Positions 1-54,899 of a stretch of 54,899 nucleotides of DNA are shown one piece after another. Source of the DNA: Candidatus Tayloriibacteriota bacterium (GTDB lineage Bacteria; Patescibacteriota; Minisyncoccia; Phycocordibacterales; CAIRYW01). The stretch is taken from NCBI GenBank assembly GCA_029288615.1, contig JARIGV010000002.1:1-54899 (forward strand). The letters are read 5' to 3'. Positions within the stretch are counted from its first letter, which is position 1. Each line of letters begins with the position of its first letter. The notes under the pieces are model-generated. The model was given only the letters and a program-made list of their open reading frames with translations, ran no database searches and was not told the origin of the DNA. The position numbers and the translations under genes were made by a program.

Positions 1-20
1 CCCGCTTTTCTTTTAGAGTA

Positions 21-368
21 TTACTTTACTGACTCGATCTTTACCTCAAAGAATGGCTGTCGGTGTCCGTTTTTCTTGAAGTATCGTGACTTCTGCTTGT
101 ATTTGATCACAGTCACTTTTGGATGTCGTCCGATCTTTGTAAGAGTTCCTTCTACGATTGCACCTGAAACAACAGGAGTACCGATAGTAGTGTTTGATCC
201 ATCATCAACGAGAAGTACTTCATTGAAAGTAACCTTGTCACCTTCTTTGTATTCACCAATGATCTTTTCGATCTTAACTGAATCTCCGACAGCAACTTTG
301 TACTGCTTTCCACCAGTTTTGATGACTGCAAATCCCTCTGTTTTTGTTGTGTTTTTTGCCTTAGGCAT
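21..368 (-). CDS. rplU: 50S ribosomal protein L21
   Basis: ORF 21..395 has the conserved L21 core FAVIKTGGKQYKV. The ATG at 368 (MPKAK..) is preferred over the upstream TTG at 395 because a TTGCAT-16-TAATAT promoter (minus strand, 379..406) lies inside the longer ORF. Confidence 0.9.
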   Translation of the reverse strand: MPKAKNTTKTEGFAVIKTGGKQYKVAVGDSVKIEKIIGEYKEGDKVTFNEVLLVDDGSNTTIGTPVVSGAIVEGTLTKIGRHPKVTVIKYKQKSRYFKKNGHRQPFFEVKIESVK

Positions 369-393
369 AGTGGGTACTATATTACGCAATTTC

Positions 394-427
394 AAAAAAA
401 ATGCAACTACCGCCTAATAAGCGGTAG
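394..427 (-). terminator. Intrinsic terminator or attenuator hairpin directly upstream of rplU
   Basis: On the minus strand, a 7-bp stem CTACCGC/GCGGTAG with a 7-nt loop is followed by TTGCA and T8. Confidence 0.5.
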
Positions 428-596
428 GAGTGCCGGGTTTTTATGAAGACAAAGTCTCCATAAAAACCCGGCCAATTTTTGCCATATCCATATAAAGATG
501 CAGGCCGCGGTCTCTTTCGAAACCGCGGCCTGGAAGATATAGAGCTTTCGCCCTAATGAAGTAAGCAGCCCGCCGACTTAAACAAACGGGCTAACT
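394..596 (-). ncRNA. Candidate structured RNA of about 200 nt (rplU leader/attenuator or independent sRNA), class unknown
   Basis: A minus-strand extended -10 (TGgTATAAT, plus coordinates 603..611) precedes five hairpins at 567..592, 540..555 (GAAA tetraloop on the minus strand), 503..530, 432..472 and 407..427, the last followed by a U8 tract. There is no credible ORF. Confidence 0.35.
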
Positions 597-651
597 ATTG
601 ATATTATACCACTTTTGTGTAATTTGTACATATATAAAAATTGCCCGCGAT

Positions 652-1233
652 TTACATCGCCGGGCTGTTGTGAAGAGACTTCGCAAAGGACTCAAGGTTC
701 GTACCAATAAGCACCGCATTTGCCGTCGGGTGCACATCGTCGACCGTCAGGATGTTACTTGCTTGGCAGATCCAGGCATCCGGAAGCAACTTCCTCGCTT
801 CTTCGAAACCTTCCTTGATCTTCGGCTCCTTCGCATTGATGAGCGCGAAGATATCCCTCGAGTTCCAGACGATTCGGAAACCTGAAGGAATCTTTTCGAG
901 GTCTTCGAAATAGTATGGCTCGATGAGGCACTGGCTTTCATTGCGCTCTGGAATGCGCCCAACGACGAGGACATAGTTGGCACCGCGCGCGAGCGCTTCA
1001 TCAACTTCCTCATCAGTGAAGTGAAAACCTTTCGCAAGAATGACCTTACCCGGCGCAAGTTCACGCGCCTTGGTGATGTACTCCATCGACCCGCCAAAAA
1101 GCGGATTTGTATGAATGGAGATCCAGTCACCCACCTCGCATGCGAGCGGGAAAAGTTCTTCCCATGTCTGGCCGGTGCTCATCGTCGGCGAACACGGCTT
1201 CACCTCTGCGATAACGATCGTGTCGGTATTCAT
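652..1233 (-). CDS. Indole-3-glycerol-phosphate synthase (TrpC/IGPS)-like TIM-barrel protein, short form
   Basis: The order of IGPS-like motifs is preserved: IAEVK..SPT, ISIHTNPLFGGS, ILAKGF, LIEP, WNSRDI, LIGTNL. GAGG lies 8 nt upstream of the ATG. Codon usage is G+C-rich, unlike the neighbouring genes. Confidence 0.6.
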   Translation of the reverse strand: MNTDTIVIAEVKPCSPTMSTGQTWEELFPLACEVGDWISIHTNPLFGGSMEYITKARELAPGKVILAKGFHFTDEEVDEALARGANYVLVVGRIPERNESQCLIEPYYFEDLEKIPSGFRIVWNSRDIFALINAKEPKIKEGFEEARKLLPDAWICQASNILTVDDVHPTANAVLIGTNLESFAKSLHNSPAM

Positions 1234-1268
1234 AACTTACCTCAACCTAACACATTGAAATCAGATGT

Positions 1269-2321
1269 CTATTCTTCGTTTGAAAGTTTATCCAAAATGA
1301 GAGGCTCAATGCCAGGAGACGATTCTGTAATACGCATAATATCTTTATCCACTTTCTTTAATTCTTTGCCAGATGAAATGAAATGATTGACCGTTGTTGA
1401 AAGCGAATTACCGAGTTTATTGTGGAATTCTTCATAACTCTTCAAATGTTTTCCAAGATCCTCGACACGTTTGATGATATCCTTCGCAGTCTCTTCGATC
1501 TGCATTGCTTTAAGGCCCTGAAGCACAGTCTGAAGATATGCCAAAAATGATGTCGGACTCACAATGATGACCTTATACTTTCCTGCCGCACGCTGAATAA
1601 GATTTTCATTATCCTCTTTAAGGGCGCCAATTTTATTGACCAAAAGATCATAGTAGATCGCTTCATGCGGAATGAACATGAATGCAAAATCCATCGTCCC
1701 TTCCGAAGGTTTTACATATTTTGATGTTTCGATAATTCGATTTTTGAGATCGTTTACAAAAATCTTCTCGAGTCTCTCTTTTTCTGCTTCATTTTTCTCT
1801 TCAATGATCCTGTTGTAATTTTCGAGCGAGAATTTTGAGTCGATGCAAATGATCTTATCTTTTACTTTCACAATCGCATCCACAATCGTGCCATCCGCAA
1901 ACGGGTACTGCATCTGGAAGCTTCCAGGCGGCAAAACATTTTTAAGGAGAGTTTCCAAATAATATTCACCAAGAATCCCTCGCTGCTTCGGATTTTTCAA
2001 AACATCCTGAAGGCTCTGGAGCTGATCTGCAAAAGAAATTACCTGCTTGTTTGTCTCATCGAGGCGCGCAAGACGCTCTGTAATATCCCGTATCACTTTG
2101 TACGACTCACTCGATTGATAGCGGAGCGATTCCTGCATCTCACGAGAAGTATCACGGATCTTTGAGTCCACCACCTTCGAGAGGTCATTTATATGAGAAA
2201 GAATAAGCTGGAGACCTGTACCATCTTCTTTTTCTGGCTCTTTTTTACGAAGCATGAGCCAAAGAATAATAGCGTTTATAAAGAAAATAGTGCCGATAGC
2301 AATGTAAATTCCTGAATTCAT
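1269..2321 (-). CDS. rmuC: DNA recombination protein RmuC
   Basis: 350 aa with an N-terminal TM segment, a coiled coil and an RmuC-type C-terminal nuclease-like region (IDSKFSLENY, FAFMFIPHEAIYYDL). Confidence 0.85.
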   Translation of the reverse strand: MNSGIYIAIGTIFFINAIILWLMLRKKEPEKEDGTGLQLILSHINDLSKVVDSKIRDTSREMQESLRYQSSESYKVIRDITERLARLDETNKQVISFADQLQSLQDVLKNPKQRGILGEYYLETLLKNVLPPGSFQMQYPFADGTIVDAIVKVKDKIICIDSKFSLENYNRIIEEKNEAEKERLEKIFVNDLKNRIIETSKYVKPSEGTMDFAFMFIPHEAIYYDLLVNKIGALKEDNENLIQRAAGKYKVIIVSPTSFLAYLQTVLQGLKAMQIEETAKDIIKRVEDLGKHLKSYEEFHNKLGNSLSTTVNHFISSGKELKKVDKDIMRITESSPGIEPLILDKLSNEE

Positions 2322-2386
2322 GACGACATTATATCAACATTCCCTTTTGTGATATAGTTTTTGCTATAGACAACTAAATAAAAAAG

Positions 2387-2836
2387 ATGCAAGACCAAAT
2401 CAGAGAACAGATCAAACAAGCAATGCTCGCAAAAGAAAGCGATAAGCTCACCGTACTCCGCGGCGTTCTTTCAGCTTTCACAAATGAGCTCGTAGCAAAA
2501 GGCAGAACACCTCAGGATAAGCTTACAGACGAAGAAGCAGTCGCAGTCATCCGCCGACTCGCAAAGCAGCGAAAAGATTCTATCGAGCAATTTGAAAAAG
2601 GAGGACGCGCCGACCTTGCAGATAACGAAAAGAAAGAGCTCGTTATTCTTGAAGCTTTCCTTCCACAGATGATGAGCCGAGAAGAGATCAAAAAAATCGT
2701 CGAAGCCAAAAAGGCAGAGATGGGAGAAGTAGATAAATCAAAAATGGGAATGTTTACAGGTGCCGTTATGAAAGAGCTTAAAGGAAAAGCTGATGGTGCG
2801 GATGTAAAAGCAGTGATCGACGAATTACTCGCGTAA
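2387..2836 (+). CDS. GatB/YqeY domain protein
   Basis: 149 aa with a typical YqeY N-terminus (I.EQIKQAML.K....L.VLRGVLSA) and C-terminal GKADG..V..VI. Confidence 0.85.
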   Translation: MQDQIREQIKQAMLAKESDKLTVLRGVLSAFTNELVAKGRTPQDKLTDEEAVAVIRRLAKQRKDSIEQFEKGGRADLADNEKKELVILEAFLPQMMSREEIKKIVEAKKAEMGEVDKSKMGMFTGAVMKELKGKADGADVKAVIDELLA

Positions 2837-2844
2837 ATAAAAAG

Positions 2845-3078
2845 ATGCACGAATCATTTGAACCAATCAAAGCAAATATTCCTGAGCTTGCAGATCAAGT
2901 GGCAGAAATAATGAGCACGGGCCCCGACCATGAATTGATGCCCACGATACTTCAAGTGATGCAAACTTTTATAGAAAAAGGCGGAAAAGTAGAGAATTCT
3001 GGGGCATTAGCAGGAGAAATTGCAGATGAGTTAGATCGAAGACATTTCACAACTGAACTACCACCACACATGAAATAA
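2845..3078 (+). CDS. Hypothetical acidic protein
   Basis: 77-aa ORF starting 8 nt after the yqeY-like stop and ending 1 nt before the next ATG, so it sits in an operon context. Confidence 0.5.
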   Translation: MHESFEPIKANIPELADQVAEIMSTGPDHELMPTILQVMQTFIEKGGKVENSGALAGEIADELDRRHFTTELPPHMK

Positions 3079-3079
3079 A

Positions 3080-3454
3080 ATGAGTCTCCGCACACCTGAA
3101 ACATTCAAGAAATACGAAGAAGCAAGAAAGAATGCTCCGCCCGGCTGCCCTCTCTGCCGAGCAAAAGACATCAATGTCATCAAAGATTTCACTTATTGGG
3201 TCATCATTCCCAACGATTTTCCCTACGACAAAATCGCGAAAGAAAATAACATGCTCACTTTGAAGCGTCATGCCGATCTCGATCAAATGACAGCCGAAGA
3301 AGCCGCAGAGCTTATTCTCATAAAATCACAAACACTTCCCACTCTTCCCTACTCAACTCTTTACGAAAACCTTCCACGACAACAAAGTGTAAAAGGTCAC
3401 TATCACATTCATCTCATTGTGCTCAAAGACGAATTTGCTGACATGCCGGCATAA
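3080..3454 (+). CDS. HIT-family (histidine triad) nucleotide hydrolase/transferase-like protein
   Basis: A histidine-triad-like GHYHIHLIV lies near the C-terminus, with CPLC near the N-terminus. 124 aa. Confidence 0.6.
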   Translation: MSLRTPETFKKYEEARKNAPPGCPLCRAKDINVIKDFTYWVIIPNDFPYDKIAKENNMLTLKRHADLDQMTAEEAAELILIKSQTLPTLPYSTLYENLPRQQSVKGHYHIHLIVLKDEFADMPA

Positions 3455-3490
3455 TCTTTTGCATAAAAATAGCCCAGAAATTTCCTGGAC

Positions 3491-3754
3491 TTAAGAATCA
3501 AGAACAACGAGGCCGTGAGGATAGACCGTAAACTTCTGCCGGAGCTCTGAGAGCTTCGGCTTTACTGTCTCATGATCGACATGAGTCCAGTTGTAAGTCT
3601 TCGGATCTTCGCGAAACCAGACGCGATGACATGCCCGGCATTCTACCAGTCGCTCATGGATCTCGACCGGATGAGTAAGGAAGACATCGCACTCGATGCA
3701 GCTCACGCCGATTCTCTCGAGGTTCTTTTGACTGCACGTTTGTGTCGCGCTCAT
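3491..3754 (-). CDS. Hypothetical small Cys-rich (CxxC...CxxC) protein, G+C-rich
   Basis: ORF 3491..3787. The second ATG at 3754 (MSATQTC..) is preferred because a TTGACG -35 box lies only 9 nt upstream of the first ATG and the first 11 codons are A+T-rich like non-coding sequence. Cys motifs: CIEC...CRAC. Confidence 0.5.
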   Translation of the reverse strand: MSATQTCSQKNLERIGVSCIECDVFLTHPVEIHERLVECRACHRVWFREDPKTYNWTHVDHETVKPKLSELRQKFTVYPHGLVVLDS

Positions 3755-3802
3755 ATAAAAAGTACTGATTTCAAAATAGTGCCTCATATTTTTATAAACG
3801 TC

Positions 3803-3832
3803 AATAATAAAAATTGCCCGATATGATCGGGC
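3803..3832 (-). terminator. Intrinsic terminator after ORF 3837..4133
   Basis: The GCCCGAT-CAT-ATCGGGC hairpin is followed by AATTTTTATTATT on the minus strand. Confidence 0.6.
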
Positions 3833-3836
3833 GAGA

Positions 3837-4133
3837 TTAGTGCGAGTAGCGCAGAGTGCGTGGCTGCACCAAATTGAAGATTAGTAAGAGCCCGAGCCCC
3901 GCTGTAAGCGGAATGCCGTATTTAATTCCGACGTAGGAACCCTTCGATGCCTCGTAACCGTAATTGTAGGCAGTATTCTTCCACCCAGACTTTTCCTTCG
4001 GTGTGAATGTCTCCTGCCATTCATTGAGATGGAGTGTCTCTGCATGGAAGGCCGCCTTGGCGACCTTCGGGCTTACGAAGTTGAACGTAGCAAGTGCCGC
4101 GCAAAACGCTATAAAGAGCTGGATTATTTTCAT
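3837..4133 (-). CDS. Hypothetical secreted/membrane-anchored small protein
   Basis: 98 aa with an N-terminal signal-like segment (MKIIQLFIAFCAALATFNFVSPKVAKA) and a C-terminal hydrophobic helix. Confidence 0.5.
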   Translation of the reverse strand: MKIIQLFIAFCAALATFNFVSPKVAKAAFHAETLHLNEWQETFTPKEKSGWKNTAYNYGYEASKGSYVGIKYGIPLTAGLGLLLIFNLVQPRTLRYSH

Positions 4134-4171
4134 TAAAGGAGATTATGCTATGAAATTGAGAGGGAGGCAAA

Positions 4172-4891
4172 TTATAATTGAAAATTGAAAGACTTCTTTA
4201 TTTGCTCTTTTGATAAATTTATTTTTTCAATAATCGTATCTCTTATTTTTAAAGTGATTTTATTAACCGATTCATCAATTTCCGTAACCTTTAAACAATA
4301 CTGGTCTATATTATCTAGCGCATCATTTCTAAAATTTTGTTGATTCAGAAGGTTTATATTTTTATTATAATTTAATAAAATATTTGAACAGATCGTTGCA
4401 ATCTCACTTAATTTGTTTTCTAGAAGATTATTCCAGTCTTCTTTTAATGCTGGAAAATAAGTGTCTATATAAGTGGCCGCTAATTCCATCTGTGCTTCAA
4501 TAGCTCTTGAAAAAATATCATTTGTATCTTCATATGTTTTTCCTGACTTAATCGCTTCTTTAATCCCCAATGTTGTACCTTTACACTTATGACTTTTATC
4601 AATAATTTGAATGAGCTTAGATATAACAAACAATCCCTTATCTTCAATAGATTCTACTATTTTTAGATTATAAGCGTATCGTCTGTCATGTAAATTTTGA
4701 ATTGAACTTAACAAGAGAGCTATTATAGTGAAAAAACCAATAATAAAGTTTGGATCAATATTTCTTACTAAGAGAAAACATCTGAAATTATCAGAAAATA
4801 AATACAGTACGAGCAAAAAAAACATTAGCAATAATACAGACTGGAGAATATGTTTTTGAAAGATATTAAAATATTTTTTTACTAAATCCAT
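4172..4891 (-). CDS. Hypothetical membrane protein (2 N-terminal TM segments plus a helical cytoplasmic domain), strongly A+T-rich
   Basis: 239-aa ORF with an ATG start and an Asn/Ile/Lys-rich composition. No family recognised. Confidence 0.6.
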   Translation of the reverse strand: MDLVKKYFNIFQKHILQSVLLLMFFLLVLYLFSDNFRCFLLVRNIDPNFIIGFFTIIALLLSSIQNLHDRRYAYNLKIVESIEDKGLFVISKLIQIIDKSHKCKGTTLGIKEAIKSGKTYEDTNDIFSRAIEAQMELAATYIDTYFPALKEDWNNLLENKLSEIATICSNILLNYNKNINLLNQQNFRNDALDNIDQYCLKVTEIDESVNKITLKIRDTIIEKINLSKEQIKKSFNFQL

Positions 4892-5068
4892 AATTTAACT
4901 ATAAATCATATTGAATTTGAGGGAATCGGTCACGAATATTTTGTTCGCCGCCGCTCACAAAATTTCTCGACCCCGACTCGCGGCAAATTCTGCTGAATTT
5001 GCGTCCGCTCCGTCTTTCGATTCCTTTTGCAAGGATACGCAAAAGTCGAAATTTCCTCCAGAAATTTG

Positions 5069-5140
5069 TGACCCTACGGGGAATCGAACCCCGATTTAAG
5101 CCTTGAGAAGGCTCCGTCCTAACCGTTAGACGATAGGGCC
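5069..5140 (-). tRNA. tRNA-Glu (anticodon CUC)
   Basis: Manual cloverleaf: GGCCCUA-UC-GUCU-AACGGUUA-GGAC-G-GAGCC-UUCUCAA-GGCUU-AAAU-CGGGG-UUCGAUU-CCCCG-UAGGGUC-A. CCA is not encoded. Confidence 0.95.
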
Positions 5141-5204
5141 TAAAAGCAGGAAGACTATAGCACTTTTTAATTAAATCTGGAAGATTTTTGATATAATTAG
5201 CCCC

Positions 5205-5501
5205 ATGAAAAAACCATATTTAAACGCCCTTGCGGCAGCAGTTTATATCTCTCTCGTCGTATTATTCATGCATTACATGCAGTCGATTCGCCATGACACG
5301 CCTGACACTTTTATCGACGGCCTCGGCATGATCTCACTCATCGTATTCTCAGCAGCTGTAATGGGATTCCTCTTCTTCTATCAGCCAGTAGTACTTCTCA
5401 TTGAAAACAAGAAAGCGGAAGCTATGCGATATTTCCTCCAAACTCTTGGCACATTCGGTATTGTCACAGCAATCGCTTTGATCCTTGTAAGCATTCAGTA
5501 A
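5205..5501 (+). CDS. Hypothetical membrane protein (3 TM)
   Basis: 98-aa hydrophobic ORF. TGaTATAAT at 5189..5197 lies 7 nt before the ATG. Confidence 0.6.
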   Translation: MKKPYLNALAAAVYISLVVLFMHYMQSIRHDTPDTFIDGLGMISLIVFSAAVMGFLFFYQPVVLLIENKKAEAMRYFLQTLGTFGIVTAIALILVSIQ

Positions 5502-5545
5502 ATTAAAAACCTTTAAACACACCCTTTGTTTGGGTGTGTTTTTAT

Positions 5546-5574
5546 TTGACGTTTTATGTAAAACGTGGTATTAT
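5546..5574 (+). promoter_or_regulatory. Sigma-70-type promoter TTGACG-17-TATTAT
   Basis: -35 at 5546..5551 and -10 at 5569..5574. The ATG at 5583 is 8 nt downstream of the -10. Confidence 0.5.
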
Positions 5575-5582
5575 TAAGCCCT

Positions 5583-5810
5583 ATGAAAATCCGTTCCTTC
5601 TTGAAACACGTGGGTGTGTGGGTCGTCTGGTATCTTGGCTTCATCTTCATGATGACGACTGCGGTCCCGATAATTCACGCTATCATGGCCTATCAGCACC
5701 ATCGTCCTTCCCTTGCCTACTGGGTTCTCGCTGCTGCGATCTTCGCGGTAAGCCACATCACCTGGCGCTGGGCCGACCACAAACGCTGGCAGCTCAAAAA
5801 GATCGGCTAA
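5583..5810 (+). CDS. Hypothetical small membrane protein, G+C-rich
   Basis: ORF 5565..5810. The ATG at 5583 is chosen because the -10 box overlaps the upstream GTG. Two TM helices. A hairpin terminator (GCCGCTCGTCTTCGGACAGCGGC plus a T-rich tail) follows. Confidence 0.5.
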   Translation: MKIRSFLKHVGVWVVWYLGFIFMMTTAVPIIHAIMAYQHHRPSLAYWVLAAAIFAVSHITWRWADHKRWQLKKIG

Positions 5811-5954
5811 CACCGACCGGCATCATCCACACAAAAAAGCCGCTCGTCTTCGGACAGCGGCTTTTCTCTTTTTAAATTGACTTCCAAAACCTCTTTGATA
5901 CTCTTCCCAGAGCGTTTTGGTACAACACCAGAGCTTTATTTCAAAGGAGAAACT

Positions 5955-6296
5955 ATGCCCGATTCAAAACATGGTAAGTGGGACGAAATCAGCCACGCTG
6001 ACGCCCTGCCCTACCTTCTTCCGGAGGGTGTGACGCGTTTGTGTGAAATAATATACGACGATGGCGATACTCGCCGCTCTTCGTATGAAGCATACATTGG
6101 CACCACTAAAGGTGTGTTTCGCTACAGACATTCCAGCACTTCCGATTTTCCTCGTGAAAAGAAAGAAGCAGAACACATCGGCCTCGAGGAGTTCGAGATC
6201 GTGAAGCTCGAACAGCGCGGCGAGACAATCGTTGCCTACTCAAAGTGTAACAAAGCCTTTAAAGCCGCGAGTTATATTCTCAGAGGCACCCGCTAA
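5955..6296 (+). CDS. Hypothetical protein, G+C-rich
   Basis: ORF 5877..6296. The internal ATG at 5955 is preceded by AAAGGAG (5943..5949). The terminator CCCTCgtcatGAGGG plus a T-run follows. Confidence 0.55.
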   Translation: MPDSKHGKWDEISHADALPYLLPEGVTRLCEIIYDDGDTRRSSYEAYIGTTKGVFRYRHSSTSDFPREKKEAEHIGLEEFEIVKLEQRGETIVAYSKCNKAFKAASYILRGTR

Positions 6297-6374
6297 CCCC
6301 TCGTCATGAGGGAATTTTTATTTATTTGACTTTTTTTATAAATATTGCATTATGTGTGAGAAAAGTTTTTTGAT

Positions 6375-6725
6375 ATGAACTACGATCCGATTATCCTCAT
6401 CATCCTCGCCTTCTACTACTCGAACGTACTCTGCGTCGTTGCAACACGAAGTATTCTCGAAAAAAGTAAGGTGCGATGGAACTCGCTAAGCCTCGGCTTT
6501 ATTTTCATTGTGGTCCTAGCACCAATGCTCGACGGCGTGAAGCTCAGCGAAGTGTACCTGGGACTTCGCAAGGAAGAATTGGCTACATTATTTGATTGCG
6601 GACTTTTCCTGATTTTCTTTTTTTTACTTTCCTACTGTTTCTTTAGAGCAATGTTTACGCCTTTGGCGGAGCTTTTGGAAGAAGAAAAAAGACAAAAGAA
6701 AGGGACGATTTATATCAGCAGATAG
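6375..6725 (+). CDS. Hypothetical membrane protein
   Basis: 116 aa with about 3 TM helices and a charged tail. Confidence 0.55.
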   Translation: MNYDPIILIILAFYYSNVLCVVATRSILEKSKVRWNSLSLGFIFIVVLAPMLDGVKLSEVYLGLRKEELATLFDCGLFLIFFFLLSYCFFRAMFTPLAELLEEEKRQKKGTIYISR

Positions 6726-6761
6726 TAACAAAAATGACCCGAACCATCGGGTCAATTTTTA

Positions 6762-8054
6762 TTACCTATTCTTCCACTCAGGATCCTGTCTTACCAAAAG
6801 TTTTTCTTTGAGAGTTGGATCGAGCATAAGCTCTTCTACTGTGCGCTCCATTCGCATTCCTTGCGAGCCTTTGACATAAATAACGTCACCTTTTTTCATG
6901 AGCGTCTTTACGCACGCAGCACCCGCAAGCGCATCGTCACGCATAAATATTTTATTTTTTCGCATTCCTGCTTCATGAGCTCCTTCTGCAAAATCTTTTG
7001 CACGAATACCAACACAGACAAGTGTATCTACTTTCTGCGCAGCAATGGCACCGAGTCGTCGATGTTCTCCTTGAGAGAATTTTCCAAGCTCGAGCATATC
7101 ACCAAGCACTGCGATCTTTTTTCCTGTACACATCACTTCACCGAGAAGATTAAGAGCTTCTTCGAGAGCGACTGGCGAGGCATTGTATGTGTCGTCGATA
7201 ATAGTCGTTCCTCCCATTCCTTTGATAATGTTCATTCGTCCAGGTGGTGCTTCATGTCGTGCAAAAGATTGCGATACTTCAACAAGATTTAAATTTTGAG
7301 AATATGCCGCCGCAAAAGCTGCAAGCACAGGGTAAAGATGCTGCTTTCCTAAAACTCCCGGAAGAGACACAGGAAGGCTTGAGCCAGCAATATCAACTCT
7401 CATCGTCATACCTGTCGGTCTTCCCTCTACATCGTGTGTGATGTGAATATATGAGGCGACAACATCTGCCTTACTGTCGATCGCATACGTTATCACTTTT
7501 GCTTGTGAGAATTCTTTGAAACCTAAAACATCGTCGTCGTCAGCATTGAGAATAAGCGCTCCTTCTTTTTTTGCATTGCGTGCGAGATGAGATTTCTCTC
7601 GTACTACGTCTGCGACAGATTTATAGAATTCAACATGCACAGGCACTTTTCCGATACGTGTAATGACCGAGACATCAGGCTTAAGCCATTTCGTAACTCT
7701 CTCGATCTCCCCTGGTCTGTCTGCACCGATCTCAAGCACAAGAAAAGATGGATATTCTTTTCTCTTTACAATGAGCATAAGACCGTCCCAGATATTTTTT
7801 GCCCATTTGCGAAAATCTCCCCATGCGTTTGGTACACCAAGAATTGTAAGAGGAATACCGATATCACTGTTGTAGCTCTTCTGGCTTTTTCGTACATGAT
7901 AGAAAGGAAGAAGTGCGGTGTAGAGAGCATCTTTTGTAGATGTTTTTCCGACGCTTCCTGTGACAGCCATAATCTTCGGCTTGTATTTTTTTATGACCAG
8001 CTTGGCTTCGGCCATGAGGATTGCAACAACAATTTTTTTGAAATATTTTTTCAT
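6762..8054 (-). CDS. murF: UDP-N-acetylmuramoyl-tripeptide--D-alanyl-D-alanine ligase
   Basis: Mur-ligase P-loop AVTGSVGKTSTKD, with DDTYNASP and LGDMLELG motifs. Located directly downstream of ftsI. Confidence 0.9.
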   Translation of the reverse strand: MKKYFKKIVVAILMAEAKLVIKKYKPKIMAVTGSVGKTSTKDALYTALLPFYHVRKSQKSYNSDIGIPLTILGVPNAWGDFRKWAKNIWDGLMLIVKRKEYPSFLVLEIGADRPGEIERVTKWLKPDVSVITRIGKVPVHVEFYKSVADVVREKSHLARNAKKEGALILNADDDDVLGFKEFSQAKVITYAIDSKADVVASYIHITHDVEGRPTGMTMRVDIAGSSLPVSLPGVLGKQHLYPVLAAFAAAYSQNLNLVEVSQSFARHEAPPGRMNIIKGMGGTTIIDDTYNASPVALEEALNLLGEVMCTGKKIAVLGDMLELGKFSQGEHRRLGAIAAQKVDTLVCVGIRAKDFAEGAHEAGMRKNKIFMRDDALAGAACVKTLMKKGDVIYVKGSQGMRMERTVEELMLDPTLKEKLLVRQDPEWKNR

Positions 8055-8065
8055 ATTTTTATTTG

Positions 8066-9775
8066 CTATCGGTCGGGCGGAATTTGATAATAATTGAATA
8101 GGAATTTCGACAAATCGAAGAACGGCTGGCCTAGAGTATTGGCAGCGAAGAGATTTGTCTTTGGATCATATGTATAAAGCAAGATGACGAACTGTGGGTC
8201 TGTAGCCGGAAAATATCCCATGAATGAATGCAGGTAGCGGTCAGTATAGTACCCTCCACCGCCTTCTTTGGCAATTTGAGCAGTACCAGTCTTTGCGGCC
8301 ACAGTATAGTGCGGATTCTTACCAGCACCTCCCAGAAGGGCCGTATCGACAGTTTTAATGAGCATAGACGTGAGTGTCTGTGACGCCTCAATACTTATGG
8401 CATGAGGACCTACTGGCGGGTTTATGGTCTTAAATAGGCCGTTATTGTAGCTTATCTTTTTTACGACATGTGGAGTTACAAGGACACCGCCGTTTGCGAG
8501 CGTTGCGAGGGCGCGAATGGTTGCAATTGGCGTCATGGCGATACCCTGTCCGAATGATGCGGTAATGTAGTCGATCTCCTGTTTGCTTCGAACGTTTGAA
8601 ATGAGATCCTGCGCTTCGTTTGGAAGATCGATACCCGTCTTATCTCCCAAGCCATATGCATAAAGATAGTCTCCAAATTTTTTCTGTCCGAGCTTTTGTG
8701 CGACGAATGCAGCACCGGTGTTGAGCGAGTCATTGAGAACATCCTGCATCGACGTAATACCATTTTTGATAAGGTCATGGTTGTGAATGGTCATATTGTT
8801 CGCGGTTACTGAACCTGTATCGTTGTATGTTGTGTTTTGTGTGATCACTCCCGCATCAAGACCTGCAGCCATGGTAATAGGTTTTATAATAGAACCCATT
8901 TCGTATACTTTTTCGACGAGAGGGTTTGAGAAAACAGAAACATCTTTCTGTGTTTGGAAATTGTTTGGATCAAAAGTTGGCATTGCTGCCATCGCATAAA
9001 TTTCTCCATTTTTTGGATTCATAATAATTCCTCCTGTTTCATCTGAATGCCACGAATCTTGAATTTTCGTAAGTGCACTTTCGAGAGTGGTCTGCACGGT
9101 AGGCTCGATTGTCGCTACAATATTTCCTTCTGGATCATCTGTCGGTGATGCTGTTTTTGAAATATTTGAGAAAATCTGCACGAAGAAGTTTGCATAGAGA
9201 TCTGTCTTACCGCGACCTAAAACATTTTCATAGAATCTCTCAAGACCGTACCGCCCGACAAGGTCATCGCCTTTATATGCGACAAAACCAAGTGTATGTG
9301 CTGCTGTCTGCCCTGCTGGGTAAAAACGCCACTGGTCTTTGTAAACGCTAATACCTGGAATATTTGCATCATCAATTTTTTTGCCATTCTCCTCAGATAC
9401 TTTTTTTGCAATCTCAATGTAAGACTGTGTTTTTTGCGCCGTTTTTTGCATGAAGAAATCATGATCGATTGGTATGATGGCGTTTAGTGCTTGATATGTC
9501 GATGTGGCATCGGTAATTTTCTTTGGATTCACAGCTACAGTAAAACCTGTTGCAAGTGTTGCCGCAGAAATAAGATCTCCGTTTTTGTTTTGGAAAAAGA
9601 TCGTACCACGATCAAAAACTGTATTCGAAGGTCTTGTATATTGTTTGTCAGCAAGGATCGTAAAGTCGTGATATTGGATGACCTGGAGAATATAGAGCTT
9701 TACTATAAAAACGAGCGCCACGAGAATGACGCCGAGTGAGACTATGCGAATTCGTGAAATATTTTTAAATTTCAT
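8066..9775 (-). CDS. ftsI: Class B penicillin-binding protein (division transpeptidase FtsI-type)
   Basis: N-terminal TM, a PBP dimerisation region, and transpeptidase motifs SIIKP, SLN and KTGTA. Located in the dcw cluster. Confidence 0.9.
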   Translation of the reverse strand: MKFKNISRIRIVSLGVILVALVFIVKLYILQVIQYHDFTILADKQYTRPSNTVFDRGTIFFQNKNGDLISAATLATGFTVAVNPKKITDATSTYQALNAIIPIDHDFFMQKTAQKTQSYIEIAKKVSEENGKKIDDANIPGISVYKDQWRFYPAGQTAAHTLGFVAYKGDDLVGRYGLERFYENVLGRGKTDLYANFFVQIFSNISKTASPTDDPEGNIVATIEPTVQTTLESALTKIQDSWHSDETGGIIMNPKNGEIYAMAAMPTFDPNNFQTQKDVSVFSNPLVEKVYEMGSIIKPITMAAGLDAGVITQNTTYNDTGSVTANNMTIHNHDLIKNGITSMQDVLNDSLNTGAAFVAQKLGQKKFGDYLYAYGLGDKTGIDLPNEAQDLISNVRSKQEIDYITASFGQGIAMTPIATIRALATLANGGVLVTPHVVKKISYNNGLFKTINPPVGPHAISIEASQTLTSMLIKTVDTALLGGAGKNPHYTVAAKTGTAQIAKEGGGGYYTDRYLHSFMGYFPATDPQFVILLYTYDPKTNLFAANTLGQPFFDLSKFLFNYYQIPPDR

Positions 9776-10076
9776 TCTTAAAAGCTATGCTAAGACCTGA
9801 AGATTTCTTTGCAACGAGCGTATCTGTCACTTCTACGTAGCCAAGTGAGTGAGCCATTGTGCTGTCGATTGATGCTGTTGCGCTGAGGTACGCAAATTCA
9901 AGCTTGCTCACATCTGATGTAAGAGCTGCGATTTCTTTTTCCGCATCCTGGCGAGCGAGGGTGTTTCGCACAGTCTGGAGCATAAGACCAACATAGAGAG
10001 CTCCGAGGACAAAACAGAGAGCTGAGAGAGTCCAGAAGACTTTTTGGTATCGATATTGTGATGGAACTTTTGTCAT
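9765..10076 (-). CDS. ftsL: FtsL-like cell-division protein
   Basis: 103 aa with a single N-terminal TM followed by a short coiled region. The position between rsmH and ftsI and the 11-nt overlap with ftsI support the call. Confidence 0.6.
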   Translation of the reverse strand: MTKVPSQYRYQKVFWTLSALCFVLGALYVGLMLQTVRNTLARQDAEKEIAALTSDVSKLEFAYLSATASIDSTMAHSLGYVEVTDTLVAKKSSGLSIAFKNEI

Positions 10077-10082
10077 TGTATT

Positions 10083-10994
10083 TTAAATTTTTTGAATGAT
10101 TCGGAGTTTCGCGCTTCGTGACCTTGGATTCTCTTTTAGCTCTGCATCACTTGGCGTTATTGGTTTTTTTGTAATAATTTTTCCTCTCCCCTCTTTTTCC
10201 ATTTCTCTAAAGAATCTTTTTACGATTCTGTCTTCAAGGCTATGAAAAGATATCGCTGCCATTCGGCTTTCGCTTGATAGCTTTTCAAAACCCTTAATAA
10301 GACCTTCTTCAATTGCACCGAGCTCGTCGTTTACTGCAATGCGTATTGCTTGGAATGTTTTCGTGGCCGGATGAATTCTTCCTCCTCGAAACATTCGTGG
10401 CACTGCGCTTGTGATAATGTAAGCGAGTTCAAATGTCGTCTCGATCGGTTTAATAGCTCGTGCTTCACAAATTACTCTCGCAATGCGTCCTGCAAATCTC
10501 TCTTCACCAAAACCCTTTATGATCACTTTGAGATTTTCTTCCTCAAAGTTGTTTACAACATCGCGTGCTGTGAGGTCGTTCTCCGTAGGATGTGATTTAA
10601 GCGTCATGAGAAGTGGCTCATCGAATTTAAATGAGAATCCTCTTCCTGACTGCCCTAGTTCGTCTGAGCTAAGTCCGAAGTCAAAGATGATACCGTTTAC
10701 TTCTTCGATGTGTGCATCACGAAGAGCAAGATCAAGCTGACGGAAATTTCCATTCCATCCGAAGAATTTTGCTCCAGTTGCTTTTACTTTCTCTTCCGCT
10801 CGCTCAAGTGCATCTTTGTCTGCATCGATGCCGATGATTGTGATATCACCACCAACTTTCTTTGCAGCTTCAGTTGCGTGCCCTCCTCCGCCCAATGTGC
10901 CATCGAGAAGAACATCACCTTTTGTAAGCTCTAAACCGTCTATTGTTTCTTGTAAAAGAACACTTTTATGCACTGTTTTGTCCCGGGCTTCCAT
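10083..10994 (-). CDS. rsmH: 16S rRNA (cytosine1402-N4)-methyltransferase
   Basis: HKSVLLQE...DGTLGGGGH, DLGLSS-type motif (DFGLSSDEL) and SFHSLEDR. Confidence 0.95.
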   Translation of the reverse strand: MEARDKTVHKSVLLQETIDGLELTKGDVLLDGTLGGGGHATEAAKKVGGDITIIGIDADKDALERAEEKVKATGAKFFGWNGNFRQLDLALRDAHIEEVNGIIFDFGLSSDELGQSGRGFSFKFDEPLLMTLKSHPTENDLTARDVVNNFEEENLKVIIKGFGEERFAGRIARVICEARAIKPIETTFELAYIITSAVPRMFRGGRIHPATKTFQAIRIAVNDELGAIEEGLIKGFEKLSSESRMAAISFHSLEDRIVKRFFREMEKEGRGKIITKKPITPSDAELKENPRSRSAKLRIIQKI

Positions 10995-10996
10995 AT

Positions 10997-11431
10997 TTAG
11001 AATGCTCCTGTTTGGCTCAGTTTCTCAGCGAGAGAATCTGCGCCGGCAACCACCCTCTTCTTGTAGTCCTCCCATCTCTTCTCATTCCAGACTTCAAGGC
11101 GACTGTGCACTCCAATAAATACCGCCCCTGTTTTTACTTCCGCAAACTCTCGCAAATATTCCGGGATAAGAATTCTTCCTAGCGCGTCTACCTCAAGCTC
11201 CACAGCGCCACCAAACATGAATCTGTTGAACTCTCGCCAGTCACTTTTAAGCATTCCTCCCGAAGCAATCTGCCCTGATATCTTCTGCCACTCTTTTTGC
11301 GGATACAAAGAGAGACAGTTTTCCAAACCATATGTGGCTACAATCTTCTTGCCCATCTCCTTGCGAAATTTCGACGGCAGCGAAATGCGTTTTTTGTCGT
11401 CGATTGTGTGTTTGTATTCGCCGATAAGCAT
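10997..11431 (-). CDS. mraZ: Transcriptional regulator MraZ
   Basis: Two SpoVT/AbrB-like halves carrying the DxxxR motif (DDKKRISLPSKFR and DALGRILIP). First gene of the dcw cluster. Confidence 0.95.
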   Translation of the reverse strand: MLIGEYKHTIDDKKRISLPSKFRKEMGKKIVATYGLENCLSLYPQKEWQKISGQIASGGMLKSDWREFNRFMFGGAVELEVDALGRILIPEYLREFAEVKTGAVFIGVHSRLEVWNEKRWEDYKKRVVAGADSLAEKLSQTGAF

Positions 11432-11444
11432 TTTTAATTATTTA

Positions 11445-11491
11445 CCACTTTATTCCACTTAGTTACTATTTTATACCACTCTCTCACCACT
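11445..11491 (-). promoter_or_regulatory. Putative MraZ operator: four AGTGG direct repeats around the mraZ -10 region
   Basis: CCACT on the plus strand at 11445, 11455, 11476 and 11487, giving spacings of 10, 21 and 11 nt (helical phasing). TATAAA lies between boxes 2 and 3 on the minus strand. Confidence 0.5.
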
Positions 11492-11568
11492 ACCAAACAG
11501 AGTTTTCCACACAGAGACACGGTCGAAAAAGCATTGCATTGTGAGATGTAGATGTTAAAGTTTTTGTG

Positions 11569-11919
11569 ATGTATTATTTTGCACCTTCACGTGAAGAGAT
11601 CGAGAAAGCGATCAAAGCAGAAGAGACGGTCGAACTTATGCGCAGTACTCCTGGTGAGCCGCTCCGCATTCAACCACTTTATATCGCCGAAATAAATGGC
11701 GAGAATGAAGAAATCATCTCTGTCTGTTTCGCTGCAGTACTCACCAAAGCCAACACACTCTCTCATTTCAAGCGACTTGAATGGAATGAACGGAAACGTG
11801 AAATAAATCCACATGCCGAGCACCTTCGTGCACGAAAGATGGAGCAACACGATCCCGAACTCATACCGTATTTGAACCTTGTTAAACTTTCACGAAAACC
11901 CACTCGCGCTGCCGCCTAG
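11569..11919 (+). CDS. Hypothetical protein
   Basis: 116-aa ORF starting at the ATG at 11569 (a GTG lies one codon upstream). No family recognised. Confidence 0.5.
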   Translation: MYYFAPSREEIEKAIKAEETVELMRSTPGEPLRIQPLYIAEINGENEEIISVCFAAVLTKANTLSHFKRLEWNERKREINPHAEHLRARKMEQHDPELIPYLNLVKLSRKPTRAAA

Positions 11920-11977
11920 GCCTCGCGAGAATTTTTATATAAAAAAATTGCGCAGAAAATTCTGCGCAGTAAAAGAA

Positions 11978-12361
11978 CTATTTTTTTGCGATCGTGATCG
12001 AGGCAATACCAAAACTCACAGAAAGATCCTTGAGACTAAGCCCATAAAAATGAGCGTGTATGATCTCAAGAAAACTTTCGACCGAGCTTGGTCTATCACA
12101 GTGAAAAATTGTCAGTTCATCAAAGTGAACGAAATCTTCCGGCCGCGGCTGTGGAGTTTTGGGAATGACATCCACCACTCCACTGCTCTGCTTTTCGATA
12201 CTGAAATCGCCCTCGTGAAGAAGTGGAAATTCGATTTTAAGAATTTCCTCAAGTCCCTTTGGGCAACTTGGAAAGTTCGAAGGATAGAATGATATTTTTT
12301 CGATGCACTCCTCTCCGTTTACATCAACGAGAGTACGAATGTGCTTTTGTGTTGTCCTCAT
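11978..12361 (-). CDS. Hypothetical protein with a possible C-terminal HTH-like segment
   Basis: 127-aa ORF with C-terminus GLSLKDLSVSFGIASITIAKK. A terminator hairpin at 11949..11968 plus a T-run follows on the minus strand. Confidence 0.5.
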   Translation of the reverse strand: MRTTQKHIRTLVDVNGEECIEKISFYPSNFPSCPKGLEEILKIEFPLLHEGDFSIEKQSSGVVDVIPKTPQPRPEDFVHFDELTIFHCDRPSSVESFLEIIHAHFYGLSLKDLSVSFGIASITIAKK

Positions 12362-12392
12362 AATAAAACAAGCGCCTTGTTCGGGCGCTTGT
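12362..12392 (-). terminator. Intrinsic terminator after lysS
   Basis: ACAAGCGCC-cgaacaa-GGCGCTTGT followed by TTTATT on the minus strand, and immediately after that the ATG of ORF 11978..12361. Confidence 0.6.
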
Positions 12393-12493
12393 TTTTGAGA
12401 TCAAATATTTTTAATCACAAACACAAACGTCCGAACGGATTCGTCGTTTTCTTCGTCGTCTTTGTGATTGTAATAAATGTAAATTTCATTATT

Positions 12494-13966
12494 TTACTCT
12501 TCGTCTATTTTCGGCTTCATAAGCGGAAATGTCACCGTCTCACGAAGAGGTTTGTCTGCAAGTACTGCAAAAAGTCTTTCACCGAATCCGAATCCACATG
12601 TTGGTGGCATCGCGTGCTCAAGCATTTCTACGAATTCAAGATCTGACATCATTGCTTCTTCATCACCACGATCGATAAGTTTCTGCTGCTCTTCAAAGCG
12701 TGCGCGCTGGTCGATCGGATCATTGAGCTCCGCATATCCATTTCCAATTTCGCTTCCTGCAATAAGTGGTTGGAAGCGCATTACTGTGCCAGGTTTTTTT
12801 GGATCCTCTTTTGCAAGAGGTGCTACAAGCTTTGGATGATTTACAACAAATGCAGGACCTGAAATTGATTTGCGGCAAAATTTCCAGAGTGAGTCTGTGA
12901 GTCGCTCCTTATTCTCCCCTTCAAATTTCACACCAAGCTCTATAAGCTTTGCTTTCATTTCTTTTTCTGTCGCAGTAGCGAGATCAATTCCCGTCTGTCG
13001 TTTTACTTCTTCAGAGTAATCAATTCTCTTCCAAGGTTTTGCGAGATCGAATTCGTGCCCGCGAGAAATAAAATCTGTTTTTCCAAAAACTTCTTTTGCA
13101 ATTGTGCGATAGAGTTCTTCGACAAGCTCCATTCCCATGTCTGTATCTGCGTAACCATAGTAGAACTCAAGATTTGTAAATTCCTGAAGATGTTCTGGGC
13201 TTGATCCTTCATTTCTATAAATGCGACCAATCTCAAAAGTCTTTGGATAACCCGCAGCCATGAGTCTTTTCTGCCAGAGCTCTCCTACTGAGATACGAAG
13301 AAATACGTCGATGTCATAATCGTTGTGATGTGTTTTGAAAGGTCGCGCTTCTGCTCCACCAGTTGTGAGCTCAAGTGTCGGTGTCTCAACTTCAAGAAAC
13401 CCATGAGACTTCATAAAATTGCGTGCGACATCCCAGAATTTTGATTTCTTAATGAGAAGATCGTGAAGTTCTGGATTTCCCAAGATATCGAGATATCGTT
13501 TTCGATATCTTTCTTCAACATCCTGAAGACCATGCCATTTTTCTGGAAGAGGCTGAAGACTTTTTGAAAGCATTTTCCAACCTTTTACCGCAAGAGTTTT
13601 CTCACCTCGTTTTGTTGTAAAAACTGTACCCGTTGCCTCAACAAAATCTCCCATATCGACTACTTCATTCCAAAAATCAAAAGCTTCATCTCCTATTTCA
13701 TCTTTTTTTAGAATTCCCTGAAATTTTCCTCCATGTTCTGAGCCATCAAAAAGATCGAAGAAAATAATTGCACCCTGCCCACGAAGCGACATCACTCGTC
13801 CCGCAAGAGTAATTTCTTCTACACCTTTCTCAAGAGTTTCAAAGGCAGAAATAGCCTCACCGATTGAGTGAGTTTTGTCTGTATGCGCTGGATATGGATT
13901 AATACCTTTCGCCTGTATTTTCGCGAGCTTTTCGAGTCTTACATTTCGTATGTCTTCAATAGTCAT
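12494..13966 (-). CDS. lysS: Lysine--tRNA ligase (class II)
   Basis: OB-fold N-terminus, class II motifs (FLEVETP, YRNEG, GFGFGERL). The ATG at 13966 (MTIEDIR) is chosen because the greA terminator hairpin occupies 14000..14030. Confidence 0.95.
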   Translation of the reverse strand: MTIEDIRNVRLEKLAKIQAKGINPYPAHTDKTHSIGEAISAFETLEKGVEEITLAGRVMSLRGQGAIIFFDLFDGSEHGGKFQGILKKDEIGDEAFDFWNEVVDMGDFVEATGTVFTTKRGEKTLAVKGWKMLSKSLQPLPEKWHGLQDVEERYRKRYLDILGNPELHDLLIKKSKFWDVARNFMKSHGFLEVETPTLELTTGGAEARPFKTHHNDYDIDVFLRISVGELWQKRLMAAGYPKTFEIGRIYRNEGSSPEHLQEFTNLEFYYGYADTDMGMELVEELYRTIAKEVFGKTDFISRGHEFDLAKPWKRIDYSEEVKRQTGIDLATATEKEMKAKLIELGVKFEGENKERLTDSLWKFCRKSISGPAFVVNHPKLVAPLAKEDPKKPGTVMRFQPLIAGSEIGNGYAELNDPIDQRARFEEQQKLIDRGDEEAMMSDLEFVEMLEHAMPPTCGFGFGERLFAVLADKPLRETVTFPLMKPKIDEE

Positions 13967-13992
13967 GAGAATTATGATAGCAGATGAGTTTT

Positions 13993-14030
13993 CATAAACA
14001 AAGCCGCGCCTCACAAGGAGGCGCGGCTTT
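13993..14030 (-). terminator. Intrinsic terminator after greA
   Basis: 11-bp GC-rich stem AAAGCCGCGCC/GGCGCGGCTTT followed by GTTTAT. Confidence 0.6.
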
Positions 14031-14039
14031 CGAGTTTCT

Positions 14040-14507
14040 TTATTTAACGTCGATCACCTTATACGCCACCTTTCCTTTTGGGCTAGTGAAAGTAAAGCTA
14101 TCGCCTTTCTTCTTTCCATACATCGCCTGTCCGAGTGGAGAATGATTTGAAATCTTCCCATTTGCAATATCAGCCTCTTCAGAACCTACGATCTTGTATG
14201 TATGTCGAGTTTTTTCTCCTTCTTTTTCAAGAACGACAGTTGCACCAATATCAGCAATACCACCATGATGTGCAGTCATGATTTCAGCAGATTTGAGAAT
14301 TGATTCGAGTTTACCAATACGCTCTTCGATCGTTGCCTGCATTTCGCGTGCCTCTTGGTATTCCGCGTTTTCAGAAAGATCTCCCATGCTTTTTGCATAT
14401 TCGAGATTTTCCGCTACTTCGCGTCTTTTAGTTTTCTTGAGATGTTCAAGCTCGGCTTCAAGCTCTTTAAACTTCTCTTGTGTGAGGTATTCTTTTTCCT
14501 CAGTCAT
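14040..14507 (-). CDS. greA: Transcription elongation factor GreA
   Basis: Coiled-coil N-terminus carrying the acidic tip (GDLSENAEY) and a GreA C-terminal globular domain. Confidence 0.95.
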   Translation of the reverse strand: MTEEKEYLTQEKFKELEAELEHLKKTKRREVAENLEYAKSMGDLSENAEYQEAREMQATIEERIGKLESILKSAEIMTAHHGGIADIGATVVLEKEGEKTRHTYKIVGSEEADIANGKISNHSPLGQAMYGKKKGDSFTFTSPKGKVAYKVIDVK

Positions 14508-14596
14508 TGGAATTTATTTATATAGTAAGCCCTAGTGTGGCCACAAAAAGTGACCTCTTTTGGGGCCTAACTTTACGATTTTTGACCCCAAAAGTC

Positions 14597-14620
14597 AATG
14601 GTTAACAACTGTTAACCATT
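14597..14620 (-). terminator. Hairpin after the mre/PBP2 operon
   Basis: Perfect 10-bp inverted repeat AATGGTTAAC..GTTAACCATT with a 4-nt loop. On the minus strand it is followed by GACTTTTGGGG, a short U tract. Confidence 0.4.
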
Positions 14621-14625
14621 ATGCC

Positions 14626-16317
14626 CTATTTCACGTACTCCGGCTCATTATCCCTTGCCCATGTGAGTACTTGTCCCATTGTTTGCATAGCACTCACTGT
14701 ATAATGCGGCGGACCTTTTTCAAGAACTATCACGAACACGTATTTTGGATTCTGGTACGGGATAAATCCTTCTACCCACGAGTTTACGTATTCATTGTTT
14801 ACACCAAGCTGCGCTGTTCCCGTCTTCGCGGCAGCTTCTAGACCTGGTACATTGAGCGCGATTGCTGTCGCTCCTGTTACCGCAAGTCGCATTCCTTCTT
14901 TTACAGGAGTGTAGTCAGTAGAATTTACACCGAGCGAAGAAGTTTCCCCTTGCTCTCCTTTTACAGCTGTCGGCGATACAACCGTTCCTTCATTTGCAAT
15001 CCCCGTCACCGCTCGGGCGAGCTGAAGTGGTGTCGCCTGAAAACCATATTGTCCGATTGTTGTGTGATATGTGTCTCCCACTCTCCATTCACCGTCAGCA
15101 AAATTTTCTTTTTTCCATTCTGGAGTCGGAATTGTACCCGCCGGACCACTGAAGAATCCATCAGTCGATGTTGAGAAAAGAAACTTCTTTAGATATTCAT
15201 CGATCTTTGAAATACCAAGGCCCTTCTGTCCCTGAAAACCTCCTCCCACTTCATAAAAATATACGTCAGACGAAACAGCAATCGCATGTCTCATGTCGAC
15301 ATATCCTTGAGGACGCCAGTCTTTGAAAATTGAAGGATGTGCCGGATCATACGGGTTTGGCAAAGAGATTGATCCTGTACTTAAAATTGTTTTCATAGGA
15401 TCGATCAAACCTTCATTGAGAACTCCCACAGCAATGAATGGCTTTATCGTCGAACCAGGAGCATAGAGTCCGTCAGAATAACGATCAAGAAAAGGTTTTC
15501 GAGAACTCTGAAGGAAATTTTTTATCGCGGCTGTATCTTTTCCGTCTGTCATTGTTTGTGAATCGTATTCAGGATATGTCACAGCCGCCAATACCTCACC
15601 GGTTTTTGCATCCATAAATACTCCTGCTCCACCAGCATAGTGTGAGCTTTCTACAGCATTTGCAACACGGTCATACATTTCATGTTGAAGTCCAGCATCG
15701 ATAGAAAGTGCGAGTGAATTACCATTCTCCGGTCGGTCGATCGTGCTTTCAGAAAGCACATTTCCTTTTACATCAACCTCAGTGAGTTTGCTTCCGTTGT
15801 GTCCAGCCAAAGTAGAATCAAAATATTTTTCTGCTCCCGCTTGTCCACTGAGTGCTGTCGTATAAAAATTTCCCGAACTATCTTTCTGCGGATATTTCAC
15901 ATACCCCAAGATATTTGAAAATCCAGTTTCATCAATATATTTTCTTGAAGCGAACGGCGTTGTGCTTCCGACCTCATTCCACGCAAGAGGTTTTCCATTC
16001 CTATCTGTGATCATTCCACGATCTGCAAATACAAGATCTTTGCGGAGTTGGTTATTTGCTGCTTTGTCTGCATATGTCTTACCATCAACAATCTGGAGCG
16101 CGCTCACTTTTGATACAAAAAGAAGAAGAATAACAAGAAAAGCAAAAGCAACAACGTAGAGATTTCTTTTTTTTATCGGCTTTTCAATACGACCCTCAAA
16201 TTGGTCACGATCGTAGTCGGGAAGGTTTCCTGAATCAAGAAAAATCTCGTCAGGGTCGAGCTTGTGTGAGCGTGATTTTAATCTTTTTTTAATATTGCGA
16301 AAGAATTCTGTGATCAT
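14626..16317 (-). CDS. mrdA: Class B penicillin-binding protein 2 (elongasome transpeptidase)
   Basis: N-terminal TM, motifs STIKP, SSD and KTGTA. Located immediately downstream of mreBCD. Confidence 0.85.
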   Translation of the reverse strand: MITEFFRNIKKRLKSRSHKLDPDEIFLDSGNLPDYDRDQFEGRIEKPIKKRNLYVVAFAFLVILLLFVSKVSALQIVDGKTYADKAANNQLRKDLVFADRGMITDRNGKPLAWNEVGSTTPFASRKYIDETGFSNILGYVKYPQKDSSGNFYTTALSGQAGAEKYFDSTLAGHNGSKLTEVDVKGNVLSESTIDRPENGNSLALSIDAGLQHEMYDRVANAVESSHYAGGAGVFMDAKTGEVLAAVTYPEYDSQTMTDGKDTAAIKNFLQSSRKPFLDRYSDGLYAPGSTIKPFIAVGVLNEGLIDPMKTILSTGSISLPNPYDPAHPSIFKDWRPQGYVDMRHAIAVSSDVYFYEVGGGFQGQKGLGISKIDEYLKKFLFSTSTDGFFSGPAGTIPTPEWKKENFADGEWRVGDTYHTTIGQYGFQATPLQLARAVTGIANEGTVVSPTAVKGEQGETSSLGVNSTDYTPVKEGMRLAVTGATAIALNVPGLEAAAKTGTAQLGVNNEYVNSWVEGFIPYQNPKYVFVIVLEKGPPHYTVSAMQTMGQVLTWARDNEPEYVK

Positions 16318-16319
16318 CG

Positions 16320-16568
16320 TTATGTGGCAAAATATGTTTTAACAACACTCGTAACGCCATATAGAATAAAAGAAAGTGCAAGAAATGAAAACCTCGTCCA
16401 TGCTGGGTCGCCTACACTGTAGAGCATATCAAAAAGAAAACCGAAAAATATTATCTCAATATAATCAAAAAGGATGAGGCCTGTTATGAGACAAAGAGCT
16501 GCTGCCCACCACGGAAACACAAAGAGACAAAAAAGTGCGAATACTGAAAGAATGATACGCGTGATCAT
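16320..16568 (-). CDS. mreD: MreD-like small polytopic membrane protein
   Basis: 82 aa, entirely hydrophobic (about 3 TM). The call rests on position between mreC and mrdA and a 4-nt overlap with mreC. No diagnostic motif is present. Confidence 0.45.
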   Translation of the reverse strand: MITRIILSVFALFCLFVFPWWAAALCLITGLILFDYIEIIFFGFLFDMLYSVGDPAWTRFSFLALSFILYGVTSVVKTYFAT

Positions 16569-17341
16569 ATTTTTATTGAAACCTCATCGATTTGAAATGG
16601 GTTTACAGGCAAAGTGAAAAATACTTTTTGAAAAGGGTTTGTTTCATCAGAGGAAACTCCTGAGATAAAACCAAATACTTTTGATGATTCTTCTGGAAGA
16701 AATATTGGATCTCCTTTCGACACACTAACAGCTTTTGGAAGAAGAATAACAAATGAACCTCCACCCTGCCCTTCAGCTTCCGCTTCTATTTTTTCACTAC
16801 CAATTTTTGCTTGAAAAGTCTTTCCGGGAGTTGAGAAAAGTTCTGCACGAGAAATTGCAGAATCCGCCTCAATAACTTCACCAATAACTAGTGATCCATA
16901 AAATATTTTATTTCCGACCGCTACACCATCGTCTGTACCCTTATTTAAAACCAAAGTGTCATAGGGAGAAAATCCTGGATTTTCGATGACATTTGCATCA
17001 AGAGTTTGCTCGACTCTTTTACCAAGAGATGCTTTCAGTGTTGCATTTTCATTTTGAAGTGCAGCTGTGACTCCTTGAGAAGAAAGAGCCTGCTGTATCT
17101 GCATTTTAAGTGCTGCATTTTCTTCACTGAGTGCAGCTTTCGATTCAAAGTATGCAACGAGAGGAATTCGATCGAGAAAATTTCTCATCCCATTTGCCAT
17201 ATAAATAACCGCCCTGCTTGCTCCAGAGAAAAAGAAAATAGAGATAATAAAGCAAATAGCAAAAACAATGAAAGCGGGATGAAGAAAAAAATCATTCTTC
17301 TTTTTTCGCTTTCTAATTGGTGTAAGGTAGGTCATCCTCAT
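16565..17341 (-). CDS. mreC: Rod shape-determining protein MreC
   Basis: N-terminal TM, a coiled coil (ENAALKMQIQQ..NENATLKASL) and a beta-barrel C-terminal region. Downstream of mreB. Confidence 0.8.
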   Translation of the reverse strand: MRMTYLTPIRKRKKKNDFFLHPAFIVFAICFIISIFFFSGASRAVIYMANGMRNFLDRIPLVAYFESKAALSEENAALKMQIQQALSSQGVTAALQNENATLKASLGKRVEQTLDANVIENPGFSPYDTLVLNKGTDDGVAVGNKIFYGSLVIGEVIEADSAISRAELFSTPGKTFQAKIGSEKIEAEAEGQGGGSFVILLPKAVSVSKGDPIFLPEESSKVFGFISGVSSDETNPFQKVFFTLPVNPFQIDEVSIKI

Positions 17342-18365
17342 TCTTTATAAGTGCATCTTCAAAACTTTCTATGTCAGTAAGAATTATACCTGTTCCGCGG
17401 ACGACTGCAGTAAGCGGATCATCGGCAATATGAATCGGAATCTTGAGCGCCTCTTCGAGAAGTTCTCTAAAGCCACGAAGTAGCGCGCCGCCGCCAACAA
17501 GATAAATTCCTCGATACATTATATCTGAAACAACTTCAGGAGGAGTAATTTCAATCACTTCTTTAATTGAATCAATGAGCGTATCGATCGAAAGCCCAAT
17601 CGCCTCACGTACATCAGCATCTGTCACAACCACTTCTCGAGGAAGCCCTGTAATAAGGTCTCGTCCGCGTACAGGCATCTCAAGCGGTGCATCGCCTGGA
17701 GTAAGATTACCGATATTTATTTTTATATCTTCGGCAGTTTTTTCTCCGATAAGAATTTTAAATTCATTACGAAGATAGGACATGATGTCGGAATTTAGTT
17801 TATCTCCTGCGATGCGAATATTTCGCGAATGAACAATTCCACCGAGTGATATCACTGCAACATCTGTTGTTCCTCCACCAATATCCACAACCATATTTCC
17901 TGCCGGCTCGTGAATTGGAAGTCCAATACCAATCGCTGCTGCCATTGGCTCTTCAACGATATAAACTTCTCTAGCCCCTGCGCTTCGTGCCGCATCGCGC
18001 ACCGCTCGTCTTTCAACGTTCGTAATTCCCGATGGCACTCCGACAACAACACGCGGTCCAAGCCACTTCTTTCTTCCCTCTTCTGATTTTCGTGTGAGGT
18101 ATGCGAGCATTTCTTCCGTCACTTCAAAATCTGAAATCACACCATCAACAAGTGGACGCACCGCAACAATATGTCCCGGTGTTCGCCCGAGCATATCCTT
18201 TGCCGCAGCACCAACAGCAACTACTTGTCCTGTCTTTTGATTGACCGCTACAACCGAAGGCTCAGACACCACAACGCCGGCACCAGCAACATGCACAAGA
18301 GTGTTTGCAGTTCCCAAATCTATTCCTATGTCGTTTGATATAAAAGTTTTAAATCTATTCTTCAT
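17313..18365 (-). CDS. mreB: Rod shape-determining actin homolog MreB
   Basis: IGIDLGTANTLV, DIGGGTTDVAV and GGGALLRG motifs. The ATG at 18365 (MKNRFKTF..) is preferred over the TTG at 18386, which would overlap proS. Confidence 0.9.
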   Translation of the reverse strand: MKNRFKTFISNDIGIDLGTANTLVHVAGAGVVVSEPSVVAVNQKTGQVVAVGAAAKDMLGRTPGHIVAVRPLVDGVISDFEVTEEMLAYLTRKSEEGRKKWLGPRVVVGVPSGITNVERRAVRDAARSAGAREVYIVEEPMAAAIGIGLPIHEPAGNMVVDIGGGTTDVAVISLGGIVHSRNIRIAGDKLNSDIMSYLRNEFKILIGEKTAEDIKINIGNLTPGDAPLEMPVRGRDLITGLPREVVVTDADVREAIGLSIDTLIDSIKEVIEITPPEVVSDIMYRGIYLVGGGALLRGFRELLEEALKIPIHIADDPLTAVVRGTGIILTDIESFEDALIKNEDDLPYTN

Positions 18366-18369
18366 GTAT

Positions 18370-19620
18370 TTATGCAAGAGTTTCAATCACTTCATCGATT
18401 CCGATATTTTTTGTCTCTTTCTTTTTTCGATCCTGATATTCAACCGTTCCCGCTTCACGTGTTTTTTTACTCATTACAATGCGGTGTGGAATTCCAATAA
18501 GATCCGCATCAGCAAATTTCTCTCCCGCTCGAAGCTCACGATCATCAAAAAGTACTTCAATTCCCGCTTGCTTTAATTTTTCATACGCCTCTTTTGCATC
18601 TTTTTCTACATCCGCATCACCGTTTGCAATTGAAATGAGATGAACTTTGAAAGGTGATACTTCGTCTGGCCAGACCATTGCATCTTCCTCGCCCAAGACT
18701 TCAACGATCGTACCCATAAGTCGCCCTACGCCAATGCCGTAACAACCCATGATCATAGGGTGCACTTCCCCTTTTTCGTCTGTGTATGTAAGTCCGAGTG
18801 GTTCTGAAAATCGTGTCCCTAGAGTAAAAATATTTCCGACTTCAATTGCTTTTTTCTCAACGAGATTCTTTTTATCGACGCCGAGTGATTCCAAAACATC
18901 ATCGGTAAACACTTCTTTGTTTATTGCGATATTTTTCTTTGCATCAAAGTGAATCGTGTCTTCACCTGCTTCTGTCTCTGTCTGAAATTCATGAGAATAT
19001 TTTGAGAAGACACCTCCTGACGCGAAAGTAAGGTGCGTCTTCTCGCCAATTCCTGCTCGGTTATAAATCTTCACATATGCTTCTTTTGCCTTTTCGTAAA
19101 ATTCATCATGCTCTTTTTGATCCCTTGCGAATGAATAGAGATCTTTCATAAGAAATTCGCGACCACGGAGAATGCCGGATTTTGCTCTCACTTCATTGCG
19201 GAATTTTGTCTGAATTTGAAAGACAGACACCGGAAGATCTTTGTATGAACGAATGTGATCCTTAAGAAGATTTGTAAGAGGCTCTTCGTGTGAAAATCCA
19301 AGCCCGGCCTCGCTGCCATTTTTAAATTCTGTTTTGAACCAGTTGTCGACAACATCATCACTCCATCGCCCTGTCTTTTCCCAAAGTTCTTTGTTTTGAA
19401 GTGCTGCAAGCGATACTTCATTCGCACCAAGTGCATACATTTCTTCGCGAATAATTCCCGAAAGTTTATTCATCACTCGAAGACCTAGAGGAAGATATGA
19501 ATAAACACCCGCCATATCTTTATGAATAAATCCTGCGCGAATGAGAAGCTCAGCATTTTTTGAGACTTCGTCTTTTGGGGCTTCAAAACGTGTTTTTGTG
19601 AAAAGATGTGATTGTTTCAT
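18370..19620 (-). CDS. proS: Proline--tRNA ligase (short form without the INS editing domain)
   Basis: N-terminus MKQSHLFTKT....P.D....S..LL.RAGFI and class II motifs. At 416 aa there is no room for the bacterial insertion domain. Confidence 0.9.
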   Translation of the reverse strand: MKQSHLFTKTRFEAPKDEVSKNAELLIRAGFIHKDMAGVYSYLPLGLRVMNKLSGIIREEMYALGANEVSLAALQNKELWEKTGRWSDDVVDNWFKTEFKNGSEAGLGFSHEEPLTNLLKDHIRSYKDLPVSVFQIQTKFRNEVRAKSGILRGREFLMKDLYSFARDQKEHDEFYEKAKEAYVKIYNRAGIGEKTHLTFASGGVFSKYSHEFQTETEAGEDTIHFDAKKNIAINKEVFTDDVLESLGVDKKNLVEKKAIEVGNIFTLGTRFSEPLGLTYTDEKGEVHPMIMGCYGIGVGRLMGTIVEVLGEEDAMVWPDEVSPFKVHLISIANGDADVEKDAKEAYEKLKQAGIEVLFDDRELRAGEKFADADLIGIPHRIVMSKKTREAGTVEYQDRKKKETKNIGIDEVIETLA

Positions 19621-19694
19621 GTGTCGCTATTCTACTATATTTTAAAAACTGAACCTTGTTGACAAAAAAATACTTGGGTGTTTTTATAATTTAT

Positions 19695-19901
19695 ATGAAT
19701 ATGTACATTATCGTGACACTTTGCATTCTTTTTTGGCTTGGGTGCGGAGGAGCATCTGCGGTGTTTCTGTGGAATCCATATCACAAACACAACGGACACA
19801 AAATCGGCTTCTGGTATTCCTTCTGGAGTATCGTTGCCGGTCCAATTTCAGCAATCCTCTACGGCAGCTGCCAGCTTGAGTTCATGAGGATGGGACCTTA
19901 A
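19695..19901 (+). CDS. Hypothetical small membrane protein
   Basis: ORF 19656..19901. The ATG at 19695 is chosen because a TTGACA box at 19659..19664 lies inside the longer TTG-initiated ORF. Confidence 0.45.
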   Translation: MNMYIIVTLCILFWLGCGGASAVFLWNPYHKHNGHKIGFWYSFWSIVAGPISAILYGSCQLEFMRMGP

Positions 19902-19943
19902 ACGCTTGCTCTTTCTAGAGCAATTTTTATTACATATAAATAT

Positions 19944-19972
19944 TTGACTATTTTTGTATTTTGTTATATAAA
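19944..19972 (+). promoter_or_regulatory. Sigma-70-type promoter TTGACT-17-TATAAA
   Basis: -35 at 19944..19949 and -10 at 19967..19972. The ATG at 19982 lies 9 nt downstream. Confidence 0.5.
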
Positions 19973-19981
19973 TGCGTCAGC

Positions 19982-20167
19982 ATGGACTTACATAACGCCA
20001 CCGATTTTCAGATTCTTCAACAGCTCTGTGCCGAGGTCGGCATCGATCCTGAAAAAATCAAGGAAAACGTCACGCATCCGGTTGTACAAGAACTCATCCG
20101 GCGTCTCAAAGAGAAACCTGAGAACAAAGGTTTCAAGCCCTTCGACTGGCTTCTCGGATTCGCATAA
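19982..20167 (+). CDS. Hypothetical small protein
   Basis: 61 aa (MDLHNATDF..). The terminator TCGCCC-actc-GGGCGA plus T7 at 20173..20197 follows. Confidence 0.45.
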   Translation: MDLHNATDFQILQQLCAEVGIDPEKIKENVTHPVVQELIRRLKEKPENKGFKPFDWLLGFA

Positions 20168-20194
20168 CCCACTCGCCCACTCGGGCGAATTTTT

Positions 20195-20551
20195 TTATGC
20201 AGCCAAATCTTCTGGATAATTTTCAGGATCCACCTTTGATGAATCTTCGAAAAGAAATCCTTTTATTTTCTCAATTTCAGCGTCAGGAATAGTATGCAGA
20301 TCTTCAGCCAAATGAGGGTTGGCAATAATCTCTCGATGGAAAATTTCTCTGAATTTTTTTGAATACTTATCAGTCCACTCTGCTTCTACTTTGCGTTTTG
20401 CATCTATGTCATTCTCTCCTATTGAACGATCTCGAAGCATTTGTTGAATCAAGATGATCTGGAGATCGTTAGTGAGTTTTAAAAACTTCGCTTCATTATC
20501 AACCGTAATATGCTCTTCTGGAAAATCTTTTTCTGGGAGTTCGATAGACAT
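20195..20551 (-). CDS. Hypothetical acidic protein, translationally coupled to rseP
   Basis: The ATG at 20551 lies 1 nt after the rseP TAA stop (20553..20555). 118 aa. Confidence 0.5.
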   Translation of the reverse strand: MSIELPEKDFPEEHITVDNEAKFLKLTNDLQIILIQQMLRDRSIGENDIDAKRKVEAEWTDKYSKKFREIFHREIIANPHLAEDLHTIPDAEIEKIKGFLFEDSSKVDPENYPEDLAA

Positions 20552-20552
20552 A

Positions 20553-21638
20553 TTATTTACCAATTAGTTTTGATATATCCGAGATTGTCAGCACTACCAT
20601 AAGAACCATAAGAATCACGAAACCAATAACATTGAGTGTATTAAGAATTTTTGGCGACACTGCTTTTCTACGAATCGCTTCGATCGCTACAAAAAGAAGA
20701 CGTCCTCCATCGAGAGCTGGAAACGGAATGAGGTTGATGACTGCGAGGTTTACAGAGATAAGTGCAGTGAAAGAAAGAAGATAGCCGAAACCGAATTCAC
20801 GCGCCTGTGAGACGAGAGAGACGATTCCTACGGGTCCTGAAATATCACCGAGGTTTGCCTTAGCAACAAAAGCACTTTTTATAAATGACCAGAGGCTCGC
20901 TGCTGTCGACTCGACTGCATTCACTGTATCTTTTCCTCCTTCCCAAATTGCAGGGAAAAATCCAAGTTTTCGAATTGAGATTTCAAGCATGGTAATGCCG
21001 ACACCATAATCATTTCCTACAACACCTTTTACTGGTGTAACTTTTTCCGTCATTTCCTTGCCTCCGCGAGAAATATTCACAGTAACAGGAGAACCATTGG
21101 AAGCAACAATAAAATCATGCACTGCATCGGGAGTAAGCGGCGCAGCGACTGTTTTTCCTGCACTGTCACTTAAAGAAATAATTTTATCTGCCGCCTGAAG
21201 TCCAGAAACTTTTGCTGGTGAATCTTTTGCAACATCAACTATATAGAGCGATGCATCAGGACCACTCCCCTCACTTGCAACACCAAGCATGAGTGACCCA
21301 GAAAAAAGAATCCATGCAAAAAGAATATTAAAAAGAATACCTCCCGCGAGAACGGCGGCTTGAATATCTCTCCTTTTCTTAGCAAAGCTTCGTGACGCAT
21401 CCGGACCAGCCAAAGATTCCTCATCAGGATTTTCACCGAAGATTTTTACGAAACCGCCGAAAGGAATGAGATTGATTGAATAAACAGTCTCCCCTTTTTT
21501 CCATGAGTAGATTTTTGGCGGAAAGCCGATAGCAAATTCATCAACACGAATGCCAGATTTCTTTGCAATAAGAAAATGACCGAGTTCGTGTACGAACACT
21601 AGTATCGAGATGATAATTATAAATGTAATGACTGACAC
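20553..21638 (-). CDS. rseP: Site-2 (M50) zinc metalloprotease RseP-like
   Basis: HELGHF zinc motif in TM1, a central PDZ-like region and a C-terminal LDGG motif. GTG start. Confidence 0.85.
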   Translation of the reverse strand: MSVITFIIIISILVFVHELGHFLIAKKSGIRVDEFAIGFPPKIYSWKKGETVYSINLIPFGGFVKIFGENPDEESLAGPDASRSFAKKRRDIQAAVLAGGILFNILFAWILFSGSLMLGVASEGSGPDASLYIVDVAKDSPAKVSGLQAADKIISLSDSAGKTVAAPLTPDAVHDFIVASNGSPVTVNISRGGKEMTEKVTPVKGVVGNDYGVGITMLEISIRKLGFFPAIWEGGKDTVNAVESTAASLWSFIKSAFVAKANLGDISGPVGIVSLVSQAREFGFGYLLSFTALISVNLAVINLIPFPALDGGRLLFVAIEAIRRKAVSPKILNTLNVIGFVILMVLMVVLTISDISKLIGK

Positions 21639-21641
21639 GCT

Positions 21642-22190
21642 TTAGCCTGTTATTTCGTCTTCTTTTTTATTGGCGAGAGATTCGAGCTTTTCGTTACCTT
21701 CTTTGACGATCTTTTCCATTTCATTTTTAAATCGCATCATATCGTCTTCTCCCATTTCAGAGTTTTTCTTCTTTGTCTGAAGATCATCGTTTACTTTGTT
21801 TCTCTCTCCACGAATCGCGATCTTTGCATCTTCTACTTTCTGCTTCGCCATTTTCACAAACTGCTGGCGTGTTTCTGATGTGAGTGCTGGAAAGGTAACA
21901 CGCACACCTTTTTCATCTGTCATAACAGATACACCAAGATTTGCTGCAACAATTGCTTTTTCAATTGATTTAATAACAGACTGATCCCAAGGTGCAATGC
22001 GAAGGCTTTGTGGTCCTTCTGAAGCAATACTTGCCACCTGATTGATCGGCATAAGTGAGCCGTATGATTCAACGAGAACTTTATCGAGAATTGTTGGTGT
22101 CGCTCGTCCAGTACGGATTTGTGAAAGCTCACGAGAAAGCCATTCTTCTGTTTCTTTAATGCGGTTTTTGAGATGTGAGAAATCGTACAT
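21642..22190 (-). CDS. frr: Ribosome recycling factor
   Basis: Frr signature (ELSQIRTGRATPTILD, LRIAPWD). The ATG at 22190 gives a 182-aa protein. The upstream part of ORF 21642..22313 is A+T-rich junk. Confidence 0.95.
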   Translation of the reverse strand: MYDFSHLKNRIKETEEWLSRELSQIRTGRATPTILDKVLVESYGSLMPINQVASIASEGPQSLRIAPWDQSVIKSIEKAIVAANLGVSVMTDEKGVRVTFPALTSETRQQFVKMAKQKVEDAKIAIRGERNKVNDDLQTKKKNSEMGEDDMMRFKNEMEKIVKEGNEKLESLANKKEDEITG

Positions 22191-22364
22191 GAAATTAATT
22201 ATTCTTATGTAAGTATAGCGAAATAATAACACAGAACGATTATATTGCGCCAAATACTTCTCAGATGTATAAATCAAACTGAACACTATTGTAATAAACC
22301 ATCCATGGGTCACGTCTTTTTAGCAAGAGACCGACCCTACTCCTTAGAACCCGTTCTTTAAAAC

Positions 22365-22844
22365 ATGAAAAGTGAATTGCTTCCAGTTCAAACAACCCTA
22401 CCACCTCTAGAAGGAAACGCGGAGCTTGAAGCAAAATTTGGCGACAACGAAGCCAATAAACGCTATCTTGCTCGGTTAGCCGATCCCATCTTTACACCTG
22501 AACAAGTTCAGCGACTGTGTATCAGGGCAGTCGAGATTGAGATCGACAACACAAGCGATGGAATGTCGATCGCTGAGCTTATGAGTGTAGCGTGCCACAT
22601 GACGGATATACCCTGCACTCTCATTGCCTGTCCGACAGGAAACCAGATCGCTCGACTGACGGAGAATTTTTTGGGAGAAACGGAATTGCCCTGCATCATT
22701 CCTGTCCGGTGTGGCAAGGAAAGATCCTGCGTTGTGTGGGAAAACAAACCCGGCAATGCAAAAACGCTTCGACTCTGCGCGCCTTCTATTCCCTTTCACG
22801 GCACTGTGTTCGTGATGGTACCCATAGCGTCCGAACACATATAA
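22365..22844 (+). CDS. Hypothetical protein, G+C-rich, Cys-rich C-terminal half
   Basis: 159-aa ORF followed by tandem hairpins. No family recognised. Confidence 0.55.
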   Translation: MKSELLPVQTTLPPLEGNAELEAKFGDNEANKRYLARLADPIFTPEQVQRLCIRAVEIEIDNTSDGMSIAELMSVACHMTDIPCTLIACPTGNQIARLTENFLGETELPCIIPVRCGKERSCVVWENKPGNAKTLRLCAPSIPFHGTVFVMVPIASEHI

Positions 22845-22845
22845 C

Positions 22846-22912
22846 CCTCGAGCCCTCTCCCCCAGGGCTCGAGGAACTTTACACCGAGATCTAGCATCTC
22901 GGTATTTTTTTT
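22846..22912. terminator. Tandem hairpin terminators between convergent genes
   Basis: CCTCGAGCCCT..AGGGCTCGAGG at 22846..22874 and CCGAGAT-ctagc-ATCTCGG at 22884..22902, followed by a T8 run. Confidence 0.6.
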
Positions 22913-23573
22913 ATGAGAGCACTAAAGCAAGATGCTCAAGAAGCATTTTGAGAGATGTAGAACGATCGCCAATATAGGAGAGAACCATAAGCACTTCAGA
23001 AAGTTTCTTTGGATCCTCTTTTTTTGAAATAATTCTTTCTCGAAGTGTGTCGGCAAGATTTTCAAGAAATATTCGGATATCCTCTTTTGAAATTTCTTCT
23101 TTCGAAAGACCATCAGTGATCTTTTTGATATCTTTCATTCTTTTTCCGGGCAGAGCTTTAAGAAAATCTTCAGGAGAAATATCCAAAGAATTTTTATTTT
23201 TTTGTTCAGTTTTAATTATTTCAAATCGAGAGCGGAGAGTTGGAAGAAGGATTCCAGCAGACGGAGCGATGATAAAAAATCGCGATGTTGGATTCGGCTC
23301 CTCAAAAATTTTAAGAAGTGAGTTTTGCGCTTCGTTTGTAGCGCTCGAGAAAGACACAACAAAAAATCTTTTCTCTCCTACTGCCCTGCCGGAATGCATC
23401 TCTTTGAGAGCTCGAGCATCATCAATAGAAAAATTTCCATAATCGAGAATTTGATAATCAGGATTTCCTTTAAGCTCCATGCCAATTTCCTTTTCAAGAA
23501 ATTTCTCCACCTCGGCAAGCACAGCTTCCCTTTCACCTTCTATAAAATATGCGTGATGATCTCCGAATTTCAT
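22911..23573 (-). CDS. holB: DNA polymerase III delta-prime-like clamp-loader subunit (short form)
   Basis: AAA+ sensor region NSLLKIFEEPNPTSRFFII...LLPTLRSRF. No Walker A P-loop is visible. Confidence 0.75.
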   Translation of the reverse strand: MKFGDHHAYFIEGEREAVLAEVEKFLEKEIGMELKGNPDYQILDYGNFSIDDARALKEMHSGRAVGEKRFFVVSFSSATNEAQNSLLKIFEEPNPTSRFFIIAPSAGILLPTLRSRFEIIKTEQKNKNSLDISPEDFLKALPGKRMKDIKKITDGLSKEEISKEDIRIFLENLADTLRERIISKKEDPKKLSEVLMVLSYIGDRSTSLKMLLEHLALVLS

Positions 23574-23609
23574 GGAAAAAGTATCCCAAAATTATGCCTT
23601 CTTATATAC

Positions 23610-23638
23610 TTGACTTTATAATTTAATCATGTTATTAT
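23610..23638 (+). promoter_or_regulatory. Near-consensus sigma-70 promoter TTGACT-17-TATTAT
   Basis: -35 at 23610..23615, exactly a 17-nt spacer, and -10 at 23633..23638. It points into an ORF-free region. Confidence 0.6.
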
Positions 23639-23644
23639 GAAAAC

Positions 23645-24055
23645 CTGCTGAAATTACCTAGCTGGTTTCAGTTTTGGACGATACAGCTAGTATTCACACA
23701 AAAAATACCGGTATAGTGTGAATATGGAATCCGGTGCTCCCGAGAGTTAGAATTGGAGGTTGCCTTAGTATCGGGGGCGCGTAAAGGCGACCCATAGAGT
23801 ACGTTGCCGGTCTGAGCAGGATTTCCGTAACTGCTCCAGTTGTCTCAGATTCCAATGGAATTGTGAGAATTCTCTGTCCGACTCCACACTACGATGGATA
23901 GGATTCAAAAACTCTGTATGCGGCAGAGAAATGTACCCGCACATAGTTATGATGAAGGAGCGGAGCTCTACGCGCAAAAATGAGCGGAGTCGGCCTTTGT
24001 CCGACGTGGCAGCCCGACATTCGTTTTCATACGGATGTCGGGCTTTATCTTTTTA
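23645..24055 (+). ncRNA. Candidate large structured ncRNA of about 410 nt, class unknown
   Basis: Bounded by the promoter above and by a plus-strand-specific terminator. No ORF has a start signal. It contains many hairpins, pseudoknot-compatible pairings and internal 8-nt direct repeats. Confidence 0.45.
24011..24055 (+). terminator. Intrinsic terminator, plus-strand oriented
   Basis: AGCCCGACAT..ATGTCGGGCT stem followed by TTTATCTTTTT. There is no A-run on the 5' side, so it is poor as a minus-strand terminator. Confidence 0.65.
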
Positions 24056-24059
24056 TAGA

Positions 24060-25073
24060 CTACCTCTTCGCAATAATAGATTTCTTATACGTATCCAAAT
24101 GTTCGAGAGCAATACCTGTTCCATTCGCAACACAAAAGAGTGGGTTTTCTGCAAGCTGCGCTTTTACACCTGTACGGCGAAGCACAAGCTCTGGTAAATT
24201 TCGAAGAAGCGATGAGCCGCCTGTCATCGTAATGCCTCTGTCGATAATATCCGATGCGAGTTCAGGTGGAGTCTCCTGCAAAACATCTTTAATGGCCTGA
24301 ATCATATCGCGAAGTTCCTTGCCAATGGCGCGGACAATCTCATTTGTTTTTATTTCAACAGAGCGCGGAAGCCCTGAAAGACAATCTCTTCCCTTCACCA
24401 TCATTGAAAGTTCTTCCTCAACAGGCACAGCAGATCCAATATTTATTTTTATATCCTCGGCAGTCTTATCACCGATCATGAGGTTATAATTTTTCTTGAT
24501 GTAATCAATGATCGCATTATCAATTTTATTTCCGGCGCATTTTACAGAAGTCGATGCAACAATTCCTCCAAGCGAAATCACCGCAACGTCTGTTGTACCT
24601 CCTCCAATATCTGTGATCATATGTCCGCGTGGCTCATAAATAGAAATACCCGCACCAATAGCAGCTAGAATTGGCTCTTTCACCACATACGCATTTTTTG
24701 CTCCTGCTTTCACTGCAGCTTCAATCACCGCGCGACGCTCTGTTGAAGTCACTCCTGCAGGCACAGAGATCATCACTTCAGGTTTTACAAATGACCATCG
24801 TCCGAGAGATTTTGAAATATAGTAGCGGAGCATCGCTTCCGTGACACGATAGTCTGCGATCACTCCGTCCTTCATCGGCCGATAAGCAATAATATTATCC
24901 GGAGTCTTTCCCACCATGTCTTTCGCATCATTACCAACAGCAAGAATTTTATTGTCCTGTTCAGACACAGCAACAACTGATGGTTCGTTTAAAACCACCC
25001 CTCGCCCAGGCATAAACACAAGCGTGTTCGCAGTACCTAGATCTATTCCTAGTTTTTTCTGAAAAAATGCCAC
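24060..25073 (-). CDS. Second MreB/Mbl-type actin homolog
   Basis: LGIDLGTANTLVF, DIGGGTTDVAVISLGG and GGSSLLRN motifs. GTG start. Downstream of murA. Confidence 0.9.
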   Translation of the reverse strand: MAFFQKKLGIDLGTANTLVFMPGRGVVLNEPSVVAVSEQDNKILAVGNDAKDMVGKTPDNIIAYRPMKDGVIADYRVTEAMLRYYISKSLGRWSFVKPEVMISVPAGVTSTERRAVIEAAVKAGAKNAYVVKEPILAAIGAGISIYEPRGHMITDIGGGTTDVAVISLGGIVASTSVKCAGNKIDNAIIDYIKKNYNLMIGDKTAEDIKINIGSAVPVEEELSMMVKGRDCLSGLPRSVEIKTNEIVRAIGKELRDMIQAIKDVLQETPPELASDIIDRGITMTGGSSLLRNLPELVLRRTGVKAQLAENPLFCVANGTGIALEHLDTYKKSIIAKR

Positions 25074-25083
25074 AGTATTTTAT

Positions 25084-26379
25084 TTATTGAAGTCTTTCTA
25101 TGCCCGCGCCGATAGAACGAAGCTTTCCTTCGATATTCTCATATCCACGGTCGATATAGTATACATTATGTATAAGAGACTCTCCTTTTGCGACAAGCGC
25201 AGCAATAACAAGCGCCAAACCAGCCCGAATATCTGGTCCATAGAGCTCTTTGCCTTTGAGAATCGCCGGGCCTTTTATCGTCATCGTATGTGCTCCCCAG
25301 AGTTTAATATCAGCACCCATTGATACGAGATCATTCGCATAATTGAGGCGATTTTCGAATATTGTTTCAAAGACTTCTGCATCTCCAGAAGATTGTGTGA
25401 GGAAAATTGATGCAGGTGCCTGAATATCTGTTGGAAATCCTGGGTACTCGTGCGTTTTTATATTAAAACTTTTGAAAGATGAGTTTGGAGCCAAATTTCC
25501 TTTGATATGAAAATAATCCGCTCCGATCTCAATCGGCACTCCCGCACGAACGAGCTCCACAGTGAGAGCATCCAAGTGTTTTGGTTCACATTTTTTAATG
25601 AGCAAATCCTCTGCACAAAGACTTCCCAAGATAAGAAAGCTCCCCGCTTCAATACGATCCGGCATCGTTACATATTTTTTGCCAGAAGTTACAAGCATTC
25701 CAATACCTTCAATTTCAATTGTTGGTGTTCCTGCTCCGGTTATTTTTGCGCCGCAAGAATTAAGATAATTGGCGAGATCCTCGATCTCAGGTTCCATAGC
25801 AACGTTGCGAAGAACAGTCTTTCCTTCTGCAAGCACTCCCGCCATGATGAAAGTTTCTGTTGCTGTTACTGAAGGAAGCTTAAAGAATATTTCTGTGCCC
25901 GAAAGTTTTCCATTCTTTGCAGTGACGATATAATTTTTGCCATCGGTAGAAATTTCTCCTCCCATCTTTTCAAAGCCTTCAATAAACACATCGATAGGTC
26001 GAGCACCAATAACACAACCTCCCGGGTGCGGGAAGGATACTTTTCCAAAACGTGCGAGAAGTGGCCCCGAGAGAATGATTGATGCACGGAATTTTTTCGA
26101 GATCTCGCTTTCAAGAGCTGTGCCAGTAGCCGAAGCTGTATCTATAGAATATTCATGATCGCCAAGTTTTTTTGTTGTCACTCCAAGCTCAGCGAGAAGT
26201 TCGCACATCCTTTTTACATCCTCAATGTCAGGAACATTCTCCAAAACGAATTCATCTGAAAAAAGAAAAGATGCTGCCATAAGTGGAAGCACCGCATTTT
26301 TTGCTCCGCCGATAACGATCTCGCCCTTGAGTTTTTTCTCTCCCGAAAGTCCTTGAATTTTTAGAGTATCTCCGTTCAT
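25084..26379 (-). CDS. murA: UDP-N-acetylglucosamine 1-carboxyvinyltransferase
   Basis: 431 aa with GGAKNAVLP near the N-terminus, the active-site loop PGGCVIGARPID and YIDRGYE near the C-terminus. Confidence 0.95.
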   Translation of the reverse strand: MNGDTLKIQGLSGEKKLKGEIVIGGAKNAVLPLMAASFLFSDEFVLENVPDIEDVKRMCELLAELGVTTKKLGDHEYSIDTASATGTALESEISKKFRASIILSGPLLARFGKVSFPHPGGCVIGARPIDVFIEGFEKMGGEISTDGKNYIVTAKNGKLSGTEIFFKLPSVTATETFIMAGVLAEGKTVLRNVAMEPEIEDLANYLNSCGAKITGAGTPTIEIEGIGMLVTSGKKYVTMPDRIEAGSFLILGSLCAEDLLIKKCEPKHLDALTVELVRAGVPIEIGADYFHIKGNLAPNSSFKSFNIKTHEYPGFPTDIQAPASIFLTQSSGDAEVFETIFENRLNYANDLVSMGADIKLWGAHTMTIKGPAILKGKELYGPDIRAGLALVIAALVAKGESLIHNVYYIDRGYENIEGKLRSIGAGIERLQ

Positions 26380-26516
26380 GTAGGAGTATGTTACGGCTTT
26401 TTACGTACGATGACAAATCAAAAAACTGTCGTTGACACTTGCACATTAAAATGCCAGATTTGTCTCGGTCAACAGCAAGTACCTTTTAAACCTTGCTAGC
26501 TCCACATATACACAAA

Positions 26517-27290
26517 ATGAAAGTCGTTAATATCCCCTTCAAGGGAAAGTACAAGGTCAGCGAAACCGGAGTAAACAGTCGCGACGCTCGCTTCCTGAGC
26601 GATCTTCGTACCTGGCAACTGCCTCCGATTGATTCTGTCATCGAGATCAACGATCAGATCTGTATCGTCGTGCCACAAGCGAGCACCGCTTTTGGTGAGC
26701 TCACTGGAATCCTACTTGAAGATCGTCAATCCGCCCGCGGCAAACATACGTACGGAGCGATCATAAGTAACGATCTCGTCGTTGCTGCAGCCGAAGGCCG
26801 CTTTGAGCAAGCGATCGTCCCGCCGGTCATCGCAGCGGCAGAAAATCTCTGGGGAAAAAAGGCAGAGAAAGTGGGATACATGTTTAGCGTGCCGATCCGC
26901 GACGCTGAATGGAAAGACATGTTTGACAATTGGCATCAGAGTGAAAACAAATCCCCATTCTTCAATTGCCATCGGCTTTCTGAGAAACTCAATCACCTAC
27001 GAGTGTTTCCTGATTGCGAGAAGCTCGAGCAAATTGTCGTTCGCGAGACCGAAAGTGTTCTCGAGCATCAAATCTGGGGGCCTGGATATCACTTGAAAGC
27101 CCGACTCAACGTCGGTGCACTCGGTGAGATCAACTCAGATATGCAAAAAGGTCCAATCGTCATCGCGAGCGGAATCCTGACAGCATCTCTTGGCAACACT
27201 AACATTCGCACCAAATCGCTCGATATACGACCAAACATCATTTCCTTGATGAATGGGCTCATCGAACCGATCAAGGTGATCGATAAATAA
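26517..27290 (+). CDS. Hypothetical protein, G+C-rich
   Basis: ORF 26493..27290, with ATG at 26517 (MKVVNIPF..). The terminator TGGCGC-agac-GCGCCA plus T6 at 27303..27326 follows. No family recognised. Confidence 0.55.
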   Translation: MKVVNIPFKGKYKVSETGVNSRDARFLSDLRTWQLPPIDSVIEINDQICIVVPQASTAFGELTGILLEDRQSARGKHTYGAIISNDLVVAAAEGRFEQAIVPPVIAAAENLWGKKAEKVGYMFSVPIRDAEWKDMFDNWHQSENKSPFFNCHRLSEKLNHLRVFPDCEKLEQIVVRETESVLEHQIWGPGYHLKARLNVGALGEINSDMQKGPIVIASGILTASLGNTNIRTKSLDIRPNIISLMNGLIEPIKVIDK

Positions 27291-27366
27291 GCAAGGTACT
27301 TATGGCGCAGACGCGCCAATTTTTTATACAATTTTTCATATCTGTTTTTTCCGTTACAATGAACCC

Positions 27367-29280
27367 ATGTTCATCATTACAGTACTCCCCATAGCTCGTG
27401 GACTCGGCAAGGAGAATTTGAGCTATTTCAGCAAGGAAGAAATTGCCGCAGGGGCGATTGTGTCTGTACCTGTGCGCAAAAAAACAATTTCTGGAATCGT
27501 CCTCTCATGCGAAAAAGCAGAAAACCTCAAAGCAGAGCTCAAGAGCCTTCCATTTATCGTTAAGAAAATTGAGGTCTCACGTGGCGAAAACTTTTTCAAA
27601 GAATATTTTATGAAAGCAGCTGCGGATGCAGCAGAGTATTTTGCTACTACTACAGGTTCTATCCTCGCTTCTCTTGTCCCAAAAACTTTTTTTGAAAAGA
27701 GTGAAGCGTTTTCTGAATCTATAAAAGACGCTCCGAAGAAAATAGAGACAATGCGAACTTTTGAAGAGCTCGCAATACAAAACGAAAAACTTGATCGTTT
27801 TGATACATACAAAAGTATCATTCGAGAATCTCTTGCCAAAAAAGAATCAATTTTCGTCTGTCTCCCTACAGAAGAGGCTGCAGTAAATCTTCTTGAAAAG
27901 CTTCATAAAGGTATCGAAGAATATACACATCTTTTTACAAATGGTCTCTCAGATAAAAAAATGAGAGAAGCTGCCGAAAAAATACAAAACGCACACCATG
28001 CTCTACTTGTTGTGGGTACTGTCGCCTATCTTCCTTTCATTCGCGAAGATACAAAGACTATCATTATCGAAGAAGAATCGTCGCGCTACTACAAGATACG
28101 ACAGAGACCTTATCTTGATATGCGTGATGTAATCCGTTTTTTTGCTAAAGCTTTCAAAGCAAAGCTTATATACGCAGACGATCTTCTTCGTGTCGAAACA
28201 TATCATCGTGTACAGGAAGGCCTTGTGTCTGAATATTCACGTATCATGAAAAAAAGAAAAAAGACTGTGGCGACACTTATTGTCGATATGAAAAAAGAAG
28301 AATCGGAAGAGAAGAAATTCCAAGTACTTTCTGATGAACTTTCTGAAATGATTCGCTATGCACTTACTCACAAAAAAAGCATGTTTGTGTTTGCGGCGCG
28401 TCGCGGACTTTCTTCTCAAACAGTCTGTCGTGACTGCGGTGAAACAGTACTCTGCGAAAATTGCAGTGCACCTGTCACACTCCACAAACAAAAAGACAAA
28501 GGAAACGAACAGAATAATTTCATCTGCCATCACTGTGGGACGCTCCGAAGCGCACACGAGACATGCACACACTGCGGTAGCTGGCGCCTAGAAGCGTTTG
28601 GTATTGGTATTGAAAAAATAGTTGAGGAAATCGAAAATCTTTCAGAAAAATCAAACAAAGATATCAGAAGACTTGATGCAGATACATGCCCTACTCCAAA
28701 AGAAGCAAAGAAAGTTGCCGAGGAATTTAGAGACAAAGGAGGAATTCTTATCGGCACCGAAATGGCACTTCAGTACCTTGAGGAAGAATCGACAGATTAT
28801 TCTTCAATTGCTGCATTTGATAGCCTTTTCTCTCTTCCCGACTTTCGCATCGAAGAGCGTATCATGCACATCATTCTTTCTGTCAAAGCGATTGCTCGAG
28901 ACAACTTTCTTATCCAGGGACGTAATGTAAAAAATCCTGTTGTTGAATTTGGCACATCAGGAGACCTTTCAAATTTTGCAAAAAATGATCTCGCCCAAAG
29001 AAAAAGTTTTGATTATCCGCCATTCCAAACCCTTATCAAGCTCACCATCATGGGAGACAAAGACAAAGCATGGCGCGAAGCTGAGAATTTAAGCGAGCTT
29101 CTCGAGGAGCATAATCCTTCGATCTTCCCTGCTTTCATAAAGACAGTGAAAGGAAAAAGTTTGGTGCATATGCTTATAAAACTCGATCCAAAGAAATGGC
29201 CCGACAAAGACCTGAGGCATATCCTTTTGTCACTTCCACCATCTGTTGCGGTGCGTGTCGATCCTGAAAGTTTGCTTTAG
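27367..29280 (+). CDS. priA: Primosomal protein N' (PriA) homolog with degenerate helicase motifs
   Basis: PriA-type N-terminal DNA-binding region and a Cys-rich zinc module (CRDCG..CENCS...CHHCG...CTHCGS). It is collinear with the PriA helicase core, but Walker A, DExH and SAT are not conserved. Confidence 0.8.
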   Translation: MFIITVLPIARGLGKENLSYFSKEEIAAGAIVSVPVRKKTISGIVLSCEKAENLKAELKSLPFIVKKIEVSRGENFFKEYFMKAAADAAEYFATTTGSILASLVPKTFFEKSEAFSESIKDAPKKIETMRTFEELAIQNEKLDRFDTYKSIIRESLAKKESIFVCLPTEEAAVNLLEKLHKGIEEYTHLFTNGLSDKKMREAAEKIQNAHHALLVVGTVAYLPFIREDTKTIIIEEESSRYYKIRQRPYLDMRDVIRFFAKAFKAKLIYADDLLRVETYHRVQEGLVSEYSRIMKKRKKTVATLIVDMKKEESEEKKFQVLSDELSEMIRYALTHKKSMFVFAARRGLSSQTVCRDCGETVLCENCSAPVTLHKQKDKGNEQNNFICHHCGTLRSAHETCTHCGSWRLEAFGIGIEKIVEEIENLSEKSNKDIRRLDADTCPTPKEAKKVAEEFRDKGGILIGTEMALQYLEEESTDYSSIAAFDSLFSLPDFRIEERIMHIILSVKAIARDNFLIQGRNVKNPVVEFGTSGDLSNFAKNDLAQRKSFDYPPFQTLIKLTIMGDKDKAWREAENLSELLEEHNPSIFPAFIKTVKGKSLVHMLIKLDPKKWPDKDLRHILLSLPPSVAVRVDPESLL

Positions 29281-29309
29281 AAAAAATCTTCAAGTATCGT
29301 TAAGAAACG

Positions 29310-29843
29310 ATGGCAAAACACAACATTTCGATAGTCCAAAAAGAAAACCCTGTGCTCCGGCAAGTAGCTAAAATCGTGCCTGTGCACGAAATCGAAAGCA
29401 AGAAAATCCAAAAAATTCTTGCCGACATGAAGATCGCACTCGACTCACAGAAAGACGGCGTTGCAATTGCTGCACCACAAATTGGCGAAAGCCTTCGCAT
29501 TTTCCTCGTTTCAGGGAAAGTTTTTGATATGCAAGATGGAATTTATGACGAGAACGGAAAGCCAACAAACAAAGATCTTGTCTGCATCAATCCAGTCATA
29601 AGCAAACTCTCTCGCGAGAAAAAAGAAATGGAAGAAGGATGTCTTTCAGTACGATATCTGTACGGAAAAACAGTGCGTTCTACAAAAGCAACAATTACTG
29701 CATATGATGAGAATGGTAAAAAATATACACGTGGCGGATCAGGACTTCTCGCGCAAGTATTTCAACACGAAACAGACCATCTCGACGGAATCCTCTTCAT
29801 CGACAAAGCAAAAGACGTCGTCGATATGCCACCAGAAGAATAA
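29310..29843 (+). CDS. def: Peptide deformylase
   Basis: Motifs GVAIAAPQIG, EGCLSV and HETDHLDG. Confidence 0.95.
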   Translation: MAKHNISIVQKENPVLRQVAKIVPVHEIESKKIQKILADMKIALDSQKDGVAIAAPQIGESLRIFLVSGKVFDMQDGIYDENGKPTNKDLVCINPVISKLSREKKEMEEGCLSVRYLYGKTVRSTKATITAYDENGKKYTRGGSGLLAQVFQHETDHLDGILFIDKAKDVVDMPPEE

Positions 29844-29852
29844 TTTTAAGCA

Positions 29853-30710
29853 ATGAATTCTCCTAAAATTAAAATAGCATTTTTTGGCACACCAGGACTC
29901 ACAATTCCAATTCTTGAGGAAATGAAATCTGAAGGTTTTTTGCCATCTCTTTTAGTCACCATGCCCGACGCACCGCAAGGAAGAAAAATGGTGGTGACTC
30001 CCCCGCCTGCAAAAACGTGGGCGGAAGAAAACAACATTCCTGTTCTCCAGCCGGAAAAGCTTGATGACAGTTTCTTTAGTGAATATGAAAAATACAGCAT
30101 TGAAATGAATGTTGTTGTTGCCTATGGAAAAATCATGCTAGAGAGACTTATTAATTTTCCAAAATACGGCACACTCAATGTTCACTATTCCCTTCTTCCA
30201 AAATACAGAGGAGCAACGCCGGTAGAATCTGCAATACTTAATGGAGATAAAGAGACAGGGGTTTGTGTACAGCGAATGAAATACGAGCTTGATACAGGAG
30301 ATGTAGTTTTAATGGAAAAAGTAGAGATCGGAAACGATGAGACAGCGCCAAATCTCCGTACTCGACTTAATGAAATCGGCAAAAAGACTCTAATCGAGGC
30401 AATTAAAAAAATCATTGATAGTACCGCCACATACACAGAGCAAAATGAAGCAGATGCGACACATTGCAAGAAAATAAAAAAAGAGGACGGAGAAATACAA
30501 GAGACAGAAAGTGATGAAATCAAATACAGGAAATTTAAAGCTTATTTTGGTTGGCCGGGCATATTTTTCTTTGCAGAAAATAAAGAAAGAAAGATCCGCG
30601 TTAAAATCACTGACGCAGAATTTTCTGACGGAAAATTCGTCATCAAAAAAGTAATTCCTGAAGGAAAGAAAGAAATGCAATTTCAATCCTTTCTAAACGG
30701 ATTGAAATAA
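29853..30710 (+). CDS. fmt: Methionyl-tRNA formyltransferase
   Basis: KIAFFGTP and NVHYSLLPKYRGATPVESAILNGDKETG motifs. Located downstream of def. Confidence 0.9.
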   Translation: MNSPKIKIAFFGTPGLTIPILEEMKSEGFLPSLLVTMPDAPQGRKMVVTPPPAKTWAEENNIPVLQPEKLDDSFFSEYEKYSIEMNVVVAYGKIMLERLINFPKYGTLNVHYSLLPKYRGATPVESAILNGDKETGVCVQRMKYELDTGDVVLMEKVEIGNDETAPNLRTRLNEIGKKTLIEAIKKIIDSTATYTEQNEADATHCKKIKKEDGEIQETESDEIKYRKFKAYFGWPGIFFFAENKERKIRVKITDAEFSDGKFVIKKVIPEGKKEMQFQSFLNGLK

Positions 30711-30747
30711 ATTGATAGCTGATTCTTTCCTCAAAGGCCTCAAATAA

Positions 30748-31269
30748 TTACTCAGTGAAAGCAATTACCTCTTCTACTTCAATGGGAGCCAAAAGCTCTT
30801 TTTGATGTGGGCCGTAGTGAGTGTGTACCACAACCTTTTTTCCTTCGAGCGCTTTTGGAAGCCAGAGCCTGTCCGCTTCCATCATGTCATCGTATGGAAT
30901 TTCATCAAATGCGAACCATTGTAGATCTGACATTGCACCATCTTCTGTTTCTCTTGGCTCGCCTTCCCATTCATGCAGCAGATATGTGTGCACAACAATT
31001 TCCCAATCGACAGCATCGGATGTCGTATTTTTAAATCGCAGTTCCGCTACTTTTATAAGATCTTTTTCGTTCGCTTTTACTCCCGCTTCTTCAAAAAGCT
31101 CGCGCACTGCGGAGCCAAGCATAGTTTCACCTTCTTCAGGTTTGCCGCCGTAGCCATTTCGTCTACCCTTTCCGATTTTCCTTGTCTTTTTAGGAAGAAG
31201 AACCTTACCATCTTTTACAAGATAAATGAGATTTGCTTCTTTTGGTGTTGGTTCATCAGCTGTTGGCAT
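30748..31269 (-). CDS. NUDIX hydrolase
   Basis: Nudix box GGKPEEGETMLGSAVRELFEEAGV. Confidence 0.85.
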   Translation of the reverse strand: MPTADEPTPKEANLIYLVKDGKVLLPKKTRKIGKGRRNGYGGKPEEGETMLGSAVRELFEEAGVKANEKDLIKVAELRFKNTTSDAVDWEIVVHTYLLHEWEGEPRETEDGAMSDLQWFAFDEIPYDDMMEADRLWLPKALEGKKVVVHTHYGPHQKELLAPIEVEEVIAFTE

Positions 31270-31273
31270 TTTT

Positions 31274-31645
31274 TTAGCTTCGTGGATAAATTCTTCGGAT
31301 CATATTCTTAATTTTTTGATGACCTTTCTTAAGTAGAGTCATCGTCTTTTTCTTTGAACGATTTACCTCTTGTACAATCTCATCTCGCATTTCATCGATT
31401 GCAGCATATAGATCAGTAGTTTCTGAGACTGCATGAAAATTTTTATCACCCACTCTTAGATTTATTTCCGCACGAAATACATCTCCCTTGTGATGATGAT
31501 GTGTTGTGCGTCCGACATCGATACGCGCAAGCGCTTCGATCTCATCATCGATGAGTTTGTCGACTGCACTGAGTCTCTTATCAAGATACTCAGTTATTGA
31601 AGGAGTAAGCTCTAGATTCGTCGCCTTAATGTTTTGCTTCAACAT
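31274..31645 (-). CDS. hpf: Ribosome hibernation promoting factor (short HPF/RaiA family)
   Basis: N-terminus I.ATNLELTPSITEYLDKRL and the overall S30AE pattern. 123 aa. Confidence 0.85.
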   Translation of the reverse strand: MLKQNIKATNLELTPSITEYLDKRLSAVDKLIDDEIEALARIDVGRTTHHHHKGDVFRAEINLRVGDKNFHAVSETTDLYAAIDEMRDEIVQEVNRSKKKTMTLLKKGHQKIKNMIRRIYPRS

Positions 31646-31752
31646 TATTTTTGAATTAGGCTTTTAATACTTATAGTATAGCAAACAACGTGCATGTGTA
31701 TTATATCCGACGTCTGCTTGACCTCTTTTTGACAAGGAGTAGCATTAAAGTA

Positions 31753-32097
31753 ATGAAAACGTTCTCTACATCCACAGTTGCAGCGCTATTTTTACTGGCG
31801 ATGCCAAACATGAGCCAAAGCAGCATGGAAACCGATAACGATGATGTCTACATCATCGTAAAAAACGACGGTGACCATACGGTTGGCACAGCAATTGACG
31901 GAAATCTCGCCAAAACCATTGAACCGCACAAACAGCGGATCATCAAAATCGCACGTCAGGTTCATCTGTGCAAACAAGTGCCGTTTATTATCAATGTGGC
32001 AAGCATGCCATCTGATGACGGCGTGATTGCGATCCCGAATATGCCAAGCTCCGCATTTTCTGAGCCAAGCAATTTCTCGATCAGCATGCACTACTAA
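31753..32097 (+). CDS. Hypothetical secreted protein, G+C-rich
   Basis: ORF 31690..32097, with ATG at 31753 giving the signal peptide MKTFSTSTVAALFLLAMPNMSQS. The terminator GCCAGCA..TGCTGGC at 32099..32126 follows. Confidence 0.5.
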   Translation: MKTFSTSTVAALFLLAMPNMSQSSMETDNDDVYIIVKNDGDHTVGTAIDGNLAKTIEPHKQRIIKIARQVHLCKQVPFIINVASMPSDDGVIAIPNMPSSAFSEPSNFSISMHY

Positions 32098-32131
32098 TGC
32101 CAGCACTCGCTGCTGGCAATTTTATTTCTCT

Positions 32132-32695
32132 TTATTTCTGGCTTTCTTTTGAATAGAGGCCAGTCAAAGTTGCTTCATCGATAATATGTCCCTCTATCGA
32201 GGCTTTTACTGTTTCTTTATCGCTTCCTTCCGGAATATCGAGTGTTGTATCGAGTGCGTAAAGAGAAAAGATATACCGATGCTCGCCTGTTGGAGGACAA
32301 GGACCAATATAATTTAAATCTCCCGTTGTTCCCTTTCCTGAAATTCCCTCAGGCTCTTTACCCTCGTCGATACGCGTGGTTGTAACAGGAATATTCCACT
32401 TCACCCAATGGTCAAATGTGCCCATGGTGGTATCTGGATCTTCGAGGAAAAGTACAAGAGACTTAGCATCTTTTGGTACTGCAGCAAATTCAAGTGGCGG
32501 CACAACCTGCGACCCATCGCATGTATATTTCGAAGGAATCTTTGTATTATCTTCAAAAACAGGACTTAATATTTGCATAGAATTTTTATTTATTATTTTA
32601 GAGTTATGTTCTGCTGTTTTTGATTTCTCGAAATAAAAGAAAAATATCGCGAGAACAAACAAAACAACAATACTTAAGACGAGTCCTTTTCTCAT
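32132..32695 (-). CDS. PEBP (YbhB/YbcL, Raf-kinase-inhibitor-like) family protein
   Basis: YTCDG...PPLEF and GPCPP.GEHRY.F.LYALD motifs. ATG at 32695 with an N-terminal TM/signal segment. Confidence 0.85.
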   Translation of the reverse strand: MRKGLVLSIVVLFVLAIFFFYFEKSKTAEHNSKIINKNSMQILSPVFEDNTKIPSKYTCDGSQVVPPLEFAAVPKDAKSLVLFLEDPDTTMGTFDHWVKWNIPVTTTRIDEGKEPEGISGKGTTGDLNYIGPCPPTGEHRYIFSLYALDTTLDIPEGSDKETVKASIEGHIIDEATLTGLYSKESQK

Positions 32696-32725
32696 GTATG
32701 ACAATGGTTTTACACTTGGATAAAT

Positions 32726-33181
32726 CTAATCAATAATTTTTACCCAAAGCACTCCTGGAAAACCGTCATCAGGATCATTGATAACACCGCGATTTGAAAA
32801 TCCAAGTTTCTCATAGAATTTCCACGAGGCATTGTGTGTATCAGGGCTATAGCATTCTATTTCAGTGAAATGTAATTTTTTTGCCTCTTCAATAATTCTC
32901 TGGCCAACAATATTTCCGATGCCTTTATTTTGTATTTTAGAGGCAATAACATAAAGCTCAACGGGACTTTTTGTTGTTGCGTGAGCGTAAAGATGTTCAG
33001 GAGCTTTTCTAAATCCTGCAATTCCCACCACTTCACCATCACTCTCTGCAACATAAAACTGTACACTTGGATCAGTTAATTTTTCTTCGAGTTCATTTAA
33101 AAATCCTTTGTCAGTCCAATATGTACTGAAAATCCTTTGCACCTCATCTTTATCCTTACTGTTATATTTTCTTGTTTCCAT
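32726..33181 (-). CDS. GNAT family N-acetyltransferase
   Basis: Acetyl-CoA binding motif QNKGIGNIVGQRIIEEA. 151 aa. Confidence 0.8.
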   Translation of the reverse strand: METRKYNSKDKDEVQRIFSTYWTDKGFLNELEEKLTDPSVQFYVAESDGEVVGIAGFRKAPEHLYAHATTKSPVELYVIASKIQNKGIGNIVGQRIIEEAKKLHFTEIECYSPDTHNASWKFYEKLGFSNRGVINDPDDGFPGVLWVKIID

Positions 33182-33210
33182 AACTCTATTTATACATTAT
33201 TTATTTGTTT

Positions 33211-33245
33211 ATATAAAAATACACCACAGAGACTTCTCTGTGGTG
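33211..33245 (-). terminator. Intrinsic terminator after ORF 33271..33855
   Basis: CACCACAGAG-aagtc-TCTGTGGTG followed by TATTTTTATAT on the minus strand. Confidence 0.65.
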
Positions 33246-33270
33246 AAAAATGAATCGTGAGAATCCGTTT

Positions 33271-33855
33271 TTAGAGCAGAACGTGACAGGCCGCGATTTG
33301 GACGGTGGAGTTGGTCATTTCCTCCACCATAAACAGGCCGTACTTGCCGCCGTCGGTCATCATGGCAACGATTTGCTCTTGATGAAGATCGATGACGACT
33401 TGGCGCAAACCGAAGGATTTGCGGCACGCTTCCACGAGCAGGTCGGCGTCCTTCTGCGAATGGATCGCCTTGAACTCTTCGATCGTGAGATCGGTCGGAG
33501 CAAACCATGTCTCACCGAAGAGACTGTGGTCTTCGACACCCTTAAGCATGCCGGAAGCGCACGCTGCTTTGATCGAGAGGACCCGAGGATCCGCATCAGT
33601 GAAGTGGAAGAAGGCGTTGGCTTCCATACCCAGACTCTTGGCCTGGCATGTAGGACGCGCCTTGTTCGATTTGCACTTCATAAGCGCGTACAGCGGGCAT
33701 TCCCCACCGAAGTGAGAACGATAGCTGTAGAATTCGCCAGGAACTGCAGGAATGATGTCCTGACTGAGCGCCAACTGTTGCTCTGCCACAGACGGAGAAG
33801 TGGCACGTTTCTCGTCCGCTTTAACCGGCGGACCCGGGGTTTGTACTATTTTCAT
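33271..33855 (-). CDS. Hypothetical protein, strongly G+C-rich
   Basis: 194-aa ORF. A minus-strand promoter TTGACT-17-TAAATT (plus coordinates 33863..33891) ends 7 nt before the ATG. A minus-strand terminator follows the stop, which decides between the two fully overlapping antisense ORFs. Confidence 0.55.
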   Translation of the reverse strand: MKIVQTPGPPVKADEKRATSPSVAEQQLALSQDIIPAVPGEFYSYRSHFGGECPLYALMKCKSNKARPTCQAKSLGMEANAFFHFTDADPRVLSIKAACASGMLKGVEDHSLFGETWFAPTDLTIEEFKAIHSQKDADLLVEACRKSFGLRQVVIDLHQEQIVAMMTDGGKYGLFMVEEMTNSTVQIAACHVLL

Positions 33856-34013
33856 TAATCAAAATTTAACCAGACATACAAAAAAAGTCAAACCATCCTA
33901 TAACAAGGTGAATGACTGTAATCTCAAATTTTCATACAGGATGAGCCTTTGCAATTAAGAGTTTTTTTGCTACTATCTTTCCAAGTTCTTTTAGATTGTA
34001 ACGAACATTCTGC

Positions 34014-34086
34014 TCCGCGGTAGCTCAGTTGGTAGAGCGGCGAGCTGTTAACTCGTTGGTCGTAGGTTCGATCCCTACCCGCGGAG
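34014..34086 (+). tRNA. tRNA-Asn (anticodon GUU)
   Basis: Manual cloverleaf: UCCGCGG-UA-GCUC-AGUUGGUA-GAGC-G-GCGAG-CUGUUAA-CUCGU-UGGUC-GUAGG-UUCGAUC-CCUAC-CCGCGGA-G. Confidence 0.95.
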
Positions 34087-34102
34087 CATAGTGTTTGTTA
34101 AT

Positions 34103-34129
34103 AAAAATCCCCTTTCGGGGATTTTATTT
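34103..34129. terminator. Bidirectional hairpin terminator
   Basis: ATCCCC-tttc-GGGGAT flanked by an A-run on one side and a T-run on the other. Confidence 0.6.
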
Positions 34130-34262
34130 ATATCTTTCCATTCATTCCCTTCCTCTTTTTCTCCCGAGCTTCCTCAGCTTTTATCTTAAGTTTTTCTTTG
34201 GTAGCAAGTGAGGCGCGTTTTGCTGCCTTGCTTGCATTCCAACCTTTTTTTGTTTGTGACAT
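34128..34262 (-). CDS. Possible 44-aa lysine-rich small protein (not in the ORF track)
   Basis: My translation is MSQTKKGWNASKAAKRASLATKEKLKIKAEEAREKKRKGMNGKI. It ends right at the bidirectional terminator. No family recognised. Confidence 0.3.
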   Translation of the reverse strand: MSQTKKGWNASKAAKRASLATKEKLKIKAEEAREKKRKGMNGKI

Positions 34263-34305
34263 GCTTACATTCTATCACAAGGTAAGCTCTGCTATACTGT
34301 GTGCC

Positions 34306-35643
34306 ATGTCAGATCACAATCTCACAGAAGCACCGATTAAAAGTCTTATTGGTAACATTGCATTGCCAGTATGCATCGGCTTTTTCTTTAATACGATGTT
34401 TAATGTCGTCGATACATATTTCGGCGGCAAGCTTGGCACAGAAGCATTGGCTGCGCTCTCACTTTCCTTTCCTGTCTATTTCCTCCTTATGATCTTTGAT
34501 TCTGGAATTTCAACGGGTGTGACAGCCGTCATTGCAAATGCACTTGGCGCGAAAAAAGAAGTTGAAAAATATATTGGTCAATCGATCTCTTTCGGTCTTA
34601 TTGTTTCTGTGTTTGTTACAATCCTTGGCCTCATCTTCTCCCCTACACTTTTCAGACTTCTTGGTGCAACAGGACATTATCTTCAGATGTCAGTCCAATA
34701 TATGAATGTCTTTTTCTATGGCACCGTTTTCTTTCTCATGGAAAGTGTCTTCAATTCTTTTCTTCAAGCTCGCGGCGACACAAAGACATATAGAAATTTC
34801 CTCATTATCGGTTTTGCACTCAATGTCGTACTCGACCCATGGCTACTCTATGGCGGTCTTGGCGTCCCTGCACTTGGGTTTCGAGGAGTTGCAGTTGCAA
34901 CCGTCCTCGTACAAATATTTGGTGCTTGCTACATGTTTTACCGTGTACATAAGACAGGTCTTATATCAAAAGATATTTTTAGGAAACTCAAGCCAGAATG
35001 GCATACATATAAAGAAATTTTGGAGCAAGCCGTTCCTGCAAGTCTTAATATGGTCACAATTGGCGCAGGAATTTTCGTGATCACATATTTTATTAATCAG
35101 TTTGGTCAGGATGCTGTTGCAGCATACGGTATCGCAACACGAGTTGAACAAATCGCGCTTCTTCCAACAATCGGTCTTACAATCGCCGCACTGACAATAA
35201 TTGGCCAAAACAACGGCGCGAAAAAATTCGACCGTGTCAGGGAAACACTTCGACTTTGTGTACGATATGGACTCCAGATGATGCTTGTTGGTTCAATTCT
35301 CATTTTCTCTCTTTCAGAATATCTCATGAGATTTTTTGCTACTAATGCAGATGTGGTTAGCATCGGCACTCACTATCTTCGCATTGCAGCATTGATCTCT
35401 TTTGCCTACGCAATACTTTTCATTAATGTATCTGCGCTTCAGGGTATGAAGAAGCCACTATACGCTGTGTGGATTGGCCTTTATCGACAAATCATTGCGC
35501 CGTGCATTCTTTTCTACATTCTCGTTCATGTTTTTGGTTTTGGTATCGATGGTATCTGGTGGGGAATTTTTGGCATCACGTGGTCTGCTGCGATCATTAC
35601 CCACTTCTACGCAAGACATACTATGAATACATTAAACTTGTAA
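34306..35643 (+). CDS. MATE family efflux transporter
   Basis: 12-TM protein with the MATE N-terminal signature (LIGNIALPVCIGFFFNTMFNVVDTYFGGKLGTEALAA). The ATG at 34306 is preferred over the TTG at 34198. Confidence 0.9.
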   Translation: MSDHNLTEAPIKSLIGNIALPVCIGFFFNTMFNVVDTYFGGKLGTEALAALSLSFPVYFLLMIFDSGISTGVTAVIANALGAKKEVEKYIGQSISFGLIVSVFVTILGLIFSPTLFRLLGATGHYLQMSVQYMNVFFYGTVFFLMESVFNSFLQARGDTKTYRNFLIIGFALNVVLDPWLLYGGLGVPALGFRGVAVATVLVQIFGACYMFYRVHKTGLISKDIFRKLKPEWHTYKEILEQAVPASLNMVTIGAGIFVITYFINQFGQDAVAAYGIATRVEQIALLPTIGLTIAALTIIGQNNGAKKFDRVRETLRLCVRYGLQMMLVGSILIFSLSEYLMRFFATNADVVSIGTHYLRIAALISFAYAILFINVSALQGMKKPLYAVWIGLYRQIIAPCILFYILVHVFGFGIDGIWWGIFGITWSAAIITHFYARHTMNTLNL

Positions 35644-35650
35644 CCTTTTT

Positions 35651-36133
35651 ATGACCACATATGTAGCACTGCTTCGCGGCATCATGCCAACAAACCCGAA
35701 TATGAAAAGCGAAAAGCTGAAGAAAGTTTTTGAATCTCTCGGATTTAAAAATGTAAGGACTGTTATTGCAAGTGGTAATGTTGTCTTCGAAACTTCTTCA
35801 AAAGACGAATTGGCACTTGAATCAAAAATTGAAAAAACATTTCCAAAAATGCTTGGTTTTAAAAGCACTACAATTATTCGAAGCCAAGAAGAAATTGAAA
35901 AACTCATAAAGAAAAATCCATTTAAAGGAATAGAGGATAAAAAGCCAAACTATCTTGTGGTGACTTTTTTTAAAGACAGAAAAAATGAAGTGGCCACAGT
36001 GATCAATCTTGATGAGGGTAAGACTCCTGCTTTCATGGCAGCTATCGAGAAAAAACACGGCAAAGAGATTACAACTCGCACCTGGAAGACAGTTGCGAGG
36101 ATATTAAAAGCAATGGAAATAAATTCTAAGTAA
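35651..36133 (+). CDS. DUF1697 family protein
   Basis: N-terminus YVALLRGI....N.MKSEKLKKVFESLGF.NVRT.IASGNVVFE, recalled as the DUF1697 signature. Confidence 0.75.
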   Translation: MTTYVALLRGIMPTNPNMKSEKLKKVFESLGFKNVRTVIASGNVVFETSSKDELALESKIEKTFPKMLGFKSTTIIRSQEEIEKLIKKNPFKGIEDKKPNYLVVTFFKDRKNEVATVINLDEGKTPAFMAAIEKKHGKEITTRTWKTVARILKAMEINSK

Positions 36134-36176
36134 GAGCGTCTTATTAAGATGAGGTAATTAATATTAAATATTTTAT

Positions 36177-36506
36177 ATGGACCACAACAATACAACTACA
36201 GCATTTGAAATCCCAAATGCTCGCGTCGTCAAAAACCTAGGACTCGTCAAAGGTATTATCGTGAGATCACGATCGATTATTGGAACAATCGGCGGCGGAC
36301 TCCAAACAATTCTTGGAGGCAATATTACTCTTTTTACAGAGCTCTGCGAGAAAACTCGCGAGGATGCGTATGATCTTATGATCGAACACGCAAAAGAAAA
36401 AGGTGCGAACGCGGTCATTGGTATTCGTTACGACACAACAGAACTCATGCAAGGAGTGACAGAAGTTCTCTGCTATGGCACAGCAGTCGTAATTGATTCT
36501 AAATAA
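36177..36506 (+). CDS. YbjQ/UPF0145 family protein
   Basis: GLVKGIIVRSRSI....GGLQ...GG and GANAVIGIRYD motifs. Confidence 0.85.
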   Translation: MDHNNTTTAFEIPNARVVKNLGLVKGIIVRSRSIIGTIGGGLQTILGGNITLFTELCEKTREDAYDLMIEHAKEKGANAVIGIRYDTTELMQGVTEVLCYGTAVVIDSK

Positions 36507-36514
36507 ATAAAATT

Positions 36515-36543
36515 GACCTCTCCTTGCGGAAGAGGTCTTTTTG
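36515..36543. terminator. Bidirectional hairpin terminator
   Basis: GACCTCT-ccttgcgga-AGAGGTC followed by T5, placed between convergent genes. Confidence 0.6.
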
Positions 36544-36568
36544 TTTTGTGCAACCGAGCCGATGGTGA

Positions 36569-36913
36569 TCAGCCTTTGAGTGGGACGATCGCGAAACGGA
36601 AGACGGCCAGGTCCTGGTTCTTCAGGGTATGCCGCACGTGCATCTGCGTCTTCGCGGACTCTGCGTCGGAGAGCCGGAAAGCGACAGATTGGCCGACCCA
36701 GTAGTGACCGACGCGCGGCGCATCCATCCGATAGATCTTGCCGGAGGAGATCACAGTGACTTCGACGATCTGCTTGTTCGCCGTCTGGCGAATGGAGTCG
36801 ATGATGCCGATTTTCTTCTCCGACGTGAAGTCGGACGGAGTCAGAGCCGGAGCCGAATTGATGCCACCGAGCAAAAGCACGGCAGCCACGATGGTGTTAA
36901 GGAACGATTTCAT
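36569..36913 (-). CDS. Hypothetical secreted protein, G+C-rich
   Basis: 114 aa with signal peptide MKSFLNTIVAAVLLLGGINSAPA. A TTGACT -35 box lies upstream. Confidence 0.55.
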   Translation of the reverse strand: MKSFLNTIVAAVLLLGGINSAPALTPSDFTSEKKIGIIDSIRQTANKQIVEVTVISSGKIYRMDAPRVGHYWVGQSVAFRLSDAESAKTQMHVRHTLKNQDLAVFRFAIVPLKG

Positions 36914-36991
36914 AGGGTTTTATTATTACAATAGATTATACATAAAGTCAAGGGTGTCTAGTTTTGCTTTTCTTTTGTTATACTTTTTCAA

Positions 36992-37510
36992 ATGTTCATT
37001 TTTCCTTTTCCAAAATCACCACATCACGACGGTGGTCGTATCGGCCCAGTGACAATGCAAGATTGGTATGTGAATTTACGCTATGCGATCGAGTTACATC
37101 GACACTATCGCCAATCGAAACTTCTCATCCTGACTGCTTTTGCACAAGGTGGAGTTTCTGAGGCAGAGATTTACATCAATACACTCCGACATGCCGGCAT
37201 TGAAAGAAGCGATCTAGAGGTTGTCGATGAAGGCTTTGAAACAATAGGCCAAGTGGCCGCTGCGGAAAGCATTGCCAAAGAAAAAGGCCGTGCACTCGTA
37301 ATCGTGTCGACACTTCTCCACTTCCCTCGCATCCGCTATTACGCGAAAAGCGAGACAGTGGTCCGCACTGATCCGCTTGGGATTCCAAGACTCTCAGAAA
37401 TACCACGCGACATCTTGATGATGCTTGGAGCTCCTCTCTTTGACATTTCCGGGTGGAGGGATCGATTTGCAGAGCTTGTTATCAAACGGCGCAGGAATGG
37501 AATACTCTAG
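36992..37510 (+). CDS. DUF218/YdcF-like protein
   Basis: The pattern R.A..L......L.L...GGVSEAE.....L...G......V.....T..Q plus IVST..H.PR resembles DUF218. TGtTATACT lies 7 nt before the ATG. Confidence 0.5.
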   Translation: MFIFPFPKSPHHDGGRIGPVTMQDWYVNLRYAIELHRHYRQSKLLILTAFAQGGVSEAEIYINTLRHAGIERSDLEVVDEGFETIGQVAAAESIAKEKGRALVIVSTLLHFPRIRYYAKSETVVRTDPLGIPRLSEIPRDILMMLGAPLFDISGWRDRFAELVIKRRRNGIL

Positions 37511-37622
37511 GACTCAATAAATTTGGGTCCAATTTTATTTTCATAAAGAAATAGTTGTCAGAAAAAAATATCCACCTCGTCTTTATGAATAAGTCTACAA
37601 TTATTAGAATAAGATTTATTTT

Positions 37623-37904
37623 ATGGCTACTATCATAAATACTCCCGGCAACAACTCAACCGATGACAGCGGTGCAGGTGTTGTAGTGGGAATTATCCTT
37701 GGAATTATTATCATTTTTGCATTCTTCTACTATGGCTTACCAGCTATGCGTGGACGAAACGTAGCACCAGCCGCACCAAATAATGCAAGCGTAAATGTGT
37801 CAGTACCACTCCCTTCTGGAGGCTCAGGAGGCGGATCTAACGGAGGTGGTGCAAGCAGCGGAAGCTCAAGTGGTGGCGCAGGAGCAGGAACTTCAGCTCA
37901 GTAA
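37623..37904 (+). CDS. Small membrane protein with a Gly/Ser-rich tail
   Basis: 93 aa with one TM (VVVGIILGIIIIFAFFYYGL) followed by SGGSGGGSNGGGASSGSSSGGAGAG. The terminator at 37918..37954 follows. Confidence 0.55.
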   Translation: MATIINTPGNNSTDDSGAGVVVGIILGIIIIFAFFYYGLPAMRGRNVAPAAPNNASVNVSVPLPSGGSGGGSNGGGASSGSSSGGAGAGTSAQ

Positions 37905-37972
37905 TAAAATAAAAATTCTCACAGCCGTCGAAGACAGCTGTGAGTGTTTTTTTTGGAATGTACGTGATCGTT

Positions 37973-38806
37973 CTAGCGTCGACGGCGGCGAAGGCCGAAG
38001 AGCCCGAGTGCGCCGATAAGTGCGCACGTGGTCGTACCAGGTTCAGGCACAGACTGAATGGTCACCGTGGCGGAGCCAATCGGCGTGCCGTTCATGCTGT
38101 AGGTACCAGTGAATTGAACATCCTGGTTGAAACCCTGGGCCATAAGACCATTGATAACGCCGTTGATCTTGTCCTGATTGGTCGCCCCTGGATCGGTCGA
38201 GACCGCCGCGGGAACATTGCCACTGCCACGGCCGATGATTTCATCGACGAGCTGCGTATTTGACCCACTTGTAATAAAGACATCGTCACCTGTGCCGAGG
38301 ATGCCATCAGCGCCTTTTTGCACGCCAACATACTCATTCGAGTAGTTATAGCTTCCAGCCGCGAAGCTGAAGCCGAGGTAATTTCCCGGGTCGCTTGAGG
38401 TCGCGCTGAAGCTGAGGTTCGAGATGCTGAACTGGCTATTTCCAGTGATGACGACACCAAACTGCAGGCGATTGCCGAGCTCATTTGCGTACGCGGCACC
38501 GTAGGCACCAACAGGGTCAGCGTTTCCAAGCCACGACGGAAATCCAGTCGCAATGAATTGGTTGAGCTGAACCGATCCATTCAAACGGACATACTGACTC
38601 GGTCCAGGAGCGCCGACTGTCGACGCGCCAGTTTCGAGACCTGTGATCGCGTTTGTCACCCATCCCGAATAGGACGGCGAACCAAAAGCGTTCGGAGCCA
38701 TAGCTGGAATGACTTGCCCATTGATGCCACCACCCTCACTGATAGCGTGAAGCGGTGTGAGGTTGCTTATAACGATCGCGCAAAGCGCGAAGATGTACTT
38801 ATTCAT
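37973..38806 (-). CDS. PEP-CTERM sorting-domain protein, G+C-rich
   Basis: ATG at 38806 gives the signal peptide MNKYIFALCAIVISNLTPLHA. The C-terminus VPEPGTTTCALIGALGLFGLRRRRR has the PEP motif, a TM helix and an Arg cluster. Confidence 0.75.
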   Translation of the reverse strand: MNKYIFALCAIVISNLTPLHAISEGGGINGQVIPAMAPNAFGSPSYSGWVTNAITGLETGASTVGAPGPSQYVRLNGSVQLNQFIATGFPSWLGNADPVGAYGAAYANELGNRLQFGVVITGNSQFSISNLSFSATSSDPGNYLGFSFAAGSYNYSNEYVGVQKGADGILGTGDDVFITSGSNTQLVDEIIGRGSGNVPAAVSTDPGATNQDKINGVINGLMAQGFNQDVQFTGTYSMNGTPIGSATVTIQSVPEPGTTTCALIGALGLFGLRRRRR

Positions 38807-38956
38807 GTTTCGGTTTTTGGGTTTTCTCTCAGATGTTCTGGGAGTACATTCTGGAAAGAACAAATCGCCTTTCGGCGAAGGCAAGATAATAGCACACATT
38901 CTCGTTAGAGCAATGCGTGCTATTTAGAAAAATTTTATTTTTATTTTATCTCTTGT

Positions 38957-39373
38957 TTATACGAGGAGGCCGATGATTGAAGCTGAAACAAAAAGAAAGA
39001 CAAGCCAGTAGCCAATATTGATGAAGAAAAGCGTCTTCGACTTCCCTTCCCATCCGACAAAATTGAGATAGACAGGCACAACAAATCCAAGCCAAAGCAC
39101 AAAAGCAAAAGAGATATCAGTACCAATACCTGAAGTTGAGTAGTAGAAATTATGAAATGCAATTGAGAATGAGAGCACCGACGACATGAGAATCGCTCCG
39201 ATAAAAGAAAGAATGATTGGTTTGATCATCACTTTTATCGAAGGCTTCACATCCATTGGAATATTATTAAGCTCCATCCATTTTTTTCCGAAAAGAGGAC
39301 CGTACCAAATAAACCCAAGTACCACAGAAAGAATCATTGATGCAAAGACCGCCCAAAAATTTACAAGAGACAT
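38957..39373 (-). CDS. DUF1761 family membrane protein
   Basis: The N-terminal motif LGFIWYGPLFGKKW is typical of DUF1761. 4 TM. Confidence 0.7.
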   Translation of the reverse strand: MSLVNFWAVFASMILSVVLGFIWYGPLFGKKWMELNNIPMDVKPSIKVMIKPIILSFIGAILMSSVLSFSIAFHNFYYSTSGIGTDISFAFVLWLGFVVPVYLNFVGWEGKSKTLFFINIGYWLVFLFVSASIIGLLV

Positions 39374-39427
39374 AGTTTCATAATTTAAATATTAATGGAG
39401 ACTCATAAAGTATATCAAATAGCTTGT

Positions 39428-39455
39428 TTGATATTTTCCTCAAGTTTTAGATAAT
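39428..39455 (+). promoter_or_regulatory. Promoter TTGATA-16-GATAAT
   Basis: The -10 ends 7 nt before the tspO ATG at 39463. Confidence 0.45.
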
Positions 39456-39462
39456 TAGCCGT

Positions 39463-39936
39463 ATGAAAACAAAAAATATTTTAAAGTTTATTGGAAGTAT
39501 TGTGATCTGTGAGTTAGCAGGAATCATTGGCTCAGTATTCACAGTGTCAGCAATTCCAACCTGGTATAGAACTTTGCAAAAGCCTTCATTCAACCCACCT
39601 TCATGGGTATTCGGTCCTGTATGGACTACCCTCTATTTTCTTATGGGTATCGCTCTTTTTCTTATATGTAAAAGAGAAAGCACTCCTGAAACAAAAAGGG
39701 CTATCAAAACTTTCTCACTACAACTTTCACTCAATGCACTCTGGTCGATCGTATTCTTTGGTCTTAAAGACATTAGACTTGCATTTATAACGATCATTGC
39801 ATTATGGATCGCAATCCTCGTAACACTCATACAGTTTTCAAAAATATCAAAAACTGCAGGAGCTCTTCTTGTTCCTTATATTCTATGGGTGACATTTGCG
39901 AGCGTTCTCAATTATTCATTAATGGTTCTCAATTAA
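39463..39936 (+). CDS. tspO: TspO/MBR family tryptophan-rich sensory protein
   Basis: W..L.KPSFNPPSWVFGPVWTTLY..MGIA and a 5-TM layout. Confidence 0.9.
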   Translation: MKTKNILKFIGSIVICELAGIIGSVFTVSAIPTWYRTLQKPSFNPPSWVFGPVWTTLYFLMGIALFLICKRESTPETKRAIKTFSLQLSLNALWSIVFFGLKDIRLAFITIIALWIAILVTLIQFSKISKTAGALLVPYILWVTFASVLNYSLMVLN

Positions 39937-39939
39937 GGT

Positions 39940-41634
39940 TTATTTCACCTTATAGATCTTCATCGTCACTTCTCCCTTTGGATCTGTGATATTTTGCACA
40001 GATGTATTTTGCGCATCGAGCTCTGTTTTAAATTTTTCAATTGGCCCAGAAACCGCTGTGCTGTTTTTTGTAACAGAATCAAGTGGTCCATTATCTGTGA
40101 TGTACACAAAATAAATTTCCTTTGGTCCATCTTTTAGAAGCTCTGGCAAAGTATGTCCGAGTTTCCCATTGAAAAGAAATGAGATCGGTAGGAGTGGCAC
40201 TTTGTAATATTCCTGATACTTCATGACATACCACGAATAGCGGAACCAATCGAGCCTGTCATCATAGAAGATCGCATTCGCCCCGGTAAAGCCATTATTG
40301 ACCTGCGAGAGAAGCGAGATATGAGTCATGTCAGGAAGTGGTGCGAAAGTTTGATTCACAAAATCTTCAAACTGGTCCATTCCAGTATAAGGAAATGCAA
40401 GGGATGAGTAGAAAAATTCTGATGTTGTAAAAGGCACACGAAGAATATTTGTATTTATTGCATACACACATTCGCCAAGAAGAAGAATGCCGACAATAGA
40501 GCCGAGAATTATTTTTTGTGGTTTCGATCGAAGAAGCGCGCTACATTCATAGATAAAAACGGGCACAGAAATCGCAATAAAGACAGAAAGTATCGTAAGG
40601 TATCTTTCCACCCCACCTCCTGCGGCCAAAAACATAAGCACCATGAAGAGAATCATGGAGAGCAAAGAAAAATCGATATTGTCCTCTTTTCTTTTTACGA
40701 GTTTCCACACAAGATAGATAAGCGAGAAAACAAACAGAACAAAAATGAACGGAGAATTAATATTCCACACGCTAAAGAAAAGATTTTTTGAATCTTGAAT
40801 GAGATTGAAACTCGTAGAACGTCCCGCAATAAGTTCAAAATCTTTCGGATGCATGCCGACCATCGACGAAAGCCCTGCGTCAAAATGTCCTCGTGTTGCG
40901 AGAGTTTCGAGATTGTAAATGATTGCAGGCAAAAGGACACCGATCAAAATACAAAGAGCAACAACAAACTTTGGCCACATCTCTTTATAAAGATTTTTAT
41001 TTTTTATAAAGATAACAAGGAGCGCTCCTGGAATTAAAAAGAGTGCGGTGTATTTTGTAAGAAGCGAGAGGCCTATAAAGAGAGCAAGAAGATAGAGCCA
41101 TTTCACACTTTCCTCTTCGAGAAAATATGTGAGAGCCATAAACGAAAGAAGAATAAAGACAGATTCAACAGTTTCAAGATATTGTCCGTAAGCCATCCAG
41201 AGCGCTGCGGAAGTTACTGCATATATAAAAGATCCGAGAAGCGCTGTGTTCTCTCCTTTTCTTTTTCGAAGAAATATATACAGAAAATATGTGACAAGAA
41301 GACCTGCAACAACTCCAGGCAAACGAAGAGCTATCATATTGTCACCAAAAAATACAAAGAAAATTTTCTGAACTAAAAATGCAAGTGCAGGGTGATCATG
41401 AAAAGAAAGATTGCCCCACCATGGTACATATCCAAACCACTGTACCGGCGTTGTTTGTGTATTGCTTCCAAGAAAATCAAACCATCCGAGCGCACGAAAT
41501 GCATAGTGTGCATCGTCACTTGTCATATCCATTGCGAAAATATTAATCACACGAAGTAGAAATGCCGCCGCGAGAATGATCCAGATGAGATATTTTTTAT
41601 ATTTTTCCATGTTTTTAAATTTTTCTACTATCAT
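39940..41634 (-). CDS. GT-C fold glycosyltransferase (family 39 / ArnT-PMT-like)
   Basis: Polytopic N-terminal half with the acidic first-loop motif (MTSDDAHY) and a large C-terminal extracytoplasmic domain. An alternative ATG at 41610 would remove the 20-nt overlap with the upstream gene. Confidence 0.8.
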   Translation of the reverse strand: MIVEKFKNMEKYKKYLIWIILAAAFLLRVINIFAMDMTSDDAHYAFRALGWFDFLGSNTQTTPVQWFGYVPWWGNLSFHDHPALAFLVQKIFFVFFGDNMIALRLPGVVAGLLVTYFLYIFLRKRKGENTALLGSFIYAVTSAALWMAYGQYLETVESVFILLSFMALTYFLEEESVKWLYLLALFIGLSLLTKYTALFLIPGALLVIFIKNKNLYKEMWPKFVVALCILIGVLLPAIIYNLETLATRGHFDAGLSSMVGMHPKDFELIAGRSTSFNLIQDSKNLFFSVWNINSPFIFVLFVFSLIYLVWKLVKRKEDNIDFSLLSMILFMVLMFLAAGGGVERYLTILSVFIAISVPVFIYECSALLRSKPQKIILGSIVGILLLGECVYAINTNILRVPFTTSEFFYSSLAFPYTGMDQFEDFVNQTFAPLPDMTHISLLSQVNNGFTGANAIFYDDRLDWFRYSWYVMKYQEYYKVPLLPISFLFNGKLGHTLPELLKDGPKEIYFVYITDNGPLDSVTKNSTAVSGPIEKFKTELDAQNTSVQNITDPKGEVTMKIYKVK

Positions 41635-42139
41635 ATGCCCAGTGAAGAAGTGCTTGTCTTTGTCTTGGTCTGCAGGAGAGATCCGTAGGTCGGCAGCTTT
41701 TTGCTATCTGCGACGCATGACGAGCGATCGCCTTCCAACGTTTTATCTGTCTCAGATCCTCATCTCCTAATCTCCTTCCTAAAAAATAACGGCAGTACCA
41801 TTGAAACCAACCTCGTGGATCATCTTTCGAAATCCATCCCTTCTTTTTCCAGACCGACAAAGATTGGCTGGCATTCACTTTAAAATAATTTATTTTTGCA
41901 TCGGGCTTATGAATATCTTTTGGAGCAAATTTCGCTTTCGTAAACCATTCTTTTGGAAATTCTTTCACACAATCTCTCATGTAGACTCCACCAAAGACTC
42001 CGAGCGCAAGCATTTGTTTTGGTGTGAGCATCGGTTTAAATTCTTTAACAAAATTTTTACCAACAGGCTCAGAAAGTGTATAGGTATAACCCTTCTGCAT
42101 CACATCATGAACAGTAATTTTCTTCTTTTTAAATGCCAT
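41615..42139 (-). CDS. Conserved-looking hypothetical protein (motif RGWFQWYCRYFLGRR)
   Basis: 174-aa basic ORF. I cannot assign a family with confidence. Confidence 0.6.
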   Translation of the reverse strand: MAFKKKKITVHDVMQKGYTYTLSEPVGKNFVKEFKPMLTPKQMLALGVFGGVYMRDCVKEFPKEWFTKAKFAPKDIHKPDAKINYFKVNASQSLSVWKKKGWISKDDPRGWFQWYCRYFLGRRLGDEDLRQIKRWKAIARHASQIAKSCRPTDLSCRPRQRQALLHWAYDSRKI

Positions 42140-42182
42140 AAAAAAATTTTATCATTTTCTATTGCAGAGTTACAATTAAGCC

Positions 42183-42761
42183 ATGAAAGAAACTACGGCT
42201 ATTATTGCGGCCATACTTGCGATCATTGGAAATGTTCCTTATGTACTTGATGTCATTAAAGACAAAGTAAAGCCTCAGGCATACACCTGGTTTATTTGGT
42301 CTCTTGTTTCAGCAACAACTTTCTTTGGTGGACTGGTAAAAGGTGCAGGAATTGGTGCGCTTCCAATTGCAGTGTCAGAAATATTTACTATCATTATTTT
42401 CTTCCTTTCACTTCGGTATGGTTTTAAAAAGACCTCAAAAACTGACACAGGATTTCTCTATGCTGCACTCGTAGGAATTATTTTTTGGATTATTACTAAA
42501 GACCCGACAATCTCTGTCATTATCGCAGTTTCAATTGATATCATCGCTTTTTTGCCGACACTACGAAAAACATGGGTCTACCCTGCCACTGAGGTAAAAC
42601 TTCTCTATGCAACAAATGTTATGCGTCACATACTCATCCTTTGTTCTATTGAGGCTTATAACATCGCAACAATGCTCCATTCTATTGCCATGATCATCAC
42701 AAACAGCCTTATGGTGCTCTTCCTCATCTTTCATAGCATTGGAAAAAGATACAGAGAGTAA
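42183..42761 (+). CDS. Hypothetical polytopic membrane protein (about 6 TM)
   Basis: 192-aa hydrophobic ORF. TACAAT lies 6 nt before the ATG. Confidence 0.6.
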   Translation: MKETTAIIAAILAIIGNVPYVLDVIKDKVKPQAYTWFIWSLVSATTFFGGLVKGAGIGALPIAVSEIFTIIIFFLSLRYGFKKTSKTDTGFLYAALVGIIFWIITKDPTISVIIAVSIDIIAFLPTLRKTWVYPATEVKLLYATNVMRHILILCSIEAYNIATMLHSIAMIITNSLMVLFLIFHSIGKRYRE

Positions 42762-42841
42762 GCTCTGGCTCATCGGGTAAGGAAATTATTAACAAGGCGT
42801 CTCAAAAGATAAAGGTCGCATTATAAGTCCAAAACAAGCTT

Positions 42842-43027
42842 ATGACGTGGCAAGGATGGGTCAACTTTATCTTGGGTCTATGGCTTATTCTCTCTGGCCT
42901 CATTAATTTCTCTGCAGACGTTATGGTACCAAACCTCATCATCTCGGGTATCATAGTTGCGGCACTATCACTGTGGGAGGAATTCCAGTACGAAAGAGAA
43001 GATCGCCGAATGCATGTCCATGGATAA
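42842..43027 (+). CDS. Hypothetical small membrane protein (2 TM)
   Basis: 61-aa ORF followed by two tandem hairpin terminators at 43033..43075. Confidence 0.45.
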   Translation: MTWQGWVNFILGLWLILSGLINFSADVMVPNLIISGIIVAALSLWEEFQYEREDRRMHVHG

Positions 43028-43097
43028 AATCTTGTCGGTTTTTCCGACAACTTTTATGGTTCTCTGTCCGCAGAGAACCATTTTTATTTATTAATTT

Positions 43098-43679
43098 TTA
43101 AGGCACGAGCTCAGTAAATACCACCAATCTTTTATCATAATTTCGTGCATCTTTAAGCCACGAACCATTGCATGTAATGAGATTTAAATGTGTGCCTTCC
43201 GAGGATTCAAAAACTTCTTTTGTATCTCCTGTGTAAGGATATGTTTTTGCGCCGGTAACTTTAAAATGAAGAGTTGTACCATTTTCCAAAAGAACATAGA
43301 CATCGTCATCCACAGAAAGAGTGGAAAGTTTCGAGAAGATCGCAGGCAATCCCAAAAAATCATCTAAGTGTCCTGCAATAACAGCACTCCCCACTTGCCC
43401 AGGCAATGTTCCAAATTTATACCAACCCACATCTGCAGATTTTTCCGGTACGGCCATATCGCCAGAAGCTGTTATTCCCACGCTTTCTATGGGAGTATTA
43501 ATATTTAATTTTGGAATAATGAGTGTTTTTGGTAATGAAAAAGTTTCCTGACTCGAGGCAGTTTGACTCAGAGGTGTCTCCACTGTTTCAGTGTGTGCAC
43601 TAAAAAATAAAGCGGCAATAAATGCAATAATAACAACTGCAACGATAGCAATAATGAAAATTAAAAATCTTTTTTTCAT
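43098..43679 (-). CDS. Sortase family transpeptidase (class E/F-like)
   Basis: N-terminal TM, then the catalytic His (VIAGHLD), the Cys in LNLITCNG and the Arg in KRLVVF. Confidence 0.85.
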   Translation of the reverse strand: MKKRFLIFIIAIVAVVIIAFIAALFFSAHTETVETPLSQTASSQETFSLPKTLIIPKLNINTPIESVGITASGDMAVPEKSADVGWYKFGTLPGQVGSAVIAGHLDDFLGLPAIFSKLSTLSVDDDVYVLLENGTTLHFKVTGAKTYPYTGDTKEVFESSEGTHLNLITCNGSWLKDARNYDKRLVVFTELVP

Positions 43680-43742
43680 GGTAAATATATGATAACAAAA
43701 TCACCCTGCATATCGCTGGGTGATTTTGCATCATATGATGAC

Positions 43743-44153
43743 TTACTTCCGGGCGTTAATTGATAATCCGAATGAGAATAATGTCAGAGTAATCATGAGT
43801 GCTCCAAGAATTAGAAACTCTGCCACATCCCATCCGCCTTTACCTGTTGAAGGAAAGCCAGGATCTGTCGGGCCAATTGAGGCACCGAGGACCTGTCCTG
43901 CGGGTAGGCTACCACCACCTCCTCCACTGCTTAGATGTGTACCACCCGATGAAGTGCCACCGCCTCCACCACCTGAAGAAGTGCTTCCACCGGTCACAGA
44001 CCCTGAAAGCGATCCTCCTGTGGCATTACCGCTCGTTGCAACTCCATTGGATGAAAGTGTGCCAGTTACCTCTGAAGCTTTCGCTGCACCGATATGTAAT
44101 ATCGGGAGCAGAAAGAGTGAGAGTACGCTGGCTGCAATAATTTTTTTATTCAT
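43743..44153 (-). CDS. Gly/Ser-rich secreted protein with a C-terminal cell-wall sorting signal (FPSTG, TM helix, basic tail)
   Basis: Signal peptide, a low-complexity G/S/T region, then FPSTG followed by a hydrophobic helix and NARK. Located 63 nt upstream of the sortase gene. Confidence 0.65.
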   Translation of the reverse strand: MNKKIIAASVLSLFLLPILHIGAAKASEVTGTLSSNGVATSGNATGGSLSGSVTGGSTSSGGGGGGTSSGGTHLSSGGGGGSLPAGQVLGASIGPTDPGFPSTGKGGWDVAEFLILGALMITLTLFSFGLSINARK

Positions 44154-44165
44154 TGTAGTGTGTGA

Positions 44166-45698
44166 TTATTGCAAGCTTCTCACTCCGTAGTTCGTTGTGT
44201 ATGAACCGTTGACGCTATTTGAAGGTACAGCTACTTCAACAGTTACGTCCACTTGTCTTCCCGGAGTTCCAGAGTCGAGATCTCCTGTGAGATTAAGATC
44301 TGGTGATGAATATGAATTTGCTGCTGTAAGAAGAACTGTTGCTCCTCCGTTGTCAGCCTGTTGAGATGAGATTCTCATGTTATTTGCTACAGGAATTGTG
44401 CTGCTTGCACTTGTAGTATTTACCCAATCAGAGAATTTCATAGCGAGTTTTGTTTCATTTGTTGGAACTGTGATATGGAAGACATATTTCCATCCATTAG
44501 CGAAAGTTCCATCGGCAGTCGCTGTTCCCTTTATTGTCTCAACTGAATTAACTGCAAGGGTACCATTCTGATCCTGTCCTCCTGTTACTTCACCTCCGAT
44601 TGTTCCTCCAGTTGAAGTTGCAGTTGTAGATGCTGATGTTGTGAAATTAAGAACAGCACCTGGATACCATGTACCATTTACATAAGACCATCCTGCGAAA
44701 TAGTATGTTGTGCTAGCTGTTACTCCCGGCATACCGTTTACAGATGAAAGTAGAGCTGTGAATGGTGTACCTGATGCGATTGCTCCAAAATCAGCTGTTG
44801 AGTAAACGCCACTAGGAAGATTTGAGCTCGCTGTGCTAAATGGACTAGTTGAAACCCAGAATGAATGTCCCGTTGCATCAGCAGAACCATTCACTGCATT
44901 GAGTGTTGCGTCAGATGAGCTAATATTTGTTGCTGCATTTGTCGTAGGTCCATTTACAGATCCAGCTCGAGTGACAGTGATTGTATAGGTATTTGTTGTC
45001 ACTCCATCCTGTGCCGTTGTTACTGTAAGAACAGTGTTTGATCCAACATTAAGTGATATAGGATTTGAAGCTGAACCACTTGCTACTGTCTGTCCATTAA
45101 CTTTAATGGTTGCATTCGCATCGTTTACTGTCGGTGTAAGAGTCACACTGTCGACACTATTATCAACAGAATCAGTGTACGATGTCACATCACTTGAAAA
45201 TGATGGTGAAAGTGTACCGCTGCTTATTGTAAGATTGCTCAATTTCGCATCTGTCGAAGATGCAGTTTTAAATTGAAGTTGACTTCCCGATGACCATACT
45301 CCATTCACTTGCGACCATGCAGTGAAGTAATATGTTGTACCCGGTGTCACAGCAGGCATTCCCGTTGCAGCAGAAAGCTGTGCCATGAAAGCCGTATTTG
45401 ATGCTACAGCTCCGTATGCAGGCGTTGAGTATACACCGCTTGGAATTGTTGGACTGTCAGTATTGAATGGGCTTGTTGAAACCCAGAATGAATAATTACT
45501 TGCGTCTGATGGACCATTTGTCGCATTGAGTGTTGCATCAGAAGTAGTGATGCTTGTAGCAGCATTTGTTGTTGGGCTATCTGCAGATGTTGCAGCAGAA
45601 GCTCTACCGAAAGCACCAAAGCTTCCTACAACAAGAGCCGCGATCACAAAAAGAGAAAATGTTTTGTACCAGGCTTTGATTTGTGTGTTTTTTATCAT
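44166..45698 (-). CDS. Secreted surface protein: FN3-like repeat, cadherin-like beta-sandwich, FN3-like repeat, unknown C-terminal domain
   Basis: Signal peptide. The segment AKLSNLTISSGTLSPSFSSDVTSYT...TYTITVTR matches the cadherin-like beta-sandwich pattern. Two 104-aa repeats flank it. Confidence 0.8.
   Translation of the reverse strand: MIKNTQIKAWYKTFSLFVIAALVVGSFGAFGRASAATSADSPTTNAATSITTSDATLNATNGPSDASNYSFWVSTSPFNTDSPTIPSGVYSTPAYGAVASNTAFMAQLSAATGMPAVTPGTTYYFTAWSQVNGVWSSGSQLQFKTASSTDAKLSNLTISSGTLSPSFSSDVTSYTDSVDNSVDSVTLTPTVNDANATIKVNGQTVASGSASNPISLNVGSNTVLTVTTAQDGVTTNTYTITVTRAGSVNGPTTNAATNISSSDATLNAVNGSADATGHSFWVSTSPFSTASSNLPSGVYSTADFGAIASGTPFTALLSSVNGMPGVTASTTYYFAGWSYVNGTWYPGAVLNFTTSASTTATSTGGTIGGEVTGGQDQNGTLAVNSVETIKGTATADGTFANGWKYVFHITVPTNETKLAMKFSDWVNTTSASSTIPVANNMRISSQQADNGGATVLLTAANSYSSPDLNLTGDLDSGTPGRQVDVTVEVAVPSNSVNGSYTTNYGVRSLQ
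44637..44948 (-). repeat. Intragenic repeat copy 2 (aa 251-354)
   Basis: PTTNAATNISSSDATLNAVNG...TTYYFAGWSYVNGTWYPGAVLNFTT. Confidence 0.8.
45264..45575 (-). repeat. Intragenic repeat copy 1 (aa 42-145 of the 510-aa protein)
   Basis: PTTNAATSITTSDATLNATNG...TTYYFTAWSQVNGVWSSGSQLQFKT aligns without gaps to copy 2. Confidence 0.8.
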
Positions 45699-45855
45699 TT
45701 TTATACCCTATCTAATAACTACGAAAATATATTCTTCGATAGAACCAAAGAAAAAAATCTTTGGGTATAAAAAATTAAGGCCCGTTGAACGTCATAAGTA
45801 TAGAAGCTGTGACGCCAGTGTTCATCGATTCTGACAGATCTCGGCAATACAAAAC

Positions 45856-45886
45856 AAAAAACCACCTTTCGGTGGTTTTTTGTTTT
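45856..45886. terminator. Bidirectional hairpin terminator
   Basis: AAAAACCACC-tttc-GGTGGTTTTT. Confidence 0.6.
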
Positions 45887-45904
45887 TGAAATTTCTTTCG
45901 TTTA

Positions 45905-46057
45905 TTATTTTGCCTTACCGAGGATGCTGTACATTCCAGTTCCGCAAGTTGGGCACTTTCCTTTCACTGCCTTTCGGCCGTTTTTCATAGTGACCTCCTG
46001 CTCATCCTTCATTTCTTTTTTAGCTTTGCACTTTACGCAATATGCTGTTGTTGCCAT
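45905..46057 (-). CDS. DUF5679-type zinc-ribbon mini-protein (50 aa, below the ORF-track cutoff)
   Basis: My translation is MATTAYCVKCKAKKEMKDEQEVTMKNGRKAVKGKCPTCGTGMYSILGKAK, with the CxxC...CxxC pattern typical of DUF5679. A terminator follows. Confidence 0.7.
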   Translation of the reverse strand: MATTAYCVKCKAKKEMKDEQEVTMKNGRKAVKGKCPTCGTGMYSILGKAK

Positions 46058-46168
46058 TTCTTTTTAGTTAATAGTAAATTCCTCTGCTCAATATATTACC
46101 ATGTAACGGTTTTTTAGGAAAGTAAATAGGTTTTTTCTATCTTGTGGATAGTTTAAGCCCTATTTTTA

Positions 46169-47170
46169 CTATAGAGCAGCAATAGTACCTGTAAAGAAGC
46201 TTAAATGAAGGTAGAGTGCGGCAAGAATAATAACAAGAAGAAGTGCACCGTATGCAAAGTGTTTCCATTTTTTCTCTTTTGATTCAACAAGAAGGAATAT
46301 AAAAAGCGCGATGAGAATGAGACCAATGAGAATTTCGTATACAACACGTATGATAGTTGAAGGTGACGTAAGAATTTCGAGAAATTTTTCATACCAAGAA
46401 TTCGGTGCAAGGTCTGCAGCAGCTACTTGCTCACCTTTCACATTCTTTACTTCGATGTACTCCGTAGTTGAGGCTACTACTGCAAGATCCTTCGTCGAAA
46501 GCGTTGTTGATGTGCCGGCAACAGAAGCAGAAGTAGTAGTCGATACCACTTTTGCTACGACTGGCTTTGGTTTTGAAAGCGCTGGTATAAAACTTGAAAT
46601 GCTTTTTGTAGTTTGAGGCGAACCAAACATCTCGACAACAAATATCGCTGGTCTTCCCTGATACATTCCAGAAGCAGAAGCAATTCCCACTTCAGTAAAA
46701 TGACTACTCAAGATGTTTGCACGATGCCCAGGAGAATTCATCCATGCGTTTTCAACTTGCACAGAGTCATCAAAATCTACCGCAAGATTTTCTCCAGCGT
46801 ATACAAATTTATATCCAACCCCTTCAATCCAATACCACGGTGTAAGACCTTCCGGAGTGTTATGCGAGAAGTATCCCCTCTTTGCCATGTCGTTTGCTTT
46901 ATTCTGTGCAGCTTCAGTAAGAAGAGTGTTTGTAGTGACAGTAGGGAGAGAGTTTTGTACACGATCAGCATTCGCCAAATCAGTAAGAACAGCAGAATAA
47001 ATTGCAGCCAAATTGTTATTTGTTGAAAGCACCGATGAGAAAAGGATATGGCCCCCGATTCCCATAGCAACAATAAAGAGAATAACCAGCGCAGAGAGCT
47101 CGCCGAGAATATGAGGAGCGTGGTCATTTCCCTCGTGTGGCACGAAAAGATGTTTTAGAAAATCTTTCAT
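46169..47170 (-). CDS. CAP/SCP (PR-1, YkwD-like) domain protein with N- and C-terminal TM segments
   Basis: AAQNKANDMAKRGYFSH..P.G, GENLA and WMNSPGHRANIL motifs. Confidence 0.85.
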   Translation of the reverse strand: MKDFLKHLFVPHEGNDHAPHILGELSALVILFIVAMGIGGHILFSSVLSTNNNLAAIYSAVLTDLANADRVQNSLPTVTTNTLLTEAAQNKANDMAKRGYFSHNTPEGLTPWYWIEGVGYKFVYAGENLAVDFDDSVQVENAWMNSPGHRANILSSHFTEVGIASASGMYQGRPAIFVVEMFGSPQTTKSISSFIPALSKPKPVVAKVVSTTTSASVAGTSTTLSTKDLAVVASTTEYIEVKNVKGEQVAAADLAPNSWYEKFLEILTSPSTIIRVVYEILIGLILIALFIFLLVESKEKKWKHFAYGALLLVIILAALYLHLSFFTGTIAAL

Positions 47171-47249
47171 GATTAGTGTTTACTAATTAAAACACAAATG
47201 CCGAACTTTGGGAAGTTCGGCATTTGTTCGTAGTGTGAGTTTATTTTCT

Positions 47250-48671
47250 CTACGGAAGTTTTGGCATTGGAAGAGTAACACCGGCGCAATTAAGAGAATT
47301 AATTCTCCAAAGCGTTGTCTTGTAGACATATCCTGTTGCAACAGTGTCAGGAAATCCTGCATCAATCCAAGGCTTCAAAACATAGAGTGATTCTGCGCTC
47401 TGAAATTTTTCTACAGCATCGAATGTCGCCTGATCATAGACACCGTTTACAGTAAGATTTGCATTCTCATATCCGTTAAGGAATGTCTGAAGTTTCTTAA
47501 CCTGTTCTGAATCATTATTTGCTCCAAATTTAATGAAGCTTGTGAGGTATGGCGTACATGATCCTCCTGACTCATCACCTGGGCCGATTTCAGCACCGAG
47601 AACCTGTCCACCAGATCTTCGATTTCCTCCTGGACGTGGAATAACTGTGTCTGTTGTTGTGCTTGTGTTGTCAGTTGGTGTCGTTGTCATAGAAACATTC
47701 TGTCTGTTTGTAATTGTCACAACCGTTGTTACACCAGCCTCTGGAGTAATCTGCGCGCCAGAAGTATCGCTGTTTTGGTCAGGGAGAATTGAGACTGTCG
47801 TGTAATCAGAATCAGCCGTTTCTCGAAGTGTGTATTCAATTCCTGGGTAAAGACCTTCGAAGAGAACATCATTTCCAACACTAATTGAATGCGGAGCAAA
47901 CTGTGAATCACCCTGCGCGAGAATGACACCAAATGTGTGAGTATCCGTCGTTACAGGTATATCGCTGTCCGCCGGCAATACAACCTTCACAACCTTGATA
48001 CTTCCGCGAGTTGCTGTGTTTGTAAATGTGCAATCTGCTTCATCTCCATTGTCATGAAGATATACGGCCTCACCGTTTGAGATCTGTGAACCTTCTGATT
48101 CATCGTAGACACATGACACATTTGAAAGAGTCCAATATTCTGGAACATCTTCTGTCACTGTGTAATCTCCTGCTGGAAGATTGCTAAAGACTGCATCATT
48201 GCCACCTTCTTTTGCATTTGCAGTCGAAGTTGCAACGATCGTTCCTTCTCCAGATGTTCCCTGTCGTACTGTAAAAGTAAAATCTTTATCGACATTTTCT
48301 GGGTTTGTGACCTTGTGTACTCGGATTGTCACGAGTGCAGGCTGTACTACATGCACTGTTCGAGTCACTGGATTTGCATGAAGGATATTGTCCTCATCGT
48401 GCGCGTCAGTTACATTGTAAGTAATCGTGTAATCTCCCGCGACAGATGTATCTATCGGAAGACCTGTAGTGACAATATTTGGTGTAATGTCATTGTTAAA
48501 TACATCAACTGCAGTTGCTCCAGCGTCTGTATATGTATCTCCAACATTAACTGTCACATCTGTATTTCCAAGAAGTGTAATCGATGGAAGTGCACTAATT
48601 GCATGCACCTCTCCTGCCCCAAAAGAAGCAAAAGCTGCAAGCAAAGCAAAACTAATAAAATATTTCTTCAT
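47250..48671 (-). CDS. Secreted protein: Ig-like (DUF5011-type) domain, two prealbumin/SpaA-like domains, C-terminal peptidoglycan-binding domain
   Basis: ATG at 48671 gives the signal peptide MKKYFISFALLAAFASFGAGEVHA. It carries GDTYTDAGATA..GDYTITYNVTD, GDYTVTE-type repeats, and a PG_binding_1-like C-terminus (VKKLQTFLNGY..VNGVYDQATFDAVEKFQ). Confidence 0.8.
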   Translation of the reverse strand: MKKYFISFALLAAFASFGAGEVHAISALPSITLLGNTDVTVNVGDTYTDAGATAVDVFNNDITPNIVTTGLPIDTSVAGDYTITYNVTDAHDEDNILHANPVTRTVHVVQPALVTIRVHKVTNPENVDKDFTFTVRQGTSGEGTIVATSTANAKEGGNDAVFSNLPAGDYTVTEDVPEYWTLSNVSCVYDESEGSQISNGEAVYLHDNGDEADCTFTNTATRGSIKVVKVVLPADSDIPVTTDTHTFGVILAQGDSQFAPHSISVGNDVLFEGLYPGIEYTLRETADSDYTTVSILPDQNSDTSGAQITPEAGVTTVVTITNRQNVSMTTTPTDNTSTTTDTVIPRPGGNRRSGGQVLGAEIGPGDESGGSCTPYLTSFIKFGANNDSEQVKKLQTFLNGYENANLTVNGVYDQATFDAVEKFQSAESLYVLKPWIDAGFPDTVATGYVYKTTLWRINSLNCAGVTLPMPKLP

Positions 48672-48814
48672 ATTTTTACTTAATAACTGCCAATAAAGAA
48701 TAAATACCACTGAAAAATACTATTCTACCCCGTATTGTCAATGATATTTACAAAAAAGAATTTTGTTTCGTAATCTTGCCTATTTTATTTCACAAAAGAC
48801 GCTATTATTAGAGA

Positions 48815-49441
48815 ATGTTCGGGCTCACAAAAAAAGAATTAGCCATTCTCAAAAAACTGTCGTCTCCAATAAAAATTCAGAATTTTCTCGACACAATTCC
48901 TGCAAATTACGAGAAAAAAGGTGAAACATACATGTCGCCGCGTCGCACTCTTCGCGAGAAAAAAGCACACTGTCTTGAGGGAGCCCTCATCGCTGCTGCC
49001 GCACTTCTTCTTCAAGGAGAAAAACCACTTCTTATGGATCTTAAAACTGTACCGCCAGATACTGATCATGTCGTAGCGCTTTATAAGAGAAATGGATTTT
49101 GGGGAGCGATCTCGAAAACAAATCATGCAACCATTCGCTTTCGCGATCCGATTTACAAAACACTCCGTGAGCTCGCCCTTTCCTACTTCCATGAATACTT
49201 CGACAACAAAAGCGGCAAAAAAACTCTACGCTCATATTCTGTCCCGCTCGACCTTACTATTTTTGGAGAAAATTGGATAACGAGCGAAGAAAATCTCGAT
49301 GAAATTGCAGTGAAGCTCGACACCATCAACCACTTTGAGCTTATTCCTTCAAAAAATAAAAAGCTCATTCGCAAAGCAGACAAAATGGAACGTAAAGCCG
49401 GTTCACTTCTCGAATGGAAGAGAAGCGACAAACGTACATAA
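48815..49441 (+). CDS. Hypothetical protein, possible transglutaminase-like cysteine-protease fold
   Basis: A Cys (KKAHCLEGA) and a His (DTDHVVALY) are spaced as in transglutaminase-like cores. This is a weak assignment. Confidence 0.5.
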   Translation: MFGLTKKELAILKKLSSPIKIQNFLDTIPANYEKKGETYMSPRRTLREKKAHCLEGALIAAAALLLQGEKPLLMDLKTVPPDTDHVVALYKRNGFWGAISKTNHATIRFRDPIYKTLRELALSYFHEYFDNKSGKKTLRSYSVPLDLTIFGENWITSEENLDEIAVKLDTINHFELIPSKNKKLIRKADKMERKAGSLLEWKRSDKRT

Positions 49442-49465
49442 GAAATTTTGATATAATATCGGGAC

Positions 49466-50368
49466 ATGAAAGAGATTAAAGATTTCATTTCAGACAGAGT
49501 CTCAAAAGATATTGCGATCATTGTCGCTTTTCTTCTTGCTGTCACAGCAGGATTTTTGGGTTTTAAATATTATCTTCTTCTTCGAGAAAATTCCGTGCTT
49601 AAAATGAGCAATGATTCTCTTAATAATTCTCTCCAGGCACTCACTATAAACTACAGCAAGCTTCGTGATGAAAAAAACGGCCTTTCAACTTCCCTTCAAG
49701 ATCAAACACAGAAAGTCACAGCTCTCGCAAATGAAGTCGGTGGCATTTCTGGCACAGTGAGCACTCTCACAAAACTCTCACAGACCGATCCTGAGCTTCT
49801 TGAGAAATATTCGAAAGTATATTTCCTCAATGAAAATTATGTTCCTAAATCTCTCACTCCGATCGCTCCAGAATTTACATTTGAAAAAAGCAGAACATAC
49901 ATGGCACTTACAGACATCATGCCTCATCTGCAAGGAATGCTTCTTTCTGCAAGTTCAAGCAATATAAATCTTCTTGTTGTTTCCGCGTATCGATCTTTTA
50001 ATGATCAGTCATCACTTAAGTCTACATATAAAGTGACATATGGCGCCGGAACAGCAAATTCATTCTCAGCTGATCAAGGATACTCAGAACATCAGCTCGG
50101 CACAGCTTTCGACCTTACAACAAAAAAAGTTGGTGGCTCTTTCACAGGGTTTGAAAAGACTGATGCATATACATGGCTTGTCGCTAATGCATATAAATAT
50201 GGTTTCATTCTTTCCTATCCTCCTCACAATTCTTATTATGTGTATGAGCCTTGGCACTGGCGTTATGTTGGTATTGCACTCGCAACATATCTTCACGATC
50301 AAAATAAAAATTTCTACGATCTCGACCAACGAACAATTGATCAGTATCTCGTCAATTTCTTTGACTAA
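49466..50368 (+). CDS. D-alanyl-D-alanine carboxypeptidase, peptidase M15B (VanY-like)
   Basis: N-terminal TM and coiled coil, then SAYRS, SEHQLGTAFD and EPWHWRYVG motifs. Confidence 0.85.
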   Translation: MKEIKDFISDRVSKDIAIIVAFLLAVTAGFLGFKYYLLLRENSVLKMSNDSLNNSLQALTINYSKLRDEKNGLSTSLQDQTQKVTALANEVGGISGTVSTLTKLSQTDPELLEKYSKVYFLNENYVPKSLTPIAPEFTFEKSRTYMALTDIMPHLQGMLLSASSSNINLLVVSAYRSFNDQSSLKSTYKVTYGAGTANSFSADQGYSEHQLGTAFDLTTKKVGGSFTGFEKTDAYTWLVANAYKYGFILSYPPHNSYYVYEPWHWRYVGIALATYLHDQNKNFYDLDQRTIDQYLVNFFD

Positions 50369-50580
50369 GAACAAATTTCTTCGTTTTTTCACCATACAAA
50401 AATTACGCAATAAAAAAATAATTTTGTAATGTAATTTTTTTCTTTTTGGCCGTCTTCAAGAATAGGCTTCGACTGCCTTCGTTTATAATAAACAAGGGAG
50501 CAATTATATGCGCTTTATTCCTTGGAATAAGCCTGATGCACCCACTTTCACATAAGACAAGGCTTGCCGGAACCAATACA

Positions 50581-50610
50581 AAACACCCCGCATAAGCGGG
50601 GTGTTTTTTT
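50581..50610. terminator. Bidirectional hairpin terminator
   Basis: AAACACCCCGC-ataa-GCGGGGTGTTT followed by a T-run. Confidence 0.65.
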
Positions 50611-50629
50611 ATTACAGATGAGGAGTGAA

Positions 50630-50842
50630 TTACATTGAGGATCCCCCACACATTCTGCAATTCTTTTTATGTGTGACAATTTCGTAGATTGCCGATAGTC
50701 CAACGAGAACGTAGACGATCATCGAGAGCGTAGATCCCGCACCGAAGATTGCATCAACAAGATTCCAGCCGAATGCGACGAGAAGCCAGTTGAGTCCTCC
50801 AACAGCGAGGAGGATAAACGTAACCATATGAAGAGCTTTCAT
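50630..50842 (-). CDS. DUF378 family small membrane protein
   Basis: The motif LLAVGGLNWLLVAFGWNLV is typical of DUF378. 70 aa. Confidence 0.8.
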   Translation of the reverse strand: MKALHMVTFILLAVGGLNWLLVAFGWNLVDAIFGAGSTLSMIVYVLVGLSAIYEIVTHKKNCRMCGGSSM

Positions 50843-51002
50843 AATATTTTTTGAAGCTACTTAAATTTGTAAACGACTTTTATACTTATATTATGAACCT
50901 CATCCACAAAATTGCGAGAAGATTATCCACATAATATTTTTCACGGAACAATAATTTCTCTTTCTAAAAAAGCCTTATTCTCTGTGATATAATCAGTGCC
51001 AC

Positions 51003-52283
51003 ATGGAAAAAATAGTCCTTGATTTTCTTTCGGCTCACGGCCCGCTTTTCCAAACACTCGGCTATTACATAGTCTTTGTTTCTGGCTTTCTCGAATCCCT
51101 TCCAGTTGCAGGTTTTATTATTCCTGGGCAGACCATTGTAGTCATCGGAGGATTCTTTGCCAAAAGGAAAGCTGTAGCATTTCTTCTCATGCTCGCCTTC
51201 GCAGCGGTGGGTGCAATACTTGGAGATGTAGTAAGTTATTATCTTGGAAAAAAGTACGGTGAAAGTTTTCTTCGCAAACACGGCGGGAAATTTTTTGTAA
51301 AAGAAAGTCTTATTGAATCGACAAAAAAACTTGTCCGAGAGCACACAGGAAAAGCTCTTTTTTTCGGAAGACTTAATGGAGTCACTCGTTCACTTGCTCC
51401 CTTCATCGCTGGAACATCTGGCATCGAAACTTCTACTTTCCTTTTTTATTGTACAAGCGGTTGCTTTGCATGGGCCACCATTTTCGTTTCTGTTGGATAT
51501 ATTTTCGGCAGAAGCTTTGAAGTGGCAGCACCAGTTATTGGAAAATTTATTATTCTTGCAACACTTATTGTAGGTGCGCTCATTCTTCTTGTTCAATATA
51601 TGAAAAAGCGAGGCTTCACACTTTCTCGCTACGACATACAGCTCCTCGTCACAAACATTGTTTCAATCTATGTTTTTACAAGTATTGGCCAAGCACTTGC
51701 AAAAGGATCACAAATTATTGGATCTTTTGATATGCGCACAGAAAGGATTATTGACCGACTTCATTCGCCTCTTTTTGATAAAGTCATGCTCATCATTGGG
51801 AATATCGGTGAAGTGCAGCTTATTGTTCTTGTTGGATTACTTTGTCTCCTTCTTCACTTTGAAAAACGAACTCGAGAAAGTATTTCTTTGACACTCTCAC
51901 TTCTAACGGGATATATTCTCGTCTTCTTCACAAAAATTATTTTTCTTCGACCACGACCGCCTGCTGGTATGATTACTCTTTCCGATTCTAGTTTCCCTTC
52001 AGGTCATGCTACTCTCTCAACACTTTTTTTCCTCATTATCATTCATACATTTACTCCAAAAATTCCTTCAGGGCTTCGACGCTTCATCTTCGTAACATGT
52101 AACATACTCCTTATCATCACCGTCTGCTTCTCACGAGTATATCTTGATGTGCATTATGCGACCGATGTCATTGCAGGCATAGCCCTTGGAGCTTGGGTTT
52201 TCTCGCTCACTCTCCTTGCGTCAAAATGTGCACCGTGGTTACATAAGAAAATTAAAAGAGAACAAATTATTCCTAATCTATAA
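51003..52283 (+). CDS. Fusion protein: DedA (VTT/SNARE-associated) domain plus PAP2 phosphatase domain
   Basis: aa 1 to about 200 carry DedA motifs (GFLESLPVAGFIIPG; FGRLNGVTRSLAPFIAG). aa from about 300 to 426 carry the PAP2 motifs KIIFLRPRP, PSGHAT and SRVYLDVHYATDV. Confidence 0.85.
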   Translation: MEKIVLDFLSAHGPLFQTLGYYIVFVSGFLESLPVAGFIIPGQTIVVIGGFFAKRKAVAFLLMLAFAAVGAILGDVVSYYLGKKYGESFLRKHGGKFFVKESLIESTKKLVREHTGKALFFGRLNGVTRSLAPFIAGTSGIETSTFLFYCTSGCFAWATIFVSVGYIFGRSFEVAAPVIGKFIILATLIVGALILLVQYMKKRGFTLSRYDIQLLVTNIVSIYVFTSIGQALAKGSQIIGSFDMRTERIIDRLHSPLFDKVMLIIGNIGEVQLIVLVGLLCLLLHFEKRTRESISLTLSLLTGYILVFFTKIIFLRPRPPAGMITLSDSSFPSGHATLSTLFFLIIIHTFTPKIPSGLRRFIFVTCNILLIITVCFSRVYLDVHYATDVIAGIALGAWVFSLTLLASKCAPWLHKKIKREQIIPNL

Positions 52284-52288
52284 ATCCA

Positions 52289-53533
52289 ATGGCAAAAGAT
52301 TACGTTCCATCAAAGAAAATTCTAGAAAACTATGCAAAAGTCATGATCAATTTTGCACTTGGTGGTGGAAAAGGAGTCCAGAAAGGAGAAACTGTCTACC
52401 TCACATGTAATGAATATGCCCGACCTCTTTACACCGAGCTCTATAAAGCGATCATTAAAGCCGGAGGAAATGTCATTCAAAATTACATTCCCGACGATCG
52501 CGATACATATGATAAGCAGAATTCTAACGTCTCTCGCCTTTTCTACGAGATCGCAAAAGACGAACAACTTTCATACTTCCCTTCTAAATATCTCAAAGGT
52601 CTTATCGACGAGATCGATCATTCGATTTATGTTCTCTCTGACACAAACAAACATATTCTCAAAGGTATCGATCCAAAAAAAATAATGCTTCGTGGCCAGG
52701 CATTCAAACCATACATGGACTGGCGAAATGAAAAGGAAAATAAAGGAAAATTCACTTGGTCTCTCTGTCTTTACGGTACACCTGCAATGGCAAAAGAAGC
52801 ACGTATGCCGCTTAAAACATATTGGAATGAGATTATCAAAGCATGTTTTCTTGATAAAAAAGATCCGATCAAAGAATGGAAAAAAGTTTTTGCAATGGTT
52901 GAGAAAGCACAGAAAAAACTCAACTCACTTCCAATGGAGAAAGTACATGTCGTTGGTCCCGATGTAGACCTTTGGGTACAAATTGGCAAAAGACGAAAAT
53001 GGATGGGTGGCTCAGGACGAAATATCCCATCATTTGAGCTCTTCACTTCCCCAGACTGGCGTGGCACAAACGGCTGGATCAGATTCTCAGAGCCACTCTA
53101 CCGCTACGGAAACCTCATCACCGGAGTTGAGCTTTGGTTTAAAGATGGCAAAGTAGTCAAAGCGAAAGCAAAGCAGAATGAAAAAGTTTTGAAACAAATG
53201 ATCGCAACTGCAAATGCTGATAAAGTTGGAGAATTCTCTCTCACTGATAAACGATTCTCTCGTATTACAAAATTTATGGCGGAAACTCTTTTCGATGAAA
53301 ATGTTGGTGGGCCAAATGGTAACACTCATATTGCTCTCGGAAATGCATATCATGATTGTCTCGCTGACGACCCTTCAACACTCAATCCTGAAGACTGGGA
53401 AGAACTCGGCTTCAATAACTCATCAGTACATACCGATATTGTTTCTACAACACCGCGTACTGTTACAGCTTACATGACTGACGGAAGCGAAGAAGTCATC
53501 TACAAGAACGGAATGTTCACCTTCATAAAATAA
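52289..53533 (+). CDS. Aminopeptidase, peptidase family M29 (AmpS/PepS-like)
   Basis: N-terminus L.NYAKV.INFALGGGKGVQKGE.V and C-terminal NSSVHTD. 414 aa. Confidence 0.85.
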   Translation: MAKDYVPSKKILENYAKVMINFALGGGKGVQKGETVYLTCNEYARPLYTELYKAIIKAGGNVIQNYIPDDRDTYDKQNSNVSRLFYEIAKDEQLSYFPSKYLKGLIDEIDHSIYVLSDTNKHILKGIDPKKIMLRGQAFKPYMDWRNEKENKGKFTWSLCLYGTPAMAKEARMPLKTYWNEIIKACFLDKKDPIKEWKKVFAMVEKAQKKLNSLPMEKVHVVGPDVDLWVQIGKRRKWMGGSGRNIPSFELFTSPDWRGTNGWIRFSEPLYRYGNLITGVELWFKDGKVVKAKAKQNEKVLKQMIATANADKVGEFSLTDKRFSRITKFMAETLFDENVGGPNGNTHIALGNAYHDCLADDPSTLNPEDWEELGFNNSSVHTDIVSTTPRTVTAYMTDGSEEVIYKNGMFTFIK

Positions 53534-53536
53534 AAA

Positions 53537-53566
53537 TTCGCCTGTTATTACAGGCGAAGCTTTTTT
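53537..53566. terminator. Bidirectional hairpin terminator
   Basis: TTCGCCTG-ttatta-CAGGCGAA followed by T6. Confidence 0.65.
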
Positions 53567-53791
53567 GGCAACTTAGGTATCTCACATTTTCTTTCGAGAG
53601 TCATTTCCCTGCGCCATTCAACAAAATGAATCACTGGGTGATACCTGAGATCAGATTCGGCCTTTGCATTCATCACAGTCTGCTCGTTGCAAAGGACATT
53701 GCTTTGACTGGAGATATAGATACCAACAAACGATAATGTACTATCGCATTGACCAAGAAAAAGTGCCCTACTCATATCGGGCATATATAAT

Positions 53792-54586
53792 ATGAAAAAC
53801 AATCCTATGTCAAAAATTTGGAACCAAAAACAGATCAAAGATCACGAGGAAGCTGCACAGAAACTAGGTCTTGTAAAAGACGACGTCAAAGAATTTTTGT
53901 CTGCGCACAAAAATGTCAGCGAGTCTGAAGTTCTTATTTTTATAAAGAAAAGATATAGAGCGCACGGACTTATAAATGATGACAAGAAAGAATTTGCGAT
54001 TGTTGCCTTTCGTGAGAACACATCTGCTGTGCATTATTTTCCTAAAAAGAAAGGGCTTCTTCTAAAAAATAATTCACTTATCCTTCTCGACATCTGGGCA
54101 AGACTTGATAAGAAGAATACTCCCTACGCTGATATGACTTGGATGTTTTATTTTTTGCCGAAGCAAAAAATATCAAAAAACAGCGTGGGTAGAATTCCGA
54201 AAGACATCGAGAAAAAATGGCAGATTCTGCGAGATGCTCGAGACACAGCAGTCGAAACAATAAAAAAATTTCTTACAAAGAATTCCCTTCCACGCGGCCT
54301 TGATATCGATCGAGCGTCACACGACTTTCTAGGAGAAAAAAGTTTTGGTGAGAATATTAAACACACAGTCGGACATTCTCTTGGATTTGATCATCCACAC
54401 GGGACACTTCCAGGAATCAACTGGCGTGAATATCGAACACTTTCAAAAAATATTGGCTACACAATAGAGCCTGGAATGTATTTTGAGAAGAAATTCGGTC
54501 TGCGTACCGAAATAGATTTCTATATTTCAAAAGAAAATAAAGTTATCGTTACAACCCCCGTTCAAGAAAATATTGATCTCATTTGA
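53792..54586 (+). CDS. M24 family metallopeptidase (Xaa-Pro peptidase-like)
   Basis: GHSLGFD.HG and EPGMYFE..FGLRTEID motifs. An alternative ATG lies at 53807. Confidence 0.75.
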   Translation: MKNNPMSKIWNQKQIKDHEEAAQKLGLVKDDVKEFLSAHKNVSESEVLIFIKKRYRAHGLINDDKKEFAIVAFRENTSAVHYFPKKKGLLLKNNSLILLDIWARLDKKNTPYADMTWMFYFLPKQKISKNSVGRIPKDIEKKWQILRDARDTAVETIKKFLTKNSLPRGLDIDRASHDFLGEKSFGENIKHTVGHSLGFDHPHGTLPGINWREYRTLSKNIGYTIEPGMYFEKKFGLRTEIDFYISKENKVIVTTPVQENIDLI

Positions 54587-54610
54587 CATCATGCCTCATT
54601 CTTCTAAACT
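54583..54610 (+). promoter_or_regulatory. Promoter TTGACA-16-TAAACT overlapping the M24 stop codon
   Basis: -35 at 54583..54588 (it contains the TGA stop) and -10 at 54605..54610. The ATG at 54620 lies 9 nt downstream. Confidence 0.45.
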
Positions 54611-54619
54611 GGGTGCAGT

Positions 54620-54850
54620 ATGGCACAACCCATCCCAGAAAAATGCGATCATTGCAAAGAGCGCGATGCAACACGAGAAATTGAAATCCACGTCTGGTCA
54701 CTAGGACCTGGAAATTGCACGCAGATTACACTCGGCAAATGCTGCAGCCTGGAAGCCTGTGCGCTTGCACTTACCTCGATGGCTCAGAAAAAAATCAGAG
54801 AGGGTCTCACCTTCGCACCGCCTCCTGCACTTTCCGAAAGCACAATCTAA
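54620..54850 (+). CDS. Hypothetical small Cys-rich protein, G+C-rich
   Basis: 76 aa with CDHC...C......CC....C. The terminator CGCTCCA-tcg-TGGAGCG plus a T-run follows. Confidence 0.45.
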   Translation: MAQPIPEKCDHCKERDATREIEIHVWSLGPGNCTQITLGKCCSLEACALALTSMAQKKIREGLTFAPPPALSESTI

Positions 54851-54875
54851 CGCTCCATCGTGGAGCGATTTTTTA
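54851..54875 (+). terminator. Intrinsic terminator
   Basis: 7-bp stem CGCTCCA/TGGAGCG followed by ATTTTTT. Confidence 0.6.
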
Positions 54876-54899
54876 TTATAAAAAATGCCAGCATTATTG

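Follow-up and report, generated by a model that had tools for sequence, protein, structure and literature searches.

In the Lawrence-Ochman framework compositionally atypical acquired genes ameliorate, their deviation fading with the turnover of synonymous sites; such genes are usually richer in AT than the genome of their host. The G+C-rich islands described here, from a window of 54,899 nucleotides (the whole stretch of DNA that was analysed), resemble acquired genes in being single genes of atypical GC3 and codon usage that stand alone between conserved operons, a PEP-CTERM gene of a family typical of other phyla among them, but they keep their deviation at near-saturated four-fold divergence, are GC-rich in an AT-rich host and were found with no hallmarks of mobility. 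The effects of GC-biased gene conversion (gBGC) or GC selection in bacteria are modest and either extend over the whole genome or follow recombining regions. Lassalle et al. 2015, Hildebrand et al. 2010 and Raghavan, Kelkar and Ochman 2012 reportedly described gBGC or selection for synonymous GC in bacteria. What the islands share with these systems is a W-to-S shift that takes in every synonymous class and opposes an AT-biased background; their effect, however, is confined to the ORF, has 100 bp borders, is heritable per family and amounts to +0.2 to +0.6 in GC3.

Two further systems invite comparison. Like PEP-CTERM/exosortase-sorted proteins, the protein encoded at 37973-38806 carries a signal peptide and, at its C-terminus, a PEP motif, a hydrophobic helix and an Arg cluster in that order; the full-length homologues bear a PEP-CTERM annotation. 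It differs in belonging to a sortase-bearing CPR-type host with no exosortase within 55 kb, and some low-GC homologues carry variant tails (for example, a weak VPDSG-CTERM match in L017). Like integron-type gene cassettes, the islands are small single ORFs, mostly without known function, that are followed by an inverted repeat and have GNAT genes nearby. Unlike cassettes they are dispersed, have their own promoters and end in ordinary T-tract terminator stems that share no attC-like sequence, and no integrase was found with them.

Composition of the window and the island set

The GC content of the window is 41.7%. The large backbone genes (23 among 67 gene calls) have a GC3s of 0.308 ± 0.039, while the 12 ORFs listed as islands in the original prediction average 0.568, compared with 0.331 for the remaining 55 genes (Mann-Whitney p = 1.8e-7). 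GC3s is thus not uniform, and the proposed division into G+C-rich islands (0.57) and an A+T-rich backbone (∼0.31) is borne out. Ten of the 12 ORFs are strong outliers (z of 4.6-10.9), whereas 36992-37510 and 54620-54850 are weak ones, and the list had missed 3837-4133 and 6375-6725. The total of about 14 islands used below is the 12 claimed ORFs plus at least two extra (Table 1). The conserved native gene mraZ (10997-11431) also reaches a GC3s of 0.50; short backbone genes are without the shift.

Table 1. Islands of the window and the GNAT neighbour of island 33271-33855. Promoter-like matches are given as -35 box, spacer length and -10 box.
Position	Strand	Description	GC3s	z	Promoter-like match	Hairpin	Pfam
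652..1233	-	TrpC/IGPS-like shortened TIM-barrel ORF, 193 aa	0.63	9.7		532..501, terminator-like	IGPS 2e-8, profile positions 47-150 only
3491..3754	-	ORF with two CxxC pairs, 87 aa	0.58	5.6		3491..3471, at stop	
3837..4133	-	ORF with signal-peptide-like N-terminus, 98 aa	0.62	6.7		3832..3816	
5565..5810 (likely start 5583)	+	Small two-helix membrane-like protein	0.64	6.5	TTGACG-17-TATTAT, ending 8 nt before ATG 5583		
5955..6296	+	ORF, 113 aa	0.54	5.3		6298-6312	
6375..6725	+	Membrane-like ORF, 116 aa, moderately GC3-rich	0.52	4.9	TTGACT-16-CATTAT, upstream	6735-6754, bidirectional	
22365..22844	+	Cys-rich ORF, 159 aa, between RRF and DNA pol III delta'	0.48	4.6		22883-22903 (+); 22875..22845 (-)	
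26517..27290	+	ORF, 257 aa, between murA and priA	0.54	8.0		27303-27318	
31753..32097	+	ORF with signal-peptide-like N-terminus, 114 aa	0.52	5.0	TTGACC-16-TAGCAT, ending 7 nt before ATG	32098-32118	
32726..33181	-	GNAT acetyltransferase of backbone composition, downstream neighbour of 33271 family	GC3 0.26				Acetyltransf_1 1e-14
33271..33855	-	Conserved-family gene without assigned function, 194 aa	0.64	9.9	TTGACT-17-TAAATT	33245..33222	
36569..36913	-	Most GC3-rich ORF, signal-peptide-like N-terminus, 114 aa	0.78	10.9	TTGACT-18-AATAAT with TG, ending 8 nt before ATG	36537..36515	
36992..37510	+	DUF218-domain ORF, 172 aa, weakly GC3-enriched	0.42	3.2		37510-37530	DUF218 4e-9
37973..38806	-	Secreted protein with C-terminal PEP-CTERM motif, 277 aa (GC 0.55)	0.59	10.3		37944..37918	PEP-CTERM 21.7 bits, cut-off 20.7
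54620..54850	+	Small Cys-rich ORF at contig end, 76 aa, weak outlier	0.44	2.5	TTGACA-16-TAAACT, ending 9 nt before ATG		

The shift spans synonymous sites generally, with both C- and G-ending codons gained in every synonymous class; at four-fold sites islands and backbone differ in C (0.33 versus 0.16), G (0.27 versus 0.13) and A (0.16 versus 0.36). A W-to-S shift across all synonymous classes is also the classical signature of gBGC. The switch in composition at ORF boundaries is real, sharp and gene-bounded, with a GC content of 0.46-0.58 inside the islands and of 0.24-0.43 in most 100 bp flanks. Several reading frames do stay open across the islands, as had been noticed, and such openness is predicted by the codon usage.

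The islands are genuine accessory genes, each with a terminator of its own, in a Paceibacteria-like CPR bacterium. Backbone gene order is common to the window and its relatives, and the best matches of murA are 60-64% identical, the named ones being mostly Nomurabacteria, Pacebacteria or Patescibacteria. Every island scanned has, as proposed, its own terminator-like hairpin and T-tract directly after the stop codon, and such sites are about twice as common as in shuffles. The promoter claim stood in part: promoter-like matches overall show no excess over chance (39 versus 37; 34 versus 37), but a TTGAC-type -35 box with a -10 box ending 5-9 nt before the ATG precedes five of 14 islands and only three of 53 other genes. 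The islands are flanked by putative leaderless promoters and predicted terminators of native style. The original description of signal-peptide-like N-termini and of CxxC pairs holds, and an Rfam scan of the window returned two tRNAs and nothing else.

The Pfam families recognized within the islands are a partial IGPS, DUF218 and PEP-CTERM. The IGPS-like ORF, gene-called and a singleton at 90% identity, aligns to residues 34-224 of Thermotoga maritima IGPS (E = 4e-6). The ORF at 3491-3754 has no family in Pfam, NCBIfam, PHROG or PADLOC, family searches (Pfam among them) gave no match for 3837-4133 and 5955-6296, and 22365-22844 has neither a PDB nor a family match. Three overlapping ORFs make the choice of frame ambiguous at 5565-5810. 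The ORFs at 26517-27290 and 36569-36913 are gene-called singletons; the former has no phage, viral or PDB match and its single-sequence AF2 model has a pLDDT of 36, while the latter has an RNA-fold z of -0.6. A check of sister genomes found neither 22365-22844 nor 26517-27290 at the corresponding position of the nearest relatives available (L012-L015): there UDG occupies the position after delta', and the second ORF is missing from the murA neighbourhood.

A conserved island family next to a GNAT gene

The family of the protein encoded at 33271-33855 (∼190 residues) has 74 representative clusters among 1.8e9 proteins and was found in 56 metagenome loci, of which a single one lies in a GC-rich backbone. 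Residues Y43, Y45, C61, K65, F128 and H191 are invariant. In 24 loci the same GNAT gene follows directly downstream of it, with a gap of 44-96 bp in 23 of them and an overlap in the other (L056). The GNAT neighbours are 38-65% identical, and the distances of the island protein track those of GNAT (Mantel r = 0.67, 0/5000). Positional orthologues and co-divergence with the native neighbour show that the family is a long-term resident of such genomes.

The composition of the island gene has persisted with it. Its GC3 exceeds that of GNAT in 25 of 25 loci (mean of 0.50 versus 0.27) and lies above the flank median, which is based on mechanically called ORFs, in 44 of 45. The four-fold identity of the gene to its relatives is 0.37, near saturation (chance being 0.25). 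In 33 loci GC drops at the stop codon, from 0.50 to 0.23, and is 0.36 thereafter, all within 100 bp of it. The size of the excess varies widely by lineage (+0.04 to +0.6), a spread that one uniform pressure would not predict. Among 46 families present in at least two loci, dGC3 was strongly and consistently positive in this family, its antisense shadows and the PEP-CTERM family.

The PEP-CTERM island

The protein encoded at 37973-38806 has 225 homologues, with full-length identities of 44-55%. In GC-rich diderm genomes, a Planctomycetia MAG among them, the family matches its surroundings in composition, and other matches are named Acidobacteria, Bryobacteraceae and Phenylobacterium (by name only, leaving genomic context aside). 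In low-GC genomes the gene is a GC-rich singleton island in five of five cases. Two of these loci (L016 and L079) are syntenic; their neighbouring proteins are 66-79% identical and the PEP-CTERM proteins 53%, and the four-fold identity of the gene is saturated (0.29-0.40), yet GC3 is 0.58 in both. Since the family is natively composed in GC-rich diderm genomes, a foreign ultimate origin is plausible, probably through an ancient transfer from such bacteria into low-GC lineages with the GC-richness kept since. The identity matrix is star-like, the low-GC copies being no nearer to one another than they are to the GC-rich copies, and several independent transfers may therefore have occurred.

Origin and maintenance of the GC-richness

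The original prediction, taken here to mean a relatively recent process, was that single genes had been acquired repeatedly from one or more higher-GC donors, of which the host might be one, and then domesticated; the GC excess would in that case be donor composition that has not yet ameliorated. The island GC3 values imply donors of 45-66% GC, two islands are missing from their positions in the nearest relatives available, the PEP-CTERM family is native to sampled GC-rich genomes, the window has a sortase gene but none for an exosortase, and HGT, also of single genes, has been described for Patescibacteria (PMC12455944). Relics of a recent import would, however, have ameliorated, whereas both traced islands (33271-33855 and 37973-38806) are long-term residents whose positional orthologues in related genomes show this excess although synonymous divergence is saturated. 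Their nearest homologues are only ∼55% identical, so no recent donor is present among 15 billion proteins. Neither a donor, host or other, nor a link to a host was found; the islands gave no border repeats, integrases, consistent tRNA linkage or other mobile-element hallmark, and no matches in phage and defence family searches. The pooled GC1 of 0.55 is also below the 0.60 expected for a donor of 53% GC, although this is a weak test. We consider recent import rather unlikely; what survives of the proposed domestication of foreign genes behind native promoters is the native-style signals and the plausible foreign origin of the PEP-CTERM gene.

Gene-limited recombination, either hot-spot exchange with gBGC or repeated replacement by GC-richer alleles, would also keep GC3 high. 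The rise of both C- and G-ending codons is what gBGC predicts, the island proteins evolve faster than their neighbours (a distance of 0.52 versus 0.37 for the 33271 family and GNAT, and the identities given above for L016 and L079), and the GC3 of the 33271 family has a clade-level inertia partly independent of the backbone. This reading is nonetheless unlikely: the excess is gone within 100 bp of the stop codon and the co-oriented GNAT gene 80-90 bp away is unaffected or below background, the divergences of gene and neighbour are concordant in three close genome pairs (6.0/4.2, 3.4/2.3 and 10.5/6.6%), and no excess of W-to-S was seen among polarized changes at third positions (31 W>S versus 46 S>W by parsimony, in small numbers). 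Very high expression with translationally optimal G/C-ending codons would suit the several secreted or surface-type, possibly abundant, island proteins and the GC3s of mraZ, but is very unlikely given that ribosomal protein L21 (0.36), GreA (0.33), RRF (0.29), S30AE (0.30) and the MreB paralogues (0.30 and 0.34) have background GC3s, as do the ribosomal protein genes of L012-L015 in GC3, and that the shifted codons (CCG, GCG, CTG and AAG among them) are not a tRNA-specific subset. That the islands are chimeric assemblies, or non-coding or dual-coding sequence taken for genes, is hardly credible. The multiple open frames would fit dual coding, but the openness of the alternative frames does not exceed that in synonymous shuffles (antisense fully open in only seven of 33 genes), the 33271 family has protein-like conservation and an AF2 model with a pLDDT of 92.5, and the RNA searches gave the two tRNAs and RNA-fold z-scores of -2.3 and -0.6. 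The same island-backbone junctions recur across dozens of assemblies made independently in different projects, which agrees with the original judgement against chimeras and largely refutes chimerism for the two traced islands. No support was found for phage origin, overlapping genes or expression-linked codon bias.

On balance, and by no means with certainty, we regard the GC-richness of the islands as probably an equilibrium property held by a continuing gene-confined force and not a decaying signature of recent import, because the excess is kept in positional orthologues at saturated synonymous divergence in the two islands traced out of ∼14. For the ∼10 remaining islands the same reading is an extrapolation, and some of them may be recent imports. 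The force would keep synonymous sites shifted towards G/C, with the shift ending at the ORF ends, and could be either biased conversion limited to the gene or selection that acts on its coding sequence or mRNA. Of these we would favour selection, with the genes being leaderless and monocistronic; its target might be the stability of the mRNA, or a translation rate set by codons rare in this genome.

Codon usage at the island borders

The islands differ from the backbone at their silent sites. The 12 ORFs listed in the original prediction have a mean GC3s of 0.568, against 0.308 ± 0.039 for the large backbone genes (Mann–Whitney p = 1.8e-7), and the GC content changes no more than ∼100 bp from the ends of the ORFs, confirming the predicted sharp switch to GC-rich codons at the ORF boundaries. 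Ten of the listed ORFs are strong outliers (z of 4.6–10.9), whereas those at 36992 and 54620 are marginal, and two further members of the set (at 3837 and 6375) had been missed. Individual islands have GC3s values of about 0.45–0.78, the kind of atypical composition and codon usage by which horizontal genes are recognized. The several open frames that had been pointed out are indeed there, but they are a by-product of the codon usage. That the islands are not assembly chimeras, as had also been proposed, is upheld by the recurrence of the same island–backbone junctions in many independent assemblies.

At the four-fold sites of the islands C and G are each doubled and A is halved; the shift is a general one from A/T to G/C, in which every synonymous class moves. 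The amino-acid composition is nearly unchanged except for Cys, which is four-fold up. Raised GC3 is not confined to orphan genes, as mraZ, a conserved native gene, has a GC3s of 0.50 (z = 5.0). More GC3-rich genes are found in related low-GC contigs (L017 8528–10039, L070 122–10083 and L079 4171–5793), the examples being a serine recombinase with a GC3 of 0.71, a ∼10 kb GC-richer block that includes tgt, and small ORFs with values of 0.49–0.66; compositional mosaicism seems to be common in these related genomes. An outlier of the opposite kind, at 4172, lies amid GC-rich ORFs and adjoins a tRNA gene in a stretch downstream of the dcw cluster that looks like a variable region. The related locus L064 has the same order rsmH–ftsI–Mur ligase…tRNA-Glu(CTC) as the window.

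Features of the window discussed in the text
Position	Strand	Feature	Remarks
652–1233	−	Island, IGPS/TrpC-like ORF	193 aa
1269–2321		Gene with TATAAT-like −10 box
3491–6725		Putative variable region
3837–4133		GC3-rich ORF
4172–4891	−	AT-rich ORF, no family	239 aa; 25.7% GC; GC3s 0.20
5068–5140		tRNA-Glu(CTC)
5205–5501		Gene with TATAAT-like −10 box
6375–6725		GC3-rich ORF
10997–11431	−	mraZ
17313–18386		MreB paralogue
24060–25073		MreB paralogue
32726–33181	−	GNAT gene
33271–33855	−	Island, 33271 family	194 aa
36992–37510		Island
37973–38806	−	Island, PEP-CTERM protein	277 aa, secreted
43098–48710		Sortase-dependent surface-protein cluster
49466–50368		Gene with TATAAT-like −10 box
51003–52283		Gene with TATAAT-like −10 box
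54620–54850		Island

Host and backbone

The window is the entire contig of the NCBI assembly (54,899 bp, 41.7% GC). It contains a dcw-type cluster (mraZ, rsmH, ftsI and a Mur ligase), mreB/mreC/PBP2, the genes for LysRS, HisRS, GreA, RseP, RRF and S30AE, murA, priA, def and fmt, together with genes for a sortase and surface proteins, for VanY and for peptidases. The best matches of MurA are just 60–64% identical, the named ones coming mostly from Nomurabacteria, Pacebacteria and the Patescibacteria group, and the gene order S30AE…fmt…def…murA–mreB–delta′ is common to the window and these relatives, which together point to a Paceibacteria-like CPR bacterium as the host, without a close relative in the collections. 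PriA matches the GTDB representatives at 21–25% identity only, so that there is no sister genome for a fine-scale comparison of presence and absence.

One of the two MreB paralogues is encoded in an mreBCD–PBP2 cluster and the other immediately follows murA; this second copy shares 75% identity with its counterpart in the distant relatives L012–L015. In the surface-protein cluster the sortase adjoins cadherin-like, CAP-domain and SpaA/Ig-like proteins, the last of which carries a PG-binding domain, and the composition is that of the backbone.

The 33271 family

An exhaustive HMMER search with the island protein at 33271 gave 74 representative clusters with at most 54% identity. They align with a conservation pattern like that of proteins: Y43, Y45, C61, K65, F128 and H191 are invariant, and the C-terminal ACHILL is conserved. 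The AlphaFold model has a pLDDT of 92.5, and a fold search with it returned a weak resemblance to DUF4466 and nothing else. A metagenome scan gave 56 loci from many projects, 55 of them in low-GC backbones. Of the 45 loci that have flanking ORFs, 44 show a homologue GC3 above the flank median, which rests on mechanical ORF calls (by roughly 0.05 to 0.6); the sole exception has a backbone of 65% GC.

As in the window, the family gene lies directly upstream of a GNAT gene in 24 loci (gap of 44–96 bp in 23 of these); the gene is thus present at the orthologous position, where a recent acquisition would be absent. Elsewhere an S66 LD-carboxypeptidase gene is found beside it instead (at least seven loci), examples with one neighbour or the other being L019–L056 and L030, L035, L042 and L071. 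GNAT and S66 LD-carboxypeptidases are the two enzyme types of MccE/MccF-type immunity against peptidyl-nucleotide antibiotics; a functional tie would be speculative. The genes def, fmt and S30AE are also near the family gene in locus L025, as in the window, L037 has the HisRS–mreB–mreC–PBP2 order of the window, and tgt is common to L060, L070 and L025.

The family protein and GNAT have correlated pairwise distances (Mantel r = 0.67, 0/5000; r = 0.64 in the co-oriented subgroup), and the divergence of the family gene and its neighbour is concordant in three close genome pairs. The family gene has the higher GC3 in all 25 loci compared with GNAT (0.50 versus 0.27, Wilcoxon 2e-6), and over 33 non-redundant loci the mean GC falls from ∼0.50 in the gene to 0.23 and then returns to 0.36 over the first 100 bp past the stop codon. 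Four-fold sites of the window gene and its relatives are 0.37 identical (chance 0.25); with sites this near saturation the GC3 excess cannot be a relic. Among the 46 families found in at least two loci, a consistently strong positive GC3 excess over the flanks was seen for the 33271 family, its antisense shadows and the PEP-CTERM family, with housekeeping families at zero. All of this marks the island at 33271 as an old resident.

The PEP-CTERM protein

The island product at 37973 matches PF07589 with 21.7 bits (cut-off 20.7) over residues 283–307 of a 308-residue form and has the C-terminal PEP motif, transmembrane helix and basic cluster of a PEP-CTERM substrate; the NCBIfam PEP-CTERM models match the C-terminus only, below their cut-offs. 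No exosortase (EpsH/Xrt) was found among the ORFs of the 55 kb window, which does encode a sortase. There are 225 full-length homologues with 44–55% identity, the named ones from Planctomycetia, Acidobacteria, Bryobacteraceae and Phenylobacterium. In GC-rich contexts (L075, 55% GC; L076, 63%, with SurA, Wza and KdsA; L077, Planctomycetia, 51%; L080, 69%) the gene is native in composition, and the homologues from these 51–69% GC genomes, at 46–54% identity, are no closer than the low-GC copies. It is plausible that the gene came from GC-rich diderm bacteria long ago; how many transfers took place cannot be counted from the star-like identity matrix.

In five low-GC contexts (the window, L016, L017, L078 and L079; 41–46% GC), the contigs of which were placed taxonomically by gene content alone, the gene is a GC-rich singleton with a GC3 of 0.52–0.59 among neighbours mostly at 0.25–0.45. 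L016 and L079 are syntenic around it, with neighbours 66–79% identical, so here too the gene is not missing from the orthologous position as a recent arrival would be. Its four-fold sites are saturated between the two (0.29–0.40 identical) and its GC3 is 0.58 in both; the GC-richness has thus persisted and is no recent trait.

The original prediction explained the islands by repeated acquisition and domestication of foreign genes, and named orthologues of the same composition in related genomes as evidence to the contrary. Such orthologues exist for the 33271 and PEP-CTERM genes, and recent import is unsupported in both of these, the two islands traced out of ∼14. Horizontal transfer of single genes is documented in Patescibacteria (PMC12455944), and some of the remaining islands may be genuine recent imports. 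The islands at 22365 and 26517 are missing from the distant relatives L012–L015. The ORF at 652 matches the Pfam IGPS profile with 34 bits (positions 47–150 of 254) and the NCBIfam TrpC equivalogs with 31 bits (cut-offs 258–380); with a match this partial and this far under the family thresholds, the product is a shortened TrpC-like barrel, not demonstrably TrpC.

Transcription signals and mobility

A T-tract terminator-like hairpin directly follows the stop codon of every scanned island, as had been predicted, and sites of this kind occur at twice the frequency found in shuffled sequence. The predicted TTGAC-type promoters hold for five of the 14 islands, where a −35 box is paired with a −10 box ending 5–9 nt before the ATG, but promoter-like matches overall are not enriched. 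Shine–Dalgarno-like motifs precede only six of the 67 window genes, and many have a TATAAT-like −10 box ending 5–10 nt before the start codon (examples are tabulated), a pattern suggesting that this organism mostly makes leaderless mRNAs; the close-set island promoters fit a genome nearly without Shine–Dalgarno motifs and apparently leaderless throughout. On L021, an 893 kb metagenome contig, an intergenic module of ∼90 nt occurs in six copies ∼2 kb apart (1491–11504) and consists of a terminator hairpin (AAAACGAGGCC...GGCCTCGTTTT) and, after it, a promoter-like TTGGTTACATAATGGGGTGGAATTTGGTAAGAT; in the related L022 the intervening blocks of genes are rearranged.

No border repeats or attC-like sites were found at the islands within the window. 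Integron cassettes carry attC and are arrayed by a linked integrase; the island hairpins, in contrast, are short T-tract terminator-like stems of no common sequence family and the window has no integrase, and this origin was rejected. Integration at tRNA genes was discarded because, although tRNA-Asn and tRNA-Glu lie near islands of the window, a nearby tRNA is seen at only a few of 46 related loci. Matches to PHROG, PADLOC, phage genomes and viral contigs were lacking, against a phage or defence origin; there was no Rfam family and the fold z-scores were −2.3 and −0.6, against a structured RNA; and alternative frames are not conserved as open, against an overlapping or antisense gene.

Proposed maintenance of the GC3 excess

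The best-supported explanation is that the islands would be long-resident, independently transcribed accessory genes, as traced for two of ∼14, and that a continuing, gene-confined force would keep their silent sites GC-rich. We favour as this force selection that acts on the mRNA or coding sequence, because the borders are sharp, the co-oriented neighbour only 80–90 bp away is unaffected and backbone GC3 is partly tracked (r = 0.55). A serious rival is biased conversion limited to the gene, or recurrent replacement of alleles, since a shift in all synonymous classes and the fast evolution of the island proteins are both in keeping with it. Codon bias linked to expression is unlikely: L21, GreA, RRF, S30AE, both MreB paralogues and the ribosomal protein genes of the relatives are all at background GC3.

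It is conceivable, if rather doubtful, that CPR/Paceibacteria have a heritable class of genes, exemplified by the 33271-type family and the PEP-CTERM-like protein, with silent sites actively held 20–60 GC3 points above background over very long times. Composition would then serve as a gene-specific code, controlling for example mRNA lifetime, or translation via genome-rare codons, and such genes would look like horizontal transfers to every detector based on composition.

Targeted literature searches turned up no account of gene families that stay GC3-rich in CPR/Patescibacteria genomes. Composition methods (GC, GC3 and k-mers) are the standard for calling horizontal genes and for cleaning metagenome bins; such detectors would flag these islands as foreign or as contamination, yet at least two of them are stable and vertically inherited in CPR genomes. 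The analysis also defines a widespread protein family, predicted to fold confidently, that is paired with GNAT or an S66 peptidase. Where a GC3 excess limited to single genes outlasts the saturation of synonymous sites, it follows that silent sites are under selection or biased conversion. Ultra-small bacteria are thought to be ruled by drift and AT-biased mutation, and either force would be unexpected there; the islands would give a testable handle on silent-site composition in these organisms.

Follow-up and report, generated by a model that had tools for sequence, protein, structure and literature searches.

The window analyzed here is a 54,899-nt stretch of DNA from an uncultured Candidatus Tayloriibacteriota bacterium, a member of the Patescibacteria/CPR of the Paceibacteria type, and the closest named relatives of its holB and MreB proteins are labeled Candidatus Paceibacterota or Parcubacteria. 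The locus of interest lies within a set of genes that are all encoded on the minus strand, namely an M50 protease gene (20553-21638), frr (21642-22313), holB, which encodes the delta' subunit of DNA polymerase III (22911-23573), mreB (24060-25073), and murA (25084-26379). A gap of 486 nt (23574-24059) separates mreB from holB and holds the candidate unit described below. The G+C content of the unit region is 0.46-0.52 versus 0.31-0.37 in the adjoining promoter region and the 5' half of holB. At the gathering thresholds of Rfam 15, the entire 55-kb window yields two tRNAs and nothing else.

An earlier, sequence-only reading of this DNA placed in the gap a promoter-to-terminator unit that lacks an ORF, and both of the boundaries that it proposed hold up. 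The plus-strand promoter (23600-23638) is divergent from holB and begins with an A/T-rich upstream stretch, followed by a -35 element (TTGACT, 23610-23615) and, after a 17-nt spacer, by TATTAT as part of an extended -10 element (TGT-TATTAT, 23630-23638). This TTGACT-17-TATTAT arrangement agrees with the consensus at 10 of 12 positions, the best among four promoter-like sites in a scan of 22500-25500. Its core, ATACTTGACT, is invariant across eight related contigs and is more than a chance resemblance. At the other end lies a plus-strand intrinsic terminator (24011-24055), in which a hairpin of 14 pairs, eight of them G-C, closes a 6-nt loop (24011-24044) and is followed by the T-tract TTATCTTTTT. 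Because no A-run is present 5' of the hairpin, the terminator would act on plus-strand transcription only, as had been claimed. With its own promoter and its own intrinsic terminator on one strand, the unit has the layout of a stand-alone non-coding RNA gene, and the transcript deduced from these two ends would span ≈410 nt (23645-24055).

We compared the contigs whose holB or MreB proteins come closest to those of the window, at 51-61% and 91-95% identity, respectively. Among these contigs, a related insert is found only in L007, from SRR23217749 (holB 59% identical), where it occupies the same mreB-holB gap in the same orientation (≈531-988 on the minus strand of that locus; nhmmer E 3.7e-8). 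The reciprocal nhmmer search, with the L007 insert as query against the whole 55-kb window, returns this locus as its single match (E 7e-7) and no second copy of the unit. A third contig, L136 from SRR20074301 (MreB 94% identical), ends 50 nt past mreB and so retains a 50-nt 3' fragment, in which a plus-sense terminator with a different stem and a similar tail lies by the mreB stop codon. Because of this terminator and tail beyond mreB, L136 probably holds a third copy of the unit. A pattern scan of genome contigs with GGAGCGGAGN{3,8}CGCGCAAAA, a pattern that proved too loose, gave ≈119 chance matches, none of them homologous by nhmmer; the match in L106 (Selenomonadaceae) was judged to be due to chance. 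A scan of metagenome contigs with AGGAGCGGAGNNNNNCGCGCAAAA gave six matches, none homologous. In viral contigs, neither the RNA motif nor MreB was matched, and the 57 matches to the promoter 16-mer are consistent with chance, none of them being related. BLAST comparison of the unit with phage and plasmid sequences likewise gave no match. The unit is thus represented by two full examples, those of the window and L007, both on metagenomic contigs, and by the L136 fragment.

The window and L007 loci are far diverged: in holB, mreB, and frr, identity at four-fold degenerate sites is down to 33-42%, a level that corresponds to saturation. Within the unit, ten blocks of 5-10 nt are nevertheless identical and occur in the same order on the plus strand. 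The most conserved stretch, AGGAGCGGAG-N5-CGCGCAAAAA, occupies 23956-23980, and the remaining blocks are ACCTAG (23656-23661), TTGCCT (23760-23765), GAGTA (23797-23801), TGAGCA (23813-23818), GTTGT (23839-23843), AATTCTC (23868-23874), CTGTA (23914-23918), and GAGTC (23987-23991). Because synonymous sites are saturated, blocks that are shared at up to 10 of 10 nt point to purifying selection, and we consider them to be under selection on this comparison. Conservation in relatives, which a functional RNA should display, takes the form of one diverged homolog, and against this single homolog it exceeds the neutral expectation with no coding signal: a tblastx comparison of the window insert with the L007 insert reveals no protein similarity in any frame.

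The statement that the unit has no ORF is upheld in the sense that no frame is conserved. On the plus strand, ORFs of at least 20 aa comprise a 29-aa ORF (MDRIQKLCMRQRNVPAHSYDEGAELYAQK, 23894-23983) and two longer ones (88 and 106 aa) that cross the terminator into the antisense strand of mreB. The 29-aa ORF offers a rival reading, in which the unit would be a long-leader mRNA for a very small protein (29 aa in the window, 36 aa in the homolog). In the window ORF and its L007 equivalent, two shared blocks (AAA-nnC-UGU and GGA-GCG-GAG) fall in the same reading frame, the spacing between the blocks differs by 6 nt, and the first residues are MDR. Related contigs also have ORFs of 72-160 aa behind the same or a similar promoter (L141, L135, L137, and L138). 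The missing Shine-Dalgarno motif is no objection, since such motifs precede only 1 of 24 genes in the genome of the window and their absence is therefore uninformative on translation. Against this reading, the in-frame peptide score of 35, set against scores of 23 and 28 in the alternative matched frames, does not establish a frame preference, tblastx similarity is lacking, and the start codons are not aligned, with the window codon at the position of the L007 start giving only MEL-stop. Moreover, seven of the ten conserved blocks fall outside the ORF, or nine if CGCGCAAAAA and GAGTC, which lie past the L007 stop codon, are counted, and the middle of the ORF overlaps a hairpin that is built from different stems in the window and in L007. 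We regard a small-protein mRNA as distinctly unlikely. A type I toxin mRNA does not fit either, as the plus strand has only one ORF that stops short of the terminator hairpin, this 29-aa ORF, which is basic and polar.

The unit was also proposed to belong to no described class, and the covariance searches agree. Rfam models for RNase P, tmRNA, SRP, 6S, and the large non-coding RNAs were run, and the unit has no match at gathering thresholds. Searches with the whole region (651 nt), the window RNA (419 nt), and the L007 RNA (488 nt) gave no match at E ≤ 10 either, a cut-off that RNase P matches of 5-15 bits may fall outside. The tmRNA, SRP, 6S, OLE, GOLLD, ROOL, HEARO, and raiA models match neither the window unit nor L007, ARAGORN found no tmRNA, and the homolog, as noted, carries no protein similarity. 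A sponge RNA of the CsrB/RsmZ type would share the approximate length, promoter, multiple hairpins, and terminator of the unit. CsrB contains ≈18-22 GGA motifs in ≈370 nt; the unit, in contrast, has 11 GGA motifs against 7.6 expected in both copies (z 1.7), and since GGA is not enriched we rejected this assignment. CRISPR or TIGR guide-RNA arrays and the repeats of type III antitoxins were rejected as well, because tandem or regularly interspaced repeats are absent: TRF (score ≥30) finds no tandem repeats in the unit, and its only repeats are two 11-nt sequences present in two copies each.

One known family required a closer look. The RNase P RNAs of the CPR can be strongly diverged, such that Rfam cut-offs failed to detect them in 10 of 35 circular genomes and matches of only 5-15 bits had to be accepted (Lui et al. 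2021, PMC8172020). In view of this divergence we examined directly the earlier suggestion that the unit is a very aberrant RNase P RNA, for which the window copy has a suitable length and a few short look-alikes, such as GGAATCCGGTGCTCC, which resembles GGAAAGUCCGGGCUCC by eye. The universal stretches of RNase P RNA include CR-I (GAGGAAAGUCC...) and CR-V (ACAGAA..GGCUUA). When we placed these consensus stretches without gaps, the best matches have 5-6 mismatches in 15 positions, a result equaled by 27-85% of shuffled sequences, and they occupy different, non-aligned sites in the two copies. L007 preserves none of the three look-alike stretches, nor does the putative P4 helix of the window (GAAUCC/GGAUUC, from GGAATCC...GGATTC) have a positional counterpart there. 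The blocks that are conserved, AGGAGCGGAG, CGCGCAAAAA, and AAUUCUC, are not RNase P motifs. The unit furthermore has its own terminator ≈150 nt past the putative P4 strand and is missing from the slot in at least eight close relatives. Unlike RNase P RNA (RF00010/RF00011 and the CPR forms in PMC8172020), then, the unit combines the lack of a model match, in window RNA or L007 RNA searched alone, with chance-level motifs, an unconserved P4, and a patchy presence at the locus. We rejected the identification, which we consider exceedingly improbable.

The sequence-only reading further described the RNA as large and structured, a description that survives in part. Every pairing and repeat that it listed is present in the window at the coordinates given; L007 shows nothing equivalent to the proposed pseudoknot, to the CGACTCC/GGAGTCG pairing, or to the duplicated octamers. 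Folding of the whole unit gives a minimum free energy (MFE) z-score relative to shuffles of -3.3 on the plus strand and -3.6 on the minus strand, and most of this signal comes from the terminator: with the terminator removed, the z of the window body shrinks to -1.4 (sense) and -1.8 (antisense). The L007 body gives z -4.2 in sense versus -1.8 in antisense.

Four elements keep their position in L007 with compensatory changes. The hairpin Ha (23691-23699/23716-23724) pairs TATTCACAC with GTGTGAATA in 9 bp around a 16-nt loop; its local MFE z is -3.1, and that of its L007 counterpart, CATTCGCCG/CGGCGAATG, is -3.0. Between the two copies, four of the nine Ha pairs are altered on both sides and none is broken. 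The hairpin Hc (23843-23868), which is flanked by the conserved blocks GTTGT and AATTCTC, has a local z of -2.1 for the window copy and of -3.2 for that of L007. The Hc stems of the two copies are without sequence relation (TCTCAGATTCC/GGAATTGTGAGA in the window versus GTTGCGATT/GATCGCAAT in L007), and four of seven matched pairs are doubly changed. A long-range helix connects two conserved blocks through CTCTGT (23872-23877) and GCGGAG (23960-23965), which RNAalifold pairs at alignment positions 285-290/379-384. In L007 it is formed by CUCCGCU and AGCGGAG over an equal span (93-94 nt), and two U.G pairs of the window are C-G there, a change that is compatible with the plus strand only. The terminator stem, finally, is maintained in L007 through two double and three single changes. 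Covariation, which has too little power with two sequences for a firm verdict, lends support to Ha, Hc, the long-range helix, and the terminator, whereas the body as a whole does no better than shuffles. We wrote a Sankoff-type aligner for this analysis and applied it to the window and L007 bodies with the conserved blocks set as anchors; the resulting structure scores 3415 versus 2315 ± 1185 in shuffles. Since 10 of 60 shuffles reach 3415, a conserved global fold is not demonstrated. The evidence for an elaborate fold is weak, and what stands of the earlier description is two hairpins, a long-range helix, and a terminator.

The antisense values invite consideration of the opposite strand, on which the region could lie between the cistrons of an mreB-holB mRNA as a structured segment, such as a processing site or a translational operator of holB. 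We found no terminator belonging to mreB itself, which makes read-through across the region plausible, and antisense folding is slightly better for the window body (given above) and for the aligned pair, for which RNAalifold, run on a MAFFT alignment and compared with column shuffles, gives z -1.8 for the sense and -3.2 for the antisense strand. However, the promoter and T-tract terminator serve the plus strand only, the L007 body favors the sense strand, and the G.U pairs in Hc, the long-range helix, and the terminator would turn into A.C mismatches on the minus strand. The pairs of these conserved helices favor the plus strand, and a functional minus strand appears very improbable to us.

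The comparison of related contigs places the unit in a wider context. The promoter, with its invariant core and a near-invariant TGnTATTAT, lies directly upstream of and divergent from holB and is the most conserved feature of the locus; the core is shared by the window, L007, L005/L006, L133, L134, L135, L137, and L141. Similarity ends just past the -10 element in all of these loci, with the exception of the window versus L007, where the promoter is followed by the non-coding unit. Elsewhere it is followed by an ORF of 72 aa (L135), a Cys-rich ORF of 76 aa (L141), a membrane-like ORF of 134 aa (L137), or ≈200 nt without an ORF up to the contig end (L134), and in L138 a somewhat different promoter accompanies an ORF of 160 aa. 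In L005/L006 there is no cargo, and the promoter faces the mreB stop codon ≈30 nt away; in L001-L004 and L143 there is no slot at all, with mreB and holB abutting (26-nt gap or overlapping genes). Judged from the syntenic slots in these contig fragments, at least eight close relatives (L001-L006, L135, L137, L138, L141, and L143) lack the unit at this location. The non-coding unit would thus be one among several alternative cargoes in a fast-changing slot. Searches with the slot cargo ORFs of the relatives against Pfam, PADLOC, and PHROGs gave nothing significant. A 159-aa ORF of the window likewise has no significant match in these three collections and is unrelated to the 160-aa cargo of L138.

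The pattern across loci raises the main rival to a trans-acting RNA, in which the promoter rather than its product carries the conserved function. Strong transcription convergent with mreB and divergent from holB would insulate the mreB-holB operon or adjust its expression, either through transcriptional interference or through an RNA antisense to the read-through transcript, and the 410 nt would be mostly spacer with a terminator that protects mreB. The invariance of the core in eight loci whatever the cargo speaks for this reading, as do the unrelated cargoes themselves, and because L005/L006 keep the promoter without any cargo, the product may be of less importance than the promoter. In addition, a search of the minus strand at 23574-23660 found no sigma-70-like promoter for holB, so holB may depend on read-through from mreB. 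A mere spacer, however, would not be expected to retain ten ordered blocks at saturated divergence or to hold its hairpins through compensatory changes, and L001-L004 and L143 manage without the promoter. We judge this explanation unlikely.

Rapid turnover of the slot among relatives also suggests that the region could be the decaying remnant of a former cargo gene or of acquired DNA, now without function. The elevated G+C content noted above and the non-significant global structure are consistent with such a remnant. In opposition, the blocks, promoter, and terminator are intact in two genomes at synonymous saturation, and these are streamlined genomes in which spacers are otherwise short. 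A tblastn comparison of the unit with the proteins encoded in the slots of other relatives revealed no similarity, and the tblastx comparison between the inserts agrees; the possibility of a protein-gene remnant, which had been flagged at the outset, is not borne out, and a decayed copy of the other slots' cargo proteins was rejected. A functionless remnant is, in our assessment, very unlikely.

Taken together, these comparisons indicate that the unit is, as far as two genomes can tell, a real non-coding promoter-to-terminator gene that appears to be under selection, that belongs to no described family, and that is not RNase P RNA. As to its role, we consider it on balance probable that the unit encodes an accessory, trans-acting non-coding RNA housed in a variable expression slot. 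Under this model, an independently transcribed and selectively maintained RNA gene of ≈410 nt, present in a small subclade of Paceibacteria (Patescibacteria/CPR), would fill the cargo slot between mreB and holB and be driven by its conserved strong promoter. The RNA would act in trans, with the conserved and mostly purine- or A-rich blocks AGGAGCGGAG, CGCGCAAAAA, and GGTYTGAGCA as potential sites of contact with a protein or a second RNA, and with the hairpins as a possible scaffold. Because close relatives hold other cargo or none in the slot, such an RNA would be accessory rather than universal or essential.

The proposed RNA gene resembles stand-alone regulatory or scaffold RNAs of bacteria (sRNAs and medium-sized non-coding RNA genes) in its sigma-70 promoter, intrinsic terminator, lack of a conserved ORF, narrow phylogenetic range, and hairpins separated by conserved blocks that are probably single-stranded. 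It differs from them in its length of ≈410 nt, typical sRNAs being 50-250 nt, and in belonging to an organism that offers no experimental system. As a long intergenic non-coding unit outside the small-RNA paradigms it also recalls OLE, GOLLD, ROOL, raiA, and HEARO/omega RNA; unlike those RNAs, it has no Rfam match, no ornate fold supported by covariation, and none of their typical neighbors (IscB, tRNAs, or prophage). To our knowledge, experimentally known regulatory RNAs are almost absent from the CPR/Patescibacteria, whose genomes are tiny. If confirmed, a strongly promoted, selected RNA of 400 nt amid essential genes would be a rare lead into the RNA biology of these bacteria. With two sequences as its basis, the unit is a candidate rather than a discovery.

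The slot itself constitutes a separate lead, as near relatives combine an invariant promoter with differing orphan cargo, a pattern that may mark a hotspot of accessory functions in otherwise streamlined genomes. A more far-reaching and rather doubtful proposition is that the window and L007 are the first two members of an undescribed, Paceibacteria-specific functional RNA that resides in a cargo-swapping expression slot. The exchange of unrelated slot cargo, small orphan proteins or this RNA, between close relatives would, if true, amount to a new way for ultra-small CPR genomes to turn over their accessory genes. The arrangement differs from an integron in that no integrase was seen, attC/attI cores were not recognized by eye, and each locus has a single cargo. 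The likeness to an integron-type platform extends only to the layout, in which unrelated short cargo units, each ending in a hairpin, come after an invariant promoter in close relatives.

The promoter that diverges from holB in the mreB-holB gap has a core, ATACTTGACT (window 23600-23640), with TTTTAGAT upstream and TGnTATTAT downstream. This core adjoins holB and is invariant in eight related contigs (L007, L005, L006, L133, L134, L135, L137, and L141). The DNA behind the promoter differs from contig to contig, and its contents are unrelated to one another: the non-coding unit, an ORF of 72, 76, 134, or 160 aa, or nothing at all. From these comparisons, the mreB-holB gap looks like a variable cargo slot within a conserved gene cluster. 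Elsewhere in the window, a second promoter-like site similar to the one beside holB, CTTGACTTTATGTATAATCTATTGTAATAAT, lies on the minus strand at 36922-36952.

The 160-aa cargo ORF is found in the related contig L138 (11169-11651, minus strand of the locus), and searches of its sequence against Pfam, PADLOC, and PHROGs profiles gave no significant match. It includes a D...E-x-K-like stretch, HTDFWFV...IRIDVKAS, which recalls the PD-(D/E)xK nucleases by eye only.

Three relatives (L141, 1193-1320; L142, 1253-1309; L135, 1-70) have in common a long inverted repeat of ≈100 nt (CTCGCGAGAATTGTTGTTGA...CAATAATTCTCGCGAG), which separates the cargo from the mreB stop codon and does not resemble the window's simple terminator. 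In L007, which carries a homolog of the non-coding unit, a perfect hairpin with an A-run and a T-run at its sides (AAAAAACCCTATTTTAGAC...GTCTAAAATAGGGTTAAAAAA; 475-529) stands between the RNA terminator and mreB. This hairpin, for which Rfam returned weak miRNA-like hairpin matches only, is a predicted bidirectional terminator, and the window has no counterpart of it. Within the non-coding unit of the window, the -10/start region at 23636-23644 (TATGAAAAC) is perfectly complementary over 9 nt to the loop of the terminator hairpin at 24023-24031 (GTTTTCATA); whether the former segment falls within the 5' end of the RNA depends on the putative start site.

The same cluster holds a second opposite-strand insertion, located between frr and holB (window 22314-22910), where the spacing in relatives is only 55-83 nt. 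Its G+C content is 0.49-0.55, compared with 0.29-0.36 in the flanks. The insertion contains a plus-strand ORF of 159 aa (22365-22844), with no significant match in Pfam, PADLOC, or PHROGs, and two hairpin terminators directly behind it (22845-22903).

The neighboring frr gene was called mechanically as an ORF of 223 aa with a GTG start (21642-22313). Because the Pfam RRF domain begins at residue 59 of this ORF and the RRF of relatives is 182 aa long, the true start is probably ≈40 codons downstream of the mechanical one. More generally, a Shine-Dalgarno-like motif precedes just one of the 24 long genes in the window (ORFs of at least 250 aa), and in several of these genes TATAAT stands 8-10 nt ahead of the ATG. 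Together, these two features suggest that leaderless or Shine-Dalgarno-independent initiation is widespread.
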